The notes beneath the pieces were generated by a model. The model had not been told where the DNA came from, ran no database searches, and saw nothing but the letters and a program-made list of their open reading frames with translations. From assembly GCA_964481855.1 (NCBI GenBank), contig CAYZUH010000016.1, positions 2,917-66,916 on the forward strand: DNA of 64,000 nucleotides, read 5' to 3'. Origin of the DNA: an uncultured Marinilabiliaceae bacterium. GTDB lineage: Bacteria > Bacteroidota > Bacteroidia > Bacteroidales > Marinilabiliaceae. Numbering within the stretch: the stretch's first letter is position 1; every line of letters starts with the position of its first letter. The position numbers were made by a program, and so were the translations under genes. This document shows positions 1 through 64,000 of this stretch, one piece after another.

Positions 1-749
1 TCGCGCTGCTCGAGCAACAACTTGGCGTATGTAGTCGTCACGGTCGCTATCCATTCCGACGGGGTCCTTCCCGTAGCCGCCTTGACAAGCGTCGAGAAAT
101 GTCCGGGCGAAAGATTTGCCTGCGACGCGTACCACGACACGCTGCGCTCCACACTGTAACTCTCGTGCAGGGCAAGGATGAAGCGGTAGGCAACAATCTC
201 CTGGTTGCCAATGCCGTCCACCTGCGCCGGGTGGTTGCGGATATGGTTGCCCACAACCTCCAGCATTGTCTCGTGGCGGATTAGGTGTATCTGGTGGGCG
301 AGGAGCGTTCGCTCGTCGGCGGAAACATCTTCGGCTAGGCGACGCTGCTTTTGGCAGATTCGGGCGTATTGGAGCGCGACGTAGGAAATTTCGTCTTCAG
401 ACAGTTGCCAACAAGGGAACTCTCGCACTTTCAATGGTATTCCGGTGTCGGCGATCAGTTTGAAAATCGGGTAGAAGACTTTGAGGTCGCTGATAAACGA
501 AATGGTGCGGAAGTCGGCAGACGGGACGATGCTGTATATCTGAACAAGAGGCGTGACGACAAAGACGCCGCCTCGTGTCAATCTGAAATTTTGCTCATTT
601 ATCACGACGTCGGCGCACCCATCACTACAGAGGGCGAAACCACCCTTGTTCCAATAGCCCAAAAGCGGCGTTCCATGATGCAACACAACGCCCTTATCCC
701 CTGCCATATAGTTCATCATGCCACCCTCCGTCGTTGCAAAGATAGCCAT
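1..749 (-). CDS. AraC/XylS-family transcriptional regulator, C-terminal end cut by window edge
   Basis: Hand translation of the minus strand from ATG (749-747) is open to position 3. It reads MAIFATTEGGMMNYMAGDKG...SVSWYASQANLSPGHFSTLVKAATGKDPVEWIATVTTTYAKLLLEQR, a typical AraC HTH C-terminal domain. It is absent from the ORF track because it is truncated by the edge. Confidence 0.8.
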   Translation of the reverse strand, partial: MAIFATTEGGMMNYMAGDKGVVLHHGTPLLGYWNKGGFALCSDGCADVVINEQNFRLTRGGVFVVTPLVQIYSIVPSADFRTISFISDLKVFYPIFKLIADTGIPLKVREFPCWQLSEDEISYVALQYARICQKQRRLAEDVSADERTLLAHQIHLIRHETMLEVVGNHIRNHPAQVDGIGNQEIVAYRFILALHESYSVERSVSWYASQANLSPGHFSTLVKAATGRTPSEWIATVTTTYAKLLLEQR

Positions 750-843
750 TGTTTATGTTTCAGCCCCAGGACTCCCGACATCAATCGTGGATATTGCCTA
801 ATACTTCAGCGATATTAACCTTTCTGAATTTATGCAAACGGCT

Positions 844-851
844 TAGTTTTG
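844..851 (+). promoter_or_regulatory. Candidate Bacteroidetes -7 promoter box TAGTTTTG, with TTTC 19 nt upstream
   Basis: Matches the TAnnTTTG consensus and lies 21 nt upstream of the ATG at 872. A TTTC at 821-824 gives -33-like spacing. Confidence 0.35.
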
Positions 852-871
852 TGACATAGAGATGGAGAAAC

Positions 872-1690
872 ATGGACATTAACGACCTTACTTGGAATCC
901 GTGGCACGGCTGCCACAAGTGCAGCGAGGGATGCCAGAACTGCTACGCTTTCTTTCTCGACAAGCGCTATGGGCGCGACACAAGCCTTGTCTCGCTCAAC
1001 AAATCGAACATAGACTTCCCAACGAAGCGAGACAAGACGGGCAAATATAAATTGCCCGGCGGCTCTTTCGTGCGAGTGTGCATGACCAGCGACTTCTTCT
1101 TGGAGGAGGCCGACGCGTGGCGCGACGAGGCGTGGCACTACATCCGCCAACGCCCCGACGTCACATTCTCACTCCTCACGAAGCGCGCCGAGCGCATTGC
1201 GGACCACCTGCCACGCGATTGGGGCAACGGCTGGGACCATGTCCTGTTTGCCGTGTCTGCCGAGAACCAGCGCAGGGTCGACGAGCGCCTGCCCCACCTG
1301 CTACGTGTGCCGTCGAAGCATAAATGGGTGAGCGTGAAACCATTCATAGGCGAGGTCGACCTGTCGGAGTACCTTGCCACGGGTGGGATTGAGACGGTCC
1401 TGGCCGGCGGCGAGAATTATCTCGGCTCACGCCCCCTGCGCTACGAGTGGGTGAAGTCGCTCAACGAGCAGTGCCGGGCTGCCGGCGTGCGCCTAATCTT
1501 CGGGCAGACGGGAAATATCTTTATCAAAGACGGCAAAGAGTACAAAATCCGCAACCGTACGGAGCAGATGGTCCAGGCCCTCAAATCGGGTCTGCACTAT
1601 CCCGAAGTCGACGTGGACGCCGAGATAGCCAAGATTATGGAGCGCAAGGAGCGGATGAAGGCACTGCGCGGCAAGAAATGCGAAGAGTAA
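872..1690 (+). CDS. DUF5131 / phage Gp37-Gp68 family protein
   Basis: 272 aa. N-terminus WNPWHGCHKCSEGCQNCY carries the Cys cluster typical of PF07505-type proteins. Confidence 0.7.
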   Translation: MDINDLTWNPWHGCHKCSEGCQNCYAFFLDKRYGRDTSLVSLNKSNIDFPTKRDKTGKYKLPGGSFVRVCMTSDFFLEEADAWRDEAWHYIRQRPDVTFSLLTKRAERIADHLPRDWGNGWDHVLFAVSAENQRRVDERLPHLLRVPSKHKWVSVKPFIGEVDLSEYLATGGIETVLAGGENYLGSRPLRYEWVKSLNEQCRAAGVRLIFGQTGNIFIKDGKEYKIRNRTEQMVQALKSGLHYPEVDVDAEIAKIMERKERMKALRGKKCEE

Positions 1691-1709
1691 CCCCGAAATA
1701 CATTGAGAT

Positions 1710-2321
1710 ATGAAAAAGACGACGCAATGGTTGTATGACAACTGGATGAAGGCGACGCCCTTCCTTGCACTCTATTCGTTTATCCTGATTTGGCTCTACG
1801 TCAAAGACCAGAACTACGCCCTCTTCCTCATCTGGTTGCAGGTGCCCATCTATTGGTTTCACGAATTCGAGGAGTACGTATGCCCGGGCGGCTTCCTGGA
1901 CTTCTTCAATCGCAAGCCGCTGGGCTCAAAGCTGGGCGACTATCCGCTGACAAAGGCGGGCTCTTTCTGGATCAACATCCCGCTTGTTTACGTCCTGCTG
2001 CCCTTGGCGGGCATCGTCTCGCACTTTTGGGGTGTCGAGTGGGGGTTGTGGACCGCCTATTTCTCGGCGCTCAACGCCTTTGCCCATGTTGTGATGTTCT
2101 TCGTCTTCGGCTTCAAGTACAATCCGGGCTTGGTGGCAAGCACCTTTGTCAATATCCCGTTCGGCGTCTACATGGTGTGGTACTTCCTCTCTAACGACCT
2201 TGTATCGACGGGCGTGAATGTGGCCAGCATCATATTCGGCATCCTGGCACAAGCCTCGATGATGATATACGGCTTCGCCTACCTCGTCCCCAAAATCAAA
2301 CGCGAGGGGCTGAGAGCATAG
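1710..2321 (+). CDS. HXXEE domain-containing integral membrane protein
   Basis: 203 aa, multiple hydrophobic helices, with a WFHEFEEY (HxxEE) motif near the N-terminus. Confidence 0.65.
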   Translation: MKKTTQWLYDNWMKATPFLALYSFILIWLYVKDQNYALFLIWLQVPIYWFHEFEEYVCPGGFLDFFNRKPLGSKLGDYPLTKAGSFWINIPLVYVLLPLAGIVSHFWGVEWGLWTAYFSALNAFAHVVMFFVFGFKYNPGLVASTFVNIPFGVYMVWYFLSNDLVSTGVNVASIIFGILAQASMMIYGFAYLVPKIKREGLRA

Positions 2322-2383
2322 CCGGCCCCGCACAGTCCAGGCCGCGGCCCCAAGGCGGACAAGGCCGGCCTTTGCGGCGGCAG

Positions 2384-2436
2384 AAAAAAAGGACGCTGAC
2401 GGAAAAGAGGGACACATCCTTCTTTTTCGTCAGCGT
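2384..2436 (-). terminator. Rho-independent terminator after the tRNA-Tyr/tRNA-Ser pair
   Basis: The minus strand reads acgctgacgaaaaagaagg..ccctcttttccgtcagcgt, a stem of at least 9 bp perfect plus an extension, followed by CCTTTTTTTCT. Confidence 0.6.
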
Positions 2437-2524
2437 TTACCTGTGGCGCACACCTCCTTGCGCTTTTGGAGGGTACAAAAAAAAGGCTTAAATCTCGCAA
2501 CCACGAAATCTAAACCTCCTGCGG

Positions 2525-2611
2525 CGGAGAGACAGGGATTCGAACCCTGGATACAGTCACCTGTATGCCGCATTTCGAGTGCGGTACAATCGACCACTCT
2601 GCCATCTCTCC
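2525..2611 (-). tRNA. tRNA-Ser (anticodon CGA), class II with long variable arm
   Basis: The reverse complement reads ggagagatggcagagtggtcgattgtaccgcactCGAaatgcggc...ggttcgaatccctgtctctcc. It has a 7-bp acceptor stem, a TPsiC loop ggttcgaatcc and anticodon loop cuCGAaa. Confidence 0.9.
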
Positions 2612-2626
2612 AAAGAAACCGAGCTG

Positions 2627-2707
2627 TGGGAGGTGAAGGATTCGAACCTACGAAGCCGAAGCAGCAGATTTACAGTCTGTCCCATTTGACCACTCTGGAA
2701 ACCTCCC
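2627..2707 (-). tRNA. tRNA-Tyr (anticodon GTA)
   Basis: The reverse complement reads gggaggtttccagagtggtcaaatgggacagactGTAaatctg...ggttcgaatccttcacctccca, with anticodon loop cuGUAaa and a long variable arm. Confidence 0.88.
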
Positions 2708-2812
2708 TTTTGCGAGTGCAAATTTCGCACTTTCCGATTTAATACGCAATAGCCAAGCGCATTTTTTTCGCCATCAACACACAATGCGCACATTGCCCCC
2801 AAAAGACGACAA

Positions 2813-3313
2813 TCACAGCAACAATTGAAAATCCACGACATCGAGCCAACGCCCGAATTTGACCCCGACTTGGCTGAAATGCGAGACCTGCCGAAAGCCC
2901 AACCCTTGATGCATATGAATGCTGCTTTCATTTCCGCCCGTGATGCAGGCCACCAACGCATGCGCCCCAGCGCTCCGGCACTCCTCAATCAGACGCTCCA
3001 CCAGCCTCTTGCCGACGCCCCTCCCCACCGATGCGCCAGCCACGTAGACAGTGGTCTCCCACGTCCGCTCGTAGGCCGCCCGGTCTTTCCACTGATGGGC
3101 GTAGCAGAATCCGCACACAGCCCCGTCGGCCTCGCAGACCAAGTATGGATAGCGCGATGATACGTCCTCAATCCGACGGGACATTTCGAGCCGCGAAAGA
3201 GGCTCAACCTCAAAGGTGGCAACACTGTCCAGCACATAGGCATTGTAGATGTCGGCAATAGCCCCCGCATCTTGCGCAGAGACTCTCCGTATCACGGCAT
3301 TGAACTCAGTCAT
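2813..3313 (-). CDS. GNAT family N-acetyltransferase (phosphinothricin-acetyltransferase-like)
   Basis: 166 aa. IRRVSAQDAGAIADIYNAYV...VYVAGASVGRGVGKRLVERLIEECRSAGAHALVA is a typical GNAT acetyl-CoA binding region (R/Q-x-x-G-x-G/A). Confidence 0.8.
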   Translation of the reverse strand: MTEFNAVIRRVSAQDAGAIADIYNAYVLDSVATFEVEPLSRLEMSRRIEDVSSRYPYLVCEADGAVCGFCYAHQWKDRAAYERTWETTVYVAGASVGRGVGKRLVERLIEECRSAGAHALVACITGGNESSIHMHQGLGFRQVSHFSQVGVKFGRWLDVVDFQLLL

Positions 3314-3324
3314 TGAGGTAGGGG

Positions 3325-3361
3325 AAAAAGCCTGCCGCCGCTTTCCGCTGCGGCGGCAGGC
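3325..3361 (-). terminator. Rho-independent terminator after the cobW-like gene
   Basis: Perfect 12-bp GC stem gcctgccgccgc/gcggcggcaggc with an 8-nt loop, followed on the minus strand by TTTTTCCCC. It lies 43 nt after the stop at 3404. Confidence 0.65.
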
Positions 3362-3403
3362 GCGTTGGCATATGCGGACACTCCAGGGCGAAATGGTTCC
3401 GCC

Positions 3404-4540
3404 CTACTCGCCAAGGCAGGCGTCCAAGTCCGCCTCAATCTTCTTCTTGTCGAGGTTCTGCCCGATGACGCACAGCTTAATCATGCGGTCGCCATAGAGG
3501 TCGTCCCAATCGGCCTCTATGGCCGGATTCTCCTCCAGGAGCCTCTTGCGGTCCGCGTCGGGGGCAGAGGCTATCCACTTGCCCGTGGCCTGAAGCTGCA
3601 CCTGCTGGCCGGATGTCTCGAAGAGCAGCGCCATGTCGCGGTCGTCGTCGAACCAGATGATGCCCTTGCAACGGATGATGTTGCGCGGCCACTTGCGGAT
3701 GTAGAAATCGAGCTTGTTGCGGTCGAACGGGGCGCGACGGTGATAAATCATCGTGCCGATGCCGTACTCGTCCTCCTCCTCGTCCTCGTGGCGATGCTCG
3801 TGGTGGTGGTGCTCGTGGCCGTCGTGGTCGTCATCCTCGTCGTCGGCCTCACCCTCCTCCAAGGCCTTGCACCAGCCGGCGCTTGCGTAGACCTCGGCAA
3901 AATCGAAGCTCCCCGTGGCGAGCATCTCCGCCACGTCGACCTTGCCGTGGTCGGTCTCCAAGATTCTGACATTGGGGTGTATGGCGTTGATGACCGCGCG
4001 GACCTTACGGAACTGCTCCTCGGTCACCAAGTCTTTCTTGTTGATTACCAAAGTGGAGCAGAACTCAATCTGCTGGACGAGGAGGCTCTCAATGTCCTCC
4101 TCGTCTTTGTCTTTGAGGAGCGCGTCGCCGCTTGCGAACTCGTCGACAAGCCTCTTGGCATCGACGACGCCAACCACATTGTCCAGCTTCCCGTTCTGAA
4201 TTGTCTCAAGCTCCTGCGCAATAGGCATCGGCTCGCAGACCCCCGACGCCTCGATGAGGATGTAGTCGTACTTGCCGGAAGCAATAAGCTCCTCGATGTC
4301 TTGCGCCAACTGCGTCTTGAGCGTGCAGCATATGCACCCGTTGGTCAGCGGGACGATGCTCGACGTGTCGGTGATGTTCGCCCCCTTGGCAATGAGCCTC
4401 TCGTCGACATTGACCTCGCCGATGTCGTTGACAATCACTGCGACCTTGTAGCCTTTCTGGTTGTTGAGGACATGGTTGAGCAGCGTGGTCTTCCCCGCCC
4501 CGAGGTAGCCGCACAGCAGTGTTATAGGTGTCTTCTTCAT
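3404..4540 (-). CDS. CobW/COG0523-family GTPase (putative zinc metallochaperone) with His-rich insert
   Basis: Start trimmed to MKKTPITLLCGYLGAGKTTLLNHVLNN (P-loop). It has the CICCTLK (CxCC) motif and a DDDHDGHEHHHHEHRHEDEEEDE stretch. The first 44 codons of the track ORF overlap valS and are discarded. Confidence 0.85.
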   Translation of the reverse strand: MKKTPITLLCGYLGAGKTTLLNHVLNNQKGYKVAVIVNDIGEVNVDERLIAKGANITDTSSIVPLTNGCICCTLKTQLAQDIEELIASGKYDYILIEASGVCEPMPIAQELETIQNGKLDNVVGVVDAKRLVDEFASGDALLKDKDEEDIESLLVQQIEFCSTLVINKKDLVTEEQFRKVRAVINAIHPNVRILETDHGKVDVAEMLATGSFDFAEVYASAGWCKALEEGEADDEDDDHDGHEHHHHEHRHEDEEEDEYGIGTMIYHRRAPFDRNKLDFYIRKWPRNIIRCKGIIWFDDDRDMALLFETSGQQVQLQATGKWIASAPDADRKRLLEENPAIEADWDDLYGDRMIKLCVIGQNLDKKKIEADLDACLGE

Positions 4541-4565
4541 TTGGATTTTGATATAAAAGTTGTTG

Positions 4566-7190
4566 TCATCGCAGGTTCGCCAGGCTCTCCTCCAGGGCTG
4601 CAATCTTCTGCAACGCGTCCGCCTCCTTCTTGCGCTCCATCTCGACGACCTGCGCAGGCGCGCCCGCCACAAACCTCTCGTTGGCGAGCTTCTTGCGCAC
4701 TCCGGCCAAGAAGCCCTGCAACCTCTTCAGCTCGGCCTCCTGCTTTGCGACCTCGGCGTCCTTGTCGATGAGGTCGCCAATGGGCACGGCATATTCCGTC
4801 GTGCCGACCATGAACGACACCGAGCTGGCCGGCTTAGCCTCGACGACGGCGACGCCGCTGACGAAAGCGAGCCACTTGGTGAGCTCTGCCAAGCCCGGCA
4901 CGGGGTCCGCCCCGACGACAACCAGGTCCAGCTCCTTCTTGGGAGGCAGAGCTTTTTGGCTGCGCACCATTCGTACGGAGGAGACCACACTCTTGAGGTG
5001 CTCGAACCTGTCGATGGTCTCACCGTCGGCCGGCAGGACATCGGCGCCCCGGAGCCGCGCCGTCATGATGCTGGCCCCCGTCTCACGCTCGTAGAGGTTC
5101 TGCCACAGCTCCTCGGTGATGAACGGCATGAAAGGATGCAGGAGCATGAGAAGCTGCTCAAAATACTCCAAAGTGGCGTCGAGCGTCCGGCGGTCGATGG
5201 GCGTCCCGAACTCGGGCTTGACCATCTCCAGGTACCATGCGGAGAACTCGTCCCAGAAGAGCTTGTATATGGCCATGAGGGCCTCGCTTAGCCTGTACTT
5301 GGTGAAGAGGTCGGCCACCTCGGCCTGCGTCCGCCGCAAGACGGCGCCGAACCACTCCACGGCTTGCGCCGCCCTAAGTGGTTGCTCGCCGTCGGTCACC
5401 TGCCACCCCTTGACAAGCCTGAAAGCGTTCCAAATCTTGTTGTTGAAGTTGCGTCCCTGCTCGCAGAGGGCGTCGTCGAAAAGGATGTCGTTGCCGGCCG
5501 GGGCGGAGAGCATCATCCCCATTCGCACACCATCGGCCCCATAGCGCGCAATGAGGTCGAGCGGGTCGGGCGAGTTGCCCAGCTGCTTGCTCATCTTGCG
5601 CCCTTGCTTGTCGCGGACGATGCCGGTGAAGTAGACATTGCGGAACGGCATGCGGCCCTCGTAGTGGTAGCCCGCCATAATCATGCGCGCGACCCAGAAG
5701 AAGATGATGTCGGGGCCCGTGACAAGGTCGGACGTCGGATAGTAGTATCGCATCTCCTCGTTGCCTGGATTGCAGATGCCGTCGAAAAGCGAGATGGGCC
5801 ACAGCCACGACGAGAACCACGTGTCGAGGCAGTCGTCGTCTTGTCGCAGATCGCCAATCTCGATTGGGTAGTCCGCTTTCTGACGCGCAAGCCTCAACGC
5901 CTCGTCGGCGCTCTCCGCCACGACGAAGCCGCCCTGAGGCAGGTAGTAGGCCGGGATCCGATGTCCCCACCAAAGCTGGCGGCTGATGCACCAGTCCTTG
6001 ATGTTCTCCATCCAATGGCGGTAGGTGTTCTTGTACTTGGCCGGATAGAACTTCACGTCGTCGTTCATGACGGCCTCCAATGCCGGCTTGGCCAAAGACT
6101 CCATCTTGAGGAACCACTGCATGGAGAGCTTGGGCTCTATGGGGACGTTAGTCCTCTCCGAGAACCCGACCTTGTTGGTGTAGTCCTCGACTTTCTCCAA
6201 CAGACCGGCGTCTCGGAGGTCTCCCTCAATCTTCTCGCGGACGTCGAAGCGGTCCATACCGACATAGAGACCCGCCGCCTCGCTCAGGGTGCCGTTGTCG
6301 TTGAAGATGTCTATCGACGGGAGGTTGTATTTCTCTCCCAGCATATAGTCGTTGATGTCGTGGGCCGGCGTCACCTTGAGGCAGCCCGTGCCGAACTCAA
6401 TGTCGACATACTCGTCCTCAATCACGGGGATGGGGCGCCCGACGAGCGGCACAATGACTCTCTTGCCGCGCAGCCACTGGTTCTTGGGGTCGTTGGGGTT
6501 GATGCACATGGCGGTGTCGCCCATAATCGTCTCCGGGCGCGTCGTGGCGACCACGGCATACCTGTCCTCCTCGCCCTCGACACGGTAGCGGAGGTAATAG
6601 AGCTTGCCTTGGTGCTCGCGGTATATCACCTCCTCGTCGGAGAGTGCCGTGAGCGCCTTTGGGTCCCAGTTGACCATGCGTACGCCCCTGTAGATAAGCC
6701 CCTTGGCATAGAGGTCGCAGAAGACACGGATGACGCTCTTGGAGCGCTCCTCGTCCATAGTGAAAGCCGTGCGGTCCCAATCGCACGACGCCCCGAGCTT
6801 GCGGAGCTGCTTGAGAATTATGCCTCCGTGCTCATTCGTCCAGTCCCACACATGGCGCAGGAACTCGTCGCGCGAGAGGTCTGTCTTCTTTATGCCCTCC
6901 TTGGCGAGCTTGGCGACAACCTTGGCCTCGGTGGCAATCGAGGCGTGATCCGTCCCCGGCACCCACAGCGCATTGAACCCCATCATCCTGGCACGTCGCA
7001 CAAGAATGTCTTGTATGGTGTTGTTCAGCATATGGCCCATGTGGAGGACGCCCGTCACGTTTGGCGGCGGGATTACGACCGTGAAAGGCTTTCGCCCGTC
7101 GGGCTTCGACTTGAAGAGGCCATTGTCTAGCCAATATTGATACCACCTCGCCTCAATCTCGTCGGGGCTATACTTTGCTGAAATCTCCAT
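4566..7190 (-). CDS. valS: Valine--tRNA ligase
   Basis: 874 aa from [20 protein letters not shown]. It has the class I HIGH-type motif [21 protein letters not shown] (KMSKS) and a C-terminal coiled coil. Confidence 0.97.
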
Positions 7191-7223
7191 TTCTCCGTGT
7201 CTAGATAAGATAACTTTTGGCGG

Positions 7224-7231
7224 CAAAGTTA
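7224..7231 (-). promoter_or_regulatory. Candidate -7 promoter box TAACTTTG upstream of valS
   Basis: TAnnTTTG match on the minus strand, 34-41 nt upstream of the valS ATG at 7190. No well-spaced -33 TTTG is present. Confidence 0.3.
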
Positions 7232-7321
7232 GCCATTTTTCGCGCCACTCTCCACGAAAGCGACGGGGGCGACGCCAAACACCGGCATCGCCCCCAGAGC
7301 TCAAAAAAATCTACCCGGACG

Positions 7322-7906
7322 TCAGACCATCCCCGAGAATCCGACAAAAGCCATGGCCATGAGGCCGGCTGTGAGGAGGGCGATGGGCGTGCCGCGCAAA
7401 GCCTTGGGCACATCCATGAGGTCGAGGTGCTCGCGCAAGACTGAGAAGAGAATAAGCGCGAGGCCGTAGCCCACGGCCGTGGCAATGGCGAAGACGACGC
7501 CCCGAACGAGGTCGTAGCTGCCGTCGGCCACGCCGTTGCCGACAATGATGGCGACGCCAAGGATGCAACAGTTGGTCGTGATGAGCGGCAGGAAGACGCC
7601 GAGCGCGGCGTAGAGCGACGGAGACATCTTCTTGAGAATGATCTCGACCATCTGCACCAGCGCGGCAATGACAAGGATGAAGAGTATTGTCTGCATATAC
7701 TCAATGTGGAACGCATTGAGGACGTACTTCTGCAGGGCGTAGGTGACAATCGTCGCCAAGGTCAGGACGAAAGTCACCGCCGCGCTCATCCCGGCGGCCG
7801 TGGAGAGCTTCTTTGACACCCCAAGGAACGGGCATATGCCCAAGAACTGCGACAACACAATGTTGTTCACAAAAATTGCCGATATGGCCAAAAGGATATA
7901 CTCCAT
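7322..7906 (-). CDS. rnfA: Rnf electron transport complex subunit A
   Basis: 194 aa polytopic membrane protein. MEYILLAISAIFVNNIVLSQFLGICPFLGVS is typical of RnfA/RsxA, and it is the last gene of the rnf cluster. Confidence 0.9.
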   Translation of the reverse strand: MEYILLAISAIFVNNIVLSQFLGICPFLGVSKKLSTAAGMSAAVTFVLTLATIVTYALQKYVLNAFHIEYMQTILFILVIAALVQMVEIILKKMSPSLYAALGVFLPLITTNCCILGVAIIVGNGVADGSYDLVRGVVFAIATAVGYGLALILFSVLREHLDLMDVPKALRGTPIALLTAGLMAMAFVGFSGMV

Positions 7907-7911
7907 GACAG

Positions 7912-8499
7912 CTAGGCTTTCTTAGTGATTTTGTTGACGATGACGATGAGGTAGGCCAAAGCGATGAAAGCCCCGGGGGCCAGGACGAACGCCAGGATGC
8001 CGTACTCGTCGCTCCACAGCTTAAGGCCGAAGACCATGCCCGAACCGAGAATCTCACGCACGGACCCGAGGACCGTCAGCGCGAGGGTGAACCCCAGACC
8101 GCAGCCCACGCCGTCGCACATGGCGTCGAAAGGAGTGTTCTTGGCGGCAAACGACTCCGCGCGCCCCAAGACAATGCAGTTGACGACGATGAGCGGGATG
8201 AAGAGCCCAAGCGAGGCATACAGGCTCGGGACGTAGGCCTTCATGAGCATCTCCAGGACCGTAACAAAAGTGGCGATGATGACAATGAACGACGGAATCC
8301 GGACCATGTCGGGGATGAGGTTCTTGACGAGCGCAATGGCGGTGTTGCTGCAGGCCAGGACGACAAGCGTGGCGAAACCCATGCCCAGGCCGTTGATTGC
8401 GGAAGTCGTGGTCCCGAGCGTGGGACACATTCCGAGCAGGAGGACGAAAGTAGGGTTCTCCTTGACTATGCCGTTGAGAATAATCTTTAGTTTGTTCAT
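7912..8499 (-). CDS. rnfE: Rnf electron transport complex subunit E
   Basis: 195 aa. NPTFVLLLGMCPTLGTTTSAINGLGMG is typical of RnfE/RsxE. Confidence 0.9.
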   Translation of the reverse strand: MNKLKIILNGIVKENPTFVLLLGMCPTLGTTTSAINGLGMGFATLVVLACSNTAIALVKNLIPDMVRIPSFIVIIATFVTVLEMLMKAYVPSLYASLGLFIPLIVVNCIVLGRAESFAAKNTPFDAMCDGVGCGLGFTLALTVLGSVREILGSGMVFGLKLWSDEYGILAFVLAPGAFIALAYLIVIVNKITKKA

Positions 8500-8522
8500 A
8501 TCCTACGGATTACGTTTTTCTC

Positions 8523-9182
8523 CTATTCGTTGTCACTCAAAACAACCGATACGGCGGGCGACTGCTGCCCGCCCCCATTCACCGTCGCCCCAGTGACCCC
8601 ATGCGGCTGCTCGCCGGCAATAACGTCATACTCCAAGTTGATGGCCCTGAGGAACGCGCGGCTCGTTATCGTCGACGCCGTAATGGCGTCGACATTGCCC
8701 CCGTCTTTCTTGACGCTGAGCCTCTGCAGGCCGGGGTTCATCCCGATGATGTCCCCCTTCTGGCCCTTCTGAAACCACGTATCGGCCTTGGCCCCCAGCC
8801 CGGGGGTCTCGGCGGTGGCGAGAATCTCGTAGCCGAGGATGGCGCCGTCGTTGTCGAAGCCGGTCAATATCGTCAGCCCGGGCGAGAACGCCGACACCGT
8901 GGTCTTGACCGCCTTGCCGATGACGCTGCCGTTCACCTCGGCGGTATACACGGTGTAGGTAGCCCCGCCGCTCTCGACCTCGTCGGTGCTTACGACAGTC
9001 AGAGCGCCGTCCCCCCCGGCCAACATTACCTTTTTGATGCCGTCCTCGAGCGTCTGCTTCTCAATCTGCGCGATGGCATCCTTGGTGAGCTGCTGCATGA
9101 CGCCCAGGAGACCGGCGGCGACGAGGGTCACAGTCGTCAAGACAATGACCATGTTTGGCAACGTTGATGCTAACTTCTTCAT
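8523..9182 (-). CDS. rnfG: Rnf electron transport complex subunit G (FMN-binding)
   Basis: 219 aa with an N-terminal anchor helix and the FMN-attachment-like motif DAITASTITS. Its start makes an ATGA overlap with the rnfD stop. Confidence 0.85.
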   Translation of the reverse strand: MKKLASTLPNMVIVLTTVTLVAAGLLGVMQQLTKDAIAQIEKQTLEDGIKKVMLAGGDGALTVVSTDEVESGGATYTVYTAEVNGSVIGKAVKTTVSAFSPGLTILTGFDNDGAILGYEILATAETPGLGAKADTWFQKGQKGDIIGMNPGLQRLSVKKDGGNVDAITASTITSRAFLRAINLEYDVIAGEQPHGVTGATVNGGGQQSPAVSVVLSDNE

Positions 9183-10174
9183 TTCACGACCTCCCCAAAA
9201 CGTTTAGGTTTGCAGAATCTGTTGATAAGCGGCGTGACAAGGTTCATGAGCAGTATGGCGAACGACATCCCCTCGGGGTAGGCCCCGAAATTGCGAATCA
9301 GCACCGTAAGCACGCCTATGCCGCAGCCGAAAATAATCATCCCCTTGCGCGTCATGGGCGACGAGACGTAGTCCGTAGCCATGAAGACCGCGCCGAGCAG
9401 AGCCCCGCCTGTCAAGACGGTGAAGAGCGGCGACGCGTAGCCGTCGGGGTTGACAAAGAAGAACACCCCCTGGAGCAAAGCCATGGAGCCAATCACAGCC
9501 ACTGGGATGTGCCACGTTATGACCTTGAAAGCCAGCAGGAAGACAAAGCCAATAATCATTGCCAACGCGGAGACCTCGCCGAGGGATCCGCCGATGCCTC
9601 CAAAGAAGAGGTCGGCAGACGAGGGCAGGTCGACAATCTCGCTTACCGACTTGCCGGTCTTGAGCCCCTCTTTCAGGAGCCCGAGGGGCGTGGCCCCTGT
9701 CGAGCCGTCGACGCCGCCGGGGACAGGCCACGTCGTCATCTGAGCCGGGAAAGACATGAGCAGGAAGACGCGCCCGCCTATCGCCGGGTTGACAATGTTC
9801 TGCCCAAGACCCCCGAAAGTCATCTTGCAGACCCCAATGGCGAAAACCGCGCCGATGACGACAATCCACAGAGGCAGGTTCGACGGCAGGTTGAACGCCA
9901 GGATCAGCCCCGTGACGATTGCCGAGCCGTCGGATACGGTTGTCGGGACTTTGAGCAAGAACTTCTGAATCAGGAACTCGACCGCCACGCACGCCAAAAT
10001 TGACGTGACAATCACCATGAGCGCATCGACCCCAAAGAACCAAAGCGAAGTGGCCAACGCCGGAATGAGCGCTATGACCACGCCATACATATTGCGCCGC
10101 ACGGAGTCGCCCGAATGGACGTGCGGGGACGGCGCTATGGTCAACTTATTCATTGAGCTAATGTTTTGTTGCAA
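9179..10174 (-). CDS. rnfD: Rnf electron transport complex subunit D
   Basis: 331 aa polytopic protein containing SPHVHSGDSV. An alternative start MNKLTIAPSPH lies at 10153. Confidence 0.9.
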   Translation of the reverse strand: MQQNISSMNKLTIAPSPHVHSGDSVRRNMYGVVIALIPALATSLWFFGVDALMVIVTSILACVAVEFLIQKFLLKVPTTVSDGSAIVTGLILAFNLPSNLPLWIVVIGAVFAIGVCKMTFGGLGQNIVNPAIGGRVFLLMSFPAQMTTWPVPGGVDGSTGATPLGLLKEGLKTGKSVSEIVDLPSSADLFFGGIGGSLGEVSALAMIIGFVFLLAFKVITWHIPVAVIGSMALLQGVFFFVNPDGYASPLFTVLTGGALLGAVFMATDYVSSPMTRKGMIIFGCGIGVLTVLIRNFGAYPEGMSFAILLMNLVTPLINRFCKPKRFGEVVK

Positions 10175-10204
10175 AGAGTTTAGAGTCTGAAAAATGGAGG
10201 TTCG

Positions 10205-11578
10205 TCATTTCGCCACCTCCGCCTTGGCGGCCTCCGCCGCCTTGCGCACGGCGGCTTCCGCTCTCAGCTTAGCGCCGACGCCCGACTTCCCGAGGCGAAT
10301 GTAGTCGAGCAAAGGCCTGTTGCTGGGGCATGTGAAGACGCAACTTCCGCACTCAATGCAGTCCATTACCCTCTCGGCCCGCAAATCGTCGAGACGCTCC
10401 GCCTTGCCGAGCGAGAGCAACAGATAGGGCTCAAGCCCCATGGGGCAGACCCCGACGCACTTGGCGCACCGGATGCAGCTCAAGACGGGCTTGCGGCGCG
10501 CATCGGCGACGCTGAGCAGCGTTATGCCCGACGTCCCCTTGACCACGGGCACATCGAGCCTTGCGTAGGCGCGGCCCATCATAGGCCCGCCGCCAATCAC
10601 CTTGCCGCAATCGTCGGGCATGCCGCCCGCCGCCTCGATGAGGCTCTCGACAGGAGTGCCGATGCGCGCGAGGAAGTTGCCGGGCTGGCTCAAGGTCTTG
10701 CCCGTCACGCACACCACCCTCTCGATGAGAGGCTTGTTCTTTTGCACTGCCTCGTATATTGCGAAAGCCGTGCCAACGTTTTGCACAACCGCGCCGACGT
10801 CGATGGGCAGCCTGCCGCTCGGCACCTGCCGCCCAATGAGCGCGTCGATGAGCTGCTTCTCGCCGCCTTGCGGGTAGCGGAGCTTCAGCGGCTGGACGAC
10901 TATGCCCTCGAAGCCCTTGGCGAGCTCCGTGAGGTGGGCTATGGCGTCGGGCTTGTTGTTCTCGATGCCGATATACGCCTTGACCACACCCAGCGCCAAC
11001 ATGAGGATTTTCACCCCAACGAGAACCTCCTCGCCATGCTCAAGCATCAACCTGTGATCCGACGTGAGGTAGGGTTCGCACTCGACGCCATTGATTATCA
11101 GAGCGTCACACTTCTTGCCTGGCGGGAGCGAGAGCTTTACGTGGGCTGGGAAAGTGGCCCCCCCCATCCCGACGATGCCCATCTCCTGTATTCGCCTGAT
11201 GATGTCGGCCGGGGCCATGGAGACTTCCCTCTTGACCTCTGGCGAGCGGTCGATGGTGTCAACCCACTCGTCGCCGTCGACGGCGATTATTATTCCCCTC
11301 TTGGCATAGCCGTTGGCGTCAGTGAAGTCCTCAATCTTCTTGACCTTTCCGGAGACTGGCGAGTGGATATTGGCCGAGACGAATCCCACGGCCTGGGCCA
11401 GCAACTGCCCGACTTTGACCTCGTCTCCAACTGCCACGACCGGCAGCGCCGGCGCCCCGATGTGCTGCCCGAGCGGAATCTTGACCTCTTTTGGTATCGG
11501 GAGCTGCCTGATGGGGCTTCCCGCCGAGAGCTTAGCGTCGTCGGGATGGATGCCCCCCATTCTAAAAGTCTTCAACAC
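10205..11578 (-). CDS. rnfC: Rnf electron transport complex subunit C
   Basis: I prefer the GTG start at 11578, giving (M)LKTFRMGGIHPDDAKL; an ATG alternative lies at 11560. Two 4Fe-4S motifs are present (CIRCAKCVGVCP, CIECGSCVFTCP). The upstream 84 codons of the track ORF overlap the rnfB end and are discarded. Confidence 0.88.
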   Translation of the reverse strand: MLKTFRMGGIHPDDAKLSAGSPIRQLPIPKEVKIPLGQHIGAPALPVVAVGDEVKVGQLLAQAVGFVSANIHSPVSGKVKKIEDFTDANGYAKRGIIIAVDGDEWVDTIDRSPEVKREVSMAPADIIRRIQEMGIVGMGGATFPAHVKLSLPPGKKCDALIINGVECEPYLTSDHRLMLEHGEEVLVGVKILMLALGVVKAYIGIENNKPDAIAHLTELAKGFEGIVVQPLKLRYPQGGEKQLIDALIGRQVPSGRLPIDVGAVVQNVGTAFAIYEAVQKNKPLIERVVCVTGKTLSQPGNFLARIGTPVESLIEAAGGMPDDCGKVIGGGPMMGRAYARLDVPVVKGTSGITLLSVADARRKPVLSCIRCAKCVGVCPMGLEPYLLLSLGKAERLDDLRAERVMDCIECGSCVFTCPSNRPLLDYIRLGKSGVGAKLRAEAAVRKAAEAAKAEVAK

Positions 11579-11633
11579 GTCTTGTACTGTTATGTCGTTG
11601 TGTCTCTTTGGTTCTTCATATCGCCGCTCCCGC

Positions 11634-12533
11634 CTACTCGGCAACAGCCGCCGGCTGTGGGGCGGGCGCGGGGGCGGGCTTCTTTGCCTCGGCCGGCTTA
11701 ACTGCGGGGCGGGGCGGGAAGTTTGTCTCGTGGATGGCATGAGTGGGGCAAACCGCCACGCACTTGCGGCACGACTTGCACTTCGTGAAGTCAATATAAG
11801 ACAGGTTGTTCTCGACCGTGATGGCCCCAAACGGACACTCCTTCTCGCACTTGCGGCAACCTATGCACGCATTCTTGCAAGCCTTCATGGCGACGCCGCC
11901 CTTGTCCTTGTTGCGGCACGCCACGAAGACACGACGGCCCTTGTTGCCCTTGTTGCGCAACTCGAGCAGCGACTTGGGGCACGCCTCGACGCAACTGTTA
12001 CACGCCACGCACTTGTCTTCGTTGACCTCCGGAAGCCCCGTGGCCGGGTTCATCTTGATGGCGTCGAACCCGCAAGCGGCCACGCAATCACCGCAACCAA
12101 GGCACCCGAACGAGCAACCGGTGACACCGGCGAAATTGGCGGCAAGCACCGCGCAGCTCTTCGCGCCGTCGTAGTCGAGCAACCGGGGCCGCGCCTCGCA
12201 CGTCCCGTTGCACCGCAAGACGGCAACCCTCGGGGCCACGACCGGAGCCTCCTTGCCAAGCATTGCGGCAACTTTGGCCATGACAGGCTGGCCACCCACG
12301 GGGCAGTAGAGCTTGCCGATGTCGTCCGCCCCGACCAATGCGCAGGCCAAGCCGTGACACCCGGGGAACCCGCATCCACCACAATTGGCGCCGGGCAGAG
12401 CCTCCTCGACTTCGCCAATGCGGGGATCCTCGAAGACTTTGAACTTCTGCGAGACAAAGTAGAGAACCACGGCCGCCACAAGCCCCGTGACCGCCAATGC
12501 CGCTACCGTTATCAGAATGAATTCAACATCCAT
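11634..12533 (-). CDS. rnfB: Rnf electron transport complex subunit B (polyferredoxin)
   Basis: Start trimmed to MDVEFILITVAALAVTGLV (anchor helix). It has CGGCGFPGC and several CxxCxxCxxxCP ferredoxin motifs. Confidence 0.9.
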   Translation of the reverse strand: MDVEFILITVAALAVTGLVAAVVLYFVSQKFKVFEDPRIGEVEEALPGANCGGCGFPGCHGLACALVGADDIGKLYCPVGGQPVMAKVAAMLGKEAPVVAPRVAVLRCNGTCEARPRLLDYDGAKSCAVLAANFAGVTGCSFGCLGCGDCVAACGFDAIKMNPATGLPEVNEDKCVACNSCVEACPKSLLELRNKGNKGRRVFVACRNKDKGGVAMKACKNACIGCRKCEKECPFGAITVENNLSYIDFTKCKSCRKCVAVCPTHAIHETNFPPRPAVKPAEAKKPAPAPAPQPAAVAE

Positions 12534-12552
12534 GCCTTTCAAAAAAAATGTT

Positions 12553-12972
12553 CTATTGGTTTTTAGCTTTAAATATGAAACTCTTATCGATGCGCCCCCG
12601 CAAGAGCCACAGGGCGGCGTAGTATGGCACGAGCGTGGCCAACGCCACAAGCGCGCAACCGCCGTCTCCCAAGCCCGCCACATGGGCGCACACCAAGCCC
12701 GCCACGACAAGCAACAGTGGAATCACGTAGGCGAGGAGGACGGCCCTGACACCCATGGACCGCTCACCCACAAACGTTATGGTGTCGCCCAACACGTAGT
12801 CCCTGCCGGGGGTCGGGAAGACGTCGACAACCTTGCGCCTTTTCTCCGCAGCCGAACACAAAGACCCCGCCGCGCACTCACCGCAGGCCGCATTGCTGAC
12901 AATCTCGACCTTGAGCACCCCGACGCCGATGAAGATAATTGTGCCACTGTGCTCTATCACCTTGCCGGTCAT
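12553..12972 (-). CDS. RseC/SoxR-reducing-system family protein, first gene of the rnf operon
   Basis: 139 aa with an N-terminal CGECAAGSLC motif and two C-terminal TM helices. This is the usual position immediately upstream of rnfB. Confidence 0.75.
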   Translation of the reverse strand: MTGKVIEHSGTIIFIGVGVLKVEIVSNAACGECAAGSLCSAAEKRRKVVDVFPTPGRDYVLGDTITFVGERSMGVRAVLLAYVIPLLLVVAGLVCAHVAGLGDGGCALVALATLVPYYAALWLLRGRIDKSFIFKAKNQ

Positions 12973-13008
12973 ACACTAACTCTCTATACCGTTCTGAAAT
13001 ACTGCCCT

Positions 13009-13016
13009 CAAAAATA
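13009..13016 (-). promoter_or_regulatory. Candidate -7 promoter box TATTTTTG for the rseC-rnf operon
   Basis: TAnnTTTG match on the minus strand, 37-44 nt upstream of the ATG at 12972. Confidence 0.3.
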
Positions 13017-13705
13017 AGGTTCTTAATGCAAGTTTGCACTAAGCCGCACCAATTTGTAGGTGGTACAAATAACCTCAACAAGAGTAACCAAACATAACAG
13101 AAAGGCTATCAAGATATTACTGCAAAGAAAGAATCACCTTGAAATGCAGCAAGACCCTAAAATAAACTCATTTTGCAAACGGCAGGTGGAACTTTATGAG
13201 CAATTTGCGAATCACAGGATTGCAAAAACATCGCAATCATGCAAAACATAGATTGCAATATTGCAAAAATCGTGCTATGAGCCGTTGGCAACATACGCCG
13301 CCGACGACATGAACACGTAGGTGCAACACCTAACTACAGGCACACCGCGGCAGAATCAGAGGAAGATGCAGACTAGATTGGGGAGGTCATGCAAGTTTGC
13401 CATTGCGACTCATGCACATCAATCACACAATCAGAAGACTAGACCGAGACGCACGACGCACAAAAAGTACATCGCCTCCTATCAAAGCGAGACTGAGTGG
13501 CGTCGAGCGCCGCCACGGCCCGCCGCAAATATGGCAGATTAATTCGCCCCTTAGTCTGCGATAGCCCACATACTCTCACAGTCCTGACGAACCGACCGAC
13601 GAACCGACGTGGTTCGCCGCACCTGCCCTTTTGCCCCCACTTTGCGCGCACATCGCGACAAGCGCAGTCGTCGTCGCCTCAATTAGTGGCGGCGCTTGAC
13701 GCCCC

Positions 13706-13742
13706 AAAAAGAGAGGCGCCCCCGAATGTTCTCGGAGACGCC
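13706..13742 (-). terminator. Rho-independent terminator after the THUMP methyltransferase gene
   Basis: The minus strand reads ggcgtctccga-gaacat-tcgggggcgcc (11-bp stem with two G-U pairs) followed by TCTCTTTTT. It lies 37 nt after the stop. Confidence 0.6.
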
Positions 13743-13778
13743 AATTTTGGAAATCGCGCAGAGAGGAGCCGCCTATCC

Positions 13779-14882
13779 TCAGAAAGGATAGAGGTTGAAG
13801 AACCCGTCTCGCACTTTCAGCTCTTTCTCGGCATCGAAAGGAATCGCATCCAACGCCTCGGCATCGGTGCTATATATCCAGACGTCGTAGTCGGGGAAAT
13901 TGTGCGAAAGGTGGTAGGTCGCCTCCTTGTAGAAGTCTGGCAAGCCGCGCCTTGTCTCCTCGGGGTCCGTAGGCGGGCACGTCACTATGACCCCCTCCTG
14001 CGTCATCCGCGCCTGCTCGCGCAAGCTGCGGCGGTTTATCCGCACGTCTGTCGTGAGTTTCATCTCCAAAGTCGATGTCTTAGCGATGTCTGTGGCGTCG
14101 GTATCGATGTCAGTCCCGATGATGCTGAGACGCAGATGGTTCATCATCGCGTCTGCCTCTTTCTTCACCTTGCCCCACAGCTCCTCGTCGAAGTCTTTGA
14201 AATTCTCGAAGCAGAAAGCGTACTTGCGGTAGAACGCCGCAGGAATCTTGCGCGCCTTCATTGCCGCCTCGATACATATTGTCCCGGCCCCGCACATTGG
14301 GTCGATAAGCGTCTGCGTGGGCTTCCACCCCGAGAGGTCGACCAGTGCGGCGGCAAGAACCTCGTTCGTCACGGAGTTGAAGCCCTCTGGGCGGTAGCCG
14401 CGGCGGTCCAGCGGCGCGCCGACGGCGTCGAGGCTCACCGAGACCCTCTCGTCGTTGAGGTGGACGTTGACCATATAGTCCGGGTCGTCAGCGTTGAGGT
14501 AGACCCTCTCGCCCACGGCGTCCATCACCTCGTCCTCAATTGCCTCACGGACCTTCTGAGCCACAAAGTGCGAGTCGGGCATGGCCTGGCAGAAAGAGAC
14601 GTGGTCGAGACAGAACGTCGACCCGGGCTTGAAATACTCATGCCAATCGATGGAACGCACCTGCTTGTAGACGTCGTCCTCGTCCACGGCAGGGAACTCT
14701 TTGAGGGAGACCATGACCCTTATGGCCAAGCGCGAACGGTAGCAAATCTTGTAGAGGGTCTCCTTGTCGCCCTCACAGTTGACGACCCGCCGCTGCTGTT
14801 CGATGGAAGCGGCTCCAAGAAGCTCCAACTCGTTGGACAGCAACTCTTCGATGCCGTCAAAAGTCTTTACGATAAGTTTCAA
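13779..14882 (-). CDS. THUMP domain-containing class I SAM-dependent RNA methyltransferase (RlmL/UPF0020-like)
   Basis: 367 aa with an N-terminal THUMP-like region and SAM motif I LIDPMCGAGTICIEAA. Motif IV reads CPPT instead of N/DPPY (see findings). Confidence 0.8.
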   Translation of the reverse strand: MKLIVKTFDGIEELLSNELELLGAASIEQQRRVVNCEGDKETLYKICYRSRLAIRVMVSLKEFPAVDEDDVYKQVRSIDWHEYFKPGSTFCLDHVSFCQAMPDSHFVAQKVREAIEDEVMDAVGERVYLNADDPDYMVNVHLNDERVSVSLDAVGAPLDRRGYRPEGFNSVTNEVLAAALVDLSGWKPTQTLIDPMCGAGTICIEAAMKARKIPAAFYRKYAFCFENFKDFDEELWGKVKKEADAMMNHLRLSIIGTDIDTDATDIAKTSTLEMKLTTDVRINRRSLREQARMTQEGVIVTCPPTDPEETRRGLPDFYKEATYHLSHNFPDYDVWIYSTDAEALDAIPFDAEKELKVRDGFFNLYPF

Positions 14883-15012
14883 GAGGAAAATGATTTGGAA
14901 AAGGGAAAGGTATGATAGGACAACTCAGTATCACATCCGAAGAGCGCAACGGGCCACACCCCCGAAAGCAAAGACACGCTCATTTTACACAGCCAATTGT
15001 CGTCTACAAGCG

Positions 15013-15056
15013 AAAAAAAAGAGAAGTCACTACTTGTCGAGACAAGGAGCGACTTC
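15013..15056 (-). terminator. Rho-independent terminator after tRNA-Gly
   Basis: The minus strand reads gaagtcgctccttgtctcgacaagtagtgacttc (nested stems gaagtc/gacttc and cttgtc/gacaag) followed by TCTTTTTTTT. Confidence 0.65.
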
Positions 15057-15065
15057 CAAAAGGAG

Positions 15066-15138
15066 AGCGGTAAACGGGACTCGAACCCGCGACCCTCGGC
15101 TTGGGAAGCCAATGCTCTACCAACTGAGCTATTACCGC
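15066..15138 (-). tRNA. tRNA-Gly (anticodon CCC)
   Basis: The reverse complement reads gcggtaatagctcagttggtagagcattggcttCCCaagccgagggtcgcgggttcgagtcccgtttaccgct, a 73-nt cloverleaf with anticodon loop uuCCCaa. Confidence 0.9.
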
Positions 15139-15231
15139 ATCGAGATGCACTCGGAATTGATTTCCGACGACAAAGGTAGTAATTTTTTTCCGTCCTCCAA
15201 GCGCCGACGCAAAAAAAGTGCGCCTCCATGC

Positions 15232-15807
15232 TCATTTTTCAAAATCGAGCGGCTCTATGTCCACCCCGGCATAGTGCGCGGAGGCAGAGGCGGAATCCGG
15301 CTCGTCGGTCTCGACGTACTTAGGCGAGGCCCCCCACCTGTTGGCCCGCACCTCGCTGTCGGCACAACACATGACGACGAGCACGACGCCGTATACCGCG
15401 AAGAACAGGGTCGCCAGGATGAACTTGACGACATATGGCGCAAGAGCCTCCGCCATGTCGTCTCGCGCCGAGGGGGGAGTCCGAAGCCCCGCGCCCCCGG
15501 GCGCTGTGGCCACTATGATTGAGACGAAGCCATAGACAAGCGCCACGACAACGAGAACCTTCATGATGAGGAAGACGCCATACCACCACCCGCTCCGCCC
15601 CGAGTCGTGGAGACGGCGGACCATCAGAGGAATGGTGAGCAGATTGATGATGGGCGCCACGAACGGGACAAACACATCCAAAATCACCACCAGGAGTTGC
15701 ACCCACCAGAACTCCGACCTGCGCGAGCGGCCTTTGAAACAAAAGAGCCGCCCTCCCCATGCGGAGACGGCCTGCGAGAACGTGAGCGAGGGCGTTGCTT
15801 GAACCAT
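15232..15807 (-). CDS. DUF805 domain-containing membrane protein
   Basis: 191 aa. GRSRRSEFWW...RRLHDSGRSGWW...ANRWG are hallmark DUF805 (YhaH-like) motifs. Confidence 0.75.
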   Translation of the reverse strand: MVQATPSLTFSQAVSAWGGRLFCFKGRSRRSEFWWVQLLVVILDVFVPFVAPIINLLTIPLMVRRLHDSGRSGWWYGVFLIMKVLVVVALVYGFVSIIVATAPGGAGLRTPPSARDDMAEALAPYVVKFILATLFFAVYGVVLVVMCCADSEVRANRWGASPKYVETDEPDSASASAHYAGVDIEPLDFEK

Positions 15808-15861
15808 TGCATAAAACTTTTAGAACATTGCGGGAGAGCAAAAGTAGCGACAAATCGAGAC

Positions 15862-15901
15862 AAAAAGAGAAGCCCCCCCGAGATTCTTCTCTCGGAGGGG
15901 C
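15862..15901 (-). terminator. Rho-independent terminator after nifJ
   Basis: The minus strand reads gcccctccgaga-gaagaa-tctcgggggggc followed by TTCTCTTTTT. It starts 19 nt after the stop at 15920. Confidence 0.6.
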
Positions 15902-15919
15902 AAAAAGATATGGCCAAGA

Positions 15920-18900
15920 CTAAATCTCTTGCGAGTAGTCGATGCGGCTCATGCGCACGTAGGTGGCGTAGCGGTCTTGCGCCGCCTTTTTCGTCGCCTC
16001 GTAGAGTTCGTCGGCCGCAGCCGGCTGCGCCTTGCGAAGCGAGAGGAAGCGCACCTCGCCGTCGAGGTACTCCTGGAACTTGTCCCAATCGGGCTTCTTG
16101 GAGTCGAGCACGAACGGATTCTTGCCCTGCTCTGCAAGCCTGGGGTCGAAGCGCCACAGATGCCAGTAGCCGCACTCGACGGCCTTCTGCTCCTCGGCCT
16201 GGCTCTTGCCCATGCCACCCTTGGCCTTGAGGCCGTGGGCGATGCACGGCGCGTAGGCGATGATGAGCGACGGGCCCGGATAGGCCTCGGCCTCGCGTAT
16301 TGCCTTCAGGCACTGCGCGTTGTCGGCGCCCATGGCTATCTGCGCCACATAGACGTAGCCGTAGGTGGCCTGCATCAGCCCGAGGTCTTTCTTCTTGATC
16401 CTCTTGCCCGCCGCGGCGAAGTGGGCCACAGCCGCGATAGGCGTTGCCTTGGAGCTCTGCCCGCCCGTGTTGGAGTAGACCTCGGTGTCGAGTACGAGGA
16501 CGTTGACATCCTCGCCCGACGCCAGGACGTGGTCGAGACCGCCATAGCCAATGTCGTAGGAGGCGCCGTCGCCACCGATAATCCACTGGCTGCGCTTGAC
16601 GAGATAGTGCGACAGCTCGTCGAGCTGCTTGCAGACGGGGCAGCCGGCCTCGGCGCTCTTCTTAATCTCGGGGATGAGCTTCGCGGCCGCCTTGCGGCTG
16701 CCCTCGGCGTCGTTCTGGTTCTCAATCCACTCGCGGGCCGCGGCCTTGTAGTCGTCGGAGGTCTTGTCGGAGGCGATCATCTGCTCCAGCAGGCGCTGGA
16801 TGCGCTCCTTCATCTTCTTGTTGGCCATGACCATTCCCATGCCGAACTCGCCAAAGTCCTCGAAGAGGCTGTTGGCCCATGCGGGGCCCTGGCCTTTCTC
16901 GTTCTTGGTGTAGGGCGTCGAGGGGATCGAGCCGGAGTAGATGGACGAGCACCCGGTGGCGTTGGAGACCATCTGCCTGTCGCCAAAGAGCTGCGCGATG
17001 AGCTTGACGTATGGCGTCTCGCCGCAGCCGGAGCATGCGCCGCTGAACTCGAAGAGCGGCGTGGCGAACTGCGAGTTCTTGGGGTTGGCCTTGATGTCGA
17101 CAAGGTCCTGCTTGGTCTTGACGTCCTTGACGAGCTTGTCCCAATTGGCGGCCTCGTGCATCTCCCCCTCAAGCGGCATCATGACGAGCGCCTTCTCCTT
17201 TGCGGGGCAGACATCGACACAGTTGCCGCAACCGAGGCAGTCGAGGACGCCGACCTGCATGCGGAAGTGCATCCCCTTCATCGCCGCCGGCGCCTTCATG
17301 GTGACGGTGGGAGCCTCGAAGCCCTGCGCCTCGGCGTCGTCGAGGACGAACGGGCGTATGCAGCTGTGGGGGCAGACGTATGCGCACTTGTTGCACTGGA
17401 TGCAGTTCTCGGACTTCCATCGCGGGACGAACGGGGCCACGCCTCGCTTCTCGTAGGCCGCGGTGCCCTGCTCCCAGGTGCCGTCCTCGATGCCTTTGTA
17501 GGCCGAGACGGGCAGCAGGTCGCCGTTCTGCGCATTGATGGGACGGACGAGCTTCGAGATGTATTCGGGCTCGTTGCGCACCACCTCCTCGTCGTCGGGC
17601 AGGTTTGCCCACGCCGGGTCGACGGGCAGGGTCTTATATTCGCCACCACGGTCGACGGCGGCGTAGTTCTTGTCGACCACGTCCTGGCCCTTCTTGCCGT
17701 AGCTCTTGACGATGAACTTCTTCATCTGCTCGACAGCCAGGTCGACAGGGATGACCTCTGTGATGCGGAAGAAAGCCGACTGGAGAATGGTGTTGGTGCG
17801 GTTCCCGAGCCCGATCTCCTGCGCAATCTTGGTCGCGTTGATGTAGTAGACCGTTATGTTGTTCTTGGCAAAATATTTCTTTATGCCGTTGGGGATGTTC
17901 TTTACGAGCTCGTCGCCCTCCCAAATGGTGTTGAGCAGGAAAGAGCCGTTCTTCTGGAGGCCGCGGATGACGTCGTACATATGGAGGTAGGCGTGGACGT
18001 GGCATGCGACGAAGTTCGGGGTCTTGACCTGGTAGGTGGAGCGAATCGGGTTGTCGCCGAAGCGCAGGTGCGAGCAGGTGAATCCGCCCGACTTCTTGGA
18101 GTCGTAGGAGAAGTAGGCCTGGCAGTGCTTGTCGGTGTTGTCTCCGATAATCTTGACGGAGTTCTTGTTGGCGCCCACAGTGCCGTCGGCTCCGAGGCCG
18201 AAGAACTTGGCCTCGAACATTCCCTCTCCGCCCATCGGGACTTCCTCCTTGGCGGGGAGCGACGTGAATGTGAGGTCGTCGTTGATGCCGAGCGTGAAAT
18301 GGTCCTTGGGGGTCGGCAGCTTGAGGTTGTCGTAGACCGACGTAATCATTGTCGGGGTGGTGTCTGCCGAGCCGAGGCCGTAGCGCCCGCCGACAATCAC
18401 GGGAGCGTCGGGCTTGCCGTAGTATGCGTCGCGCACGTCGAGATAGAGCGGCTCGCCGTTGGCGCCTGGCTCCTTGGTGCGGTCGAGGACGGCAATGGCC
18501 TTAACAGTCTTGGGGACTGCGGCCAGCAGACGCTCGACGGAGAAAGGCCGGTAGAGGTGGACGCTGACCATGCCGACCTTCTCGCCTTGCTTGGTCATGA
18601 AGTCGATGGCCTCGCGCGCGGCCTCGGTGGCCGACCCCATGAGGATGATGACGCGGTCGGCGTCGGGGGCGCCATAATAGACGAACGGCTTGTATTCGCG
18701 GCCCGTAATCTTGCTAATCTCGGCCATGTACTGCTCGACGACATCGGGCACGGCGTCATAGAAGCGATTGCTGCTCTCGCGGTGCGCGAAGAACGTCTCC
18801 GGGTTCTCGGCCATGCCCTTGGCCTGCGGCCTCTCGGGGGTCAGCGCCCTGTCGCGGAACTCCTGCAGCGCCTTTTGGTCGAGAAGCGGACGGAGGTCCT

Positions 18901-19471
18901 CCATGTCCATCATCTCGATCTTTTGGTACTCGTGCGAAGTGCGGAAGCCGTCGAAGAAGTTGATGAACGGCACCCTGGTCTTGATTGTGGAGAGGTGCGC
19001 CACTGCGGAGAGGTCCATGACCTCCTGCACCGAGCCCTCGCAGAGCATGGCGAAACCGGTCTGACGGCACGCCATGACATCGGAGTGGTCGCCGAAGATG
19101 CAGAGTGAGTGCGTGGCGACGGTGCGCGCCGAGACGTGGAAGACCGACGGCAGGAGCTCGCCGCCAATCTTGTACATATTGGGGATCATGAGGAGAAGCC
19201 CCTGCGACGCCGTGAAAGTGGTGGTCAGCGCGCCGGCCTGCAGTGAGCCGTGGACGGCGCCGGCGGCACCAGCCTCGGACTGCATCTCGGATACGGAGAC
19301 GGTGTCGCCGAAGAGGTTCTTGCGCCCTTGGGCCGACCACTCGTCGACGTGCTCGGCCATGGGCGACGACGGCGTAATGGGATAGATGGCGGCGACCTCC
19401 GTGAACATATATGCTATGTGCGCGGCGGCCTCGTTTCCATCACAGGTGATGAATTTCTTTTCCTTTGCCAT
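15920..19471 (-). CDS. nifJ: Pyruvate:ferredoxin (flavodoxin) oxidoreductase
   Basis: 1183 aa. N-terminus MAKEKKFITCDGNEAAAHIAYMFTEVAAIYPITPSSPMAE, ferredoxin domain CIQCNKCAYVCPHSCIRP/CLGCGNCVDVCP, and TPP-binding GGDGASYDIGYGGLDH. Confidence 0.97.
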   Translation of the reverse strand: MAKEKKFITCDGNEAAAHIAYMFTEVAAIYPITPSSPMAEHVDEWSAQGRKNLFGDTVSVSEMQSEAGAAGAVHGSLQAGALTTTFTASQGLLLMIPNMYKIGGELLPSVFHVSARTVATHSLCIFGDHSDVMACRQTGFAMLCEGSVQEVMDLSAVAHLSTIKTRVPFINFFDGFRTSHEYQKIEMMDMEDLRPLLDQKALQEFRDRALTPERPQAKGMAENPETFFAHRESSNRFYDAVPDVVEQYMAEISKITGREYKPFVYYGAPDADRVIILMGSATEAAREAIDFMTKQGEKVGMVSVHLYRPFSVERLLAAVPKTVKAIAVLDRTKEPGANGEPLYLDVRDAYYGKPDAPVIVGGRYGLGSADTTPTMITSVYDNLKLPTPKDHFTLGINDDLTFTSLPAKEEVPMGGEGMFEAKFFGLGADGTVGANKNSVKIIGDNTDKHCQAYFSYDSKKSGGFTCSHLRFGDNPIRSTYQVKTPNFVACHVHAYLHMYDVIRGLQKNGSFLLNTIWEGDELVKNIPNGIKKYFAKNNITVYYINATKIAQEIGLGNRTNTILQSAFFRITEVIPVDLAVEQMKKFIVKSYGKKGQDVVDKNYAAVDRGGEYKTLPVDPAWANLPDDEEVVRNEPEYISKLVRPINAQNGDLLPVSAYKGIEDGTWEQGTAAYEKRGVAPFVPRWKSENCIQCNKCAYVCPHSCIRPFVLDDAEAQGFEAPTVTMKAPAAMKGMHFRMQVGVLDCLGCGNCVDVCPAKEKALVMMPLEGEMHEAANWDKLVKDVKTKQDLVDIKANPKNSQFATPLFEFSGACSGCGETPYVKLIAQLFGDRQMVSNATGCSSIYSGSIPSTPYTKNEKGQGPAWANSLFEDFGEFGMGMVMANKKMKERIQRLLEQMIASDKTSDDYKAAAREWIENQNDAEGSRKAAAKLIPEIKKSAEAGCPVCKQLDELSHYLVKRSQWIIGGDGASYDIGYGGLDHVLASGEDVNVLVLDTEVYSNTGGQSSKATPIAAVAHFAAAGKRIKKKDLGLMQATYGYVYVAQIAMGADNAQCLKAIREAEAYPGPSLIIAYAPCIAHGLKAKGGMGKSQAEEQKAVECGYWHLWRFDPRLAEQGKNPFVLDSKKPDWDKFQEYLDGEVRFLSLRKAQPAAADELYEATKKAAQDRYATYVRMSRIDYSQEI

Positions 19472-19584
19472 TTGTGTGTAACTAACAATAAAAAGTTAAT
19501 GTATCGACTGTCTTTTCATATCATCCCTCGGCCTCCCGCATGGGAGCCGCGGGCCGCTTGTCCTCCTTCCGCATCGGGCAGTGG

Positions 19585-20760
19585 TCAGTAGATGAAGCCA
19601 AAGAGCCACAGTGGGATGAGATTTCCCTCCCCCACCTCGATCATCTCCCTCGTCAGGTAAGTCTGGCAGTCCGCCTTGACCTTCGCCCCGTCGCCCACGG
19701 CGAAGCATGGGCCGCCATTGACGCAAAAGTCGCCACTGGGCCCGCGCTCGACAGTGTTGCCATATCCCAACTGGTTGAAGAAGAAAGTCTTCTGCAAGGC
19801 GTCGCGCTCCACTCCCCCATAGTTGCAGAGATACATGAGGTTCGGGTTCTGCATGAAGATGTGGGCCGGCTTCTTGTTCGCGCTGTCGCCGAGCTGATAG
19901 AGCAGGTGGATGAGCCTCGCGTGCTTGAGGTAGACCATGTAGTTCATCACCGTGGCCCTGCTGGTGTCTACCTCGGCCGCCAACTTGGAGACGTTGGGCT
20001 GGAACGGGGCTTGCCGCGCGATGATGTAGAGGAGCTTGCGGAGCTTGGGGATGAGCTTGATGTCAATCTGCTGCAGGTAGCTTATCTCGACCTCCAGGAC
20101 AAGGTTTATGGTCTTGACGAGGTCGACGTAGACGCTCTTCTGCCCAAGGAAGTAGGGGTAGAAGCCGTGGCGGAGGTAGTCGCTGAAGAACGCCAGGGGC
20201 TTGACCCTCTGCGTTATGCCGCGGCAGATGTCGACGTGGTTGCTCAGAATGTCGTCCAACGAGACGACCGGGAAATTGTTCCCCGACGAATAGTTGAGGA
20301 ACTCCCGGAACGAGAAGCCGTCCAGGCTGTAGACGTCCACCAGCCCCCGGAGCCGCGTGTTCTCCTCCTTGAGGCGCATGACGGGCGAACCCGTGAAGAC
20401 GATGTGGAGGTCGGGGAAGTTGTCGTGGCAGTAGCGCAGCTCGTCGGACCAATCGGGATATTTATAGACCTGGTCGAGCAGGAGCGTGTGCCCCCCCGTC
20501 TTGACGAACTCGTCGGCGAGCGAGACAATGGAGCGGGTGGAGAAATAGAAGTCGTTGAGGTCCGCATAGAGGCACTTGCGGCCGGACGCCAGCATCTTGG
20601 CATAGTTGAGCAGGAACGTCGTCTTGCCGATCCCCCTGGCGCCCTTAATCCCTATGAGCCTTGCCGACCAGTCAATTTTGTCCATGAGGCCCCTCTTGAC
20701 CCAGGGGCCAAGGGAAGAGACCAAATCGCCGTGAATCTTATACAGAGTCTGCATTGCCAA
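19585..20760 (-). CDS. AAA-family ATPase (AAA_14/DUF4143-type ATP-binding protein)
   Basis: 391 aa with Walker A GIKGARGIGKTTFLL and Walker-B-like TLLLDQV. LDGFSFREFL and a C-terminal winged-helix-like region are typical of this family. Confidence 0.7.
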   Translation of the reverse strand: MAMQTLYKIHGDLVSSLGPWVKRGLMDKIDWSARLIGIKGARGIGKTTFLLNYAKMLASGRKCLYADLNDFYFSTRSIVSLADEFVKTGGHTLLLDQVYKYPDWSDELRYCHDNFPDLHIVFTGSPVMRLKEENTRLRGLVDVYSLDGFSFREFLNYSSGNNFPVVSLDDILSNHVDICRGITQRVKPLAFFSDYLRHGFYPYFLGQKSVYVDLVKTINLVLEVEISYLQQIDIKLIPKLRKLLYIIARQAPFQPNVSKLAAEVDTSRATVMNYMVYLKHARLIHLLYQLGDSANKKPAHIFMQNPNLMYLCNYGGVERDALQKTFFFNQLGYGNTVERGPSGDFCVNGGPCFAVGDGAKVKADCQTYLTREMIEVGEGNLIPLWLFGFIY

Positions 20761-20797
20761 CCGTTCGCCTCACCCTCGCGCGAGGATGCCAACGGAG

Positions 20798-20805
20798 CAA
20801 AAATA
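20798..20805 (-). promoter_or_regulatory. Candidate -7 promoter box TATTTTTG for the AAA ATPase gene
   Basis: TAnnTTTG match on the minus strand, 38-45 nt upstream of the ATG at 20760, inside a TTGCAAT-rich divergent intergenic region. Confidence 0.35.
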
Positions 20806-21021
20806 CGGAACATGGCGGAATTTTTGCAATCTGCGCATTGCATTTTTGCCCACAAATTGCAATTTGAAGAGGGTACAAATAAACAGTAGAGGCGTCCCTC
20901 CCCGTTCACAATCTTTTGGACATCCACTTCGGCTTTGGGCGAATTTGCTTAACTTCGTAGACGCGTCGCACCCGCGCAGCCCGCCCGCACGACGCCGCAA
21001 AATCGACGCTACGAAAAAGAG

Positions 21022-21948
21022 ATGGAACCAATAGCAGAGCCTATATCGCGAGAAGAGCTTATGGCCGACCTGTCGCGCGCCCGCTTCGTCCGCAACACCA
21101 ACAAGGGTGGCAACCTTATATACGACTTCTCGGCCCGCGAGGCGCCGGCGCTCATGCGCGAAGTAGGCCGCCTGCGCGAGGAGGCGTTCCGCATGGCCGG
21201 CGGCGGCACTGGCAAATCGGTGGACATCGACGAGTATGACGCCGCCGACATCCCGTTCCGCCAGCTTGTCGTGTGGGACCCGCAGGACAGGCAAATCTTG
21301 GGGGGCTACCGCTACATCCTCTGCAAAGAGCTGCCGCAGAGCCAGGAGGGGGCGAAGTATCTCGCCACGTCGCACATGTTCCACTTCGAGGACGAGTTCA
21401 TACGCGACTACTTCCCGAAGACCATAGAGCTTGGGCGCTCGTTCGTGCAGCCCATATACCAGAGCAGCAAGAAAGGCACCAAGAGCCTCTTCGCCCTCGA
21501 CAACCTGTGGGACGGGCTGGGCTCGCTCGTCGTGGACCACCCCGACGTGACCTACTTCTTCGGCAAAGTGACAATGTACACGCACTTCAACCAGCGCGCC
21601 CGCGACTACATCATGGGCTTCTGGCACAAATATTTCGGCGACAAGAGCCACCTCGTCTATGCCTACAGGCCTATCCGCGTGGGCCTGACCGGCGAAGAGA
21701 TCGACGCCGTGTTCACCTCGGGCAACTTCCAAGACGACTACCGCATCCTGACCCGCCGCGTCCGCGAGCTTGGCGAGAACATCCCCCCCCTGGTGAACGC
21801 CTACATGACCCTCTCGCCGTCGATGAAAGTGTTCGGCACGGCCATCAACGACGAGTTTGGCGACGTCGAGGAGACCGCCATAATCATAAACCTGCGCGAC
21901 CTCTACCCCAACAAGTCGGCTCGCCACATCGAAACCTACAAGAGGTAG
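21022..21948 (+). CDS. GNAT-family N-acyltransferase (hemolysin-like N-acyl amino acid / glycine-lipid synthase GlsB/OlsB-like)
   Basis: 308 aa. Size and motifs (EVGRLREEAFRMAGGGTGKSVDIDEYD, LGRSFVQP, ALDNLWDGLG) resemble the Bacteroidales Acetyltransf_5-type N-acyl amino acid synthases. Confidence 0.65.
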   Translation: MEPIAEPISREELMADLSRARFVRNTNKGGNLIYDFSAREAPALMREVGRLREEAFRMAGGGTGKSVDIDEYDAADIPFRQLVVWDPQDRQILGGYRYILCKELPQSQEGAKYLATSHMFHFEDEFIRDYFPKTIELGRSFVQPIYQSSKKGTKSLFALDNLWDGLGSLVVDHPDVTYFFGKVTMYTHFNQRARDYIMGFWHKYFGDKSHLVYAYRPIRVGLTGEEIDAVFTSGNFQDDYRILTRRVRELGENIPPLVNAYMTLSPSMKVFGTAINDEFGDVEETAIIINLRDLYPNKSARHIETYKR

Positions 21949-21955
21949 CCGCGCC

Positions 21956-23575
21956 ATGCCCACACGCCGACACCGAACCCTCATCGCGGCCGCGTGCCTG
22001 CTGTTGGCGGCGCCCACCCCGCCCGCGCTTGCGGAGGCCGACCCGACCGCCCCCGCCTCGCCCACCGACGAGCGCATAGCGGACGGGAGGCGGCTGTGGG
22101 AGGCCGGCCAGGCCGTCAAAGCCGAGGGGATGCTGATCGAGGCGCAGGCCATGGCCCGGGGCCTCGACGAAAAGGTCAGGGCGACGGACGCCCTGGCGGA
22201 CTTCTATGCCAAATGCGGCGACCCGAAACGCGCCGCGCGGGCTTTCGCCACGCTCATATCGGCAGCCGCGCAAGCCGCCGACACCTCCGCCCTGGTGCAC
22301 GCATACGACGGGCTGGGCCGCACATATGGCAACGCCCGCCAGCACGTCAGAGCCATCAAGAGCTACCGGCGCGCCGAGGAGCTGCTGAAACTCCGCCCCG
22401 ACACCAGCGCGCTGTCGTGGGTCTATGCCGGCATGGCCCACACGCTCTTCGAGTCGGGCGACCTGCGCGAGGGCCTCCGGCTGGCGCGCTCGGCGCGCGC
22501 CATGACCGCCGAGACAGACCTGCCGACCATCACGACGATATTGGGCATCGAGTCGAGGATAGAGGCCGAACTCGGCGACTACGAGACGGCCTACGCCACA
22601 CTGTCGGAATATTCGCGCCTGCGCCGGCTCCTGCGCGACAAGGAGGCCGACTACCTCATGAGCACCTCGGCTAGCGCCCGCAAGCTGCGCGCCACCGACT
22701 CGGAGCGCCTCCTGGGCATGCGCGAGGCGGAGTTCCGCAAGACCGTCGCCGCCGAATACGAGAAAGGGAGGCGGATGGCGTCCACCGCCTCTTTCGCCCT
22801 GTGCATCATGCTCCTGCTGACCCTCTCGTGCCTTGCCATAGCGGCCCGCCGCCTGACGCTGAGCCGCCGCGAGGAGAGGCACCTGGCGCAAAGAGAGGCG
22901 GAGGCCAGCCGCATGCTGCAAATCGTCGGGCACGACACCACGAACCACTTCAACACCCTGCTGGGCTTCGCCGAAATGCTCGTGGAGCGCACCCGCAAGA
23001 GGGGTGGCGACGAAGAGGTCTTCGCCCGCCATGTATACACGTCGGCACAAACCCTGTACCAAGCGACCAGCAACCTGCTGGCATGGAGCAAGACGCGATC
23101 CCAACTGAAAGCCAGGCGCGAGGACGCCCAGGTCGGCACATGCCTTGCCGGCATTGTGGACACCATGCGGCTCATGGCAGACAACAAGGGGATAGACCTC
23201 CAGAGCGACCTGGGGGGGGACGTCCGAGCCTATGTAGACACCTCGCACCTTGTCATCATTGTCCGGAACCTGCTCTCGAACGCCCTCAAATATACCGCGC
23301 GCGGCGGGACAGTGCGCATCACCGCGTCGCGATACGCCGACAAAGTGGCCGTCGTCGTTGACGACAACGGCATCGGGATGCGCCGCGACGCCATAGCCCG
23401 CTTCAACAGCGACGCCCCCCTGACACCCACCGACGGGACGGACAGCGAGAAAGGCAACGGCATAGGCCTGACAATCTGCCGCGACCTGGCCCGCGCAAAC
23501 GACGGCGACATAGTCATCGAGCCGGGGCGGAAAGAGGGCACGTCGGTGACCCTGGTACTCAACAGCAACGCATAA
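21956..23575 (+). CDS. Sensor histidine kinase with N-terminal TPR-like extracytoplasmic domain
   Basis: 539 aa with a signal/TM, a helical repeat region, a second TM (FALCIMLLLTLSCLAIAA) and an H-box LQIVGHDTTNHFNTL. The HATPase_c N and G boxes are RNLLSNALKYT and DDNGIGM...GNGIGLTICRD. Confidence 0.8.
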   Translation: MPTRRHRTLIAAACLLLAAPTPPALAEADPTAPASPTDERIADGRRLWEAGQAVKAEGMLIEAQAMARGLDEKVRATDALADFYAKCGDPKRAARAFATLISAAAQAADTSALVHAYDGLGRTYGNARQHVRAIKSYRRAEELLKLRPDTSALSWVYAGMAHTLFESGDLREGLRLARSARAMTAETDLPTITTILGIESRIEAELGDYETAYATLSEYSRLRRLLRDKEADYLMSTSASARKLRATDSERLLGMREAEFRKTVAAEYEKGRRMASTASFALCIMLLLTLSCLAIAARRLTLSRREERHLAQREAEASRMLQIVGHDTTNHFNTLLGFAEMLVERTRKRGGDEEVFARHVYTSAQTLYQATSNLLAWSKTRSQLKARREDAQVGTCLAGIVDTMRLMADNKGIDLQSDLGGDVRAYVDTSHLVIIVRNLLSNALKYTARGGTVRITASRYADKVAVVVDDNGIGMRRDAIARFNSDAPLTPTDGTDSEKGNGIGLTICRDLARANDGDIVIEPGRKEGTSVTLVLNSNA

Positions 23576-23589
23576 AGAGGAGACAAAGC

Positions 23590-23820
23590 ATGACAGGCAG
23601 CGAAGACAAGTTCTCGTATGACAGGGCGATAGCGCAAGTGGAGGCCATCGTGGGGCAACTGGAGGCGCGCGGCGGGATGGGGTTTGACGACATGATAGCC
23701 AACGTCGAGCGCGCCCTGCGCCTCATCGACGAGTGCAAGAGGAGCATTGCCGACGCGGAGGCCAGATTGGCGAAGCTGACCAAAGAAGACCCCCAAGAGA
23801 ACCGGCTAGACGAAGACTAG
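23590..23820 (+). CDS. xseB: Exodeoxyribonuclease VII small subunit
   Basis: 76 aa. SYDRAIAQVEAIVGQLE....FDDMIANVERALRLIDECKRSIADAEARL matches the XseB helical hairpin pattern. Confidence 0.8.
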   Translation: MTGSEDKFSYDRAIAQVEAIVGQLEARGGMGFDDMIANVERALRLIDECKRSIADAEARLAKLTKEDPQENRLDED

Positions 23821-23854
23821 GTCTCGCAAAGTCCAACTCACCAAAGTCGAGCGC

Positions 23855-24469
23855 ATGCGAAACCTCATCCTGCTCCTCCTGCTCGCCGCCACAGCGGCGG
23901 CCCCGCTGGCGGGCTGCAAGCCGACCAGCGCCACCGTCGAGGTGGCGAAAAAAAACGGCAACGCGACCGCCAGGAAAGGAAAGAGCCAGCAAGGCAAGAG
24001 ACAGCAGGACGTAAAAGACGACCGGATAGAGCAAACCGGCGGCTCGCTGGCCAAGGCGTGCTCGAAACTGGGCGTGAGCCCCAAAGGCGTCAAGAACCAG
24101 AGCCTGTACATTGTCTCGGCATCGTGGCTTGGGACACGCTACAAGTATGGCGGAATGTCGCGCGGCGGAGTGGACTGTTCGGGACTTACGAGCTTGATAT
24201 ACAAGTCGGTGTATAAGAAAGACCTGACCCATAACTCGGCGGCGATGTTGGCAGAGTGCAAGAAGCGCGTCAAGAAAAGCGAACTGCGCGAGGGCGACCT
24301 CGTCTTCTTCCGAACAGACGGGAAACGCTCCAAGACCCCCAACCACGTCGGCATCTACCTCAAAGAGAACAAGTTCGTCCACGCCTCGTCGTCCAAAGGC
24401 GTCGTGGTGAGCAAGATGACCGACAACTACTACGTCAGCAACTTCATAGCCGCCGGGCGGGCATTATAG
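23855..24469 (+). CDS. C40 (NlpC/P60) family peptidoglycan peptidase lipoprotein
   Basis: 204 aa with lipobox LAGC. Catalytic region YKYGGMSRGGVDCSGLTSLIY ... GDLVFF ... NHVGIYL..NKFVHAS. Confidence 0.85.
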   Translation: MRNLILLLLLAATAAAPLAGCKPTSATVEVAKKNGNATARKGKSQQGKRQQDVKDDRIEQTGGSLAKACSKLGVSPKGVKNQSLYIVSASWLGTRYKYGGMSRGGVDCSGLTSLIYKSVYKKDLTHNSAAMLAECKKRVKKSELREGDLVFFRTDGKRSKTPNHVGIYLKENKFVHASSSKGVVVSKMTDNYYVSNFIAAGRAL

Positions 24470-24550
24470 GCTGTAGAAAGCGCAATAATTGCTAATTTTG
24501 GGCGTTTGCGCACGCGAAGCGCGCCAACGCTCACATTTTGGTTTGCAGCA

Positions 24551-25357
24551 ATGACATTTCTTCGTTTTCTCAAGTCCCGCACTTTTTGGATTCAAGTGGG
24601 TCTCGCCGTGGTGGCGGTAGCCCTCCTGCTGACCCTGACCAACTGGCTCCTGGGCCACTACACCACTTCGGGTCGCACGGTGGTCGTGCCGCAACTGGCA
24701 GGGCAACTGCAATCGGAGGTCGAGGCCGAGGTGCGCAACGGCGACCTGCGGCTCCAGCTCATGGACTCGCTATACCGCGCCGACGTCCGGCCCGGGGCTA
24801 TTGTGGACCAGGTCCCGGCGGCGGGCAAGAAAGTGAAGAAAGGGCGCACCATATACATAACCATCAACGCGTTCTCGAAAGAGATGACGACGATGCCCTC
24901 GTTGGTCAACTTCTCTTTTCGCAACGCCCGCGTGAACCTGCAAAACGCCGGTCTTGAGCTGGGGCGCGTCGACTCCATCCCCAGCCCATACGACGGGCTG
25001 GTCTTGAAACAGATGTCCGGCGGGCGCGACATCGAGGCCGGCGCCAAACTGCCCAAGGGCAGCGTCGTGGACCTCGTGGTGGGCTATGGCGACGCCAACG
25101 GGACGACGCGCGTCCCCAACCTTGTCGGCACGACGTACGACGACGCCATATCCGCCCTGGCCCAGGCCAGGCTGAGCGTCGGCGGGGTGACATTCGACGA
25201 GACCGTCGTGTCGCGCTCCGACACCTCGCAGGCCGTGGTCTACCGCCAGACGCCGACGGGCGGCGGACAGGCGGCCGACGCGTGGTCGCCCGTGAGCATA
25301 TGGCTGACAACCGACATGAACAAACTGACATCCACCATCTTGCAAGACAACAGATGA
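24551..25357 (+). CDS. PASTA domain-containing membrane protein
   Basis: Start trimmed to MTFLRFLKSRTFWIQVGLAVVAVALLL (TM), followed by three PASTA-like repeats (VVPQLAG.., MPSLVNFSFRNA.., RVPNLVGTTYDDA..). Its stop overlaps the rluD start (ATGA). Confidence 0.75.
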   Translation: MTFLRFLKSRTFWIQVGLAVVAVALLLTLTNWLLGHYTTSGRTVVVPQLAGQLQSEVEAEVRNGDLRLQLMDSLYRADVRPGAIVDQVPAAGKKVKKGRTIYITINAFSKEMTTMPSLVNFSFRNARVNLQNAGLELGRVDSIPSPYDGLVLKQMSGGRDIEAGAKLPKGSVVDLVVGYGDANGTTRVPNLVGTTYDDAISALAQARLSVGGVTFDETVVSRSDTSQAVVYRQTPTGGGQAADAWSPVSIWLTTDMNKLTSTILQDNR

Positions 25358-26436
25358 GGGACGGCGACGAGGAGTGGGACGACGACGACACGACGCCCGA
25401 AGCCCCGGCCGGCGACGGGCTGTATGAACACTACCATTTCGTAGCCGACCGCAACCAGGGGCCCGTGCGGGTGGACAAATACGTGGTGGACCACGTGGCT
25501 CACGCCTCGCGGACGAAAGTCCAGGCGGCGGCCGCGGCGGGCAACATCCTCGTGGGCGGCAAGCCCGTCAAAGCCAACTACCGGCTCAAGCCCGGCGACG
25601 AGATAAGCATCGTCATGAGTTGGCCGCCGCGCGAAGTCGAGATTGTGCCACAAGACATCCCCCTCGACATAGTATATGAAGACGGCGAGCTGCTGGTGGT
25701 CAACAAGCGGGCCGGGATGTGCGTACACCCTGGCGTAGGCAACCGCGACGGCACGCTTGTCAACGCCCTGGCGTGGCACCTGGGCGAGTTGGCCATGTTC
25801 GCCGACAAGAGCGACCCGCGCCCCGGGCTTGTCCACCGCATTGACAAAGACACGTCGGGCCTGCTCGTCGTGGCCAAGACCGAGGCGGCGAAGATGGACT
25901 TGGCCCGCCAATTTTTCGAGAAGACCACCGAGCGGGCGTATGTGGCCCTGGCGTGGGGGCTGATGGAGGCGGACTGCGGCACAATCCGCGGCAACATAGG
26001 CCGCAGCGCCCGCGACCGCAAGGTGATGGACGTCTTCCCCGAAGAGAGCGGCGTTGGCAAAAGCGCCGTGACGCACTACGAGGTGCTGGAGCGCCTGGGC
26101 TACGTCTCGCTCGTGCGCTGCCGCCTGGAGACGGGGCGCACGCACCAGATCCGCGCCCACTTCCGCCACATCGGGCACCCGCTCTTCGGCGACGCCCACT
26201 ATGGCGGCGACCAAATCTTGCGCGGCACGACGTTCCCCAAATATCGCCAGTTTGTCGCCAACTGCCTCTCGCTCCTGCCGCGCCAGGCCCTCCACGCCAA
26301 GACCCTGGGCTTCACCCACCCCGCGACAGGCGAGCGGATGATGTTCGACTCGGAGATTGCTCCCGACATGGCGGAATGCGTGGAGCGGTGGCGGACATAT
26401 ACAAAGGAAACAAGAACACACAAAGCTACTGAATGA
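25354..26436 (+). CDS. rluD: RluA-family 23S rRNA pseudouridine synthase (RluD-like)
   Basis: Start trimmed to MRDGDEEW. It has an S4 domain (RVDKYVVDHV...), the catalytic motif HRIDKDTSGLLVVAK, and HQIRAH. Confidence 0.88.
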   Translation: MRDGDEEWDDDDTTPEAPAGDGLYEHYHFVADRNQGPVRVDKYVVDHVAHASRTKVQAAAAAGNILVGGKPVKANYRLKPGDEISIVMSWPPREVEIVPQDIPLDIVYEDGELLVVNKRAGMCVHPGVGNRDGTLVNALAWHLGELAMFADKSDPRPGLVHRIDKDTSGLLVVAKTEAAKMDLARQFFEKTTERAYVALAWGLMEADCGTIRGNIGRSARDRKVMDVFPEESGVGKSAVTHYEVLERLGYVSLVRCRLETGRTHQIRAHFRHIGHPLFGDAHYGGDQILRGTTFPKYRQFVANCLSLLPRQALHAKTLGFTHPATGERMMFDSEIAPDMAECVERWRTYTKETRTHKATE

Positions 26437-27419
26437 AAAAGAGAGTTGCGATTGTCTACGGCGGCTACCAGTCGGAAGCCGAGGTCAGCGCCCGGAGCAA
26501 AGACGGCCTGATGGGCATGATGGACACCAATCGCTACGAACTTATCCCCGTCGAGATTTCGCGCTCGGGGTGGACGGCTCACTACAAAGGCGCCCCCCAC
26601 CCCATCGTCCGCGACGACTTCACGTTCCTCACCGACGGCGAGCGAATCGGCTTCGACATCGCCTACATAACCATCCACGGCGTGCCGGGCGAAAACGGCC
26701 TGCTCCCCGCCTATTTCGAGATGATAGGGCAAAAGCACTCCACCTGCCCCTCGCTGACGGGCGCCATGACGTTCGACAAGTTCGTGTGCAACAGCTACCT
26801 GCGCGGCTTCGGCTTCGACGTGGCGGACTCCGTGCGGGTGCGCCGCGGCCAGGCGGCGGATGTCGACGCCATTGTGGGGCGCCTGGGCCTGCCGATGTTC
26901 ATCAAACCCGCCGCCGCGGGGTCGAGCTTCGGCGTGACGAAGGTCAAGGCCCGCGAGCAAGTGCTTCCGGCCCTGGCCGCCGCCCACCAGGAGAGCGAGT
27001 TCGCCATGGCCGAGGCGTTCATGGAGGGAACGGAGCTGACGTGCGGCCTCTACAAGACCGGCCGCCGCACGGTGGTCCTGCCGCTCACGGAGGTCGTCAC
27101 TTCCAACGAGTTTTTCGACACCGACGCAAAATACACACCGGGCAAGACTCAGGAGATAACCCCCGCCCGCGTGAGCGATGACGTCGCGGAGCGGGTGCGG
27201 CGCGCCGCCACGGAGATATACGACCTTATGAACATGCGCGGCATAGTCCGCATAGACTTCATAGTCCGGCACGACGGCACGCCGTTCGTGCTTGAGGTGA
27301 ATACCACTCCCGGCCAGACCTCGACGAGCTTCATCCCCCAGCAGATACGCGCGGCGGGCATGACGGAGTCGGAAGTCTTCAGCGAAGTGATGGAGGACAT
27401 CATGGGCCACGACAACTGA
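26433..27419 (+). CDS. ddl: D-alanine--D-alanine ligase
   Basis: 328 aa. MKKRVAIVYGGYQSEAEVSARS, the ATP-grasp region FIKPAAAGSSFGVTKV, and RIDFIV...FVLEVNTTPG. Confidence 0.92.
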   Translation: MKKRVAIVYGGYQSEAEVSARSKDGLMGMMDTNRYELIPVEISRSGWTAHYKGAPHPIVRDDFTFLTDGERIGFDIAYITIHGVPGENGLLPAYFEMIGQKHSTCPSLTGAMTFDKFVCNSYLRGFGFDVADSVRVRRGQAADVDAIVGRLGLPMFIKPAAAGSSFGVTKVKAREQVLPALAAAHQESEFAMAEAFMEGTELTCGLYKTGRRTVVLPLTEVVTSNEFFDTDAKYTPGKTQEITPARVSDDVAERVRRAATEIYDLMNMRGIVRIDFIVRHDGTPFVLEVNTTPGQTSTSFIPQQIRAAGMTESEVFSEVMEDIMGHDN

Positions 27420-27425
27420 AAAGGC

Positions 27426-27989
27426 ATGAAATTTCTCATCGTAGGGCTTGGCAACATTGGCGACGAGTACGCCCACACGCGCCACAACACGGGCTTCGAC
27501 ATTGTGGAGCGCCTGGCGGTCGAGGCCGGCGCGGCGTTCGCCGGCGAACGCTACGGCGAAGTGGCCCGCATGAGGGTCAAAGGCCGCGAACTCGTCCTGC
27601 TCCGCCCCAACACATACATGAACCTGAGCGGCAAGGCCGTGCGCTACTGGGCGGACCGCGAGAAAGTGGGGCCCGAGAACATCCTGGTCGTGGTCGACGA
27701 CCTGGCCCTGCCCGTGGGGACAATCCGCCTCAAAGGCAAAGGCAGCCCGGGAGGGCACAACGGGCTTAAGAACATCAGCGAAATGCTCGGGACGGACGAC
27801 TACCCCCGCCTCCGCTTCGGCATTGGCAACAGCTACCACCGCGGGCAACAGATCGACTTCGTGCTGGGCCGGTGGGACGACGACGAGAAACCGCTGGTGG
27901 AGAGCCGCATGGAGGTGGCGGCAGAGTGCATCCGCACGTTCGTGTGCGCGGGGCTTCAGCTCACCATGACGCAATTCAACAACAAATAG
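27426..27989 (+). CDS. pth: Peptidyl-tRNA hydrolase
   Basis: 187 aa. MKFLIVGLGNIGDEYAHTRHNTGF, YMNLSGKAV, GSPGGHNGLKNI. Confidence 0.95.
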   Translation: MKFLIVGLGNIGDEYAHTRHNTGFDIVERLAVEAGAAFAGERYGEVARMRVKGRELVLLRPNTYMNLSGKAVRYWADREKVGPENILVVVDDLALPVGTIRLKGKGSPGGHNGLKNISEMLGTDDYPRLRFGIGNSYHRGQQIDFVLGRWDDDEKPLVESRMEVAAECIRTFVCAGLQLTMTQFNNK

Positions 27990-27999
27990 GCACACACTC

Positions 28000-28425
28000 A
28001 TGGCAGACACAGTCCGCATAGACAAATTCCTGTGGTGCGTGAGGCTCTACAAGACCCGCTCCGTGGCCTCGGACGCCCTCAAGAGGGGCAAAGTCGCAAT
28101 GGGCGGGGCGCAAGTGAAAAGCTCGCGCAACATCAAGGTCGGCGACGTGATAGACGTCAGGGTGCCGGGCGGCATACGCTCCTTTGAGGTGACGAAGCTG
28201 CCCAAGAGCCGGATGGGCGCGAAGCTGGTGGCGGAGCACATCAGGGAGGTGACCCCCAAGGAGCAGATGGAACAACTGGAGATGTTCCGCCTCCAGATGT
28301 CGATGCAACGCCACAAGGGGCTGGGCCGCCCGACGAAAAAGGAGCGCCGCGACATGGAGAGCTTCCTGGAGACCGACGACGACGAGATGGACATTTTCCT
28401 GGACGACGGGGACGAAGACGAATGA
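28000..28425 (+). CDS. hslR: RNA-binding S4 domain protein (heat-shock protein 15-like)
   Basis: 141 aa. VRIDKFLWCVRLYKTRSVASDALKRGKV is an S4 domain, followed by an acidic tail. Confidence 0.8.
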   Translation: MADTVRIDKFLWCVRLYKTRSVASDALKRGKVAMGGAQVKSSRNIKVGDVIDVRVPGGIRSFEVTKLPKSRMGAKLVAEHIREVTPKEQMEQLEMFRLQMSMQRHKGLGRPTKKERRDMESFLETDDDEMDIFLDDGDEDE

Positions 28426-29045
28426 TCATAGCACAACAGAAGCGGCGGGAGAACATCGTGGAGTACATCCTCTACATGTGGAACGTCGAAGACCTCATCC
28501 GCGCCAACGGCCTGGACATGGGCCGCATCGACGCGACCGTCGTGAGCAAATATTCCATCGACGACCCGGCGCGCCGCGCGGAAGTCCGCTACTGGTGGGA
28601 GAACCTGTGCGAGATGATGCGCCGCGAGGGCAAGGAGTCGGGCGGGCACCTGCAAATCTTGACCATGCTGGCCAACGACCTCTACAACTTCCACCTCTAC
28701 CTGCTCACCCAGGAGAGCGAAATCCCCTACCAGAACGCGTTCCGCACCGCATGGCCGGACTTGTCGCTCTTCATGAACAAGACGCCCGGCGGCGACAAGA
28801 TGCACCACGTCCTGCTGGCCCTCTCGGCCATCTACGACTACTACCTGCTCAAGCTCCGCGGCGAGACCGTCCTGGCCGACACCACCAACGCCATGGTCCG
28901 CATAGGGCGCTTCATGGGCATGCTCAGCCAGAAATATCTCAAAGCCGAGAGGGAGCTCCACGCCGACCGCGAGACGAGCCCCGACGGCAATTTCGTAGCG
29001 ACACGGCAAACGAACCAACAGACACACAATGAGAAAACAGATTAG
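28422..29045 (+). CDS. DUF4924-like protein
   Basis: 207 aa. KRRENIVEYILYMWNVEDLIRA and the position right after pth-hslR match what I recall for DUF4924 in Bacteroidales. This assignment is from memory only. Confidence 0.5.
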   Translation: MIIAQQKRRENIVEYILYMWNVEDLIRANGLDMGRIDATVVSKYSIDDPARRAEVRYWWENLCEMMRREGKESGGHLQILTMLANDLYNFHLYLLTQESEIPYQNAFRTAWPDLSLFMNKTPGGDKMHHVLLALSAIYDYYLLKLRGETVLADTTNAMVRIGRFMGMLSQKYLKAERELHADRETSPDGNFVATRQTNQQTHNEKTD

Positions 29046-30117
29046 CCTCCTGGCCGCCGCGGCGGCGACTTTGGCGTCCGTCCGGGCGCAGCCCCTGCAA
29101 CCCGGCTTCTCGAAGTCGGAATATATGGAGTGCCTGAGCATGGCCTCGCACATGGACAGCCTCAGCGTGGACGACAAATACCTGTGCCCCGAGCCGACGC
29201 GCTTCCACAAGGTCTACGCCTCGCCCAAGGTCGGCTTTGACAACGAGTGGGAGCTGTGGCAGTCCGACGGCGGCGTGATGGCCATAATGCTCCGCGCGAC
29301 GGTCTCGACGACCAAGAGCTGGGGCGCGAACTTCAACGCCGGGATGGTGCGCGCCGCGGGGACGTGCCATGTGGGCCGCGACATCCGCTACGACCTGTGC
29401 GCCGACAGCACGGCCTGCGTCCACGCCGGATGGGTGGCCGGGCTGATGACCATGGCCGACGACATCGTGTCGAAGCTCGACTCGTGCCACAAGGCGGGGC
29501 GCCTCGACTTCCTGGTGGCGGGCCACAGCCAGGGCGGGGCGCTGGCACTGCTGACCACCGCCATGCTTCGGCGCGGGCAGGCCAAGGGCGACATTCCCGC
29601 CGACATCCGCTTCAAGACCTACGCCAGCGCGGCTCCCAAGCCCGGCGACTACCTCTTCGCCATGCACTATGAGACGATGACCCGGCCGGGGTGGTCGTTC
29701 ACGGTGGTCAACGCCGACGACTGGGTGCCGGAGACGCCCCTGAGCCTCCAACGCCCGACGGACTTCCGCCCGACGAACCCTTTCGTGCGCATCGACGAGC
29801 TGATGGAGGACGCGCGCGGGATTCAGAAGATAAAAATCAAGTACCTGTATGGCAAGCTGAGCCGGCCGACAGGCCAGTCCGTGAAGAATTGGACAAAGTA
29901 CCTGGGCTCGACGGTAGGCGGGATGCTCCAAGAGGGCAACCCGTGGTTCCGTCAGCCCGAATATGTGGACTGCGCCAACTACGCCCGCGCGGGCCAGTCG
30001 TTCGTCCTGATGCCCGACGAGGAGTACTACTCCCGCCACCCGCGAGTGGCGGACGACGCCTTTGAGCACCACCAATATAACGCCTACTACGACTTGGCGA
30101 AGAAGATTGGGGAGTGA
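29029..30117 (+). CDS. Secreted class-3 lipase family protein (alpha/beta hydrolase)
   Basis: 362 aa with signal peptide MRKQISLLAAAAATLASVRAQ and nucleophile elbow VAGHSQGGALA. Confidence 0.75.
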   Translation: MRKQISLLAAAAATLASVRAQPLQPGFSKSEYMECLSMASHMDSLSVDDKYLCPEPTRFHKVYASPKVGFDNEWELWQSDGGVMAIMLRATVSTTKSWGANFNAGMVRAAGTCHVGRDIRYDLCADSTACVHAGWVAGLMTMADDIVSKLDSCHKAGRLDFLVAGHSQGGALALLTTAMLRRGQAKGDIPADIRFKTYASAAPKPGDYLFAMHYETMTRPGWSFTVVNADDWVPETPLSLQRPTDFRPTNPFVRIDELMEDARGIQKIKIKYLYGKLSRPTGQSVKNWTKYLGSTVGGMLQEGNPWFRQPEYVDCANYARAGQSFVLMPDEEYYSRHPRVADDAFEHHQYNAYYDLAKKIGE

Positions 30118-30449
30118 CCGCTTGCTTGCCCACGGAGGAGGGCGCCCAACAGATTGACCGTTGGCAAAACGCCCTCCAGAGGGTCACGATTGGGCGACTT
30201 GCGGAGTTCGTCAGACGTTGTCCCGATTGCTTTTCCCCAAACGGCACCCCGACAGACGCGAAAGCGCAGGGGTTAACCTAAGGGACGTCGCCCTGGCAAG
30301 ATTGCCTCTTAATCGCCACGACGTGATTGAGAGCGTGTTGCAGGTTGCCAACTTTCGTGTTCGTGGAATCTTCAAGTCCAGCTCGCTGGGGCATAATTGT
30401 CCTCGCTCATGGTACGAAAATCTTTGACTCCGATGGGGATTTCATAGCC

Positions 30450-30656
30450 TCACATTTGCATGAGCTTATTCACTATTGCGGCAACTTCGACACCCCACTC
30501 GTCACACCTGCCGATTGACGCCGCCATCTTCCTTATGCCGTCTTTCACGGAAGCCTCGTCACCTCTTTCGTCAAAAAGTTTAAGGAACCGCACCCACCAA
30601 CGCGCCTCAATCCCAGACTGCTTCAAACGCATCGTGTCTTCAATCCAATCGTCCAT
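30450..30656 (-). CDS. Hypothetical protein, or the 3' part of a TGA-interrupted ORF
   Basis: 68-aa ORF in the same frame as 30690-30986, separated from it only by a TGA at 30690-30692 plus 11 codons. I recognise no family. Confidence 0.3.
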   Translation of the reverse strand: MDDWIEDTMRLKQSGIEARWWVRFLKLFDERGDEASVKDGIRKMAASIGRCDEWGVEVAAIVNKLMQM

Positions 30657-30689
30657 AAGGCCACTTATACGCGCAATGCGTCCAAAATT

Positions 30690-30986
30690 TCAGCCCTTAT
30701 CATCAGAGACGACATCTGAATATGCGCTACCAGGCTCCGGATAGGGATGTGTCTTAGGATGCTCAACCTTCTTGGCAGAAATGCTACGATTCTCCCAATA
30801 ATGGGTTCGCAAGTCCGCCGCATACTTTGCCTGCTCAATGAAAGGGGCGGCCAATACAGGAGTCCCGGAAATGACATTCGAGAGCGACCAAGGGAAAACC
30901 GCAATTAAGTCCCAAACAGTCATGGCATTCGCAGAGGCGCGGAAACGGAACGACGGCAACTCATGCCGTACAACTGAGCCGACCAT
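30690..30986 (-). CDS. Hypothetical protein, or the 5' part of a TGA-interrupted ORF
   Basis: 98-aa ORF starting 10 nt after the methyltransferase stop. I recognise no family. Confidence 0.35.
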   Translation of the reverse strand: MVGSVVRHELPSFRFRASANAMTVWDLIAVFPWSLSNVISGTPVLAAPFIEQAKYAADLRTHYWENRSISAKKVEHPKTHPYPEPGSAYSDVVSDDKG

Positions 30987-30996
30987 AGATTACATC

Positions 30997-32049
30997 TTAA
31001 TCAAATTTATACACACCATTTGTCCTAAAAGTCTCGCTCGCCTCCCGCAAGCGCTCACAAGCCAAAGCGTAGAACGTGTCGTCAACCTCGGCAACAAACG
31101 CACGACGCCCCAACAAGATGGAGGCGACAGAGGCCGACGCCAAACCACCAAACGGCTCCCATACGACCCCTCCCTCATTTGTCGTCGCAGCCACTTGCGT
31201 CAACATGAGATTCAACGGCTTTTGGTTCAAATGGGCGGCGGACAGCTTCGTCGGCTTATATGTCCTGGGGGCGCTTCGCTCCATCGTCCCCCTTAGCCTT
31301 TCGGCATCGGCTAACGGCGGACGTCTCCAAACGTTGGTCACACCATTTCGATGATTCCACACGGCCCGCATACCGTCCCAACCGGCGGCCGTAACAGGAC
31401 TCTCACCATCCAATGAGAAGTAGGGCCAACTATGCCTGTCTCCCTTCTCGTTGCAAAACTCGCTCATTTTTTGAACCGCCTCCCCTGGAGGCCAATACCA
31501 CAAGCTGTCGGAGGTCAAATATTTGCGCGTGGCGGCACTTTTGACCCCGCAGGCTTCGTTTGCCAAAGACATCGGCAGACCGCTCCTCTGCCACTCCGCC
31601 CTCAACCACTCCTTGACATCGAGGGTGCGACCATCCCCCGTTCTCAGATAGAGTTTCCTCCTGTAGAGAGCCGCAACCTCGGTGACCACCGGCAACTGCC
31701 GGATGGTATTTCCATTCACATTGCCGGCGATATGCGCAAGCCCCTTGTCCCACACCGCCAATTGAACGTACTCCCACCCCGTGGCTAGAAGCAACGGATG
31801 GACCGTGGCCCAACCGACCTCGGTATTCCAAAACCAAAGAGACGTGGAAGGCTTTGCCGCTTTGGCCCATTCCAGGCAATGCGGCTTATACCAATCGACA
31901 AGTCCGCTTGCGTCCGCAGTATCGCCTCGAAAGCCTCGAACACCATAGGCTCCGTCGGAGACTATCAAATCGGGAGCTTCCCAATTTGCGTACACCTCGG
32001 ACACGTTCCCATGATGCATATCGCCAAGACCTATCAGCCTTTCTTCCAT
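30997..32049 (-). CDS. Beta-class (N4/N6, PF01555-like) site-specific DNA methyltransferase, orphan
   Basis: ATG at 32049; the track start at 32094 is TTG. The order is motif IV then motif I. The C-terminal HLNQKPLNLMLTQVAATTNEGGVVWEPFGGLASASVASILLGRRAFVAEVD is a typical SAM-binding region. N-terminal DLIVSDGAYGV replaces the usual D/SPPY. Confidence 0.75.
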   Translation of the reverse strand: MEERLIGLGDMHHGNVSEVYANWEAPDLIVSDGAYGVRGFRGDTADASGLVDWYKPHCLEWAKAAKPSTSLWFWNTEVGWATVHPLLLATGWEYVQLAVWDKGLAHIAGNVNGNTIRQLPVVTEVAALYRRKLYLRTGDGRTLDVKEWLRAEWQRSGLPMSLANEACGVKSAATRKYLTSDSLWYWPPGEAVQKMSEFCNEKGDRHSWPYFSLDGESPVTAAGWDGMRAVWNHRNGVTNVWRRPPLADAERLRGTMERSAPRTYKPTKLSAAHLNQKPLNLMLTQVAATTNEGGVVWEPFGGLASASVASILLGRRAFVAEVDDTFYALACERLREASETFRTNGVYKFD

Positions 32050-32222
32050 GATGGCCAAAGGTAGTAAAATTACGGTTGAGCCATCCAATCTCAAAACGTC
32101 ACAATGGAAACTCCCGCCCCCAGGCCTCCTAACAAAAAAAATCCTATGGCCGCGGGAGCAACTTTCATGTCCGTCGCCTATATTCGCCTTTGAAAGCCAT
32201 TTACAACTATAGCATAGAGAAA

Positions 32223-34907
32223 ATGAATATCCAACCCCTTTTCATCGCACTCTTCTGCAGCACCCTGGCCCACGCGCAGAGGCAAACCCCCGCCGAGCGG
32301 AAGGACTCCGCCGACAAGGCGAACGACATAGTAAAGGTGGCCGGGAGCCACTCCGGCAAGAGGGCCGTGGGCAACGCCCTCGACGCATTGAGCGGCCAGA
32401 CAGCGGGCGTCAACGTGACCTCCAACGGCTTGGACAGGATGGCCATGCTCAACAGCGTCCGCGTCCGCGGCACGACCTCCATAGTCGGCGGCAACGACCC
32501 CCTGGTGCTCATCGACGGCGTGACGTCCGACGTGCTGACGCTCTCCACGATATATCCCGCCGACATCGAGAGCTTCCGCATCTTGAAGAACGCCACCGAG
32601 ACCGCCATGTATGGCTCGCGCGGGGCCTCGGGCGTGATTGAGGTGAAGACCAAGAAAGGGACGGGCGGCGGATTCCAAATATCGTATGAGGGGAATGTCG
32701 GCATAGAGCGGATGTACAGGCACCCCGACATGCTCGACGCCGCGGAGTATGTGGCCACGGCGCAAAGGCTTGGGACGCACTACAACGACAAGGGCTTCGA
32801 CACGGACTCCTACGGGGTCATAACGCGCACGGGCCTGGTGAACAACCACTACCTGGCCTTTAGCGGCGGAACGCCGCAGTCGAACTACCGCGCCTCGTTT
32901 GGCGCGATGGACCACAACACCATCATCAAGAGGATGGACTACCAGGTGATAGTGGCCAAAATAGACGTCACGCAGAAAGCTTTCGACGACCGGCTGACAG
33001 GCGACTTCGGCATATTCGGGTCGTCGTTCGAGAACCACGACATCTTCAACGCCCAGATGCTGTTCTACTCCGCGGCCTGCCAGAATCCGACCTATCCGGC
33101 GGGGACCGACGCGGACGGGAACTGGATAAAGAACGAGGCCGCCACCTGGATCAACCCTCCGGGCATACTGCTCGACGAGAAGAACGACTCGAAAGACTTG
33201 AACTTTGACGCCCACATAAGGCTGAGCTATGACATCCTGCCGAACTGGCGCGTCTCGGTCTTCGGCTCCTACCTGTACGGCTCGACCGAGAACAACCAGT
33301 TCGCCCCCACATGGGTCTGGGCGCAAGGGCACGTGCGTCGGGGCGAGGCGAAGAAAGAGGAGTGGCTCGGCAACGTGTCGGTGGACTTCAGCAAGGAGTT
33401 TGGCATCCACAGCATTTCCGCCGGCGCGAGCGGCGAATATCGCAAGCTGACAAACACCGCCTTTTGGGTGCAAGCCAAAGGCATCCCCACGAACGACTTC
33501 CACTATGACAACATTGGGGCGGCGGCGGCCAGGCCCTACGGCGGCACGGGGAGCACCTACGAAGAGCAGAAACTGGCCTCGGCCATGGGCAACGCGGCCT
33601 ACACGCTGCTGGGCAGGTACACCCTGACGGTCAACGCCCGCGGCGACGGCTCGTCGATGGTAGGCGACAACAACACGTGGGGCTTCTTCCCGTCAATCTC
33701 GTTCGCATGGGACATAAAGAAAGAAAACTTTCTCCGCGAGGCGCGGCCCCTGTCGATGCTCGCTTTCCGCGCGGGATTGGGGCAGGCCGGCAACCTTGGG
33801 GGCATTTCGGCCTACACGACCATGGCCACAGCAAGGCAGACGGGCGTCGTCCCGATAAAGAGCACCCCGACGGTGACCCTCGGGACGACGCGGAACAACA
33901 ACCCCGACTTGAAATGGGAGACGAAGACCACATTCAACGTCGGCATGGACATGGGCCTGTTCGCCAACAGGCTGATGCTCACGGCCGAATATTATTACTC
34001 CAAGACCACGGACATGCTCTACGAATACGAAGTGCCGGTGCCCCCGTTCGCGTTCAACACCCTGCTGGCCAACATAGGCTCGATGTCGAACCGCGGATGG
34101 GAGCTGGGACTGTCGGCGCAACCCGTCAGCAAGGACGACGTGGAGCTAAACGTCAACATGAACCTGTCTTTCCAAAGCAACAAGCTCCTCTCTCTCAGCG
34201 GCACGCTGAACGGGATGAGCCTGTCGGCCACCGACGTCACGGCAATAGGCTCCCTGGACGGCGCCGGGCAGAACGGCGGCGACAACAATGTTGTCTACCA
34301 AATTGTCGGGCAGCCTCTTGGCGTCTTCTACATCCCCCACTGCAAAGGGCTGGCGCAGAACGAGAACGGCAGCTGGCACTACGACATTGAGGACATCGAC
34401 CGCGACGGGACGATTGACATGAGCGACGGCGGCGACAGGTATGTGGCAGGGCAAGCCACGCCCAAGATGACCCTTGGGTCGAACATCAGCTTCAGGTTCA
34501 AGGATTTATATATGGCCTTGCAGATGAACGGGGCCTTCGGGCACAAGATATTCAACGGGACCGGACTGGCATATACCAACATGTCGAGCTTCCCCGACTA
34601 CAACGTGCTGAGGGACGCCCCGCAAAAGAACATCGTCGACCAGCGCATCTCCGACTATTGGCTGGAGAGGGGCGACTACTTGAATTTCGAGCAACTGACA
34701 ATAGGCTACAGAGTGCCGTTGGAGAGCAACGCTGTCCGCTCGTTGCGGCTGTCGTGCAACGTCTGCAACCTGGGGACCATCACGGGCTACAGCGGCCTTA
34801 CCCCAATGATTAACAGCTACGTGGTGAACAGGACGATGGGCATTGACGACAAACGCAACTACCCTCTGTACCGCACATACACCCTTGGGCTGAGCGTACA
34901 ATTCTAA
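32223..34907 (+). CDS. SusC/RagA-family TonB-dependent outer-membrane transporter (short form without CarboxypepD_reg domain)
   Basis: ATG at 32223 gives signal peptide MNIQPLFIALFCSTLAHAQ. It has a plug domain (ALSGQTAGVNV...VRGTTSI..NDPLVLIDGV, AMYGSRGASGVIEVKTKKG) and ends in a C-terminal aromatic residue ...LGLSVQF. Confidence 0.9.
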   Translation: MNIQPLFIALFCSTLAHAQRQTPAERKDSADKANDIVKVAGSHSGKRAVGNALDALSGQTAGVNVTSNGLDRMAMLNSVRVRGTTSIVGGNDPLVLIDGVTSDVLTLSTIYPADIESFRILKNATETAMYGSRGASGVIEVKTKKGTGGGFQISYEGNVGIERMYRHPDMLDAAEYVATAQRLGTHYNDKGFDTDSYGVITRTGLVNNHYLAFSGGTPQSNYRASFGAMDHNTIIKRMDYQVIVAKIDVTQKAFDDRLTGDFGIFGSSFENHDIFNAQMLFYSAACQNPTYPAGTDADGNWIKNEAATWINPPGILLDEKNDSKDLNFDAHIRLSYDILPNWRVSVFGSYLYGSTENNQFAPTWVWAQGHVRRGEAKKEEWLGNVSVDFSKEFGIHSISAGASGEYRKLTNTAFWVQAKGIPTNDFHYDNIGAAAARPYGGTGSTYEEQKLASAMGNAAYTLLGRYTLTVNARGDGSSMVGDNNTWGFFPSISFAWDIKKENFLREARPLSMLAFRAGLGQAGNLGGISAYTTMATARQTGVVPIKSTPTVTLGTTRNNNPDLKWETKTTFNVGMDMGLFANRLMLTAEYYYSKTTDMLYEYEVPVPPFAFNTLLANIGSMSNRGWELGLSAQPVSKDDVELNVNMNLSFQSNKLLSLSGTLNGMSLSATDVTAIGSLDGAGQNGGDNNVVYQIVGQPLGVFYIPHCKGLAQNENGSWHYDIEDIDRDGTIDMSDGGDRYVAGQATPKMTLGSNISFRFKDLYMALQMNGAFGHKIFNGTGLAYTNMSSFPDYNVLRDAPQKNIVDQRISDYWLERGDYLNFEQLTIGYRVPLESNAVRSLRLSCNVCNLGTITGYSGLTPMINSYVVNRTMGIDDKRNYPLYRTYTLGLSVQF

Positions 34908-34922
34908 AAAAGACAGAAGAGC

Positions 34923-36542
34923 ATGAAAAAGACTTTCTGCCGCGCCTTGATCGCGCCGCTTGCGCTAAGCGTCTGCGGATGCCTTGACGAGAACCCCAAA
35001 GACCAATTGGGGCGGGAGGCCGCCTACACCAACGCCAACAACATATTCAACAACGCCGTGGCCTCCTTATACAACTACGTGGGCAGCGACAAAGAGACCG
35101 AGGGGCTGCAAGGCACGTGCCGAGGCATATATGACTACAACACCCTCACCACGGACGAGGCCATGATACCCATCCGCGGCGGGGACTGGTATGACGGCGG
35201 GCTGTGGGAGAACATGTACCGGCACGAGTGGAGCGCCAACGACATGTACCTGTACGACATTTGGAAATACCTGTTCAAGGTCATCGTCTTGTCCAACCAG
35301 TCGCTACAGGTCATAGACAGCCACGAGCGGCTGCTTGGGGCCGAGCAAGCGCGCGACTTCCGTGCGGAAGTGCGAGCCGTCCGCGCCTTGTTCTACTACT
35401 ATGCGATGGACATGTTCGGACAAATCCCATTGGTAACGTCGCACGACATCAGCCTTGACCAAGTGACGCAAAGCAACAGGAGCGAGGTCTTCTGGTTCAT
35501 TTTTAGCGAGTTGCAGGCCGTCGCCCCCATACTCGCCGAGGCCCAATCGCAGAAAGAGGGCGACTATTATGGGCGCATGACGCGCCCGGTAGCGAATTTC
35601 CTGCTTGCCAAACTGGCATTGAACGCCGAAGTTTATTCCGACGACAACTGGACTGACGGCGAGCGACCCGACGGCAAGAACATTTTCTTCTCCGTCGGCG
35701 GCGAGCGGAAGAACGCCTGGGAGACCTGCACGTGGTATTGTGAACAGTTGAAGAATGAGGGCTACGCGTTGGAAAGCAGCTACGCCTCGAATTTCGCCGT
35801 ACACAACGAGAACTCCACGGAGAACATTTTCACCATCCCGCTAGACAAGAACCTGTACACAAACGAGTACCACTACCTGTTCCGCTCGCGCCACTACAGG
35901 CATGGCGGCGCATATGGCGGCTCGTCGGAGAACGGCACTTGCGCCACGGTCTCGACCGTCAGGGCCTATGGGTATGGCACAGACCAGGTGGACAACCGTT
36001 TTGGCGTCAACTTCTACGCCGACACGGTCTACGTGGACGGGGAGAAGATATACCTGGACAGCGGAGAGCCTTTGGTATACAGGCCCCTGGAGCTAACGCT
36101 GAACCTGACGGACAGTCCGTATAAGCAGACGGCCGGCGCCCGCCAAGGGAAATATGAGGTTGACCGCACGGCCTACTCCGACGGCCGGCAGGTAGACAAC
36201 GACATCGTCCTGTTCCGCTATGGCGACGCCCTGCTCATGGAGGCAGAGGCCAAAGTCCGCAATGGCGAAGACGGCTCGGCGGAACTGAACGCCATAAGGG
36301 GACGGGTTGGAATGCCCCCCGCGGAGGCGAGCCTGGAGAACATATTGAAAGAGCGCCTCCTGGAACTGGCCTGGGAGGGATGGCGACGGCAAGACCTGAT
36401 CCGCTTTGGGCGATATGCCGGGGCATACGACCAGCGCACCCCCATAGGCAACGAGGAGACAGGCTTCACGACAGTGTTCCCGATTCCGCAGAGGTGCCTG
36501 GACTTGAACAGAAAACTAAGACAGAATCCGGGGTATATGTAA
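34923..36542 (+). CDS. RagB/SusD-family nutrient-binding outer-membrane lipoprotein
   Basis: 539 aa with lipobox SVCGC. The C-terminal region ILKERLLELAWEGWRRQDLIRFGRY is typical of SusD, and it lies immediately downstream of a SusC gene. Confidence 0.9.
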   Translation: MKKTFCRALIAPLALSVCGCLDENPKDQLGREAAYTNANNIFNNAVASLYNYVGSDKETEGLQGTCRGIYDYNTLTTDEAMIPIRGGDWYDGGLWENMYRHEWSANDMYLYDIWKYLFKVIVLSNQSLQVIDSHERLLGAEQARDFRAEVRAVRALFYYYAMDMFGQIPLVTSHDISLDQVTQSNRSEVFWFIFSELQAVAPILAEAQSQKEGDYYGRMTRPVANFLLAKLALNAEVYSDDNWTDGERPDGKNIFFSVGGERKNAWETCTWYCEQLKNEGYALESSYASNFAVHNENSTENIFTIPLDKNLYTNEYHYLFRSRHYRHGGAYGGSSENGTCATVSTVRAYGYGTDQVDNRFGVNFYADTVYVDGEKIYLDSGEPLVYRPLELTLNLTDSPYKQTAGARQGKYEVDRTAYSDGRQVDNDIVLFRYGDALLMEAEAKVRNGEDGSAELNAIRGRVGMPPAEASLENILKERLLELAWEGWRRQDLIRFGRYAGAYDQRTPIGNEETGFTTVFPIPQRCLDLNRKLRQNPGYM

Positions 36543-36587
36543 ACTCGGAATAAAAAACACTATACTGGCGTCAGAACTCTTAGAGCC

Positions 36588-37541
36588 ATGGTCCAGGTTC
36601 TCAACCCGATATACGACTCGTCGTTCAAGTTCCTCATGGAGGACGAGCGCGTGGCCCGCACCCTGCTCTCGGCACTGCTGAAGCGCAAGGTGCTGTGCCT
36701 GGAGCAACAGGCGCAGGAGCGCACCGCCGACCTGCGCGACCGCGCTTCGGACAAGGCCCTAGGCCTCTACCGCCTGGACTACGTGGCCACCGTCGAGACA
36801 CAAAGCGGCGGCGAGGAGACCGTGAGCATAGAGTTGCATAAGGCGCGGATGGAGACAGAGATGGCGCGCTTCCGCCGATACATCGGCGCGCGCTACTCCG
36901 ACCCCGACAACGTGGACACGGCGAGCGGCGCGCCGCGCCACATCGTGGCCATATACATCCTGGGGTACAACATCCGCGAGACCACCGAGGCCATAGCCTA
37001 CGGCTACGGCGGGCGCCTCACGGACTACGACGGGAACCCGGCGGCGCCGGGAGACGGACGCACGGGGCGCGGCGGAGGCAAGTTCGTGAGCCGCATAACG
37101 CACGACACCATAATAGTCCAGGTGGGGAGGCTGCCGGAGAGGCCGCGCAACATGGCCGAGCGGCTCTTGTCGGTCTTCGACCAGCGCGCCAAGAGCCGCC
37201 GCGACCGCCACGTGCTGAACTACGACAACGAGAGGGGCGGGGCTGAAGCCTCGCCGCTAGTGCGCCGCCTCTCGTCGGCGCTAGCCGACGGCGAGCTGCT
37301 CGGACGCATGGAGCTGGAGGAGGAGATGCAGACGGAGCTGGAACTGAAGAACGCCGCCATAGACAAGATGGAGAGGCAGCTTAGGCAGAAAGACCAACAG
37401 TTGGAACACAACAGGGAAGAGCTGAACGCCATGAGGCGCATAACGGCAAAAACGCTCCATGCGGCAGGGCAGACCACAAGCCAAATTGCCACGACACTCG
37501 GAATCAGCATCGACGAAGCCGAAGCACTGATAGGCGCCTAG
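36588..37541 (+). CDS. PD-(D/E)XK nuclease family transposase-like protein (PDDEXK_2 / Rpn-like)
   Basis: 317 aa. The N-terminus NPIYDSSFKFLMEDERVARTLLSALL ... RLDYVATV ... VSIELHKA ... RFRRYIGARY is characteristic, followed by a C-terminal coiled coil. Confidence 0.75.
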   Translation: MVQVLNPIYDSSFKFLMEDERVARTLLSALLKRKVLCLEQQAQERTADLRDRASDKALGLYRLDYVATVETQSGGEETVSIELHKARMETEMARFRRYIGARYSDPDNVDTASGAPRHIVAIYILGYNIRETTEAIAYGYGGRLTDYDGNPAAPGDGRTGRGGGKFVSRITHDTIIVQVGRLPERPRNMAERLLSVFDQRAKSRRDRHVLNYDNERGGAEASPLVRRLSSALADGELLGRMELEEEMQTELELKNAAIDKMERQLRQKDQQLEHNREELNAMRRITAKTLHAAGQTTSQIATTLGISIDEAEALIGA

Positions 37542-37617
37542 GGGCGTGAAAGCGTAGACACAAGGGGACGACCATCGGGGAATGAGGGTATGCGCCCCAC
37601 CCCACTTGGTCACAGTC

Positions 37618-39303
37618 TCACTTACCGACAGGCACGTCCACCCCCGCGGGCGAGAGGCCGGGGCCGCCACCAGCCGTGTAGCCTCGGCTCTCGCCCGACG
37701 GCCAGGGGGAGACCCAAAAGGAGTAGAGGTCGCCGTCGGAGACATGGAAACGCAAGCACACCGCCCGCCCGGCAAGATTGCCTATCGACGCGCCGCGCCA
37801 CCGGACTTCGGCCATGGTGGAGTTGACGTCGGCCAGGGCCTCGCAGTCGGCAACGGAGAAGCCGTCCACCGGGCCGCCGTCACGGTCGAGAGCCTCCACG
37901 GCCAACCGCCGAGCCGAGGCGTTGACGAAGAGGCGGGAACCGTCGAAAGTGAGCGGCCCGGTGGTAAGCGTCCCCTCCCCCTCGGCGCGCATGGAGGCGA
38001 AACCGTCGCGGCGGAGCACGGCAAGACCTGTGGAGGCCTCCTCAATCCCGCGCGACAACAACCGACGCCCACTGACATAGAAATAGAGTTCGTCGCCGAC
38101 AACGATTGGAGAGCCCACGGCCGACTGCACGTTGCCGTCGTTCCACGCCGCGGCATCGCCCGCAACGGGCAGGAATGGCGTCATGTCCTCGCGGTGCCAC
38201 GAGTAGCCGTCGCGACTATATCCGACCATGACCTGGTTCCTCTTGATGGCCCCATCGGCGGCGCACACGTCGTTCTCCGGCCCCTGCCACACCGTAAAAA
38301 AGCCCAGCATGACGCTCTCGTAGGGCATGGCGTCGAGGTTGTAGATGCCAGGCGAGCCGTCGTCGTTGTCATATCGGGGGTGCGTCTGCTCGTCGGGCCA
38401 CGGGCCGAACCAAAAGTTCCGCAACGACGCTTCCGCCGCCCTGTTGCCATTGTCGGGGTTTGCGCCCTCGGCGTAGTCTCGCGCCCTTATGGTATAGGGG
38501 TCATCACCCCTCAGCCTCACATTGTGGCGCATGGACCATACCCACACATTGCGGAACGGATTCTTGAAGACCGTGGAGCGGTCGGCGACGGACTTGGAGG
38601 GCGCCCCCTCGTCGCGCCACCGCTTGCCGTCGGCCGACGTGAGGAAGACATACCTCCAATTGCCCTTGCCCCCCGCCACCTCGAACATCTTGAACCGCCT
38701 GGCGGCACTTGTCTCCTGCTTGTCGAGCCACACCGTGGAGGCGTCGCGGAGCGAACCTCTGCGGACAATGTTCGTGCCGTCGCCCACGTCGGGCTTGACC
38801 CACTGCACGCCGTCGACGGACTCGGCGTAGCAAGTGGCGTCGCCGCCGGCCATGTACCACATCTTGAACATCCCGTCGGCCTCGTCGAACCACACGCCGT
38901 CGGAGAAAGGCGCCGCGAAACCACCCCCATCGGCCCTGGCCTCCCACACCCGGTCGGGCCTCACGACGGGGTTTTGAGCATGATAGGCGGGATAGTGCCA
39001 TTGGCGACGAAGGGTTGTCTCCCGCACCAGAAAATCGTCGACAAAGAGCTGACGGCCCACATCGACTCTTATCGTCTCCGGCTTCGTCGTCAGGTAGCTG
39101 GGCGACATCCCGCTCCTTATGCAAGACGCATAGTCGCGACGCGGCGGCCACTGCCTCGGCAGGACGATGCCGTTGTAGAGGACGCCGCCATCCGCAACCG
39201 CCACGGTGTCGCCCGCACCGGGCGACATGGGATCGGGCGGCGCCGCATCCCCGCACGACAGAAAGAGCAAAGCGCCCGCCAAGGCCACAAGACGCACGGG
39301 CAT
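37618..39303 (-). CDS. Lipoprotein, five-bladed beta-propeller glycoside-hydrolase-like (paralog A), family unassigned
   Basis: Start trimmed to MPVRLVALAGALLFLSCG (lipobox). Contains NGIVLPRQWPP, VGRQLFVDDFL, NPVV..WE, PFSDGVWFDEADGMFKMWY, GYSRDGYSW, LYFYVSGR and LRRDGFASM, plus a C-terminal beta-sandwich-like region ending LYSFWVSPWPSGESRGYTAGGGPGLSPAGVDVP. Confidence 0.6.
   Translation of the reverse strand: MPVRLVALAGALLFLSCGDAAPPDPMSPGAGDTVAVADGGVLYNGIVLPRQWPPRRDYASCIRSGMSPSYLTTKPETIRVDVGRQLFVDDFLVRETTLRRQWHYPAYHAQNPVVRPDRVWEARADGGGFAAPFSDGVWFDEADGMFKMWYMAGGDATCYAESVDGVQWVKPDVGDGTNIVRRGSLRDASTVWLDKQETSAARRFKMFEVAGGKGNWRYVFLTSADGKRWRDEGAPSKSVADRSTVFKNPFRNVWVWSMRHNVRLRGDDPYTIRARDYAEGANPDNGNRAAEASLRNFWFGPWPDEQTHPRYDNDDGSPGIYNLDAMPYESVMLGFFTVWQGPENDVCAADGAIKRNQVMVGYSRDGYSWHREDMTPFLPVAGDAAAWNDGNVQSAVGSPIVVGDELYFYVSGRRLLSRGIEEASTGLAVLRRDGFASMRAEGEGTLTTGPLTFDGSRLFVNASARRLAVEALDRDGGPVDGFSVADCEALADVNSTMAEVRWRGASIGNLAGRAVCLRFHVSDGDLYSFWVSPWPSGESRGYTAGGGPGLSPAGVDVPVGK
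37631..38026. repeat. Roughly 92% identical segment shared with 40871-41266 (3' ends of paralogs A and C)
   Basis: By-eye alignment of 396 nt with no indels and about 33 mismatches. The remainder of the two genes is only about 50% identical at protein level. Confidence 0.8.
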
Positions 39304-39307
39304 GAGG

Positions 39308-40843
39308 CTAATTTTGGACTTGCGGCACGTCGCGCCCCGCGGGCGAGAGGCCCGGCCCGCCACCGGCGGTGTAGCCCCCGCTCTCGCCCGACGGCCACGG
39401 AGAGACCCAGAAAGAGTAGAGGTCGGCGTCGGAGAGGCGGAAACGGAGGCGCACGTTACTCCCCCTCAGCCCGGCAAGCCCCCGGCCTCCCCTCCACGTC
39501 ACCTCGCGCCTCGCGGTGTCCACCCTGCGGACGACGTGGCAGTCTGCCGCGCCAAAGCCAGGAACGGGCGCGCCGCCCTCGTCGAGCACCTCCACGGTGA
39601 GCCATCCGCGGGCGGCATCGACATTGACAAACAGATGGTCGCCGTCGACAACCATCGGGCGGCTCGTCGCAACGCCCTCCGCCGCCCCGGCACGGAGCGA
39701 GACGAACCCATCGCGGCGGAGCATGGCAAGCCCCGTGGCGAAGTTGGAGTCGTGGAGCGGCTTGCTGTTGTGGCGCCCGCTGACATAGAAATAGAGGCTG
39801 TCGCCAACAATGACGGGACAGCCGGCCACCGACTGCACATTGCCGGCGTTCCACGCGTCAAAATCCTCATCGACGGAGAGGAACGGCACCTTAAACTCCC
39901 GACGCCAATGGAACCCGTCGTCGGCCCACCCCACAAGCACCTCGTTGCGTTTCTGAATCTTAAGGCTGTCGCAAGCGTCGTTCTCCGGGCCCTGCCAAAT
40001 GGTGAAGTAGCCCAAGAGCGAACGCTCGTAGGGCATGGCCTCGTGGTTGTATATCTGCGGGCGTATGCCGGGGAAGAGCGGATGGCGCGGGTCGTCGTCC
40101 TCGGCGTTGAACCAGTAGCGGATGAACTTGTCGCTCCGGTTGTCGTAGACGCGGTGCGCGAGGCTGACAATCAGCTCGGGGTCGCCGCCCGCGAGATAGG
40201 CCCGCGAGCGGCGGAAGAGCTTGCCGTTGATGGTCTTGAGGCTGAGGACGTAGTGGCGGCGGAAAGGGTCGTAGTATGCCGCGCAACGGTCGTAGAGCTC
40301 GCCCGACAGGGCCCGGGTCTCGCCCCAATGGACTCCGTCGGGCGAGTAGCGCAGGTGCATGCTGACGGTGGCCCGGCGGTTGAACTGGACGCAGAACATC
40401 TTGTAGCGCCGCTCGGGGTCGGCCTCGAACTTGTCGAGAATGACGGAGACGCAATCGTGCTCGGCCGTATCGACAATGTTGGTGCCGGGGACGACATCGA
40501 GCGCGGGACGCGTCCACCGTTTGCCGTCGTCGCTCTCGGCGTAGCACGTCACCAGCCCGTCGGCCTTGCCCCCGCCCGCCGAGTACCACATCTTGAACTT
40601 CCGCGCCGCCTCGTCATACCACACGCCTCCAGAGAACGGGGCGGCATAGGGGTCGCCGTTGGCGTTGAACTCCCACGGCCTTTCGGCCTCCAGGACAGGG
40701 TTTTGCGCATAGTAGACCGGCGCATGGAATTGGCGCGAGACATTTCGGCAACTGTCGAAGTCGGAATAGGCCACAAGATGACGCCCCTGCTGCGCAAAAA
40801 CGGGCGAGGCCAGGAGGGCCGCCCAAAGAAGAGCCGGCCTCAT
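39308..40843 (-). CDS. Secreted five-bladed beta-propeller glycoside-hydrolase-like protein (paralog B, lacks the N-terminal NGI.LP.QWPP module)
   Basis: Start trimmed to MRPALLWAALLASPVFAQQ (SPase I type). Same core motifs (NPVLEAERPWE, PFSGGVWYDEAARKFKMWY, LRRDGFVSL, LYSFWVSPWPSGESGGYTAGGGPGLSPAG). The first 149 codons of the track ORF overlap gene C and are discarded. Its ATG overlaps the stop of C (ATGA). Confidence 0.6.
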   Translation of the reverse strand: MRPALLWAALLASPVFAQQGRHLVAYSDFDSCRNVSRQFHAPVYYAQNPVLEAERPWEFNANGDPYAAPFSGGVWYDEAARKFKMWYSAGGGKADGLVTCYAESDDGKRWTRPALDVVPGTNIVDTAEHDCVSVILDKFEADPERRYKMFCVQFNRRATVSMHLRYSPDGVHWGETRALSGELYDRCAAYYDPFRRHYVLSLKTINGKLFRRSRAYLAGGDPELIVSLAHRVYDNRSDKFIRYWFNAEDDDPRHPLFPGIRPQIYNHEAMPYERSLLGYFTIWQGPENDACDSLKIQKRNEVLVGWADDGFHWRREFKVPFLSVDEDFDAWNAGNVQSVAGCPVIVGDSLYFYVSGRHNSKPLHDSNFATGLAMLRRDGFVSLRAGAAEGVATSRPMVVDGDHLFVNVDAARGWLTVEVLDEGGAPVPGFGAADCHVVRRVDTARREVTWRGGRGLAGLRGSNVRLRFRLSDADLYSFWVSPWPSGESGGYTAGGGPGLSPAGRDVPQVQN

Positions 40844-42546
40844 CTCGACGTCTCGTTCTGCGCCCCGCAAGGCACGTCCACACCCGCGGGCGAGAGGCCG
40901 GGGCCGCCGCCCGCCGTGTATCCGCGGCTCTCGCCCGACGGCCAGGGGGAGACCCAAAAGGAATAGAGGTCGCCGTCGGAGACGTGGAAACGCAAGCGCA
41001 CCACACGCCCGGCAAGTTTGCCTATCGACGCGCCGCGCCACCGGACCTCGACCCTGGTGGAGTTGGCATCGGCCAGGGCCTCGCAGTCGGCAACGGAGAA
41101 GCCGTCCACCGGCCTGCCGTCGCGGTCGAGAGCCTCCACGGCCAACCGCCGCGCCGAGACGTTGACGAAGAGGTGGGAGCCGTCGAAAGTGAGCGGCTCG
41201 GTGGTGAGAACCCCATCGCCATCGGCGCGCATGGAGGCGAAACCGTCGCGGCGGAGCATGGCAAGCCCCGTGGAGGTGTAGCTGTCCCACATGACGGAAT
41301 TGAGGCGGCGGCCGCTACAGTAGAAGTAGAGCGAATCGCCGACAATGACAGGCACTCCCCCGACAGACTGCATATTGCCCCAGTTCCACGCCCCGTCTAT
41401 GGGGTTGTTGGCCAGGAACGGCTCGTGGCCGGGGCGCGAGAAGTGGAAGCCGTCGCGGCTGAAGCCAAGGCATATCTCGTTGCGCTTCTGGATTCCGAGG
41501 TCGGCGCAGACATTGTTCTCCGGCCCCTCCCAGACGGAATATTGCCCGACGAAGAGGCTCTCGTAGGCTATGGCGTCGAAGTTGTATATCCCGGGCTCCA
41601 CATCGGGGAACTGCGGGTGGCGCGGCTCCTCGTCGTCGGGCGTGAACCAGAAGACGACGTTCTTGTCGGGGACGCCCGCCCTGACGCGGTGAGCCATGGA
41701 GACGGCCGTCTCGGGGTCCGCCGCCTCAAGGTAGCCGCGCGAGCGCGACGAGATGGGCGTGGAGTGGCGCATGGAGAGGCACCAGACGCGCCGGAAAGGG
41801 TTGTAGAAGACCGACGACCTGTCATAGAGGTCGCCCGACTGCGCCACCCCCCCCGCCCAACGGATTCCGTCGGGCGAATATTTGAGGATGAACTGCCACC
41901 GTCGGTCTGACGGGCGCCGCTCGACGTTGAACATCTTGAACCTCTTGGCCGGGTCCGCCTCCTGCCTGTCGAGCCACACCGTGGCGGCGTCGCGGTTGCA
42001 GGTGTCGACGACAGCCGTGCCGGGCAAGACCCCGACAGCCGGCTTGCGCCACGTCTTGCCGTCGGGACTCTCGGCGTAGCAGGTGTAGAACGTCTGGCTA
42101 TCCTCCTTGTGTAGCGTCCCGGCCCCGGCTAGATACCACATCTTGAATTTGCCATCGGCCTCGTCGAACCACACGCCGTCGGAGAACGGGGCGGCATATG
42201 GGGCGCCCTCGGTGGTCTTCTCCCACTCCTCGGTAGGCTCCAGGACGGGGTTGGCGGCATAGAGGTCGGGCTTGTGGAAGACGCGCGCCATGTCGGTCCC
42301 GTCAATAAGGAAGTCGTCGACGAAGAGCTGGCGACCCACGTTGACGGGAATGACCTCGGGCTTCTTGTCGAGATAGGGCACGGGCATGGCCCGCCTCACG
42401 GCCGGGACGTCGTAGCGCGGGGGCCACTGGTCGGGGAGGCGTATGCCGTTGTGGAGGATGTTGCCGTCGTCCGTCGGCGCATTGCCGCAACCTGCCAGGA
42501 GGGCGGCTAGGCAGAGGAAGGAGACGGGGGCGTCGAAGTGTCGCAT
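40840..42546 (-). CDS. Lipoprotein, five-bladed beta-propeller glycoside-hydrolase-like (paralog C)
   Basis: ATG at 42546 gives MRHFDAPVSFLCLAALLAGC (lipobox); the track start at 42579 is TTG. Same motif set as A and D. Confidence 0.6.
   Translation of the reverse strand: MRHFDAPVSFLCLAALLAGCGNAPTDDGNILHNGIRLPDQWPPRYDVPAVRRAMPVPYLDKKPEVIPVNVGRQLFVDDFLIDGTDMARVFHKPDLYAANPVLEPTEEWEKTTEGAPYAAPFSDGVWFDEADGKFKMWYLAGAGTLHKEDSQTFYTCYAESPDGKTWRKPAVGVLPGTAVVDTCNRDAATVWLDRQEADPAKRFKMFNVERRPSDRRWQFILKYSPDGIRWAGGVAQSGDLYDRSSVFYNPFRRVWCLSMRHSTPISSRSRGYLEAADPETAVSMAHRVRAGVPDKNVVFWFTPDDEEPRHPQFPDVEPGIYNFDAIAYESLFVGQYSVWEGPENNVCADLGIQKRNEICLGFSRDGFHFSRPGHEPFLANNPIDGAWNWGNMQSVGGVPVIVGDSLYFYCSGRRLNSVMWDSYTSTGLAMLRRDGFASMRADGDGVLTTEPLTFDGSHLFVNVSARRLAVEALDRDGRPVDGFSVADCEALADANSTRVEVRWRGASIGKLAGRVVRLRFHVSDGDLYSFWVSPWPSGESRGYTAGGGPGLSPAGVDVPCGAQNETSR
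40871..41266. repeat. Roughly 92% identical segment shared with 37631-38026
   Basis: See the partner entry. The offset is exactly 3240 nt at both ends. Confidence 0.8.
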
Positions 42547-42663
42547 AGGTGTTTCTGTCTTTATGGTTTGTTTACGCAATATGTCATACGGGCAGGTGTT
42601 TTTTCTCCTAGGGCTCGCGCCCTAGGCCGCCTTATGTCGCCCCGTTGGGGCTGGCGGGGAGAG

Positions 42664-43746
42664 TCAAGGCGCGTCTTGCGAATCTTGCCGATTGAGTTCA
42701 AGGCGGAGAGCCTCAATCTCCTTTTGCTGACGGATGACGTGCAGGGTCAGCTCCTCAATCTTCTGCAGGAGGGCCTTGTTCATCTCGTGCTGCGAATAGC
42801 CGTCGGAGCGGACCTCGGCCTCGGACGGCACATCGGGGAGGTGGCCGTTCTCGCCCACGAATCGCTCCACCTCGTCGAGCGGCATGAGCTCGTAGCCGTC
42901 GGCGAAGACGAAATCGGACCATGAGTTGACGGGGGCGATGGCGTAGTCGGCCGAGAGTACCCCCTTGCGGCAGAAGACGTTATATTTCAGCTTGAGGGGG
43001 TCGCTTATGGCGGCGGCCCCATCGCGGTCGAAGCCCAGGAAGATGTTCTGGCCGTTGCCTATGTAGAGAGCCGTGCCGCTGTTGGCGCCAATCTCCAGCC
43101 CGTGGTTGGTGATTGTCCCCAGCCACGCGGCGGTGCGCCCCTCGTTGGTCCCCACGGAGGTCGTGATGTTGCTCTCGGTCACGGTGAGCGCCCCGCCCCT
43201 CTGCACGAAAGGCAACCGCGACTCGATGTGGCTGCCGGCCACCAGGAACGACGGGTTGTCGTCCGTCCCGCCGCCGCCATTGCCCCACAGGGCAATCCCC
43301 CCATAGGAGTTGAGGCGCAGCCACTTCTGCATCTGGCACGAGAGGATTACGTCGCCCTGCCGGCCGTAGCCGTAGTAGGAATCTATGCTGCCCGAAGCCG
43401 AGAGGTCTGTCATGACATATCGGTAGGCCACGAGCGAGCCGTGCGTCCCCGCCGCGGCGTCGGCAATGGCGTTGAGGTTGCCGTTGACGAAGCCGACGTT
43501 CTGCGACGCCGTGACCGGGTCGGTGGGCTTCCAGAGGAGCCAGCGCCCCTCGCTGTTGACAGCGCCCCGGAACTTGTCGGCTGTCGTGAACTGTATGCCG
43601 GTGAACGGGTAGGCCAGGGCCGAGTTGGCAATCCATTCGGGCTTGCCGGCCTGTCCGCTGCCGCGCCACATGTGGTAGTAGGTCTGGGCGGGGGCGGAGA
43701 GGGAACCAGCGCAAAGGCAAACAGACAAAAAGAATATCCTATTCAT
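42664..43746 (-). CDS. Secreted hypothetical protein with C-terminal coiled coil (tail-fibre-like C-terminal module)
   Basis: Preferred start MNRIFFLSVCLCAGSLSAPAQ at 43746; an ATG alternative lies at 43782. The C-terminus reads WSDFVFADGYELMPLDEVERFVGENGHLPDVPSEAEV...EMNKALLQKIEELTLHVIRQQKEIEALRLEL. I know this motif from Bacteroidota surface/tail-fibre-like hypothetical proteins; no family is assigned. Confidence 0.5.
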   Translation of the reverse strand: MNRIFFLSVCLCAGSLSAPAQTYYHMWRGSGQAGKPEWIANSALAYPFTGIQFTTADKFRGAVNSEGRWLLWKPTDPVTASQNVGFVNGNLNAIADAAAGTHGSLVAYRYVMTDLSASGSIDSYYGYGRQGDVILSCQMQKWLRLNSYGGIALWGNGGGGTDDNPSFLVAGSHIESRLPFVQRGGALTVTESNITTSVGTNEGRTAAWLGTITNHGLEIGANSGTALYIGNGQNIFLGFDRDGAAAISDPLKLKYNVFCRKGVLSADYAIAPVNSWSDFVFADGYELMPLDEVERFVGENGHLPDVPSEAEVRSDGYSQHEMNKALLQKIEELTLHVIRQQKEIEALRLELNRQDSQDAP

Positions 43747-43771
43747 AACTGAAAATATAATGCGCAACGTT

Positions 43772-46197
43772 CTACAATCCATCTGAAACTTCCACCGAGT
43801 CTATGCTCCCCATGAACCGTTGGCCACATTTCGAGTCGTACGCGCCAACAGTTATCTTGTCCATTCCCGCAACGAACGACGCGAACTGGAGGAATGCGAA
43901 AGCCCGAGCATTGGCCTTGTCGGCATCGGTCGGCACCTCGCGCTTCCAATCCCACAAGATTGCCTGAGGTTTCACCTCCTCAAATTTCAGTTCCGGGCAA
44001 CGAACCCTCAGCGCCGCCACTGCTTCCGCATCCTCGTCTTGACCACTCTTCAAGACTTCCAACGAGACCTCCACCTGCCGCCCCGCAAAAACTTTCCCTT
44101 GGGGCGGAGCAACACTCATCGAGGAAAACTCCACCCCATGCACCGTCATCTTCAAGAGAAACTCACCGTCGGACGTATAGTATAGCGCAATGTCGTTCTC
44201 GGCGTCACCGTGAAATCGCAGAATGGTCTGCAAGGCACCCCTGTACGTTTTGGGAGTGCAGAGACCACCTTAGCCACCCCCTGCATCAAGTTTGTCGGCT
44301 CGTAAGAATTCTGCGCAACCCGCCTGTTTGAAAACACCTCCGTATGGCACGGCATCTCCTTTGGGCTTGGCACAAATCTCCATCTCGTCCGCGGCTTATA
44401 GTCGTTGGCCGCCCTAGTGTCGAGAATATAGTCGGCCCCCGATGCCCTCTTGAATTGCAACCCATGGAACGTCGAGTTTCTAACCTTGGCCTCAAGGACC
44501 ACGGGCACTGCCGACAAATCGTCTTTCACCGATATGACTTCTCGTCTTGCCTCAGCCACCGACTTCATGTATTCAAACAGCAAGGCCTTGCCGTGGTGGT
44601 CTTTTCCGTCGAAGTTCCCAACGCTCTCGTAGTCGTCGGAGACCATCTCTGTGCCCCTCCGGCTGCTACCCATGCTCGCCGCCAAGAGGCCTCCAATGCC
44701 GCGCGGGCGTGAGGCGTCGTAGGCAAAAACAGACGCCACGACATAGCTGGAGAGGTCCGCGACCGAACGTCCGAGCGGGTCTTGTGTCACATCTGCGAGA
44801 ATCTTGGGCGCGAACTCCGCCCCATGGCGCAAGGCCTCGTAGAGCGACACCTTTAGCATATTGTCGATGCCGCCAGACGTCGGGATTGGCGACGTGAAAA
44901 CCGCCTCCCCGGCACCCGCTTTCAAGCCCGCCCATTTGCCACATTTGCCAAACGCCAACGACACTCCCGCAACTCGCCCTCCGACATGGCGCTGGTTCGA
45001 GGCCACGTAGTAGTACAGCAACTCGTTGGATGAAGACGAGTAGCGGCCGGCAGGAATGGGCTTCCCCATATTAATGCAACCGTGGTCGCCGCCTTGCGGG
45101 TCGGCTCCATTGTCAAGAAAGGGCGAACCCGGCTTGACGTAGAACCAATCTACGCCATTGTTCGAGAACGCCAACTCCGCCCTCTGCCTACTGTCCACGT
45201 CGGTTTCGGCCGTGGAGCCGAACATCGTGGCAATCCCCCACCAAACGTCGGTCTCAAAGCCGTCCATCTGAAAGGGCTGCAGGCTGTAGGGCTCCCACTG
45301 GCGCGTGGAACGGTCCAACGCAACGTCAACATCGAAATCGCCACTAGCCAACGCCGCGCCCAGGCGGGTCACGGTCTCGCGCCTGTAGCGAACCCGCGGG
45401 TCGCCCGACGAGAAAGGCAACACCTCCCCCGGCTTGAGCGACGAGCGTTTGGCATTGAGGCGCAAGAAAAGGTAGAAATCGCCATCGTGCTTCAGATAGC
45501 CCATATGGGTGTCGGCATTGATGAACTTGAAATTATATTCGAGCTGCGCCGACAGCCTGTCCTGCTTCATCTTGGAGAATCCGGTCAAAATGCCGTTGGA
45601 GTCGAACTCCCGCTTCATCTCATACCCGGCTACCAATGTGTTCTGCTTCTCCCTCTGCGGCAGATAGACCAACTTTACAGGCAGGCTGACGCCAAAATCC
45701 AAATCCTCATATATGCCGAGGCTCTCAATATCCACGGCAACGATATTGGTTGGCACGAGCCCCCGCCTGTAGGAGGGCGACAGCTTCAGCTCAACGTCTT
45801 TAGCCTGAGGGTCATACCAATAGAGCCCCGCATCGGGATGCCTCCACGTCGCGGGGTCTGACGTGTTGTTGGTGTAGACCATGACGCCGACCTTGGAATA
45901 GGGCACAGGAGAAGGGAAAAGAAAACAGGAGACGTAGAGCGAGAGACTCCCATCTGGGGCGACCATCACATTCGGCATTCCGTTTCCCAAATTCATCTCC
46001 CAAGGATATTTGTCGGGGTCGGGCGCAATTATGTTTTTGCCCCCATTGTGCTTTGTTGGCGGCACAACAAGCACATCGTCGGCCCCATAAGAGAACAGCG
46101 CAGGGTTTATGGCCGACAGATTTTGTTCTTGTTGCGCCAAGCCCCCAAGGGGCGGGAGCAGAGCGCAAACCGTAGCAAGTATACCACAACTCTTCAT
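43772..46197 (-). pseudogene. Frameshifted paralog of 51565-54036 (beta-propeller-like N-terminal part plus LamG-like C-terminal domain)
   Basis: The 683-aa ORF (44152-46203) and the 153-aa ORF (43772-44233) align end to end with the intact 823-aa paralog. The join ...PKRTGV|QTILRFHGD corresponds to ...QASTGVQTLLRFHGD. A 5-nt insertion (CCTTG on the coding strand, 44231-44235) breaks the frame. ATG at 46197. Confidence 0.75.
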
Positions 46198-46338
46198 CGC
46201 CACACTTCATTTTCCGACCCAAAAAACAGGAGATGGGACGCCCACCGCACCCCAAAGACGGCGGGCAACCAAAATTGGCGTAAGATGGGCGTCCGCATCT
46301 CCACACACTCACTTAACAAGCATCACACACTCAGCAAT

Positions 46339-48054
46339 TTAGTAGCCATTGTTCTGACTTATGTAGGGATTGGACTCTATCTCGGTTATGGGAATCGGGA
46401 GCCACTCGTTGACGCCCTCCTTGAAACCGAGATAGTACGTGGCGGAAATGACTTTCTTGAAGTTGGGGTCGGAAGCCTCCCTCTGGCGGAACGTCGGGGC
46501 GAGGTCTCCCCAACGCAAGAGGTCGTAGAATCGATGCCCCTCAAGAGCCAATTCGAGCATACGCTCCTTCTTGATGTCTTCCATCGTCGGATTTGGAATC
46601 TGAGCCATGTTCGCCCTGTCGCGAACCTGGTTGAAAGCCGCAGCCGCCGTCAAGCCTCCCCCCTGGGCGCCCCCATTCAGCACGGCCTCGGCGTACATCA
46701 GCAAGACGTCTGCATAGCGGATGTAGCGGAAGTTGACTCCATGGGCTCGCGGCTGGTTGTATATCATCTCGCGCACCCCGCCGCCAGTGCCGCCCCAGTT
46801 CGTCGGACTGTCGCCCCTCATGGGCAACGACAAGTCGAGATGTTTGAGGAACGCGGCCTTGTAGGGGTGCGTGAGCGGATTGACTGTCGTGCCGTCCACA
46901 GTGCAGTTGAAGCTCCCCGATGGGTAAATCTCGGTGAACTTATAGCCCCCCGGCCCTGTCGGCTCCGGCCGTCCCCCCAGCTTGATTTCTGAGTTCGTCG
47001 CGTTGAAGAAGATGGTGCTGAACATCCGCAAGTCCGTATTGCCATCTTTGTCGATTGAAGTTGCGAAAGCATCATACAGCCAATCGTGGACGACTCCCTC
47101 GTAGGCGGGACCCGCGCCGGGCAACATGAACCCACGGGAGTCGAGCGCCAGCCCAGAAGTGGCGGTGCCGGGGTTGAACCCATTGTTCTCGGCATCGCCA
47201 AGGAACTGAATCTCGAAGACCGACTCGTCGTTGTTCTCGTGCGCCACGTCGAAGTTGTGCGCATACTCCACAAGACGATACTGCCCATACGTCCCGTTGA
47301 TGACCTCGGCGAACTCCCTGGCCGCCTCCGTGTAGAATGTCGCCTGGTTTGCGCCATAGCGCGGCTCTATGCCGCTCCGCATCAGGTAGGCCTTACCGCG
47401 CAGGGCAGCCGCCGCGCCCGCCGTGACTCGCCCCCGCCTGTCTTCAGTCCAGTAGCCCTTTTTGGGCAGGTTCGCCTTGGCCTGCTCCAGGTCGGACAAG
47501 ATGATGTCCCAGACCTGGTCGGGAGCCGCGGAGGCTCGCACGTAGTCAGACCTGTTGCCCACACTCGTGATTGGCGCCACCTGCCGCCAGTTGGTCAACA
47601 AGAAGTAGTGCGCAAAGGCCCTCCAAAAGAAAGCCTCGCCACGGTATGCTCTCTTGAGCTCGGCATCGTCGAAATGCACGGCGTCTATGTTGTCGATGAT
47701 ATACGTAGCCTGCCCCGCGACGGAATAGAGCATCGTATAGGGCTGCTCAATGACGTAGTGGCTGCTGTTGAGGTCCGCGCCATACATCCCGGGCATGGCG
47801 TAGTCGGACCTCGACGCCGCCTCGTCGCTCCGGAAGACGACCCAGTGTGTGGCCATGGCCCCGAAGTTGCGCTGGGTCTGGATGTAGCCATAGCATGTCA
47901 TGAGCGCCTGGTTGACATCCTCCGGCGTGGAGAAGAAGCTGTTCATGCTTATTTGGTTGGGGCTGACCTCCAACTCGTCGAACGTATCGTCGCACCCCGC
48001 CGCCACAAAAGCGATCAGGACTGCCGCCGCCGACATCATATATGTCTTTTTCAT
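46339..48054 (-). CDS. RagB/SusD-family nutrient-binding outer-membrane lipoprotein (module 1)
   Basis: 571 aa with lipobox AAGC. The C-terminal region IKKERMLELALEGHRFYDLLRWG is typical of SusD, and it is adjacent to SusC. Confidence 0.9.
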   Translation of the reverse strand: MKKTYMMSAAAVLIAFVAAGCDDTFDELEVSPNQISMNSFFSTPEDVNQALMTCYGYIQTQRNFGAMATHWVVFRSDEAASRSDYAMPGMYGADLNSSHYVIEQPYTMLYSVAGQATYIIDNIDAVHFDDAELKRAYRGEAFFWRAFAHYFLLTNWRQVAPITSVGNRSDYVRASAAPDQVWDIILSDLEQAKANLPKKGYWTEDRRGRVTAGAAAALRGKAYLMRSGIEPRYGANQATFYTEAAREFAEVINGTYGQYRLVEYAHNFDVAHENNDESVFEIQFLGDAENNGFNPGTATSGLALDSRGFMLPGAGPAYEGVVHDWLYDAFATSIDKDGNTDLRMFSTIFFNATNSEIKLGGRPEPTGPGGYKFTEIYPSGSFNCTVDGTTVNPLTHPYKAAFLKHLDLSLPMRGDSPTNWGGTGGGVREMIYNQPRAHGVNFRYIRYADVLLMYAEAVLNGGAQGGGLTAAAAFNQVRDRANMAQIPNPTMEDIKKERMLELALEGHRFYDLLRWGDLAPTFRQREASDPNFKKVISATYYLGFKEGVNEWLPIPITEIESNPYISQNNGY

Positions 48055-48067
48055 CGTCTGAATGGTG

Positions 48068-51000
48068 TTAGAAAGAGAGGTTGAGACCGAAAGTGAACGT
48101 CCGCGTGTTGGGATAGGCGTTGCGGTCTATCCCGCGCTCCAGGAGCGTGCTGGAGCTGACCTCGGGGTCGAAGCCCGAATAGCCGGTGATTGTCAAGAGG
48201 TTCTGCGCAGAGGCGTAGAAGCGCAAACGGTCTATCCCGGCGCGGTCGGTCAACGACTTAGGCAGCGTATAGCCTATTTGCAACGTTTTGAGACGCAAAT
48301 AAGACCCATCCTCGACATAGAACTCGCTCGGCCAGGAGTTCCCGCCGGTCAGGTTGTCGGTCTTGGCAATAGGGATGCCGGAGTTGGTGTTTGTGGGCGT
48401 CCATGCGTTGAGGGCGTCCTTGACCATGTTGTTATTGTGGTTGAAATACCAATCGTATTTCTTGAGGTTGAAAATGTCGTTGCCCCCAACCCCATTGAAG
48501 AAGAGCGTCAAGTCGAAGTCGCGCCACCCGACATCGACGTTGATGCCGTACGTCACTTTGGGGATGGGGTTGCCAATGACCACCTTGTCGTCGGCCGTGC
48601 GCTCGCCGTCGTTGTTGGTGTCGCTAAAGATGAAGTCGCCATTGGCGTCGATGCCGTCAATCTTGTAGCCATAGAAAGAGCCTATGGCGTATCCCGGCAT
48701 TGCGATTGCCGGACGGTCGTTGAAAGAACTCGACATCATCTCCGAGGTCAGGTTCTGCACATTGGCCCCCAGAGCCAGAACCTTGTTGCTCAACGTTGTG
48801 GCATTGGCCGACACAGACAACTGGAACTCGTCCGTGAAGCTCTTCTTCCACGAAAGCATGAACTCCCACCCCTTGTTCTCGACCGACGCCGAGTTGATGT
48901 AGGGCGTCTCCCTTGTGCTGTTGATCTCGAAGACCTGTCCCGACGACGGATTGAGCTGAATCCGCGTCAGCAGGTCCTCGTTCTTTTTCTTGAAATAGGA
49001 GACGTGGAACGTCAGCTCGTTGCGCATGAAGCCCAAATCGAGCCCCACGTCGGTTGTCTTAGACGTCTCCCACTTCAGGTCTTGCGTCTTCATGTATACG
49101 GCTCGCGCGTCGACAAACCGTTTGCCACCCGTGGTGTAGGGCAACGGGCCGAAAGCGATATTGTCGAAATTGTATGGCGAAAGGAAATTGGCTCCCAGCT
49201 CACCATATGAGCCGGTAATCTTCAGCTGGCTTATGGGCCCGCCCTCCATGAATGCCTCCTCGTGGACATTCCACCCGACCGAAGCGGCGGGGAAGTAGCC
49301 CACGCGGTGCGCCTCGGCGAACTTCGACGACTCGTCGCGACGCAGAGACGCCGAGAGCAGGTAGCGATTGTCGAAATCGTAGTTGACGCGGCCGAAGAAG
49401 CTCAGAAGGGCGGCATTCTCCTCGCCGCTAGTCGTCTTGGTGTCCAGGTTGTTGACCGCCACAATGTTCGCGGCCCCAAGGTCGTCGATGGTCGTATACT
49501 CTTGCGACCTCGAATATTCGCGCATCCAGCTGTGGCCAATGGTGAGAGCCACGCCGTTGAGGCCAAAAGAACGCTCGAAGTTGAAAACATTGTCCCAAGT
49601 GATGTTGCCCGTCACCCCGCGGCTCTCCGAAAGACTGTTGCGCGTGTTGCCGTAGCTCGGATCGGGGGCGCCGTTGCCGAACCACCGGGTGTAGTAGATT
49701 GGCGTATGCGTATAGCCGTGGCTGCCGGAATAGTTGCCCCCAAAGGAGGTGGAGAACCGCAATCCCTCGACGATGTCAATCCCGACACTCGCCCCGCCAA
49801 TCATGTCGAACCAGTTGGTCCACTGGTCTGTATTGTAGATTGCGCCAAAAGGGTTCTGCCGACGCTCCTCGGCGGCCTCAATGTAGTATTGACTTCCCCA
49901 CGACGTGAAGCGCCCCTGGCTGTCGCGCACCGGCAGGGTCGGCATCCCGATGTTGAACGACGCCGTCGGGCGACGCTTGCGGTAGGAGAGCTGCATGTTC
50001 TCCGAGACCGACAGCCGGCCGAACTTCCACGACGAGTTGGCTCGCGCAGTGATTTTCTCAAAATCGCTCTTCACGATGACGCCCTTTTGCTTCATGTAAC
50101 TTGCCGAGAAAGAGTAGTTGCCGACATCGTTGCCGCTAGAGACCGACGCGTCGGCGTTGAAAATCGGGGCGCGCCGGGTGTACTCGTCGACCCAGTCCGT
50201 ATCGACACCAGGGTCTGACGGCGATACATTCTCGGCGGCGCGGGTCAGCCCGCTGTTGTCGCTCACCATGTTGGCGTAGCGGCGCCACTCTTCCGCGTTC
50301 ATGAAGTCGGGGACGTTTGCCAGCTTCTGGAGGCTGTATGAGAAGTTCACATTGACCTTCGGCTCTCCCTTTTGCCCGCTTTTGGTGGTGATGATGACAA
50401 CCCCGTTTGCGGCACGCGAGCCGTAGATCGCGGCCGCGGCCCCATCTTTGAGAACCTGGATTGACTCGATGTCCGACGGGTTGAGCGTCGTAAGCCCGTT
50501 GTTGCTGAACACCCCGTCGATGACGTAGAGCGGCGACGTCGCGGTGAGCGACGCGGCGCCTCGGACAAGAATCGTCACGTCGGCACCGGCAATGCCGCCT
50601 TGCTGAAGAATGTCGACACCCGCGGCGCGCCCCTGGAGGGCAGACGCCACATTGTGGGAAATCTGCTTCGCGACCTCGCCAGGGGCGACGACGGCGACAG
50701 AAGAAGACATCTTGCTACGGCTCATGGTTCCATATCCCACCACCACCACGTCGTTGAGCTCCTCGGCGTGGGAGACGAGGTAGATGCTTAGACTCTCTCT
50801 AGATTGCGCGGGGGGGGGGGGGTAAATTCTTGCGTGGCATAGCCAATAAAGGAGAATACGAGGGTCCGCCCCGGCTCTGCCAGCGTGAGGGAGAAGTTGC
50901 CGTCGGCGTCGGTAATCGTCCCGGTCTGCGTCCCCTTGACCAGGACCGAGACGCCGGGGATTGGCTGCCTGTCGGCCGAGTCGAAGACCCGTCCCGCCAC

Positions 51001-51084
51001 CACGCCCTGCGCCGCGGCGGCGAGCGGCGCGAGCAGCAGGGCCACCAGGAGGCAGAGCCTGAGAGCTGAAAACTTCTTGTTCAT
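48068..51084 (-). CDS. SusC/RagA-family TonB-dependent transporter (module 1), reading frame broken at a C13 tract
   Basis: The 5' ORF runs from ATG 51084: MNKKFSALRLCLLVALLLAPLAAAAQG plus a CarboxypepD_reg-like domain ...SFIGYATQEF. It stops 7 codons after the poly-C tract. The 893-aa ORF (48068-50749) continues in another frame with ...IYLVSHAEELNDVVVVGYG, a plug and a barrel. 14 or 11 C would give one 1005-aa protein. Confidence 0.85.
50810..50822. repeat. Homopolymer G13 (C13 on the coding strand) inside susC of module 1
   Basis: Counted directly: g at 50810, ten g at 50811-50820, two g at 50821-50822. It encodes the Pro run in ...QEFTPPPP. Confidence 0.95.
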
Positions 51085-51273
51085 ACGTTTTTCTTGTTTT
51101 GCGTTAAACATTCGGCGAATAGGGTGCGGCCGGGGGGGAGGGAGGTCTCTACATTGCGCCCCCCCCATCCCGGCCGAGGGGGAGGCGGCCACATTGCGTC
51201 AATGTTTTCTCCATCTACAGTCTTTAGCTAAACAGGCTGTGGTTGCGCGACGGTTTACTTAATTCGTCGAGTG

Positions 51274-51305
51274 CAAATATGCGCCATTAGGAAATTCAGA
51301 CCAAA
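51274..51305 (-). promoter_or_regulatory. Candidate Bacteroidetes promoter TTTG-N20-CATATTTG for susC (module 1)
   Basis: The minus strand reads aaaaTTTGgtctgaatttcctaatggcgCAtaTTTGcac. The spacing fits the -33 TTTG / -7 TAnnTTTG consensus, with C for T at box position 1. This implies a leader of about 180 nt. Confidence 0.45.
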
Positions 51306-51443
51306 TTTTGCGAGCAATATTTTATTATTAAGTTGAATTAATTATTCTTTTTGTCTTTTGCATGAATTTCGCCCCCCGGTTTTGGAGCTGAGGAGCCAAG
51401 GATAAGGCGCAGGGCGGCGGCGCACCCGGCGGGTGCGGAAAAC

Positions 51444-51478
51444 GCCCCAAGTTGCACCCGGCGGGTGCAACTTGGGGC
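51444..51478 (-). terminator. Strong hairpin (16-bp perfect stem, 3-nt loop), probable terminator of the upstream module
   Basis: gccccaagttgcaccc-ggc-gggtgcaacttggggc, followed on the minus strand by GTTTTCC. It lies 87 nt downstream of the stop at 51565. A second copy of the core palindrome gcacccggcgggtgc lies at 51422-51436. Confidence 0.55.
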
Positions 51479-51564
51479 TAAGACAAGATTGAGGAGGCCA
51501 GGAGACTCCGCCCATGCGCCATCCGCCCCGACAGGACTAGACAAGCACAGATAGTGCCCCAAAA

Positions 51565-54036
51565 CTATATGTCCCAAAAGTCACTATCTCCCTTTGGCAA
51601 AACATCCGCCACCTCGACATGGGATATTGTGCCGAGGAAGCGTTGAGAACACTTCTCGTCTCTCGCGCCGACTGAAATTTTGTCCATCCCTGGCACAAAC
51701 CCCGAGAAGCCGACATAGGCAAAAGCCCTCGCATTGGCCCTATCGGACGGAGTGACCTGCCCTTGCTGATGCTTCCACTGCCACAGGATGGCCTGTTGCT
51801 CGACCGCCTCGAAAGAAATCGACGGGCAGGACACCCGAAGCGTCACCACATCCTCCTCCGCCGCCTTGCCGTACTTCCTTGCCGACGTCTTCAAGGCCTC
51901 GACCGTCACCACCGTCTCCTTGCCAGCAAAGGTCCGCCCCTTGGGTGGAGATATTGCCACCCGGGCAAATTCCTGCCCATGCATCATGATGCGATATGAA
52001 AACGCGCCATCCGCCTCATAGCAGAGGCTAATGTTGTTGGCGTCGTCTCCATGGAACCTCAAAAGCGTCTGCACGCCTGTCGAAGCCTGGGGCGTGGAGG
52101 AAACAGCGACCGTCCCCCGAAGCGCGCTGGTCGGGACGAACAGATTCGGGCGGCGCAGCATGCCGGCGAAACTTATCGTCTTGCACGGATTCCGCGGTTC
52201 GGCGGGCGAGTAGGCCCAATAATGCCCGGATCTCGCGGCAGAGGCATTCTCGGTCTTTATGATTTTCCCCGTATGAGGCCCCCTCTCCACCATAAACCCA
52301 TAGAACGTGGCATTCTTCACTTTGGCAGACATCACGACGGGTATGTTCGTCATATCATCTTTCACAGATATGACCTTCGTGGGGTTCTTGTCCGAGAAAT
52401 CTTTCAAAAACTTGAAGAGGAGATTCTTATCGCACATGTCCACACCATCCACAACCGTCACAGACTCATATTGGTCGGAAGGTGTCGCAGTCCCTTCGGC
52501 ACTGCTTCCCATCGCGCCGGCCAAAGGCATTCCGAGGCCGTGCTCCTTTGTCGGGTCGTAGCTGTATAGAGACACGCTGACATAGCTGTCGAGCTGAGAG
52601 GTCTGCCGCCCCCTGGGGTCTTGCGTCACGTCGGCAAGAATCTGTGGCGCATAGCGCACATCGACACCGAGCGCCGCATAGAGCGAAAACGCGGCTAGAG
52701 TCTCGCCCTTCGCATCCGCCGAGTAGAACGTCTTCATGCCACCATTGGCCGCCAGCCCGGCCCACTTGCCATACTTTCCGACAGCCAACGATATGCCCGA
52801 ATTCCTATCTGAAACGTGGAGCTGGCGCGACGCGGCGTAGAAGTATAGCAAGTCGTAGGGATTGGCGGAATACCTCCCCGCCAGGATGGGCTTCGCCACG
52901 TTTATGCAACCGTGGTCGTCGCCATGCGGGTCCTCACCGTTGTCGATGAACGGAGTCCCGGGCTTGACGTAATACCAATCTGAAGCATTGTTGGAGAACG
53001 CCAACTCGGTCCGCTGCCTGTTGGCCACCGTCTCGTCGGCCCTGGTGCCAAATGCAGTCACCAGTCCCCACCAAACGTCGTCCTCAAACCCGTCTAGGCG
53101 AAAGGGTTGCATACTGTATGGCTCCCATTGGCGGGTAGACATATCGAGCGCCACGTCGATGTCGTAATTGCCGGACTCCAACCGCTCGCCAAGCTCTGTG
53201 ACCGTCTCGCGCCGGTATCGCATTCGGGGGTCGGGCGAGGGGAAAGGCAACCTTTCGCCCGGGAGCAAAGACGAGCGTTTCGCGTTGATGCGAGACACGA
53301 CATAGTATTTGCCGCCCTGCTTGAGGTAATTCATATGGGTGTCGGCATTTATGAAGCGGAACAGGTATTCATGCTGCGTCCGCACGCGGTCGGTTTTCAT
53401 ATCGGCAAAGCCGCTCAACACACCAAGGGGGGTAAAGTCCCGCCTCATCTCATAGCCCGCGATCAGATGGTTCTCCTTTTCGCGTTGGGGGAGGTATACC
53501 AACTTTATGGGCTTCTCGCCACCCGCATCAGTATCGTCAAAGATTCCGAGACTCTCGATGTCCACCGCGACAATGTTCGACGCCTGGCAACCTCCGCAAG
53601 GCGCGGGTGAAATCTTGTCGTCGGCACTCCGTCCGTGCGGATTGTACCAGTAAAGCCCGGCCTCCGGCCTTGTCCATTCTGCCAGACTGCTCGAATTGTT
53701 TGTATAGACGAATGCCCCAACCTTGGAGAAAGGGACGTCGGAATGGACAAGGAAACAGGACAAGTAGAGCGACAGATTGCCTTTGTTGTCCCTCAACACA
53801 TTGGGCATTCCATTCTCCAACTTGGCCTCCCAGGGATACGTCTTGGGATTGGGGCTGATTATGTTCCGCCCGCCATCGTACTTATCGGGCTGACGCACAT
53901 ACACATCGTCGGAGGCATATTGGAACAGGGCGGGATTAACGGCCGAAAATTTCTGCGGCTGTTGCGCCTCAGACATTCCCGGCGAGACAAGGTAGGCGCA
54001 AACCATCAAGACGCCCCTCCCTACACTAGCCCTCAT
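51565..54036 (-). CDS. Secreted hypothetical protein: beta-propeller-like N-terminal region plus C-terminal LamG/concanavalin-like domain, family unassigned
   Basis: 823 aa with a signal peptide. The central region ELAFSNNASDWYYVKPGTPFIDNG...LLYFYAASRQ resembles the propeller paralogs. The C-terminal LRFHGDDANNISLCY...ARAFAYVGFSGFVPGMDKISVGAR...RFLGTISHVEVAD is LamG-like. Its ATG overlaps the stop of gene D (ATGA). Confidence 0.6.
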   Translation of the reverse strand: MRASVGRGVLMVCAYLVSPGMSEAQQPQKFSAVNPALFQYASDDVYVRQPDKYDGGRNIISPNPKTYPWEAKLENGMPNVLRDNKGNLSLYLSCFLVHSDVPFSKVGAFVYTNNSSSLAEWTRPEAGLYWYNPHGRSADDKISPAPCGGCQASNIVAVDIESLGIFDDTDAGGEKPIKLVYLPQREKENHLIAGYEMRRDFTPLGVLSGFADMKTDRVRTQHEYLFRFINADTHMNYLKQGGKYYVVSRINAKRSSLLPGERLPFPSPDPRMRYRRETVTELGERLESGNYDIDVALDMSTRQWEPYSMQPFRLDGFEDDVWWGLVTAFGTRADETVANRQRTELAFSNNASDWYYVKPGTPFIDNGEDPHGDDHGCINVAKPILAGRYSANPYDLLYFYAASRQLHVSDRNSGISLAVGKYGKWAGLAANGGMKTFYSADAKGETLAAFSLYAALGVDVRYAPQILADVTQDPRGRQTSQLDSYVSVSLYSYDPTKEHGLGMPLAGAMGSSAEGTATPSDQYESVTVVDGVDMCDKNLLFKFLKDFSDKNPTKVISVKDDMTNIPVVMSAKVKNATFYGFMVERGPHTGKIIKTENASAARSGHYWAYSPAEPRNPCKTISFAGMLRRPNLFVPTSALRGTVAVSSTPQASTGVQTLLRFHGDDANNISLCYEADGAFSYRIMMHGQEFARVAISPPKGRTFAGKETVVTVEALKTSARKYGKAAEEDVVTLRVSCPSISFEAVEQQAILWQWKHQQGQVTPSDRANARAFAYVGFSGFVPGMDKISVGARDEKCSQRFLGTISHVEVADVLPKGDSDFWDI

Positions 54037-55739
54037 GCTCCCCCTGTTGGCACGTCCAACCCCGTCTCGCTAAGCCCAGGCCCGCCCCCGGCCGTGTAGC
54101 CTCGGCTCTCGCCTGAGGCCCACGGTGAGACCCAGAAAGAGTAGAGGTCGCCGTCTGTAAGGTAGAATCGGAAAGCGACACCCTCCCCGCGAAGAGACGA
54201 CAAGTCCTTACGTGTCTCCCATTCTATCCTCGCCTTGGTAGAATCGCCCATGAAGGGGCGGCAGTCGTCCTTGCCAAACCCGGGGATGGGCTCGCCGTCG
54301 GCGTCTAGGACCTCGACGAGCAGGCTCCCCCTCGCCTCCGCGTTCACAAACAGATGGTCGCCGTCGAACCGCACAACCTCGGTCTGCAAATACGCGCCCC
54401 CGCTCCCCTCAGACGCCCTCATCGAGACAAAACCGTCGCGGCGCAGCGTGGCAAGACCGGTAGCCGTCCCCGCATCCCACCACAGCCCGTCGGGATTCCG
54501 CCCCGTGGAGTATATGTACAGCGAATCGCCTACAATCAGAGGGACTCCGTTTATCGACTGCATATTCCCCATGTTCCAAGCCCCCGGCGTCTCGTCCACA
54601 CCCCAAAAAGGCTCATGGCTAGGACGCGAAAAGTGGAAACCGTCTCGGCTGTAGCCCAACATCAGCTCATTGCGTTTGGGAATCATGAGCCCCCTGGCAA
54701 TGTGGTTCTCCGGTCCCTGCCACTGGCTATAGAAGCCGAGAATTATGCTCTCGTAGGCAATGGCATCGAAGTTGTAGATCCCGGGGGCGACATCAGGGTA
54801 TTTTTCGTGCCGCTTCTCCTTGTCGTCGGGGGTGAACCAAAAGACGACGTGCTTGTCGGCTACACCCTCGCGCAGGCGGTGCGCAAGGCTCACGGCCTCT
54901 TCGGGGTCGTCGTGTTCCAGGTAGCTGCGCGACCGCCACGATACCTTGTCGTGATGCCTCATGCTCAGCACCCATTTGTCGGTGAACGGATTATAAAAAG
55001 CCGTCGAACGGTCGGCAATGGCGCCCGACTGCGCCACGGCGTCGGACCAATGCACTCCGTCCGCGCTGTATTTCAAGACATATTGCCACTGGATGTAGTC
55101 GGGCCTATACTCGACGTTGAAGAACTTGTATCGCTTTGCGGGGTCGGTCTCCCGCTTGTCAAGCCAGACGGTCGAGGCGTCGCGGTTGGCCGTGTCGCAG
55201 ACATTGGTTCCCGGCACGATGCCAAGGTCCGCCTTGACCCATCTCTTGCCGTCGTCCGATTCGGCATAGCACGTATAGAGGCTGTGCTTCTGCCTGCTGA
55301 CCTTGCCGGCCCCCGCCAAATACCACATCTTGAATTTGCCCTCGCGCTCGTCATACCAAATGCCGTCGGAGAACGGCCCGGCGTAGGGGAACCCCTCTGG
55401 CGTCAGCTCCCACTCCCTGTCGGCTTTTAGAATCGGATTCGCCGCATATTGCTTGGGCGAGTTGTAGACGCGTAGCATATTCGTCTCCTTGATGAGATAA
55501 TCGTCGACAAAGAGCTGCCGGCCAACGTTGATGGGGATGACCTGCGGCTTATCCTCCAAATAGGGGACAGGCATCTCCTGCGGCTTCTGCGGCTCGACGT
55601 AGCGCGGAGGCCACTGTCCTGGCAGGCGGATGCCGTTGTGCAGAACCCGCCCCGTCTCATCCGCCGCGTCTCCTTGCGCGCATCCGGCCATGAGGCATGA
55701 CAGGACGACAAGGGCGGCGGGAATTATACTTCTATTCAT
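54033..55739 (-). CDS. Lipoprotein, five-bladed beta-propeller glycoside-hydrolase-like (paralog D)
   Basis: ATG at 55739 gives MNRSIIPAALVVLSCLMAGC; the track start at 55784 is GTG. Contains NGIRLPGQWPP, VGRQLFVDDYLI, NPILKADREWE, PFSDGIWYDEREGKFKMWY, GYSRDGFHF, LRRDGFVSM and LYSFWVSPWASGESRGYTAGGGPGLSETG. Confidence 0.6.
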   Translation of the reverse strand: MNRSIIPAALVVLSCLMAGCAQGDAADETGRVLHNGIRLPGQWPPRYVEPQKPQEMPVPYLEDKPQVIPINVGRQLFVDDYLIKETNMLRVYNSPKQYAANPILKADREWELTPEGFPYAGPFSDGIWYDEREGKFKMWYLAGAGKVSRQKHSLYTCYAESDDGKRWVKADLGIVPGTNVCDTANRDASTVWLDKRETDPAKRYKFFNVEYRPDYIQWQYVLKYSADGVHWSDAVAQSGAIADRSTAFYNPFTDKWVLSMRHHDKVSWRSRSYLEHDDPEEAVSLAHRLREGVADKHVVFWFTPDDKEKRHEKYPDVAPGIYNFDAIAYESIILGFYSQWQGPENHIARGLMIPKRNELMLGYSRDGFHFSRPSHEPFWGVDETPGAWNMGNMQSINGVPLIVGDSLYIYSTGRNPDGLWWDAGTATGLATLRRDGFVSMRASEGSGGAYLQTEVVRFDGDHLFVNAEARGSLLVEVLDADGEPIPGFGKDDCRPFMGDSTKARIEWETRKDLSSLRGEGVAFRFYLTDGDLYSFWVSPWASGESRGYTAGGGPGLSETGLDVPTGGA

Positions 55740-55799
55740 AATCAACAAATTAGGGCGTTCGGACGTCAGCGGGGACGCTGACACCCGAAAGCCGTCTTC

Positions 55800-57461
55800 T
55801 TAATTCCACCCGGGGTTGTTGGCCGTTATATATGGGTTGCCCTCCACCTCGTCGATGGGAATCGGCAACCACTCGTTCTTTCCCTCTTGGAAGCCGAGGT
55901 ATGCGGAAATGTTGTACTGCTTGAAATTAGGGTCTTCCGCCTCCAACTTCTTGAACCTAGCCGCCAGCTCGCCCCACCGGAGCAAGTCGAAGAAACGGTG
56001 CCCCTCGCCGGTCAACTCTAGAATCCTCTCTTTCTTAATGTCCTCAATATTCACGCTCTGCAAGGCGGGCATATTGACGCTCTTCCTGGCCCTCACCTTG
56101 TTGACCGCCTCCATGGCGGAGAGAGACCGTTGCGTCGCCCCCGACACAACGCATTCGGCATACATGAGGAGGACGTCCGCAAAACGGATATAGGGGTAGT
56201 TGAGCCCGTTGGCTCTCAGGTTTCCGAACCACATGCCGTTGCCCGGATTCTTACTCGGGAGAGTCCAATCCATGCCCTTTCGGCACGCGCTCTTATATTT
56301 GCCGGCTTGCGCATTGACCGCGGCAAAGCCATCATCACCATAGTAATCCGCCCAAGTCATGCCGTCGACGACCGTCACGGCGTCACCCTCCTTGGCATTA
56401 ATCTGGGGGGCCTTGTCGTCGAAAATGAGCGTGCCGAACATACGGCTGTCGGTGTGCCCCTCGGCGTCTTTGCTATCCACAAAAGCCTGCCACACCCAAT
56501 CGTGGCAAACATGCGCATTGTTGTTCGCGAGCCGCGAGGGGGGCTGAGTCCCTCGGGGGTCTCTCCAGACCCCGCTCGTGGTAAGTCCGGGGTTGAAGCC
56601 GGTGTTGACGGCATCGCCCATGAACTGCAGCTCAAAAATCGACTCGTCGTTGTTCTCCGTCGCGACGCAAAAAAGGTCGCCATATTCATCCACGATGCGG
56701 TAGTCCCCGTGCCTCCCGCTTATCACCTCGTCAAAACATTGGGCCGCCTCGTTGTAGTAGTTCTGCGCCGTACCATATTTTGTCTCGATTCCGGTGCGAT
56801 AGAGATATACTTTCCCGAGCAAAGCCGCCGCGCTGCCACTCGTGACGCGCCCCAGGTCGTCCTCCGTCCAATAGCCTTTTGGCGGCAACAGCTCCTTGGC
56901 CCTCTGGAGGTCGGCGACGATGAAGTCCCAAGCCTCGTCGGGCGACGCTTGCGGGCGATAGTTCTTGGCAGAGGTGGGGAACTCGCTCATCAGCGGGATA
57001 TTGCGCCAATTGACCAGGAGGAAGAAATGCGAGAAAGCCCGGAGGAAATAGGCCTCGCCAAGATAGGCGTTCTTCAACTGCGCGTCTTCCATGTCCACGC
57101 CGGGGATGCACTCAATCATTTGGCACGCTTGCGAGGCGGCCGTGTAGAAAAGCTGGAACGGTTGCACTAGAGTGTACCACGACGTGGTCAGAGCCGTGCA
57201 ATACTGCCCCGGCACCCCATAGTCCGTACGGTCGCTCTCTTCGTCGCCCCTGTTGACGAGCAGACGGATTCCCGCCGCCCCCATGGCGCGGGGCGTGGTC
57301 ACGTAGGAGTAAATCCCCAAGACGCCCTGATTGAGCGTCTTCTGTGATGTATAGAACTGCGCGACGTCCATCTGGTTCGGATTGACCGCAAGGTCGTCAA
57401 AAACATCTTGGCAAGACGCCATCGACAGCGTGGCCGCGACGGCCGCGAAAATTCTTTTCAT
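55800..57461 (-). CDS. RagB/SusD-family nutrient-binding outer-membrane lipoprotein (module 2)
   Basis: 553 aa with lipobox MASC. IKKERILELTGEGHRFFDLLRWG. Roughly 45-50% identical by eye to the module 1 SusD. Confidence 0.9.
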   Translation of the reverse strand: MKRIFAAVAATLSMASCQDVFDDLAVNPNQMDVAQFYTSQKTLNQGVLGIYSYVTTPRAMGAAGIRLLVNRGDEESDRTDYGVPGQYCTALTTSWYTLVQPFQLFYTAASQACQMIECIPGVDMEDAQLKNAYLGEAYFLRAFSHFFLLVNWRNIPLMSEFPTSAKNYRPQASPDEAWDFIVADLQRAKELLPPKGYWTEDDLGRVTSGSAAALLGKVYLYRTGIETKYGTAQNYYNEAAQCFDEVISGRHGDYRIVDEYGDLFCVATENNDESIFELQFMGDAVNTGFNPGLTTSGVWRDPRGTQPPSRLANNNAHVCHDWVWQAFVDSKDAEGHTDSRMFGTLIFDDKAPQINAKEGDAVTVVDGMTWADYYGDDGFAAVNAQAGKYKSACRKGMDWTLPSKNPGNGMWFGNLRANGLNYPYIRFADVLLMYAECVVSGATQRSLSAMEAVNKVRARKSVNMPALQSVNIEDIKKERILELTGEGHRFFDLLRWGELAARFKKLEAEDPNFKQYNISAYLGFQEGKNEWLPIPIDEVEGNPYITANNPGWN

Positions 57462-57474
57462 GACGATATAGAAA

Positions 57475-60400
57475 CTATAGTTTCACACTGAGCCCGACAT
57501 TGAAAGTCCGGCTGTTTACTGTTGGGGCGTAGTTCTGGAGTCCGTCCAGGCCACGGTCGAAAAGCGTGTTGCTGCTCACTTCGGGGTCGTAGAGCGAGTA
57601 GTCCGTCAGCGTGAAAAGATTGGTGACCCCGACGTAGAGACGCGCGGACTGCACAAACCCCATTTGAGGGAACGAGTAGCCTAGCTGCAGGTTCTTGCAA
57701 CGGAAGTAGGAGCCATCCTCGACATAGAAAGAACTCGGAAGCGCATTGCCACCATTGCGGTTGTCGGTTTTTGCTATGGGAAGGGCCGCGGAACTGTTGG
57801 AGGCCGTCCAGGAGCCGCTCATGGCATCGCGCAACGTGTTGGTGTTGTAGTCGAAATAGAGGAAATACTTTCCCGCCGCAAAGATGTCGTTTCCGTGCGT
57901 CCCCTGGAAAAAGGCCGTCAAGTCCCAACTCTTCCACCCAAGGTTGACGTTGATGCCATAAGTGAAATCGGGAATGGGGTTGCCAATCACCTGCTTGTCG
58001 TCATCGGAGACCTCGCCCGGGGCTTTTGCCAATCCGTCCGCCCCCAGGAACATGAAGTCGCCAGTCTCGGGATTCACACCCATCACCTTGTAGCCCCAAA
58101 ACGAGCCAATGGGCAACCCCGCCATGGTGATGGACGGACGGTCGTTGAACTTGTCACTGAGCATATTGCCGCGGATGGGCTGGACCCCATCGCCAAGAGC
58201 CTTGACCTCATTGTCCAAGAAAGAGATGTTGCCGCTGAGGTCAACAGACCAGTCAGACCACGCGCGACGATAGCCGACGGTGAACTCCCACCCCTTGTTT
58301 TCGACAGACGCCGTGTTGTAGTACGGGACGTCGCCGTCGTTGATGATGATGGTCTGCCCCGACGACGGCAGCGGCTCCAGCGGGGCCAGCAAGTCCCGAT
58401 TCTCTTTCGAGAACCATTCGACCTCGAAAGTGAGCGAATTGTCTATGAAGCCGAACTCCACGCCGACGTTCTTAGACACGGCGGTCTCCCACGTGAGGTC
58501 TGGCTGCGCCAGGCGCGTGACGTAGCCGTTCTGACGGCTCCCTCCCCCGCTTCCAAAAATTGTGGGAACGGGGCCGTAGGCAAGATTGAGGAACGAATAG
58601 GGGTCTATGAAATTGGCGCCCATCTCCCCGTAGCTGGCGCGAACCTTTAGCCTCTGCATCCACGACAGGTTGAAAAAGCTCTCATTGTGCAAATTCCACC
58701 CCACACTGACGGACGGGAACCACCCGACACGGTAGCCCGACGCGAACTTTGAGCTCTTGTCGCTACGGATGCTGGCAGAGAGCAGGTACCGGCTCTTGAA
58801 AGCATAGTTCAGGCGGCCGAGGAAAGAGAACAGGGCGGCATTATTCTCCGCGGAGGTTATGGGCCCCTCGCCGTTGAAAGTGTTCACTGCGGCAGAACCG
58901 AGGTCGGCAACGCCCGAGCCGATTGCCATTGTCCGGTGAAACTCCCTCATCCAGCTCGTCCCGACAAGCACGTCGAACTCATGCCCGGCAAAATCGCCAT
59001 TGAATGTCAGCAGATTGTCTATCGTATAGTCGAACTCCTCGCCCCGGCTTTCGGACAGGCTCGTATAAGGCTGCGAAAAGCGGGAGTCCGGCGTCCCCCC
59101 GGCGTCCCAATAGGAGGCGTATTCGGGAGTGTGCGTATAGCCGTGGCTGTTCAGATAGCTCCCCGCCAAATTGAGCTTATATTTAAGCCCGGCAACCAGG
59201 TCGACAACGAGCCCCGCGCTGCCAACAATGTCGGTCTTGCGCGTCCATGCGTCGCGGTTGTAGATTAAAGCCAACGGGTTGGTGATGTCCGTTTTTAGGA
59301 GCGAATAGTCAAGCTCTTGGGGGGTGGATACATATCGCCCTCGGCTGTCTCTGACGGGAATGGTCGGTATTTGCCCAATGCGCCCTTGCGCAGACACCTC
59401 CTTCTTCTTGGTGTGAGCCAAAGACACGTTCTCAGAAATGTGGAACCTGCCGATGTCGAACGTGCTGTTGATTCTGGCATTATACTTCTCGTAGTCCGTC
59501 TCGATTACGATACCCTCCTGCTTGGTGTAGCCAAGACTGGCACTGAAAGTGTTGCTCTGCCCCCCTCCCGAAAGGCTCGCGTTGAGGCTCCACATTGGCG
59601 CCCCGCGGTAGTACAAGTCCTGCCAGTCTTGACTGTAGCCGGGGTTGGTCGGCGATACATTCTGCTCCGCACGCTCATAGCTGGGGCTGTTGTCCGCCAC
59701 CATGTTTGCGAACTGGCGCCACTCATCGGCGTTCATGAAATCCAGCTTCTTGGAGATTTTCTGCCACGACCAATTGCCGCTGACCTCCACATTGGTGCGC
59801 CCGCTCTTTCCGCTCTTGGTAGTGACCAAGACCACCCCGTTTGCGGCACGCGACCCATATATTGCGGCGGCCGAGCCGTCTTTCAGAATCTCGATGGAGG
59901 CGATGTCGTTTGGGTTGACTGAGTTCAACCCATTGAGGCCGACGGCCCCGTCGATGATGTAGAGCGGCTCGGTGCTGCCAAACGACCCGGCACCGCGAAC
60001 AACTATGCTAATATCGCCGCCGGCTTCCGCCCCGTTTTGTAAAACCTCAACACCGGGAGCGCGCCCCTGAAGAGCGGAGGCTACATTCGACGTCACCGTC
60101 TTCTGAATCTCCTCGGTTGGAACGGTAACGACAGAAGCCGTGACACTCGACTTTTTCTGCACGCCATATCCCACCACCACCACGTCGTTGAGCTCCTCGG
60201 CGTGGGAGACGAGGTAGATGCTTAGACTCTCTCTAGATTGCGCGGGGGGGGGGGGGTAAATTCTTGCGTGGCATAGCCAATAAAGGAGAATACGAGGGTC
60301 CGCCCCGGCTCTGCCAGCGTGAGGGAGAAGTTGCCGTCGGCGTCGGTAATCGTCCCGGTCTGCGTCCCCTTGACCAGGACCGAGACGCCGGGGATTGGCT

Positions 60401-60518
60401 GCCTGTCGGCCGAGTCGAAGACCCGTCCCGCCACCACGCCCTGCGCCGCGGCGGCGAGCGGCGCGAGCAGCAGGGCCACCAGGAGGCAGAGCCTGAGAGC
60501 TGAAAACTTCTTGTTCAT
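57475..60518 (-). CDS. SusC/RagA-family TonB-dependent transporter (module 2), reading frame broken at an identical C13 tract
   Basis: Same 5' cassette as module 1 (identical 134-aa track ORF at 60222-60626, real ATG at 60518). The 902-aa ORF (57475-60183) continues in another frame. 14 or 11 C would give a 1014-aa protein. Confidence 0.85.
60244..60256. repeat. Homopolymer G13 (C13 on the coding strand) inside susC of module 2
   Basis: Counted directly: 60244-60250 is seven g and 60251-60256 is six g. Confidence 0.95.
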
Positions 60519-60707
60519 ACGTTTTTCTTGTTTTGCGTTAAACATTCGGCGAATAGGGTGCGGCCGGGGGGGAGGGAGGTCTCTACATTGCGCCCCCCCC
60601 ATCCCGGCCGAGGGGGAGGCGGCCACATTGCGTCAATGTTTTCTCCATCTACAGTCTTTAGCTAAACAGGCTGTGGTTGCGCGACGGTTTACTTAATTCG
60701 TCGAGTG

Positions 60708-60739
60708 CAAATATGCGCCATTAGGAAATTCAGACCAAA
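60708..60739 (-). promoter_or_regulatory. Candidate promoter TTTG-N20-CATATTTG for susC (module 2), twin of 51274-51305
   Basis: Identical sequence within repeat copy 2. Confidence 0.45.
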
Positions 60740-60877
60740 TTTTGCGAGCAATATTTTATTATTAAGTTGAATTAATTATTCTTTTTGTCTTTTGCATGAA
60801 TTTCGCCCCCCGGTTTTGGAGCTGAGGAGCCAAGGATAAGGCGCAGGGCGGCGGCGCACCCGGCGGGTGCGGAAAAC

Positions 60878-60912
60878 GCCCCAAGTTGCACCCGGCGGGT
60901 GCAACTTGGGGC
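60878..60912 (-). other. Twin of the 16-bp-stem hairpin, here with no co-directional upstream gene to terminate
   Basis: Identical sequence within repeat copy 2. The core palindrome twin lies at 60856-60870. Confidence 0.5.
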
Positions 60913-60939
60913 TAACTTAGGCGTGAAAAGACAAGAGCA

Positions 60940-61650
60940 ATGACGGACATACGCCTCGTAAACTATATGCGCAGCCTGGTGAACGCCAACGGGATGAGCT
61001 TCCACAGGTACGCATACGACGACATAGACTGGAACCTCCGAATTTCGGCCTCGTAGGCCCCCGCGGCGGCGGCAAGACTACCCTCCTACTGCAGCGCGCC
61101 AAAGAACTTGCGGCACAGATAGGCGACGGATGGGCAAACAGAGTCTTATGCCTAGTCGGTCGACAACATATATTATCTCAGGCAAAAGCCTGGTGGAGCA
61201 GACGGACGAGTTTGTCCGCAACGGCGGTGCGCACCTCTTCATCGACGAGGTGCACAAGATATGCCAATTGGTCGAGGGAGCTGAAGCAGATATACGACAC
61301 CCACCCGGACTTGCACGCGGCGTTCACCGGCTCGTCGGTGCTGGACATCCGCATGGGCGAGGCGGACCTGAGCCGTCGTGCGCCAATATACACCATGCAA
61401 GGACTCTCGTTCCGCGAATACTTGACCTGTTTCACGGCATAGAGACCCGCCCACTGACGTTGGAAGAGATTTTGACCACAAGCCCGACGATAGACGCCCT
61501 GCCCCACCCGCTTCCGCTCTTCAAGGACTATTTGGCTCGCGGCTACTACCCATTCGCCACCGACAGCCAATTCGAGACGGAGCTCTTGCAAGTGGTGTCG
61601 CAAACCTTGGAAGTTGACATTCCCCAATTTGTGGGGATGAACGCTTTCAC
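60940..61650 (+). pseudogene. Decayed AAA_14/DUF4143-type ATPase gene (at least 4 frameshifts, 3' truncated)
   Basis: Family-typical segments occur in three different frames: MTDIRLVNYMRSL..DIDWNLRIS / GLVGPRGGGKTTLLLQRAKEL (Walker A) / LVEQTDEFVRNGGAHLFIDEVHK (Walker B) / WSRELKQIYDTHPDLHAAFTGSSVLDI...LSRRAPIYTMQGLSFREYL / LTLEEIL...FKDYLARGYYPF...QTLEVDIPQFVGMN. Homology stops about 170 aa short of the intact paralog at 19585-20760. Confidence 0.7.
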
Positions 61651-61656
61651 AAGGCG

Positions 61657-62826
61657 CTACCCGCGCGCCCGCCGCCCCGAGAGCCACCGCCGGACGGGGA
61701 CGTCGTAGAGACGCAGTGCGAGCCACGCCAGGACGAGGCTGGCGGCGACGACGGCCGCCGACTGCCACAGGGCGCCGGCGAGAGAATACGTCCCCGACCG
61801 GACAAGACAGGCGTAGAAGAGGTAGAAGAGCGGGTAGTGGACTATGTAGAGCGGGTAGGAGATGTCGCCAAGGAGACGGTAGAGGGCCGAGCGGCGCGCG
61901 CCGGCGGGACGCTCGGACGCCCCGAGCCACAGGAGGACGGGGAAGACCGCCACGATGCACACGGCCTCGAAGACGCCGTTCCAATTGACGCCCCCCGACC
62001 GCGGCAGGCAGGGGACGGCGAACAGCGCCGCCATGACCACCGACGCCAACACGAACGCCCCGCGGGCCCTGACGGGGCGGAAACGCCTGGCGAGAAGCAT
62101 CCCCAAAGTGTAGGGGAAGAGCATCCGCACGAGGCCGCACCAGAAGTTGAGCCCGTCGAGGGTCCAGCCTACGCCGAACATCCCCATCCGCGCCACGTCG
62201 CCCACGGCCATCCAGACAAGCACGACGCCAAGCAGCGACGCCACGACGGCAAGAACCCGGGTCGGCAACCGTCGGACAATCAAGGCGTAGGCCACGTTGC
62301 CAACATATTCGAAGAAGAGCGACCACGCCGGCCCGTTGAGCGGGAACATCTCGCCATTGCCGCGCACCTCGGCGGGCGAGCCGGGCAGGGCGGGAATCAT
62401 CAGCATCGTGGCCAAGAGGGCGAGCATGACCCACGAGAGGGGGACACCGGAGCCGTCCCACCTGGCGCCGCCCTGGGCGAGAAAGGCCGCCACGCCCACC
62501 ACGGCGGCGAAGACCACCATGGGGTGGAGCCTGACGAGGCGGCGGCGGAAGAAACCGCCCAGGGCGAGGCCGCGCCCCCACCGGGAGTCGTAGGCGTAGC
62601 TGATGACGAAGCCCGAGAGCAGGAAGAAGAAGTCCACGGCGAGATAGCCGTGGTTGAGGACGCCGATGACGCCGTCGCCGACACCGTTGACAGCCTCGGC
62701 AAAGGCGAAGCCCTCGAAGACATGGTGGAAGACCACCAACAGGGCCGCCACGCCCCGCAATCCGTCGAGAGCCTCGTAGTGCGGACGGGTGTCGGCAAAA
62801 AATGAGCTATGTCCTAGCGTTGTCAT
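61657..62826 (-). CDS. Acyltransferase family 3 (OafA-like) integral membrane protein
   Basis: Start trimmed to MTTLGHSSFFADTRPHYEALDGLRGVAALLVVFHHV. About 10 TM helices, with the typical acyl_transf_3 N-terminal motif. Confidence 0.8.
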   Translation of the reverse strand: MTTLGHSSFFADTRPHYEALDGLRGVAALLVVFHHVFEGFAFAEAVNGVGDGVIGVLNHGYLAVDFFFLLSGFVISYAYDSRWGRGLALGGFFRRRLVRLHPMVVFAAVVGVAAFLAQGGARWDGSGVPLSWVMLALLATMLMIPALPGSPAEVRGNGEMFPLNGPAWSLFFEYVGNVAYALIVRRLPTRVLAVVASLLGVVLVWMAVGDVARMGMFGVGWTLDGLNFWCGLVRMLFPYTLGMLLARRFRPVRARGAFVLASVVMAALFAVPCLPRSGGVNWNGVFEAVCIVAVFPVLLWLGASERPAGARRSALYRLLGDISYPLYIVHYPLFYLFYACLVRSGTYSLAGALWQSAAVVAASLVLAWLALRLYDVPVRRWLSGRRARG

Positions 62827-63091
62827 TTGAGACAAAGTTATATAAATGCGCAACAACACAAAACCATCCCCGCGACAAAACTTTTCAGCCCTACAGCTTG
62901 CCAATCAAAATCATTTGGCTACTTTCGCCATAGAAAGGGTAGACGGCGCCGCGCCGGTGATGGCGGCGGCGCGCGTCGGTTGGACGTAGACGGATAGCGC
63001 ACGATAACAGAAACACAAAAACAGCCCAACGCCGCGGCACTCCGCCTCAGGCGGACTTAGGCCGGTGGGGCGTGGTTCTCACACATATACG

Positions 63092-64000
<909 letters not shown>

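Follow-up and report, generated by a model that had tools for sequence, protein, structure and literature searches.

The minus-strand genes at positions 37618–60518 of the 64-kb window (the whole stretch of DNA analyzed) constitute a Bacteroidales polysaccharide-utilization locus (PUL), because Pfam models recognize both SusC/SusD pairs and the genes are tightly packed and co-directional. It operates through a SusC/SusD outer-membrane importer and two families of proteins that lie outside the curated libraries. On balance we lean towards a sialoglycan-harvesting locus built on uncharacterized families of propeller enzymes. Gene content, folds, remote homology, synteny and nan linkage are supported directly, and we infer catalysis, substrate and cellular location. 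The seven cargo proteins are good candidates for a new enzyme class that harvests sialic-acid-bearing glycans.

The ORFs reproduce the gene order of an earlier sequence-only reading, as well as its junctions: ATGA overlaps join propeller D to the LamG gene and propeller C to B, and a 4-nt gap (TAG-CCTC-ATG) separates B from A. That reading had also placed the cargo outside characterized families and found no ordinary PUL accessory, and our searches bear this out. None of the seven cargo products matched a Pfam family at E≤0.01 (only noise appeared at E≤10) or gave a meaningful NCBIfam match (one reached E=0.12 against a signal-peptide model), and propeller D, the LamG protein and the 372-aa protein had no match in PHROGs or, queried singly, among PDB sequences. 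The 64-kb window encodes no ordinary CAZyme, sulfatase, esterase or lyase. The cargo ORFs are real genes and not chance ORFs, since over 3,800 homologues and, separately, 7,495 representative clusters were found for propeller D, and 107 full-length homologue clusters for the LamG protein.

Fold and remote homology of the propellers

Propellers A (37618–39303), B (39308–40843), C (40840–42546) and D (54033–55739), all on the minus strand, are four paralogues of ~510–570 aa. A, C and D are lipoproteins (FLSC, LLAGC and LMAGC, respectively); B (511 aa) has an ordinary type-I signal peptide without a lipobox and does not have the N-terminal extension found in the other three. B is 52–55% identical to A, C and D, and C is 62% identical to D; A and C share 85% identity in the C-terminal sandwich and 53% in their propeller parts. 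The AF2 model of propeller D (pLDDT 90.2, pTM 0.90) comprises an N-terminal extension, a five-bladed β-propeller and a C-terminal β-sandwich, and its best Foldseek matches are GH32 endo-levanase, GH43, GH130 and GH62. AlphaFold models, Foldseek and profiles support the earlier assignment to five-bladed propellers with a C-terminal β-sandwich and place them in the GH32/GH43/GH130 superfamily. The motifs cited for that assignment (NPVL..WE, SRDGF and LY.Y.SGR) are conserved columns of the family alignment, in which 58 columns, many of them charged residues, are invariant across 72 sequences and kept by all four paralogues; C holds all invariant columns of alignment A3.

Remote homology points to GH130. 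The best per-domain structural match of propeller D is GH130 7fip (TMt 0.68, 15% identity), and family profile A2 matches the GH130 enzymes 9fj8 (E=1.1e-6, the best match), 7fip and 4onz, while a second family profile reaches E=7e-4 only. In the A2 alignment the EDPR Asp of GH130, an invariant residue of those enzymes and their putative catalytic acid (PMC4599007), lines up with the family-invariant Asp187 (RDxxTVWLD). The homology is nevertheless remote and partly dependent on recurrent blade motifs; identity is 15–16% and no Pfam GH130 match is found. The window propellers also add a ~130-aa C-terminal β-sandwich and, except in B, a ~80-aa N-terminal segment, are secreted or lipoproteins, and have orthologues in the context of nan rather than mannan genes.

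Two other groups of propeller enzymes resemble the family in architecture. Over whole chains, Foldseek ranks the GH32 endo-levanase BT1760 first (8aa2_E, 6r3r, E ~2e-10); this SusCD-attached enzyme of the levan utilisome is likewise a lipoprotein with a propeller and C-terminal β-sandwich encoded beside susD. However, identity is 8–10% and TM 0.33–0.37, and the window propellers have no Pfam GH32 match and, as the earlier reading had stated, no WMNDPNG nucleophile block. GH33/GH181 sialidases share a propeller, a lectin-like extra domain, Asp-box-like S-x-DG-x-x-W motifs and a sialic-acid gene context, but they are six-bladed, whereas strand counts in the models predict five blades for the window propellers, which have neither a FRIP motif nor a Pfam or NCBIfam sialidase match. 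Among the 50 Foldseek matches listed for propeller D, GH33 1wcq is only at rank 45, and no entry is described as Amuc_1547 (GH181), whose structure may be absent from the library. Propellers A–D are a separate, distantly related branch of the GH130/GH32/GH43 superfamily and are most likely glycosidases. The family is very large (7,495 clusters) and is also found without nan context in Planctomycetota, Armatimonadota and others, thus indicating that specificity must vary across it.

Sialic-acid genes at related loci

Seventeen Bacteroidales loci share the gene order susC-susD-propellers-LamG-372aa-propellers, and sialic-acid catabolism genes adjoin or sit within the operon in 10–12 of ~21 related loci. 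In L018–L020, whose proteins are 63–71% identical to those of the window, genes for DHDPS (NanL), GlcNAc_2-epimerase, MFS and DUF386 (YhcH) proteins precede susC, susD and three propellers with spacers of 35–149 nt; L025 has the same set and a Pfam NANM gene directly after the third propeller. Orthologous operons of Prevotella-like bacteria and Bacteroides read, for example, yhcH-nanT-nanL-nanE-susC-susD-three propellers-nanM, and in the Prevotella-like nan-linked locus the first propeller is 63% identical to C, the third is 71% identical to B and SusD is 68% identical to SusD2. DUF386 lies downstream of LamG and its partner in L024, and MFS, AGE epimerase, NanL-like lyase or ROK regulator genes are found in L003, L005, L007, L008, L009, L011 and L013. 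L011 additionally encodes a GH33-like neuraminidase, a hexosaminidase-like protein and sialate O-acetylesterase-like SGNH esterases; L026 has ECF-sigma/anti-sigma control instead. No nan genes lie within reach in the window or in its nearest relative, L001, nor in the retrieved flanks of about half of the related loci.

Because orthologous susC-susD-propeller blocks adjoin nanL, nanE, nanT, yhcH and nanM, the substrate is most likely a glycan with sialic acid or a related nonulosonic acid. The claim that the system has no described substrate was thus too strong, as this linkage indicates a substrate class. The nan-linked orthologue operons did not figure in the sequence-only reading. A pathway is proposed where the glycan would be bound or cut by surface proteins and its fragments imported by SusCD; the propellers would then release, or trim around, the acidic sugar, which would be catabolized by Nan enzymes encoded elsewhere in the genome.

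Among known systems, the nanLET and NanOU clusters of Bacteroides fragilis and Tannerella forsythia serve Bacteroidetes sialic-acid utilization with a SusCD-type importer, and the related loci similarly join SusC/SusD with NanL, AGE-type NanE, MFS NanT, a ROK regulator, YhcH and NanM. In contrast to those clusters, the window itself has no nan genes, SusD2 is not a NanU orthologue (4l7t, E=8e-8, rank 26), the SusCD pair is always followed by 3–4 propellers, which are not described for NanOU, and no GH33 sialidase was found in the examined flanks of most related loci. Many uncharacterized susCD pairs occur in Bacteroidetes sialocatabolic clusters, according to a review (PMC10017367).

The best structural and profile matches (GH32 endo-levanase, GH43 and GH130 β-mannoside enzymes), together with the levan SusD homologues 5t3r and 6z8i among the PDB matches of SusD2, could also reflect an ordinary dietary- or fungal-glycan PUL, in which the propellers would be very divergent GH130/GH32/GH43-type β-mannosidases, fructanases or arabinofuranosidases and the nan genes mere neighbours. 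Even at E≤10, however, no cargo protein matches Pfam GH32, GH43 or GH130, and the GH32 block is missing. GH130 enzymes have a role in breakdown of the N-glycan core (Man-GlcNAc), which we count in favor of this alternative, and nan adjacency would then come from adjacent regulons handling sialylated N-glycans or mixed host glycans; yet the nan genes of L018 and L025 run co-directionally in one block with the locus genes and are separated by short spacers, nanM comes after the final propeller, and the annotated neighbour genes of related loci include no mannanase, fructanase or other plant-glycan CAZyme. We regard an ordinary dietary-glycan PUL as unlikely.

It is somewhat less probable still that the propellers are non-glycosidase sialic-acid enzymes, such as de-N-acetylases, de-O-acetylases or hydrolases of anhydro or unsaturated sialic acid, so that uncommon types of sialic acid could enter the Nan pathway. 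The propeller-fold GalNAc deacetylase of F. plautii, 6n1a, ranks second among the profile matches (E=1.4e-5) and is also matched by Foldseek; it scores nearly as well as GH130, so the chemistry could differ from glycoside hydrolysis, although the alignment is mostly over the repeated S-x-DG-x-x-W blade motif. The abundance of Arg, Lys, Asp and Glu at invariant positions would suit a small acidic substrate, and the operons are shared with nanM and yhcH, whose products act on free sialic acid. On the other hand, the position of the GH130 catalytic Asp is conserved, and 3–4 paralogues with C-terminal sandwiches beside a SusCD oligosaccharide importer are more reminiscent of glycan processing.

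The LamG protein and its coiled-coil partner

The LamG protein (51565–54036, minus strand; 823 aa with a signal peptide) was modelled with AF2 (pLDDT 91.3, pTM 0.90) as a β-propeller (~residues 30–440) followed by a β-sandwich and a C-terminal jelly-roll-like β-sandwich. Foldseek gave only low-TM matches (0.2–0.3) to GH43, GH32 and trans-sialidase, and no close structural relative. The name given to the protein is consistent with this predicted fold, but no sequence model supports it: there is no Pfam, NCBIfam or PDB-sequence match, profile search included. The homologues that are named and located all belong to Bacteroidales, and some carry T9SS sorting domains.

The neighbouring gene, listed as a 372-aa ORF (42664–43782, minus strand), probably starts at 43746 and would encode a secreted protein of ~360 aa whose N-terminal region varies and whose C-terminal module, which ends in a coiled coil, is conserved. 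Its earlier description as a coiled-coil protein holds for the tail, but it is not stray cargo: of the 17 loci that the LamG profile retrieved, 14 have an orthologue immediately downstream of LamG or no more than 3 kb away. These partners are ~310–400 aa, secreted and have a coiled-coil tail. The LamG protein and its partner are probably an extracellular first-contact or first-cut component, given the T9SS surface-sorting signal on the large protein in some species.

The lectin-like β-sandwich regions of the LamG model, the three propeller lipoproteins and the location of the genes directly downstream of susD, the usual site for surface glycan-binding lipoproteins, would agree with a role without catalysis, in which the propellers and the LamG protein would bind glycans at the surface or belong to the structure of the SusCD complex. 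We consider this improbable. Many charged residues are among the 58 invariant columns, as is the Asp aligned with the GH130 catalytic acid; members of the family are widespread beyond PULs and beyond Bacteroidota; and their frequent fusion to Laminin_G_3, Ig-like and similar binding-type domains suggests that the propeller itself is the catalytic part.

An additional cassette and frameshifted susC genes

Both SusC genes encode Plug, TonB barrel and CarbopepD_reg domains. The TonB-dependent transporter gene susC2 (57475–60518, minus strand) is split by a frameshift into an N-terminal piece (60222–60518; signal peptide and CarbopepD_reg domain, CarbopepD_reg_2 E=2.5e-19) and a body (57475–60183; Plug and TonB barrel), and its product shares 95% identity with the 1056-aa SusC of L001, which is intact. 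The lipoprotein SusD2 (55800–57461, minus strand; MASC-QDVFDD; SusD_RagB 5e-39, SusD-like_3 5e-15) is 92% identical to the L001 SusD and 49% identical to SusD1 (46339–48054, minus strand; lipoprotein, AAGC-DDTFDE; SusD_RagB 1.2e-40). The first ~355 nt of susC2 and of the frameshifted susC1 (48068–51084, minus strand) are identical, but the SusC1 body is only 49% identical to SusC2 and is closest to the SusC proteins of L005, L006, L013 and L015 (58–67%).

The sequence-only reading described tandem modules. Two susC/susD sets are indeed present, but this is not the ancestral design: L001, the nearest relative (83–95% identity), has one operon, susC-susD-D-LamG-372aa-C-B-A. In the window, susC1, susD1 and a LamG paralogue form an extra block between the LamG and 372-aa genes, with 49–54% identity to module 2. 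This paralogue (43772–46203, minus strand; pieces 44152–46203 and 43772–44233), a probable pseudogene, is 54% identical to the intact copy over 651 aa and has one frameshift near 44225–44235, outside any long homopolymer. The block looks like an inserted, divergent cassette that carries duplicated promoter and susC 5'-end sequence and that the ancestral single operon would have gained. Neither the single-operon relative nor the inserted cassette had been recognized earlier.

The copied segment is a 752-bp exact repeat (50730–51481 and 60164–60915, minus strand) that contains a perfect 16-bp hairpin (dG -33.9 kcal/mol), an AT-rich promoter region, a 5' leader with many G and C runs and the initial ~355 nt of susC. 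Within it, a poly-C13 tract (50810–50822 in susC1, 60244–60256 in susC2, minus strand) throws both genes one base out of frame at the same site; C14 or C11 at the susC2 tract would restore the reading ...QEFTPPPPAQSRESLSIYLVSHAEELNDVVVVGYG. The L001 susC has C10ACC at this position and is in frame, and the tract is absent from the nine other orthologous susC genes compared. These susC frameshifts were absent from the earlier reading. With both susC reading frames broken in the available sequence, the locus may be switched off, subject to phase variation or wrongly sequenced. That it is a decaying, non-functional remnant in the source genome, which concerns its state and not its nature, is highly improbable: frameshifts in both susC genes and the LamG paralogue would fit, but the remaining five cargo genes, like the two susD genes, are intact and 83–95% identical to those of L001, whose susC is intact, and the susC defect is one base in a 13-base homopolymer within an exact repeat, a typical site of sequencing or polishing error or reversible slippage.

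A two-hairpin element matching Rfam Acido-Lenti-1 (42607–42652, plus strand; 47.3 bits, gathering score 37) lies antisense in the spacer that separates the 372-aa gene from propeller C, and may stand outside the system.

Gene content of the two modules

Mapping of minus-strand ORFs between 60518 and 37618 bore out the gene order and content given by the sequence-only reading, in which module 2 (susC2, susD2, propeller D and the "LamG" protein) is followed by module 1 (susC1, susD1, the frameshifted LamG paralogue LamG1, the gene of a 372-aa product, and the propeller genes C, B and A). Direct inspection of the junctions confirmed the ATGA overlaps at D/LamG and C/B as well as the 4-nt gap between B and A, which reads TAG-CCTC-ATG. 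Both SusC proteins match the Plug, TonB barrel and N-terminal CarbopepD_reg domains in Pfam, and both SusD proteins match SusD_RagB and SusD-like_3; each pair thus places a susC-like TonB-dependent transporter beside a susD-like lipoprotein, the arrangement by which a polysaccharide utilisation locus (PUL) is recognised. The seven downstream cargo genes are tightly packed and encode proteins with glycosidase-like predicted folds, with zero matches to characterised CAZyme families in Pfam or NCBIfam. Lipoprotein signal peptides were identified in propellers D (LMAGC), C (LLAGC) and A (FLSC), and ordinary signal peptides in propeller B, the LamG protein and the 372-aa protein. Elsewhere, the window carries housekeeping genes (valyl-tRNA synthetase, Rnf complex, PFOR, Ddl, RluD). 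The scanned ORFs, which comprise most large ORFs of the 64-kb window, include neither a regulator (HTCS, SusR, ECF-sigma/anti-sigma or other) nor a sialic acid gene. A pattern scan for sigma-70 promoters and terminators gave output near chance level, its patterns being ill-suited to Bacteroidota promoters.

A third susC/susD pair lies on the plus strand (32190-36542). Its SusC was detected by the barrel alone, with Plug not matched, and the pair is followed by a 317-aa gene (the trio spanning 32190-37541) that has no Pfam match and whose product we take to resemble Rpn/YhgA-type nuclease-transposase proteins at its N-terminus. The same trio flanks the operon in L001, the nearest relative of the locus.

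None of the seven cargo products matched Pfam at E ≤ 0.01, with noise alone at E ≤ 10, and nothing meaningful was matched in NCBIfam. Zero matches were likewise obtained when propeller D, the LamG protein and the 372-aa protein were searched against PHROGs and, as single-sequence queries, against PDB sequences, so that the earlier claim of a cargo without known family is upheld in Pfam and NCBIfam for all seven products and in PHROGs and PDB sequences for these three. Profiles of the LamG and 372-aa families found nothing in the PDB, and a Pfam scan of 16 members of the 372-aa family gave noise only. The label "LamG" draws on the predicted fold and is without sequence support: no Laminin_G or ConA-like Pfam model matched the protein at E ≤ 10, and neither sequence nor profile searches returned a match.

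Judged by their homologues, the cargo genes are real and conserved. A word-indexed search found more than 3,800 homologues of propeller D, none of which carries a Pfam domain; among the matches listed, over 100 clusters are ~71% identical to D, and the sole named one is a Prevotella protein. An exhaustive search returned 7,495 representative clusters at E ≤ 1e-3, which flags a very large propeller family (~7,500 clusters at 50% identity) for which there is no curated model. This family extends to Planctomycetota, Armatimonadota and others, and a few of its records bear the loose name "glycosyl hydrolase family 32". Its giant homologues have generic fusion partners (Laminin_G_3, Ig-like, cadherin-like), and no conserved neighbourhood was seen around distant members in Planctomycetota and on other long contigs. 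The LamG family is narrow (107 clusters); all its named and located members are Bacteroidales, and many carry a T9SS sorting domain. The locus is almost certainly a PUL with uncharacterised propeller families; its cargo could still belong to an existing CAZy family that lacks a Pfam or NCBIfam model.

Predicted folds and a candidate catalytic residue

An AF2 model of propeller D, built from a 72-sequence alignment (pLDDT 90.2, pTM 0.90), places ~20 strands in a five-bladed propeller (residues ~83-433) followed by a beta-sandwich (438-538), which together with Foldseek agrees with the five-bladed propeller and C-terminal domain first recognised from sequence. Foldseek matched this model to the GH32 endo-levanase BT1760 and its levan-utilisome copy, GH43, GH130, GH62 and a propeller-fold GalNAc deacetylase in the PDB (E 1e-10 to 1e-7, 8-16% identity). 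The GH130 structures 7fip and 9gph gave TMt values of 0.63-0.68, with 7fip as the closest per-domain fit (TMt 0.68, rmsd 5.2 Å). The model of the LamG protein (pLDDT 91.3) shows a strand pattern of propeller, beta-sandwich and C-terminal jelly-roll-like sandwich, residues 640-823 being mainly beta-strand. Its whole-chain Foldseek matches were GH43 beta-xylosidases, GH32 enzymes and trypanosomal trans-sialidases, with low TM values (0.2-0.3) that indicate likeness at the level of architecture, and they include proteins with lectin-like sandwiches. Profile-profile comparison of the propeller and LamG families gave a probability of 9.7%, and we therefore claim no kinship between them.

Searches of the PDB with A2, a diverse propeller-family profile of 52 sequences, matched the GH130 1,2-beta-oligomannan phosphorylase 9fj8 (E=1.1e-6), the deacetylase 6n1a (E=1.4e-5), GH130 7fip (E=2e-4) and the putative glycoside hydrolase 4onz (E=2.5e-4). 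The less diverse profile A3 gave an unchanged ranking with weaker scores (GH130 match, E=7e-4). In the HMMER alignment to 9fj8, which is reliable as far as blade 3, the family-invariant Asp187 of propeller D (motif RD-x-x-TVWLD) lines up with the Asp in "LEDPR". The putative catalytic acid of GH130 enzymes is an invariant Asp after Glu/Tyr, namely Asp142 in BT3780, Asp131 in BF0772 and Asp104 in UhgbMP (PMC4599007), and on this alignment Asp187 matches its position. The 58 columns that are invariant in the family alignment, many of them Arg, Lys, Asp or Glu, are retained by each of the four paralogues in the window.

The four propellers, paralogous secreted proteins or lipoproteins encoded with a SusCD importer, are a new branch of the GH130/GH32/GH43 superfamily. 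We read them as a putative catalytic family separate from all three and a member of none, because the family models are unmatched, the GH32 nucleophile block is absent and the architecture is different. They share the five-bladed domain with GH130, as seen in the AF2 model of propeller D (pLDDT 90), but have no Pfam match at E ≤ 10 and only a remote profile-to-PDB match, and their architecture adds an N-terminal segment and the C-terminal sandwich. Likeness to GH32 is seen at the level of the fold in Foldseek, and the sole motif resembling RDP is RD(A/S); the WMNDPNG block, already noted as missing by the sequence-only reading, was absent from the translated ORFs, and Pfam GH32 was unmatched. 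Unlike six-bladed GH33 enzymes, the ~20 strands of the modelled propeller would form five blades; in addition, the FRIP motif is absent, Pfam and NCBIfam returned no sialidase match, and GH33 structures ranked low in Foldseek. Membership of GH33 or GH181 was rejected, since the best-ranked matches by structure or sequence included neither. GH181, represented by Amuc_1547, has a propeller of six blades, and no entry described as Amuc_1547 was among the matches listed for the A2 profile against the PDB or for propeller D in Foldseek.

Linkage to sialic acid genes and proposed function

A LamG-profile scan that took one genome from each species yielded 17 Bacteroidales loci, whose ORF maps show the recurrent order susC-susD-propeller(s)-LamG-372aa-propeller(s). 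Annotation of neighbouring genes without an assignment in the related loci revealed an MFS transporter (6 loci), an AGE-type N-acylglucosamine 2-epimerase (5), a NanL-like DHDPS-family lyase (4), a ROK regulator (3; L009, L011 and L013), a creatininase-family protein (3), a GH33-like neuraminidase (2), SGNH esterases resembling sialate O-acetylesterases (2) and a hexosaminidase-like protein (1). NanL, NanE, NanT and RokA constitute the Bacteroides sialic acid pathway, while YhcH (NanQ) is a sialic acid anomerase and NanM a sialic acid mutarotase. Three metagenomic contigs (L018-L020) that carry a Prevotella-like orthologue of propeller D (71% identity) feature, on one strand and with spacers of 35-149 nt, the order DHDPS-GlcNAc_2-epimerase-MFS-DUF386(YhcH)-SusC-SusD-propeller x3. 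The SusC, SusD and propellers of these contigs are 63-71% identical to SusC2, SusD2, C, D and B of the window. A similar arrangement, DUF386-MFS-DHDPS-epimerase-SusC-SusD-three propellers-NANM, occurs in L025, and in L024 DUF386 is located after LamG and its partner gene. Altogether, nan-type genes were found within the retrieved flanks of 10-12 of ~21 distinct loci. Neither the window nor L001 is located within a nan cluster, but their orthologues in L018-L020, L025 and several Bacteroides loci are. No description of these families or of the operon type was found in the searchable literature. The nan-type genes of related loci point to a substrate class, so the earlier statement that the system has no described substrate goes too far.

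In a further locus, the susC-susD-three-propeller block (L026:2347-14125) is headed by an ECF sigma and FecR anti-sigma pair, which is also present in L016, and its SusC has an STN domain; no nan genes were found in L026, which indicates that the enzyme set is wired to at least two regulatory schemes. SusD2 was considered as NanU and rejected, because the NanU structure 4l7t (E=8.4e-8) came 26th among 29 matches, well below generic SusD homologues; since SusD2 is not a NanU orthologue, the system is distinct from NanOU. A 941-aa metagenomic protein, P0399, fuses the propeller family to an N-terminal Kelch domain whose best NCBIfam matches are N-acetylneuraminate epimerase (NanM/YjhT) models (E=8e-21, far below cut-off). 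Such a fusion may be a Rosetta-stone pointer to sialic acid, although a weak hint.

The locus is probably a sialoglycan PUL, of a known kind as a PUL but built on uncharacterised enzyme families. Alongside the propellers, it combines a larger three-domain secreted protein with a constant coiled-coil partner; the synteny is conserved and the orthologues are linked to nan genes. We lean towards a sialoglycan-harvesting system that relies on uncharacterised propeller enzymes. A sialic or nonulosonic acid is the likely substrate class, and glycosidase chemistry is plausible for the propellers. A mechanism is proposed where the LamG protein and its partner would act at the surface, a placement suggested by the T9SS signals of homologues, SusCD would import sialylated fragments, the acidic sugar would be released or trimmed by the propellers, whose catalytic centre would contain Asp187, and Nan enzymes encoded elsewhere would complete the breakdown.

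The remote matches to an oligomannan phosphorylase and an endo-levanase could instead reflect a divergent mannoside or fructan PUL, which we regard as unlikely alongside the unmatched GH130 and GH32 family models and the recurrent nan-type neighbours. Non-glycosidase chemistry on sialic acid, for example deacetylation, would accommodate those neighbours as well as the matches to the GalNAc deacetylase; the aligned Asp187 points to GH130, and we give this explanation a rather smaller chance. That the propellers are non-catalytic binding proteins is improbable: lectin-like sandwiches do appear among the LamG matches, but the propellers keep their charged invariant residues.

Competition in the gut, inflammation and pathogen expansion are shaped by the release and capture of sialic acid. 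According to a review (PMC10017367), Prevotella has been reported among the leading consumers of labelled Neu5Ac during piglet caecal fermentations. The susCD and three-propeller block lies within nan operons, and its close relatives are common in Prevotella-like gut metagenome contigs; if it encodes harvesting enzymes, CAZyme surveys based on GH33 only would miss part of a community's sialoglycan-degrading capacity. Sialidase-type chemistry already has structural solutions in six-bladed enzymes (GH33/34/83/58/181) and in the TIM-barrel family GH156. It is possible, though we hold it only tentatively, that propellers A-D and their Prevotella and Bacteroides orthologues form a new, five-bladed, GH130-like GH family that frees sialic or nonulosonic acid, with the LamG protein and its partner as a second new family at the surface. 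If so, they would add a further structural solution, and abundant gut Bacteroidales would use five-bladed propellers in operons without a classical sialidase. For testing, the locus offers a concrete and inexpensive set: four paralogues, a large protein and a single predicted catalytic Asp.

An additional cassette and frameshifts in the window

L001, the nearest relative, is a MAG that bears the label Marinilabiliaceae and has 83-95% protein identity to the window and the same flanking genes. It features a single operon (acyltransferase-susC-susD-D-LamG-372aa-C-B-A-Rpn-like gene-susD0-susC0), so by this comparison susC1-susD1-LamG1 is an additional cassette in the window, located between LamG2 and the 372-aa gene. 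The proteins of the cassette share only 49-54% identity with their module 2 counterparts and resemble the transporter type of L005, L006, L013 and L015. Tandem modules are thus not the ancestral design of the system. An exact direct repeat of 752 bp (50730-51481 = 60164-60915) opens with a perfect hairpin of 16 bp (dG -33.9 kcal/mol) and continues through an AT-rich promoter region and a ~200-nt leader with G8 and C7 runs into the first ~355 nt of both susC genes, so that promoter and leader do not differ between the two susC transcription units. Identity between SusC1 and SusC2 falls to 49% beyond the repeat, which indicates that susC1 is chimeric. The divergence of the cassette, its transporter type and the exact copy upstream of susC2 point to insertion with gene conversion rather than simple tandem duplication.

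Within the repeat, a poly-C13 tract in the CarbopepD_reg domain (minus strand, 50810-50822 in susC1 and 60244-60256 in susC2) shifts the two susC genes out of frame by a single base; a tract of C14 or C11 would bring them back into frame. At this position L001 reads C10ACC, and it encodes an intact, in-frame 1056-aa SusC, and the tract is absent from nine other orthologous susC genes. Phase variation by strand slippage, a sequencing error in the homopolymer or pseudogenisation could each account for the loss of frame, and the equal C13 in both copies could stem from the assembly or its polishing, from a miscalled homopolymer or from genuine slipped-strand switching. LamG1 has a single frameshift at 44225-44235 (ACAGGGGTGCCTTGCAGACC), outside any long homopolymer, beyond which 153 downstream codons are intact in the other frame, and from its sequence it looks like a true pseudogene. 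Decay of the whole locus in this genome would account for these frame losses but is very improbable beside the intact susD genes and the other, intact cargo genes, the 823-aa LamG2 among them.

Propellers A and C share 85% identity in their C-terminal beta-sandwiches (37618-38070 versus 40840-41320) but 53% in the propeller domains, a pattern that recurs in L001 and suggests an old gene conversion between the paralogues. Six loci (L005, L006, L008, L014, L015 and L017; for example L008:17880-19433) contain an extra 517-609-aa lipoprotein between propeller genes, which has weak BamB-like beta-propeller matches and is absent from the window and L001. Finally, an Acido-Lenti-1 RNA motif (RF01687; Rfam 47.3 bits versus a gathering score of 37) with two hairpins was detected on the plus strand at 42607-42652, antisense to the operon in the spacer that separates propeller C from the 372-aa gene.

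Follow-up and report, generated by a model that had tools for sequence, protein, structure and literature searches.

Two susC genes split at a poly-C tract

The window, that is the whole 64-kb stretch of DNA that was analysed, has a G+C content of 60% and carries two paralogous susC genes (susC-1 and susC-2), each of which is divided between two reading frames at a run of 13 C and is directly followed by a susD gene (Table 1). The longest other run of G or C in the window is 8 nt, with none of 9 nt or more besides the two C13 tracts, and by our own arithmetic from the base composition of the window about 0.015 runs of C or G of at least 13 nt are expected at random.

Table 1. Features of the two susC modules, in positions of the window
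Feature	Position	Strand	Remarks
susD-1	46339..48054	-	SusD_RagB, SusD-like_3; directly downstream of susC-1
susC-1 body frame	48068..50821	-	TonB box, plug, 22-strand barrel region
DVVVVGYG, TonB-box region of susC-1	50729..50752	-	read from sequence
752-bp perfect direct repeat, copy 1	50730..51481	.
susC-1 N-terminal ORF at 13 C	50788..51084	-	signal peptide and most of the N-terminal domain; 98 codons
Poly-C tract C13 of susC-1	50810..50822	-	sequence read and in-silico length variants
Perfect 17-bp hairpin, then T-run	51444..51478	-	upstream edge of the repeat
susD-2	55800..57461	-	SusD_RagB, SusD-like_3; directly downstream of susC-2
susC-2 body frame	57475..60255	-	mechanical ORF 57475-60183, 902 aa
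752-bp perfect direct repeat, copy 2	60164..60915	.
susC-2 N-terminal ORF at 13 C	60222..60518	-	identical to susC-1 counterpart
Poly-C tract C13 of susC-2	60244..60256	-	flanks identical to susC-1

Across the tract of susC-1 the minus strand reads GAATTTA-C13-GCGCAATCTAGAG. The frame that opens at the ATG at 51084 runs for 98 codons and ends in FTPPPPRNLERV and a stop (PPPPRNLERV at the protein level), while the body frame is open between 50821, inside the tract, and the stop at 48068, the mechanical ORF within it (48068-50749) having a GTG start and 893 aa. The offset between them is 335 nt (2 mod 3). Among in-silico tract lengths of 11-15, 14 C yields an uninterrupted protein of 1005 aa and 11 C one of 1004 aa; 12, 13 or 15 C lead to a stop a few codons on. 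A sequence-only reading of this DNA had already proposed that the tract separates the N-terminal frame from an 893-codon body, with this offset, an early stop at 13 C and a read-through peptide restored at 14 C, and on translation its coordinates, both frames and each of these consequences were confirmed. When in frame, the tract of susC-1 encodes a Pro run in the loop preceding the last strand of the N-terminal CarboxypepD_reg-like domain.

The susC-1 protein repaired to 14 C matched TIGR04056 with 801.9 bits (cut-off 368.25) over residues 29-1005 and the SusC/RagA signature TIGR04057 with 64.1 bits (cut-off 46.2) over residues 205-235, and Pfam placed CarbopepD_reg_2 at 29-115, the Plug at 124-229 and the barrel at 430-963. 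The order of its parts (CarboxypepD_reg-like domain, TonB box, plug and beta-barrel) is that of SusC/RagA proteins, the motif DVVVVGYG being what we take to be the SusC TonB box. Its alignment with the solved SusC 8aa4_A extends over the full length, and relative to that protein the Pro run is a 4-residue loop insertion. On sequence evidence the repaired protein is thus classed as a canonical TonB-linked outer membrane protein of the SusC/RagA family (TIGR04056).

The second C13 tract in the paralogous susC and the duplicated 5' cassette common to both genes were absent from the sequence-only reading. With 14 C susC-2 gives 1014 aa and with 11 C 1013 aa in silico. The cassette, a perfect direct repeat of 752 bp, comprises a terminator hairpin, an AT-rich promoter region, a 5'UTR of about 230 nt and some 118 initial codons, within which the tract lies; the hairpin probably ends transcription of the gene before it. 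The 100% identity of the two susC modules stops at 50730, within the last Gly codon of DVVVVGYG. Downstream of susD-1, the homologue of an 807-aa gene is broken by a TC insertion of 2 nt near 44264 that is missing in a 99.5%-identical contig (L010), and Pfam and NCBIfam searches of the genes downstream of the PUL gave no matches.

We also looked at the 5' region for other elements. No inverted repeats of at least 40 nt were found in 40000-64000, and those of at least 12 nt in 50700-51700 were the terminator hairpin, a 5'UTR hairpin, a GC-rich palindrome (51003-51026) and poly-G/poly-C pairs, besides a weak 15-nt inverted pair (51291-51305/51356-51370) that is 50 nt apart and 80% complementary. 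An invertible promoter of the Bacteroides fragilis type was discarded, as no inverted repeat in 50700-51700 resembled the flanks of one. The only Rfam match in the 5' region, a sub-threshold microRNA over a G-rich/C-rich hairpin, was judged spurious. The motif GCGCAATNTAGAGA adjoins both the G8 of the 5'UTR and the C13 (4 matches against 0.07 expected); as a recombination site it was rejected, since the lineage of contig L003 lacks the motif and still has the tract, which makes the motif dispensable.

Tract length and selection among relatives

The tract was found to be 10-16 nt long in the DNA of relatives, with lengths up to about 17 inferred from proteins, and it occurs both in frame and out of frame, all three frame classes being represented. 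It is C12 in contigs L001, L008 and L009 and C15 in L002 and L007, and within one SRR330365xx series it is C11 (L003), C14 (L004), C15 (L025 and L026) or C16 (L005 and L027). In L010 C11 is followed by (GC)4. The sole match among species-representative genomes, an 88%-identical MAG labelled "uncultured Marinilabiliaceae" (L006), has an interrupted tract, C10ACCA, that is in frame. The comparison of related genomes for which the sequence-only reading had called returned lengths of 10-16 C in both frame states and no uniform 13. JGI metagenomes scanned with a specific pattern of the tract flanks gave no match; a looser flank pattern gave 11 matches there, all of them unrelated (AT-rich or non-susC) and set aside.

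Protein clusters at 90% identity or above contain both frame states as well. In the susC-1-type cluster, proteins of 1003-1006 aa with PPP, PPPP or PPPPP stand against out-of-frame calls of 893 or 924 aa, and in the susC-2-type cluster proteins of 1014 and 1057 aa stand against calls of 902, 933 and 934 aa. By our own count about 15 of 34 contig observations across these two clusters are in frame.

Indels between near-identical contigs fall solely or mainly in the tract. L001 (C12) and L002 (C15) show 17 mismatches in an alignment of 18,994 nt, in which the tract is the sole indel; L004 (C14, OFF) and L026 (C15, ON) differ by a single 1-nt gap and by no mismatch in 9046 nt; and L005 (C16, OFF) and L025 (C15, ON) differ by one mismatch and one 1-nt gap. 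Other homopolymers in the same contigs (T7-T9, G8) change rarely and by 1 nt at most, and only one further G/C run of at least 9 nt is present in 225 kb of related loci. When the window was compared with L010, to which it is 99.2-99.5% identical, the tract was the only homopolymer of at least 8 nt with an indel, the other indels in the genes compared being one in-frame change of 3 nt and the 2-nt TC insertion. As its other homopolymers of this length are free of indels in the comparison, the assembly of the window is not riddled with homopolymer errors.

The coding sequence on either side of the tract is conserved. When out-of-frame assemblies are compared with each other, the body has a dN/dS of 0.04-0.07 at dS 0.4-0.66. 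The N-terminal part in its own frame has a dN/dS of 0.15-0.35, and no out-of-frame body carries an extra stop. These substitution patterns indicate that both halves of the gene are under purifying selection, the body strongly so even between out-of-frame assemblies, which argues that the gene is not dead.

In SusC clusters of just 63-68% identity, the same loop of the protein holds a poly-G run of 7-10, and here too both states occur: G8 is ON and G9 and G10 are OFF in cluster P0003, G7 is ON and G8 OFF in P0059, and G8 is ON and G9 OFF in P0201. In at least two other organisms such poly-G SusC loci adjoin genes resembling those of sialic-acid catabolism.

Proposed slipped-strand switching and its alternatives

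As its length varies between near-identical bacteria in public metagenomes, the tract has the look of an ON/OFF switch that works by reversible mutation. We consider it probable that the C-run represents a slipped-strand contingency locus, a hypermutable simple-sequence repeat within the coding sequence of two paralogous SusC/RagA transporters. Four features of such loci are found here together, namely a long uninterrupted tract, a frame that toggles with its length, both states in near-identical genomes, and purifying selection that points to a transient OFF state. The slipped-strand ON/OFF switch suggested by the sequence-only reading thus gains support from the lengths of 10-16 among relatives, from the tract as the main indel between near-identical contigs and from the selection on the gene.

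Under the proposed mechanism, slipped-strand mispairing at replication would gain or lose C residues. With the flank as in the window, 11, 14 or 17 C would put the signal peptide and N-terminal domain in one frame with the TonB box, plug and barrel and yield a full-length SusC (ON), and any other length, 13 included, would end translation at about 94-99 residues and leave the barrel frame devoid of a signal peptide (OFF). Sharing the 752-bp cassette of promoter, 5'UTR and N-terminal region, the two genes would be transcribed alike, and each could switch independently, giving four possible combinations. The length changes would arise by replication slippage, and switching may be frequent and reversible within a clone. 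It may also be adaptive, for example by letting the exposed SusC/D complex escape phage or antibody, or as a hedge against the cost of the transporter.

Every sequencing platform is prone to errors in homopolymers of 11-16 nt, and assemblers choose one path through mixtures, so that some of the length differences could be technical. Only the ENA and NCBI contigs, as against those of the Logan runs, bear names that we read as typical of the short-read assemblers MEGAHIT or SPAdes. Carried to its end, this argument would make the true tract in frame (14 C, for example), susC intact and the length differences in public assemblies mere homopolymer noise. It is in keeping with the miscalling of long G/C homopolymers by long-read and short-read platforms alike, which is general knowledge, with the identity of the two copies in the window base by base over 752 bp, as expected if reads could not be assigned during polishing, and with the record of the window's proteins, which come from an NCBI assembly of unstated technology. 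We nevertheless regard such an artefact as improbable, because independent assemblies span 10-16 C with differences of up to 5 nt, the T7-T9 and G8 runs of the same contigs hardly shift, the window and L010 agree at every other homopolymer of 8 nt or more, and the much shorter G7-G10 tracts of other lineages, which sequencing is expected to read reliably, display the same ON/OFF split over many samples. The exact number 13 could itself be a one-base undercall, which would leave the nature of the tract unaffected, and the reading of exactly 13 in both copies may reflect polishing of indistinguishable repeat copies rather than biology.

The same evidence bears on two further explanations. That both susC copies are dead, the tract being merely the site of an inactivating mutation in a decaying locus, would accord with both genes being out of frame in the window and with the split 807-aa gene homologue, the 2-nt frameshift downstream in module 1 being one that would fit local decay. 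It is very unlikely in view of the low body dN/dS and the lack of secondary stops in lineages that were all sampled out of frame, of the alternation of in-frame and out-of-frame alleles among otherwise identical contigs, and of the share of in-frame observations in the two clusters. We give as little credence to a recoding scheme in which RNA polymerase slippage or ribosomal frameshifting on the C-run or its Pro codons makes some full-length SusC from 13 C, with the DNA setting the level. In bacteria, long homopolymers generally favour slippage during transcription, the best-documented cases being A/T runs, but programmed sites keep one fixed out-of-frame arrangement, and the in-frame alleles of several lengths and the three frame classes of the relatives fit variation at the DNA level. 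Recoding could still make the OFF state of a slipped-strand switch leaky.

A broader proposal is more tentative, and we lean slightly against it: that repeat-tract phase variation is a general and overlooked form of PUL control in uncultured gut Bacteroidales, combined with swapping of SusC/D bodies behind a conserved 5' cassette. Bodies would be exchanged or stacked behind the cassette by recombination at the TonB box, and cassette and tract would together join ON/OFF switching with the swapping of surface-exposed transporter parts.

Significance and relation to known switches

If the tracts switch, part of the glycan-uptake machinery in uncultured gut Bacteroidales would be stochastically ON or OFF in each cell, PUL content would be harder to read from genomes and calls of "frameshifted pseudogene" would be wrong, and detection tools based on inversion would be expected to miss such switches. 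Switching would also point to the exposed SusC/D surface as a target of selection, for instance by phage, antibody or bacteriocins, and the idea is directly testable in existing metagenomic reads.

Phase variation in gut Bacteroidota has been ascribed to DNA invertases. The 2025 review PMC11868660 lists only DNA invertases for Bacteroides, and ON/OFF variation of SusC/D outer-membrane complexes within a gut Bacteroidota population by DNA inversion was described in 2009 (PMC2747901, as cited in PMC11868660). As far as that citing account goes, the target family (SusC/D) and the expected ON/OFF phenotype are the same, whereas the Bacteroides fragilis type relies on a recombinase and site-specific inversion between inverted repeats and the present locus on a homopolymer in the reading frame. 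The sequence-only reading knew of no established slipped-strand example in SusC, and likewise no homopolymer or slipped-strand switch in a SusC-type transporter was found in the searchable literature. The type of switch is already known; the SusC family and the phylum are new for it.

Poly-G/C contingency loci of Campylobacter jejuni and Helicobacter (PMC8355987, PMC2823697) resemble the susC tracts in being intragenic G/C tracts (~8-13 nt there) of surface-structure genes with several lengths among isolates, but those AT-rich Campylobacterota carry dozens of tracts per genome, compared with just two long ones in a window of 60% G+C. Homopolymer frameshifts in glpK of Mycobacterium tuberculosis (10.1101/717272; PMC10334774) likewise affect a C-run within a coding sequence of a GC-rich genome, where reversible gain or loss of bases changes the phenotype. 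The tracts there are short and the rates lower, whereas the susC tract measures 11-16 nt and each state is common; the 2025 review holds that the majority of these M. tuberculosis loci are mutation-prone rather than truly phase-variable (PMC11868660).

The poly-G phase variation of the TonB-dependent haemoglobin receptors HmbR and HpuAB of Neisseria meningitidis (PMC3786947) shares with the susC tracts a G/C homopolymer within the reading frame of a TonB-dependent outer-membrane receptor, whose length toggles ON and OFF and whose isolates occur in both states. Switching rates have been measured in Neisseria. HmbR and HpuAB belong to a proteobacterial pathogen, take iron or haem as substrate and have no SusD lipoprotein partner; the SusC tract, in contrast, sits in the N-terminal CarboxypepD_reg-like domain typical of SusC, and two paralogues here have one identical 5' cassette that bears it.

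Reading frames of susC-1 and its repeated 5' region

On the minus strand, susC-1 reads ...GGCTATGCCACGCAAGAATTTA-C13-GCGCAATCTAGAGAGAGTCTAAGC..., and both translations bore out the frames proposed in the sequence-only reading. The N-terminal frame covers a signal peptide and a CarboxypepD_reg-like domain; in the body frame, PPPPAQSRESLSIYLVSHAEELNDVVVVGYG precedes an entire plug and barrel. With 13 C the N-terminal frame closes at 98 codons with ...GYATQEFTPPPPRNLERV and a stop, and the body frame runs uninterrupted from 50821 to its own stop (48068). Rebuilding the gene in silico with 11 or 14 C gave a single unbroken protein (1004 or 1005 aa) and with 12, 13 or 15 C a stop a few codons on, in agreement with the earlier claim that 14 or 11 C repairs the gene and 13 C ends it early. 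The longest other G or C run in the 64-kb window was 8 nt; runs of at least 13 nt are expected by chance ~0.015 times, as estimated from the window base composition.

The 14-C product matched TIGR04056 with 801.9 bits (cut-off 368, residues 29-1005), carried the TIGR04057 signature and contained the Pfam domains CarbopepD_reg_2 (29-115), Plug (124-229) and barrel (430-963). It could be aligned over its full length with the solved structure of a SusC, 8aa4_A, against which the proline run forms a four-residue insertion in the N-terminal domain, within the loop that leads to its final strand, ~20 codons before the TonB box. Judged by these matches, the repaired product is a canonical SusC. Runs of consecutive prolines stall ribosomes when EF-P is missing, and the ON-state (in-frame) product, which carries PPP to PPPPP, might bear an added translational cost.

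A further C13 tract with identical flanks, absent from the sequence-only reading, was found in the paralogue susC-2. Both tracts lie inside a direct repeat of 752 bp, whose two copies match without a single difference and flank module 2 on both sides; past its end, susC-1 and susC-2 share just 50-80% of bases in register. Both genes are out of frame in the window assembly.

Coordinates of the susC modules and neighbouring features in the window
Feature	Position	Strand	Remarks
susC-1 N-terminal frame	from ATG 51084	minus	
susC-1 body	48068-50749	minus	susD next downstream
susC-2 body	57475-60183	minus	susD next downstream
C13 tracts	50810-50822; 60244-60256	minus	
752-bp direct repeat	50730-51481; 60164-60915		start (coding strand): perfect 17-bp hairpin and T-run; middle: AT-rich promoter region, then 5'UTR of ~230 nt; end: 50730, within final Gly codon of DVVVVGYG (motif 50729-50752)
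Motif adjoining C13 directly	50796-50809; 60230-60243		GCGCAATNTAGAGA
Motif adjoining 5'UTR G8	51146-51159; 60580-60593		GCGCAATNTAGAGA
5'UTR G-rich/C-rich hairpin	51127-51176; 60561-60610		
Large genes downstream of both susD	39308-46203; 51565-55784	minus	about 365-823 aa
Split-gene ORFs	44152-46203; 43772-44233	minus	683 and 153 aa
Third TonB-dependent receptor and SusD pair	32190-36542	plus	

The motif adjoining the tracts had four matches against 0.07 expected and is missing from the lineage of L003, a related contig. The 5'UTR hairpin is retained in relatives, with slight variation in the length of its G and C runs; its sole Rfam match, to a microRNA, was sub-threshold and is regarded as spurious. 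In the mRNA, pairing could also occur between poly-G and poly-C (50809-50822 / 51159-51172). The large genes that follow the two susD genes form paralogous pairs ~71% identical in DNA, and neither they nor the relatives' gene calls gave any Pfam or NCBIfam match. Downstream of susD-1, the homologue of an 807-aa gene is broken in two by a TC insertion (2 nt) at ~44264 that the near-identical relative L010 lacks. The third receptor has neither the N-terminal CarboxypepD_reg-like domain nor a long homopolymer and is intact from MNIQPLF...

Tract length among relatives and in other SusC lineages

Searching with the repaired susC-1 protein returned one cluster of 15 members at ~95% identity, in which the same bodies carry different tracts. 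The in-frame members have 1003, 1004, 1005 or 1006 aa and read FTPPP.., FTPPPP.. or FTPPPPP...; the remainder (893 or 924 aa) come from out-of-frame DNA, called as body only or from an alternative start. The susC-2 cluster behaves likewise, with lengths of 1014 or 1057 aa on one side and 902, 933 or 934 aa on the other, and by our count in-frame contig observations make up ~15/34 across both clusters.

Comparison of tract length in related genomes, a check that had been suggested for the window, gave 10-16 C in contig DNA, in frame and out of frame alike. The lengths were C12 and C15 (L001, L002); C11, C14, C15, C15, C16 and C16 (L003, L004, L025, L026, L005, L027, one SRR330365xx series); C15, C12 and C12 (L007, L008, L009); C11 followed by (GC)4 (L010); and an interrupted, in-frame C10ACCA in the MAG L006 (88% identical). 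The length polymorphism was confined to the tract: L001 and L002 differ by 17 mismatches over 18,994 nt with the tract as sole indel, out-of-frame L004 (C14) differs from in-frame L026 (C15) by a single 1-nt gap and no mismatch over 9046 nt, and L005 (C16) differs from L025 (C15) by one mismatch plus a 1-nt gap. Besides the susC tracts, 225 kb of related loci contained just one G/C run of at least 9 nt, an intergenic G9. The few other indels of L003 against L004/L005 fall in T7-T9 runs and an intergenic AGTG tetranucleotide repeat (L003 ~2505, 7620, 7702). Beside the tract, L010 (6815-6850) has (GC)4 against (GC)2 in the window, and proteins P0131/P0134 imply similar variants; this dinucleotide repeat may also be variable, or may reflect an error typical of such sequence.

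The arrangement recurs with poly-G. Some matches at 63-68% identity are N-terminally short because a G-tract is out of frame in their DNA. In cluster P0003, G8 (encoding GSGGGK) is ON in five in-frame member sequences, and G9 (L013, L016, L017, L019, L020) and G10 (L014, L015, L018) are OFF; in P0059, G7 (P0265) is ON and G8 (L011, L021-L024; 22 contigs on record) OFF; in P0201, G8 (P0279, P0283) is ON and G9 (L012) OFF. The poly-G loop aligns with the poly-C loop, where a GG, NG or DG turn is found in most relatives. Many Bacteroides-like SusC matches (P0080, P0103-P0118, P0150, P0177, P0187) have GGG or GGGG in a second N-terminal-domain loop, ahead of the strand ..LIFSYIGY. Genes for a DHDPS-family (NanA-like) protein and a GlcNAc 2-epimerase lie directly upstream of the poly-G susC loci of these other gut lineages (L011-L024), with a ROK kinase gene also in L011, which hints at a tie to sialic acid or host glycans. 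The ENA and NCBI contig names (k141_, k127_, NODE_) are, in our reading, typical of MEGAHIT or SPAdes and suggest short-read assemblies.

Apparent exchange of modules behind the 5' cassette

L010, at 99.2-99.5% identity to the window, lacks 51482-60163 plus one repeat copy. Recombination between the two 752-bp copies yields exactly this structure; alternatively, the window carries the corresponding insertion. Either module 2 is therefore a presence/absence polymorphism created by recombination at the repeat, or the tandem order was produced in assembly. In other relatives, the position after purL and an acyltransferase holds a susC-1-type or a susC-2-type module. L001 (type 1) and L007 (type 2) are equal in N-terminal coding sequence and have different paralogues as bodies, similarity between the types breaking at the TonB box; P0003 and P0201 of the poly-G organism likewise share a front end and differ in body. 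The tract-bearing 5' cassette is thus a conserved unit, behind which different SusC/D bodies appear to be exchanged or stacked, and it looks as if exposed parts are swapped by allelic exchange.

Alternative explanations and known switches

We consider it quite probable that the tract is a slipped-strand contingency locus, and the ON/OFF reading made from the sequence alone gains support from the frame arithmetic, the length polymorphism, the occurrence of both states in nature, purifying selection and recurrence in other SusC lineages. Tract length would change by replication slippage, switching would be reversible and of high rate within clones, and it may have an adaptive role. Among six out-of-frame sequences (window, L001, L003, L007, L009, L010), dN/dS of the susC body was 0.04-0.07 at dS 0.4-0.66, the near-identical window/L010 pair having a dS of only 0.0065, and the bodies held no extra stop codons; the N-terminal 87 codons, read in the N-terminal frame, gave 0.15-0.35. 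Both halves of susC are therefore under selection, in two frames joined by an in-frame tract only. That the gene is a fixed pseudogene is very improbable given such values between out-of-frame sequences, although the split downstream gene of module 1 in the window genome speaks in its favour; on these alignments susC is judged not to be a pseudogene.

A sequencing or assembly artefact is unlikely: the exact value of 13 in the window assembly could be miscalled, and polishing might account for two repeat copies that are identical throughout, but this would leave the 10-16 range and the G7-G10 cases unexplained, and other homopolymers are stable. As in-frame DNA alleles are present in relatives, we also give little credence to recoding, although the OFF state might be leaky.

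No inverted repeats of the kind flanking invertible promoters were found around the promoter region. The literature searched contained no SusC-type gene with a switch of the homopolymer or slipped-strand type; its coverage is incomplete, so the missing precedent is absence of evidence. As a type of switch the tract would be familiar; new are the gene family and the phylum, and there are hints of a wider pattern. By mechanism, its nearest kin are the poly-G tracts in the Neisseria TonB-dependent receptors HmbR and HpuAB (PMC3786947) and the Campylobacter G/C contingency loci (PMC8355987); by target, they are the Bacteroides fragilis SusC/SusD proteins, reported to be switched by an invertase (PMC2747901, cited in PMC11868660).

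Follow-up and report, generated by a model that had tools for sequence, protein, structure and literature searches.

How did two tandem SusC/SusD gene modules that have diverged along most of their length come to begin with the same 752 bp, and why does this identity stop so abruptly? The window analysed here (64,000 nucleotides) comes from an uncultured gut-type Bacteroidales bacterium, and both modules are located on its minus strand. A preliminary description of this DNA had reported base-for-base identical segments; direct comparison of positions 50730-51481 and 60164-60915 gave 752 identical bases out of 752, and a comparison of the window against itself, which that description had proposed, returned the same pair. 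Beyond either end of this exact run, the very next base already differs. On the high-coordinate side of the plus strand, upstream of the genes, ungapped identity falls to about 25%, i.e., to the random level; on the low-coordinate side, in the region encoding the SusC plug, it ranges from 40 to 80%. This second end is found at GGATATGG, the GYG codons of the VVVVGYG motif close to which the identity had been said to stop, and the alignment of related loci places the 3′ edge of the shared part at the GYG codon in two strain lineages (A and B) alike. Outside this shared segment (hereafter the cassette), the longest exact match between the two modules is 24 nt, and it is 20 nt within the SusC bodies.

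Cassette copy 1 (50730-51481, minus strand) forms the 5′ part of SusC1 in module 1 and copy 2 (60164-60915, minus strand) that of SusC2 in module 2. The gene order is acyltransferase, cassette, SusC2, SusD2, a 583-aa gene, X813, an 83-nt spacer, cassette, SusC1, SusD1 and X807 onward, all features described below being on the minus strand. Plug and beta-barrel domains (PF07715 and PF00593) were detected in the SusC1 body (48068-50749) and in orthologues of both SusC1 and SusC2 (SusC2 body at 57475-60183, from the repaired translation). Together with the N-terminal CarboxypepD_reg domain that follows a signal peptide and the SusD_RagB gene directly downstream, they identify the SusC proteins as SusC/RagA-type TonB-dependent transporters. 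The paralogy spans whole modules, i.e., SusC, SusD and the 807/813-aa gene, at about 67% nucleotide or 47% amino acid identity. SusD1 (46339-48054; Pfam SusD_RagB and SusD-like_3) and SusD2 (55800-57461; Pfam and BLASTP) are 46.5% identical, and the repaired SusC proteins show 53% identity overall and an estimated 47% without the shared 118 aa, in agreement with the 45-50% that had been judged by eye. The rest of module 2 (51565-55784; delimited from repeat families D1-D9, blastn and the gene calls of the related contig L001) comprises the 583-aa gene (54033-55784), which is paralogous to three genes at 37618-42579, and X813 (813 aa, 51565-54006), which is paralogous to X807 of module 1 (about 67% nucleotide identity by blastn). 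Neither of these two genes has a match in Pfam, NCBIfam or PDB. Upstream of copy 2 (60916-62904), comparison with the related contigs L005 and L007 delineates a 736-nt intergenic stretch specific for lineage A (60916-61651), preceded by the Acyl_transf_3 gene (61657-62904; PF01757).

The elements previously attributed to the cassette (a hairpin, an AT-rich promoter region, a leader of about 180 nt, a signal peptide and the CarboxypepD_reg domain) are all present, on the minus strand, and it follows from the cassette identity that both modules have the same putative promoter, leader and phase tract, as had been claimed. Two hairpins are located at the 5′ edge (51421-51478, and 60855-60912 in copy 2; folding and inverted repeat I1). 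The first has a perfect 16-bp stem and a 3-nt loop (51478-51444); the second, in which the apex GCACCCGCCGGGTGC of the first recurs, has a 7-bp stem (51437-51421) and is followed by GUUUUCC. The pair has a fold energy of -45.9 kcal/mol (z = -6.25) and probably corresponds to a terminator or insulator for the upstream gene. It was not called by a consensus terminator scan because its tail contains only 4 U.

Pattern matching and conservation point to a Bacteroides-type promoter-like site at 51274-51309 (60708-60743 in copy 2). A TTTG (51304-51301) is located inside AAAATTTGG (51309-51301), in an AT-rich region, and CATATTTG (51281-51274) fits the published Bacteroides -7 promoter consensus, TAnnTTTG, at 7 of 8 positions. 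Both elements are conserved in the alignment of lineages A and B, and a promoter scan found no sigma-70 site. By analogy with the Bacteroides consensus, this site may function as the promoter; transcripts starting there would have a leader of about 183 nt up to the ATG at 51084. The leader contains a hairpin (51127-51176, and 60561-60610 in copy 2; folding and inverted repeat I3) that pairs a G8 run (51159-51166) with a C7 run (51132-51138). The length of these runs varies between strains (G8 vs G6, C7 vs C6), and the folding energy of the hairpin is no better than that of shuffled sequences (z = -1.3). An inverted-repeat search gave none of the repeats that typically flank an invertible promoter; it returned only the hairpins and a 15-nt pair (80% match), with the -7 element lying outside this pair.

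The assembled sequence encodes neither SusC protein in a single frame, a point absent from the preliminary description. Each cassette carries a coding C13 tract (G13 on the plus strand), at 50810-50822 for SusC1 and 60244-60256 for SusC2; these are the only two homopolymers of at least 13 nt in the window, where 0.015 would be expected. The N-terminal open reading frame (98 aa; 50788-51084, and 60222-60518 in copy 2), identical to the product P0001, which carries Pfam PF13715/PF13620, comprises the signal peptide and the CarboxypepD_reg domain and, with C13 out of frame, stops at a TAA. Adding one C (C14) or removing two (C11) joins the frames in both genes, and the addition of one C restores proteins of 1005 aa for SusC1 (48068-51084) and 1014 aa for SusC2 (57475-60518).

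The length of the tract varies among relatives. In lineage B, the cassettes of five loci (L006, L009, L010, L011 and L012) are 100% identical except for the tract, which reads C13, C15, C14, C14 and C14, respectively, and in lineage A we observed C10 (L015 and L018), C13 (L017) and also an interrupted C11, all these lengths being taken from short-read assemblies, in which long homopolymers can be miscounted. The SusC1 orthologues of L015, L017 and L018 are in frame (1004-1005 aa), that of L016, located on the same contig as L007, is out of frame, and the SusC2 orthologue of L008, with an interrupted tract (C10ACC), is intact, full-length and in frame. The CarboxypepD_reg domain is part of the SusC polypeptide only when the tract is in frame, as seen in L015, L017, L018 and L008. 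Protein tails in all three frames are found among the cluster members, and L006, counted as in frame, carries a second frameshift downstream. The tract is in these respects similar to contingency loci: it is a long coding homopolymer whose length sets the reading frame and varies between sequences that are otherwise identical, some being in frame and others out of frame. Judging from the sequence, changes in tract length would switch each transporter on or off.

The relatives differ in their module content, carrying module 1 alone or module 2 alone, with both in tandem in the window. In lineage A, four contigs (L007/L016, L015, L017 and L018) present the acyltransferase, the 736-nt intergenic stretch, the cassette and module 1. 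These module-1-only contigs come from other samples, have flanks 99.4-99.9% identical to the window and lack module 2 exactly at the cassette. They correspond to the 9.4-kb-deleted form predicted when the direct repeat was described as a substrate for deletion. The cassette allele of the window differs at 5-6 positions from that of every sampled module-1-only strain, so none of these strains is a very recent deletion derivative of the window strain. In lineage B, L005 carries module 1 only, L006, L009 and L010 carry module 2 followed directly by a 371-aa gene, and L008, L011 and L012 contain the cassette followed by module 2. A simple crossover between the cassettes of the tandem cannot produce this module-2-only form and does not account for its junction with the 371-aa gene.

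Comparison of orthologous loci, as also proposed in the preliminary description, showed that the 11 related cassettes group by strain lineage, as does the flanking acyltransferase gene, and not by the SusC body located behind them; the cassette identity matrix parallels that of the acyltransferases. The window copies are 100% identical to each other, 89-91% identical to lineage B cassettes and 85.5% identical to lineage C, and cassettes within lineage B are 95.5-100% identical regardless of the SusC body. Both window copies carry a G at cassette position 615 (50867/60301; CGG Arg for CAG), which is present in none of the five other lineage A cassette loci (four distinct contigs, L007 and L016 being the same one), nor in lineage B or C cassettes. 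The paralogous cassettes are closer to each other than orthologues are between lineages, next to diverged adjoining sequences, and they have a derived change in common at one clean site (615), as expected under concerted evolution. Since there is only one tandem genome, the case for concerted evolution is built from single-copy relatives and this one shared derived site, and with that genome ongoing gene conversion is not strictly separable from a recent rearrangement. We favour, with a probability of roughly two in three, an old tandem duplication whose 5′ end has been homogenised by homologous recombination and which is coupled to a simple-repeat phase switch. Whole-module paralogy, lineage-wise clustering of the cassettes and G615 in both copies agree with the old duplication and 5′-confined homogenisation that had been suggested initially. 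From these comparisons, we infer homologous recombination as the mechanism and an order of events in which the tandem came first and deletions later.

It is possible, but in our opinion unlikely, that the tandem is recent and has experienced no continuing conversion, module 2 and a cassette having lately joined a module-1 locus, for instance through recombination with a related strain's DNA in which module 2 followed the same cassette; the copies would then be identical because too little time has elapsed. The 752/752 identity and the equal tract lengths suit a very young duplication, module-1-only and module-2-only loci exist and, in lineage B, look like alternative alleles with the same flanks, and imported recombination tracts do occur here, as is evident from a patch of 900 bp where the window and L007 diverge by 2.7%, against a background identity of 99.9%. 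However, the window and lineage B differ by about 12% in module 2, as they do in the rest of the locus, so that lineage B was not the source of this module. The spacer between the X813 stop codon and copy 1 (51482-51564) also argues for an old junction in pairwise alignments and shuffles, because it is far more diverged than the cassette and because copy 1 keeps about 20 nt of an ancestral upstream flank: the final 20 nt or so of the spacer (GGCCTCCTCAATCTTGTCT) match the junction between acyltransferase and cassette in lineage B and not the flank now found upstream in lineage A, and the remainder weakly resembles the corresponding lineage B intergenic region (z = 3.8 against L009). Finally, the equivalent positions of X813 and X807 suit the duplication of a whole unit, and a recent event would still require a donor already bearing the X813-spacer-cassette junction.

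An assembly artefact is less probable still. Two differing copies might have been collapsed into one consensus, or the assembler might have taken a wrong path through the repeat, the chromosome being module-1-only, with module 2 located elsewhere or on an amplified or circular unit. The exact repeat of 752 bp exceeds typical short-read inserts, so that the two pairings of entry and exit edges are indistinguishable without spanning reads, and a graph assembler could use one edge twice, which would build in exact identity and equal C13 tracts and hide a few differences. Module-1-only chromosomes do also occur, and the samples concerned have run accessions near those of module 2 samples (SRR17221339 vs SRR17221343 and SRR17221322). 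Against this, independent assemblies contain each of the four junction types. Two short-read contigs from other samples (L001 and L002), 99.99-100% identical to the window from 51444/51452 to 60193, hold the X813-spacer-cassette junction; both end 30 nt into copy 2, and in copy 1 they end at 38 nt (L001) and 30 nt (L002). L004 likewise ends 30 nt into copy 1, and breaks of L001-L004 at 30-38 nt into the repeat are expected provided that the copies have at least their terminal k-mers exactly in common. Because the breakpoints of L001, L002 and L004 match the behaviour of de Bruijn assemblers at a true repeat, we consider the tandem to be real, the window itself being the single genome (n = 1) with both copies on one contig, as short-read contigs break at the repeat; genome and metagenome scans gave 1 and 0 hits, respectively, and a second tandem contig was not found. 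In addition, a 9.4-kb circle lacking replication genes would not attain assembly-level coverage, and single-copy contigs of lineage B show the shared cassette with the same edge in front of either body.

Excision or movement of modules by a tyrosine recombinase encoded elsewhere and cutting at the cassette edges is very improbable: it has a precedent in Bacteroides thetaiotaomicron, where BT1041 moves a susC 5′ end (10.1101/521070), and the 3′ edge is equally sharp here and conserved in two lineages, but the absence of homology outside the cassette accounts for such sharp edges, the copies have 752 perfectly identical bp in common and not a short core, both SusC genes have complete 5′ ends instead of one complete and others truncated, and no integrase or recombinase family was detected on any of the open reading frames tested across the 64-kb window.

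In the favoured reading, that of an old, homogenised tandem, the locus has features in common with several known systems. The babA, babB and babC genes of Helicobacter pylori are outer-membrane paralogues with near-identical 5′ segments and diverged bodies, in which RecA-dependent gene conversion homogenises and swaps parts and a simple repeat in the 5′ coding region switches the frame on and off. The shared 5′ segment and diverged bodies are similar here, as would be the conversion and the frame-switching repeat; the bab genes, however, are dispersed loci with a CT dinucleotide repeat, encode adhesins and not TonB-dependent transporters, and have no whole operons behind the shared part. Simple-repeat phase variation of TonB-dependent receptors is known in Proteobacteria, with the poly-G tracts of Neisseria hpuA and hmbR and the CCAA repeats of Haemophilus hgp genes. 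There too, a hypermutable coding repeat shifts the frame of an outer-membrane transporter, but in another phylum, for haem or iron and not for glycans as in SusC, and without coupling to a duplicated, homogenised 5′ cassette.

Two systems are closer in taxonomy. According to the account in PMC11868660, SusC/SusD outer-membrane proteins of Bacteroides fragilis undergo on/off phase variation by invertible promoters (Nakayama-Imaohji 2009, cited in PMC11868660), an invertase flipping the promoter between inverted repeats; this locus is similar in concerning Bacteroidales SusC/SusD proteins, but we found neither an invertase nor inverted repeats flanking the promoter segment. In the PUL shufflon of B. 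thetaiotaomicron, BT1040, BT1042 and BT1046 have a single complete susC 5′ end between them, which the locus-encoded tyrosine recombinase BT1041 moves from one to another; the enzyme acts at a 7-bp core with imperfect direct repeats on either side, and the other susC genes are 5′-truncated (10.1101/521070). This shufflon and similar SusC/SusD shufflons of B. fragilis resemble the present locus in having alternative modules and a common 5′ end with promoter and N-terminal domain, and the transporter produced, which varies within the population there, with phage pressure proposed as the driver (10.1101/521070), would likewise vary here. The window differs from this type in that each module has its own complete cassette, no tyrosine recombinase was found on the window open reading frames tested, and the switching that we propose would proceed by tract length and homologous recombination.

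The repeat would be the common 5′ expression-and-switch module of two ancient tandem SusC/SusD modules. Each copy would supply a strong hairpin, probably insulating the genes from upstream transcription, one promoter, the leader of about 183 nt, the signal peptide, the CarboxypepD_reg domain, the poly-C tract and the VVVVGYG motif. The cassette would also be the only stretch common to the modules with enough exact sequence for RecA-type homologous recombination, which would begin and end inside it because exact runs shared elsewhere reach at most 24 nt. Three consequences would ensue: the copies would be repeatedly homogenised by gene conversion (concerted evolution), with sharp, unmoving edges; a crossover between them would remove module 2 and leave a module-1-only locus; and, between strains, the cassette could serve as a 5′ homology arm for swapping the transporter body behind it. 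Independently, slippage would alter the length of the C tract in each copy, placing the SusC body in or out of frame with the signal peptide and N-terminal domain; the window would have captured a state in which both SusC genes are one C short of frame.

More tentatively, the cassette might be a maintained portable module, homologous recombination allowing populations to keep, drop, duplicate and exchange SusC/SusD modules, although we would not presently bet on it. If this were true, a tandem strain could show four surface or transport states, since each copy has its own poly-C switch, and phage or nutrient selection would maintain the module. The locus would then parallel the Bacteroides PUL shufflon without needing a recombinase, and it would be the first in Bacteroidota for which simple-repeat phase variation of SusC transporters is described.

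The 752-bp cassettes in front of the two SusC genes of the window, at positions 50730-51481 (copy 1, SusC1) and 60164-60915 (copy 2, SusC2), are identical at 752 of 752 positions by direct comparison, with a mismatch immediately beyond each end of the exact run. A repeat finder run on the window gave the same pair, bearing out the base-for-base identity claimed in the preliminary description; direct comparison also confirmed that identity stops at the VVVVGYG codons. Past the high-coordinate edge, ungapped identity of the copies falls to about 25%, and past the low-coordinate edge it is 40-80%, reflecting diverged homologous coding sequence. Module-1 and module-2 sequences diverge at a single GYG codon, shared by lineages A and B, two of the three lineages into which the flanking acyltransferase gene separates the relatives. 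Beyond the cassette, no exact match that the modules share is longer than 24 nt; homologous recombination would thus start and resolve only inside the cassette block, which explains its sharp and stable edges without a site-specific enzyme. No recombinase was found among ORFs spread along the window, the rest of which carries housekeeping genes.

Module 2 is encoded on the minus strand and comprises SusC2 (57475-60518, 1014 aa with one C added), SusD2 (55800-57461), a 583-aa gene (54033-55784) and the 813-aa gene X813 (51565-54006); upstream lie a 736-nt intergenic stretch and then an Acyl_transf_3 gene. An 83-nt spacer separates X813 from cassette copy 1, behind which module 1 contains SusC1 (48068-51084, minus strand, 1005 aa with one C added), SusD1 (46339-48054, minus strand) and X807, the paralogue of X813 (44152-46203). 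After X807 come a 354-372-aa gene (42664-43728) and three tandem paralogues of the 583-aa gene (37618-42579), giving four genes of ~580 aa in the window. The repaired SusC1 and SusC2 are 53% identical (~47% without the shared part) and SusD1 and SusD2 46.5%, so the divergence of these genes noted earlier stands; since X813/X807 and the 583-aa genes are also paralogues, the paralogy spans whole modules. The downstream genes (~580-aa family, X813/X807 and 354-aa gene) gave no match in Pfam, NCBIfam or PDB, even at relaxed thresholds. The X813 family is widespread in Bacteroidales, with a T9SS sorting domain on some members, and the ~580-aa, 813/807-aa and 354-aa genes probably encode uncharacterised glycan-processing proteins. 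X807 is shortened to ~681-683 aa in the window and in the related contigs L004 and L021, and has 807 aa in module-1-only strains; the shortening likely comes from a 2-nt indel at 44263-44264 and may represent decay of a redundant copy in a tandem strain. A third SusC/SusD pair (32190-36542, plus strand) converges on the module-1 genes; its SusC (32190-34907) has neither the CarboxypepD_reg N-terminal domain nor a homopolymer tract, and was rejected as a cassette user. The 736-nt stretch was likewise rejected as a third-module remnant, having no significant similarity to X813/X807 by blastn or tblastx.

Exact-protein look-ups gave short-read contigs from other samples, two of which (L001 and L002) are 99.99-100% identical to 51444/51452-60193 and therefore contain the X813-spacer-cassette junction, unique to the tandem. 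Both reach 30 nt into copy 2; into copy 1, L001 reaches 38 nt and L002 30 nt. L004 begins 30 nt inside copy 1. Samples in which this strain occurs are SRR17221343, SRR19576314, SRR17221322 and SRR19576310. Such break points are what a k = 31 graph produces where a repeat is genuine, and they leave the identity of the cassette interiors unproven. If the window contig comes from a graph assembler, one graph edge could have been used twice for both copies, in which case the 752/752 identity and the equal lengths of the C tract that each cassette carries would have been imposed. Whether the base-perfect identity is assembler-imposed or real is the principal uncertainty. Copy-specific sequence is only 80-92 nt away from the tract, so that ordinary 150-nt reads can assign tract length per copy.

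A search with the cassette-encoded N-terminus returned only short N-terminal ORFs as close matches, and their contigs were fetched. Of two DNA patterns run on a genome collection, the first, which excluded lineage B, matched none and the second matched one MAG, L008, deposited as an uncultured Marinilabiliaceae bacterium; a scan of JGI metagenomes with a 31-mer conserved in all lineages gave no match. Lineage A, with which the window groups, has flanks 99.4-99.9% identical to it, and lineage B is ~90% identical. The lineage-A contigs L007/L016, L015, L017 and L018 carry the acyltransferase gene, the 736-nt stretch, the cassette and module 1, an order corresponding to the window minus exactly 9,434 bp, as expected from the earlier proposal that the direct repeat is a substrate for deletion. 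Of the lineage-B contigs, L005 carries module 1 alone; in L006, L009 and L010 a 371-aa gene comes immediately after module 2, and in L008, L011 and L012 the cassette leads into module 2. The lineage-C contig L014 holds a locus resembling module 1. The locus thus exists naturally with module 1 alone, with module 2 alone and as the tandem. In module-2-only loci, the 371-aa gene lies 38 nt after X813 (L006 9282-9362 versus window 43729-44151) and its 5' end is unlike that of the window. A simple homologous crossover in the tandem could not give rise to this X813/371-aa junction.

The identity matrix of the cassettes parallels that of the acyltransferase genes and not the module type. Cassettes are 89-91% identical between the window and lineage B, 95.5-100% within lineage B whether SusC1 or SusC2 stands behind them, and 100% between the two window copies. 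Orthologous module bodies of lineages A and B are 86-93% identical, about the same as the flanks, which indicates that both cassette-joined module types predate the A/B split; unhomogenised cassettes should then differ at least as much as the lineages do, and they do not. A CGG codon replaces CAG in both window copies, at 50867 and 60301, and is absent from five other lineage-A cassette loci (four distinct contigs, L007 being the same as L016) and from lineages B and C. It is uncertain whether the arrangement is simply young, with no continuing homogenisation, and this ranks second after the assembly question. Only the last ~20 nt of the 83-nt spacer match the lineage-B acyltransferase-cassette junction, the rest being weakly similar (z = 3.8), so that the tandem junction looks much older than the current cassette sequence. 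The comparison with related genomes therefore supports the proposed old duplication with recombination confined to the 5' part, the cassette clustering by lineage and the bodies being ~47% identical. A block homogenised in this way would govern gain, loss and exchange of transporter modules.

Recombination between strains also appears to have reached the cassette. The window and L007 differ by 0.1-0.2% in flanking genes and by 2.7% in a 900-bp patch (61477-60572) that begins in the 736-nt intergenic stretch, which is specific to lineage A, and reaches into the leader of the cassette. The cassette sites within this patch mostly show the lineage-B state in the window, so the patch looks imported on the L007 side. 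The window cassette allele occurs in none of the sampled module-1-only strains, so none of them can have arisen very recently from this exact strain.

On the minus strand, a perfect 16-bp stem closed by a 3-nt loop (51478-51444), found by inverted-repeat search and folding, lies at the 5' edge of the cassette and is followed by a 7-bp hairpin repeating its apex sequence; the two fold jointly at -45.9 kcal/mol (z = -6.25). A terminator scan did not call the large hairpin, whose tail has only 4 U. An AT-rich stretch follows, with TTTG inside AAAATTTGG (51309-51301), located by pattern position, and CATATTTG (51281-51274), which fits the Bacteroides -7 consensus at 7/8 positions and which, on our own reading of the published consensus, we take to be the -7 promoter element. 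Both elements are kept in the alignment of relatives. A sigma-70 promoter scan of the cassette called no promoter, and an inverted-repeat search found no repeats enclosing the promoter. The leader, ~183 nt from a predicted transcription start near 51267 (copy 2 60701) up to the ATG at 51084, contains a hairpin of G8 (51159-51166; copy 2 60593-60600) and C7 (51132-51138; copy 2 60566-60572) runs, and its fold is no better than that of shuffled sequence (z ~ -1). The only Rfam match in the cassette, a sub-threshold one of the GC hairpin to a microRNA family (26 bits versus a gathering score of 71), was taken as chance. Run lengths vary by strain (G8 or G6, C7 or C6) and the G run is complementary to a coding C13 tract 336 nt downstream; a long-range pairing of the two, or a second tunable element in the leader, is conceivable. 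The motif CGCAAT(G/C)TAGAGA directly follows both the leader G8 (51146-51158) and the coding C13 (50796-50808; copy 2 +9434 for both) and is kept in lineages A and B but absent at the coding site in lineage C; its recurrence may be chance.

From the ATG at 51084 (minus strand), the cassette encodes a signal peptide and a CarboxypepD_reg domain (PF13715/PF13620, assigned on P0001, a database protein identical to the window product). Before the VVVVGYG codons lies a C13 tract (50810-50822, copy 2 60244-60256, minus strand). At this length the N-terminal ORF stops at 98 aa (...TPPPPRNLERV*), out of frame with the SusC body; one extra C gives the unbroken proteins. Both SusC genes are thus out of frame in this assembly. 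Exact look-ups found neither the 823-aa ORF nor the 98-aa N-terminal ORF on record. Homopolymers of at least 13 bases are expected 0.015 times in the window and observed twice, both in the cassettes.

Apart from tract length (C13, C15, C14, C14 and C14), the cassettes of five lineage-B contigs, each from a different sample, are 100% identical. The first relatives, retrieved via short ORFs, gave the impression that the gene is always out of frame, as programmed slippage would have it, a reading weakened by a look-up through the 354-aa gene, unbiased for the tract, in which three of four lineage-A genes are in frame (L015 and L018, C10; L017, C13; SusC of 1004-1005 aa) and one, L016, with its tract interrupted, is not. 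L008 (C10ACC) is also in frame, with an intact full-length SusC2. L006 is in frame at the tract and has a second frameshift near residue 225 of SusC2 (L006 ~880-917), and one lineage-B SusD2 is called at only 355 aa (L009 12663-14320); the cause is either faulty assembly or additional inactivation of module 2. Beyond the proline run, members of the N-terminal ORF clusters between them use all three frames. The tract is present across ~15% sequence divergence and differs in length among near-identical strains, frame-keeping differences of three included, and as read from these sequences it appears to follow a contingency-locus pattern, short-read homopolymer miscounts being possible. Slippage in it would toggle each transporter on or off.

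Taken as a whole, the earlier interpretation of the cassette holds, and the out-of-frame SusC genes, the natural module forms, the lineage-tracking cassette and the polymorphic tract go beyond it. Among Bacteroides systems the BT1040/BT1042/BT1046 PUL shufflon comes closest; in it the tyrosine recombinase BT1041 acts at a 7-bp core and moves a single complete susC 5' end (10.1101/521070). Its defining features are absent here: the ORFs examined along the window yielded no recombinase, neither susC 5' end is truncated, and the identical stretch is long. Phase variation so far described in gut Bacteroidales involves invertases and shufflons (10.1101/521070, PMC11868660), and a recent review lists Bacteroides phase variation as invertase-type only (PMC11868660). 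In the library searched, no paper links homopolymeric-tract phase variation to SusC, and no paper deals with gene conversion in PULs. The closest mechanistic analogues would be the Helicobacter pylori paralogues babA and babB and, in Neisseria and Haemophilus, TonB-dependent receptors that are switched by repeats.

Cassette-type loci break up short-read assemblies, and their SusC genes are annotated as split or pseudogenised, so such loci are likely under-counted. The diet of gut Bacteroidales is largely set by glycan-uptake loci, and SusC proteins are surface-exposed; a homogenised 5' block combined with a slippery C tract suggests a second route to phase variation, without a dedicated enzyme.
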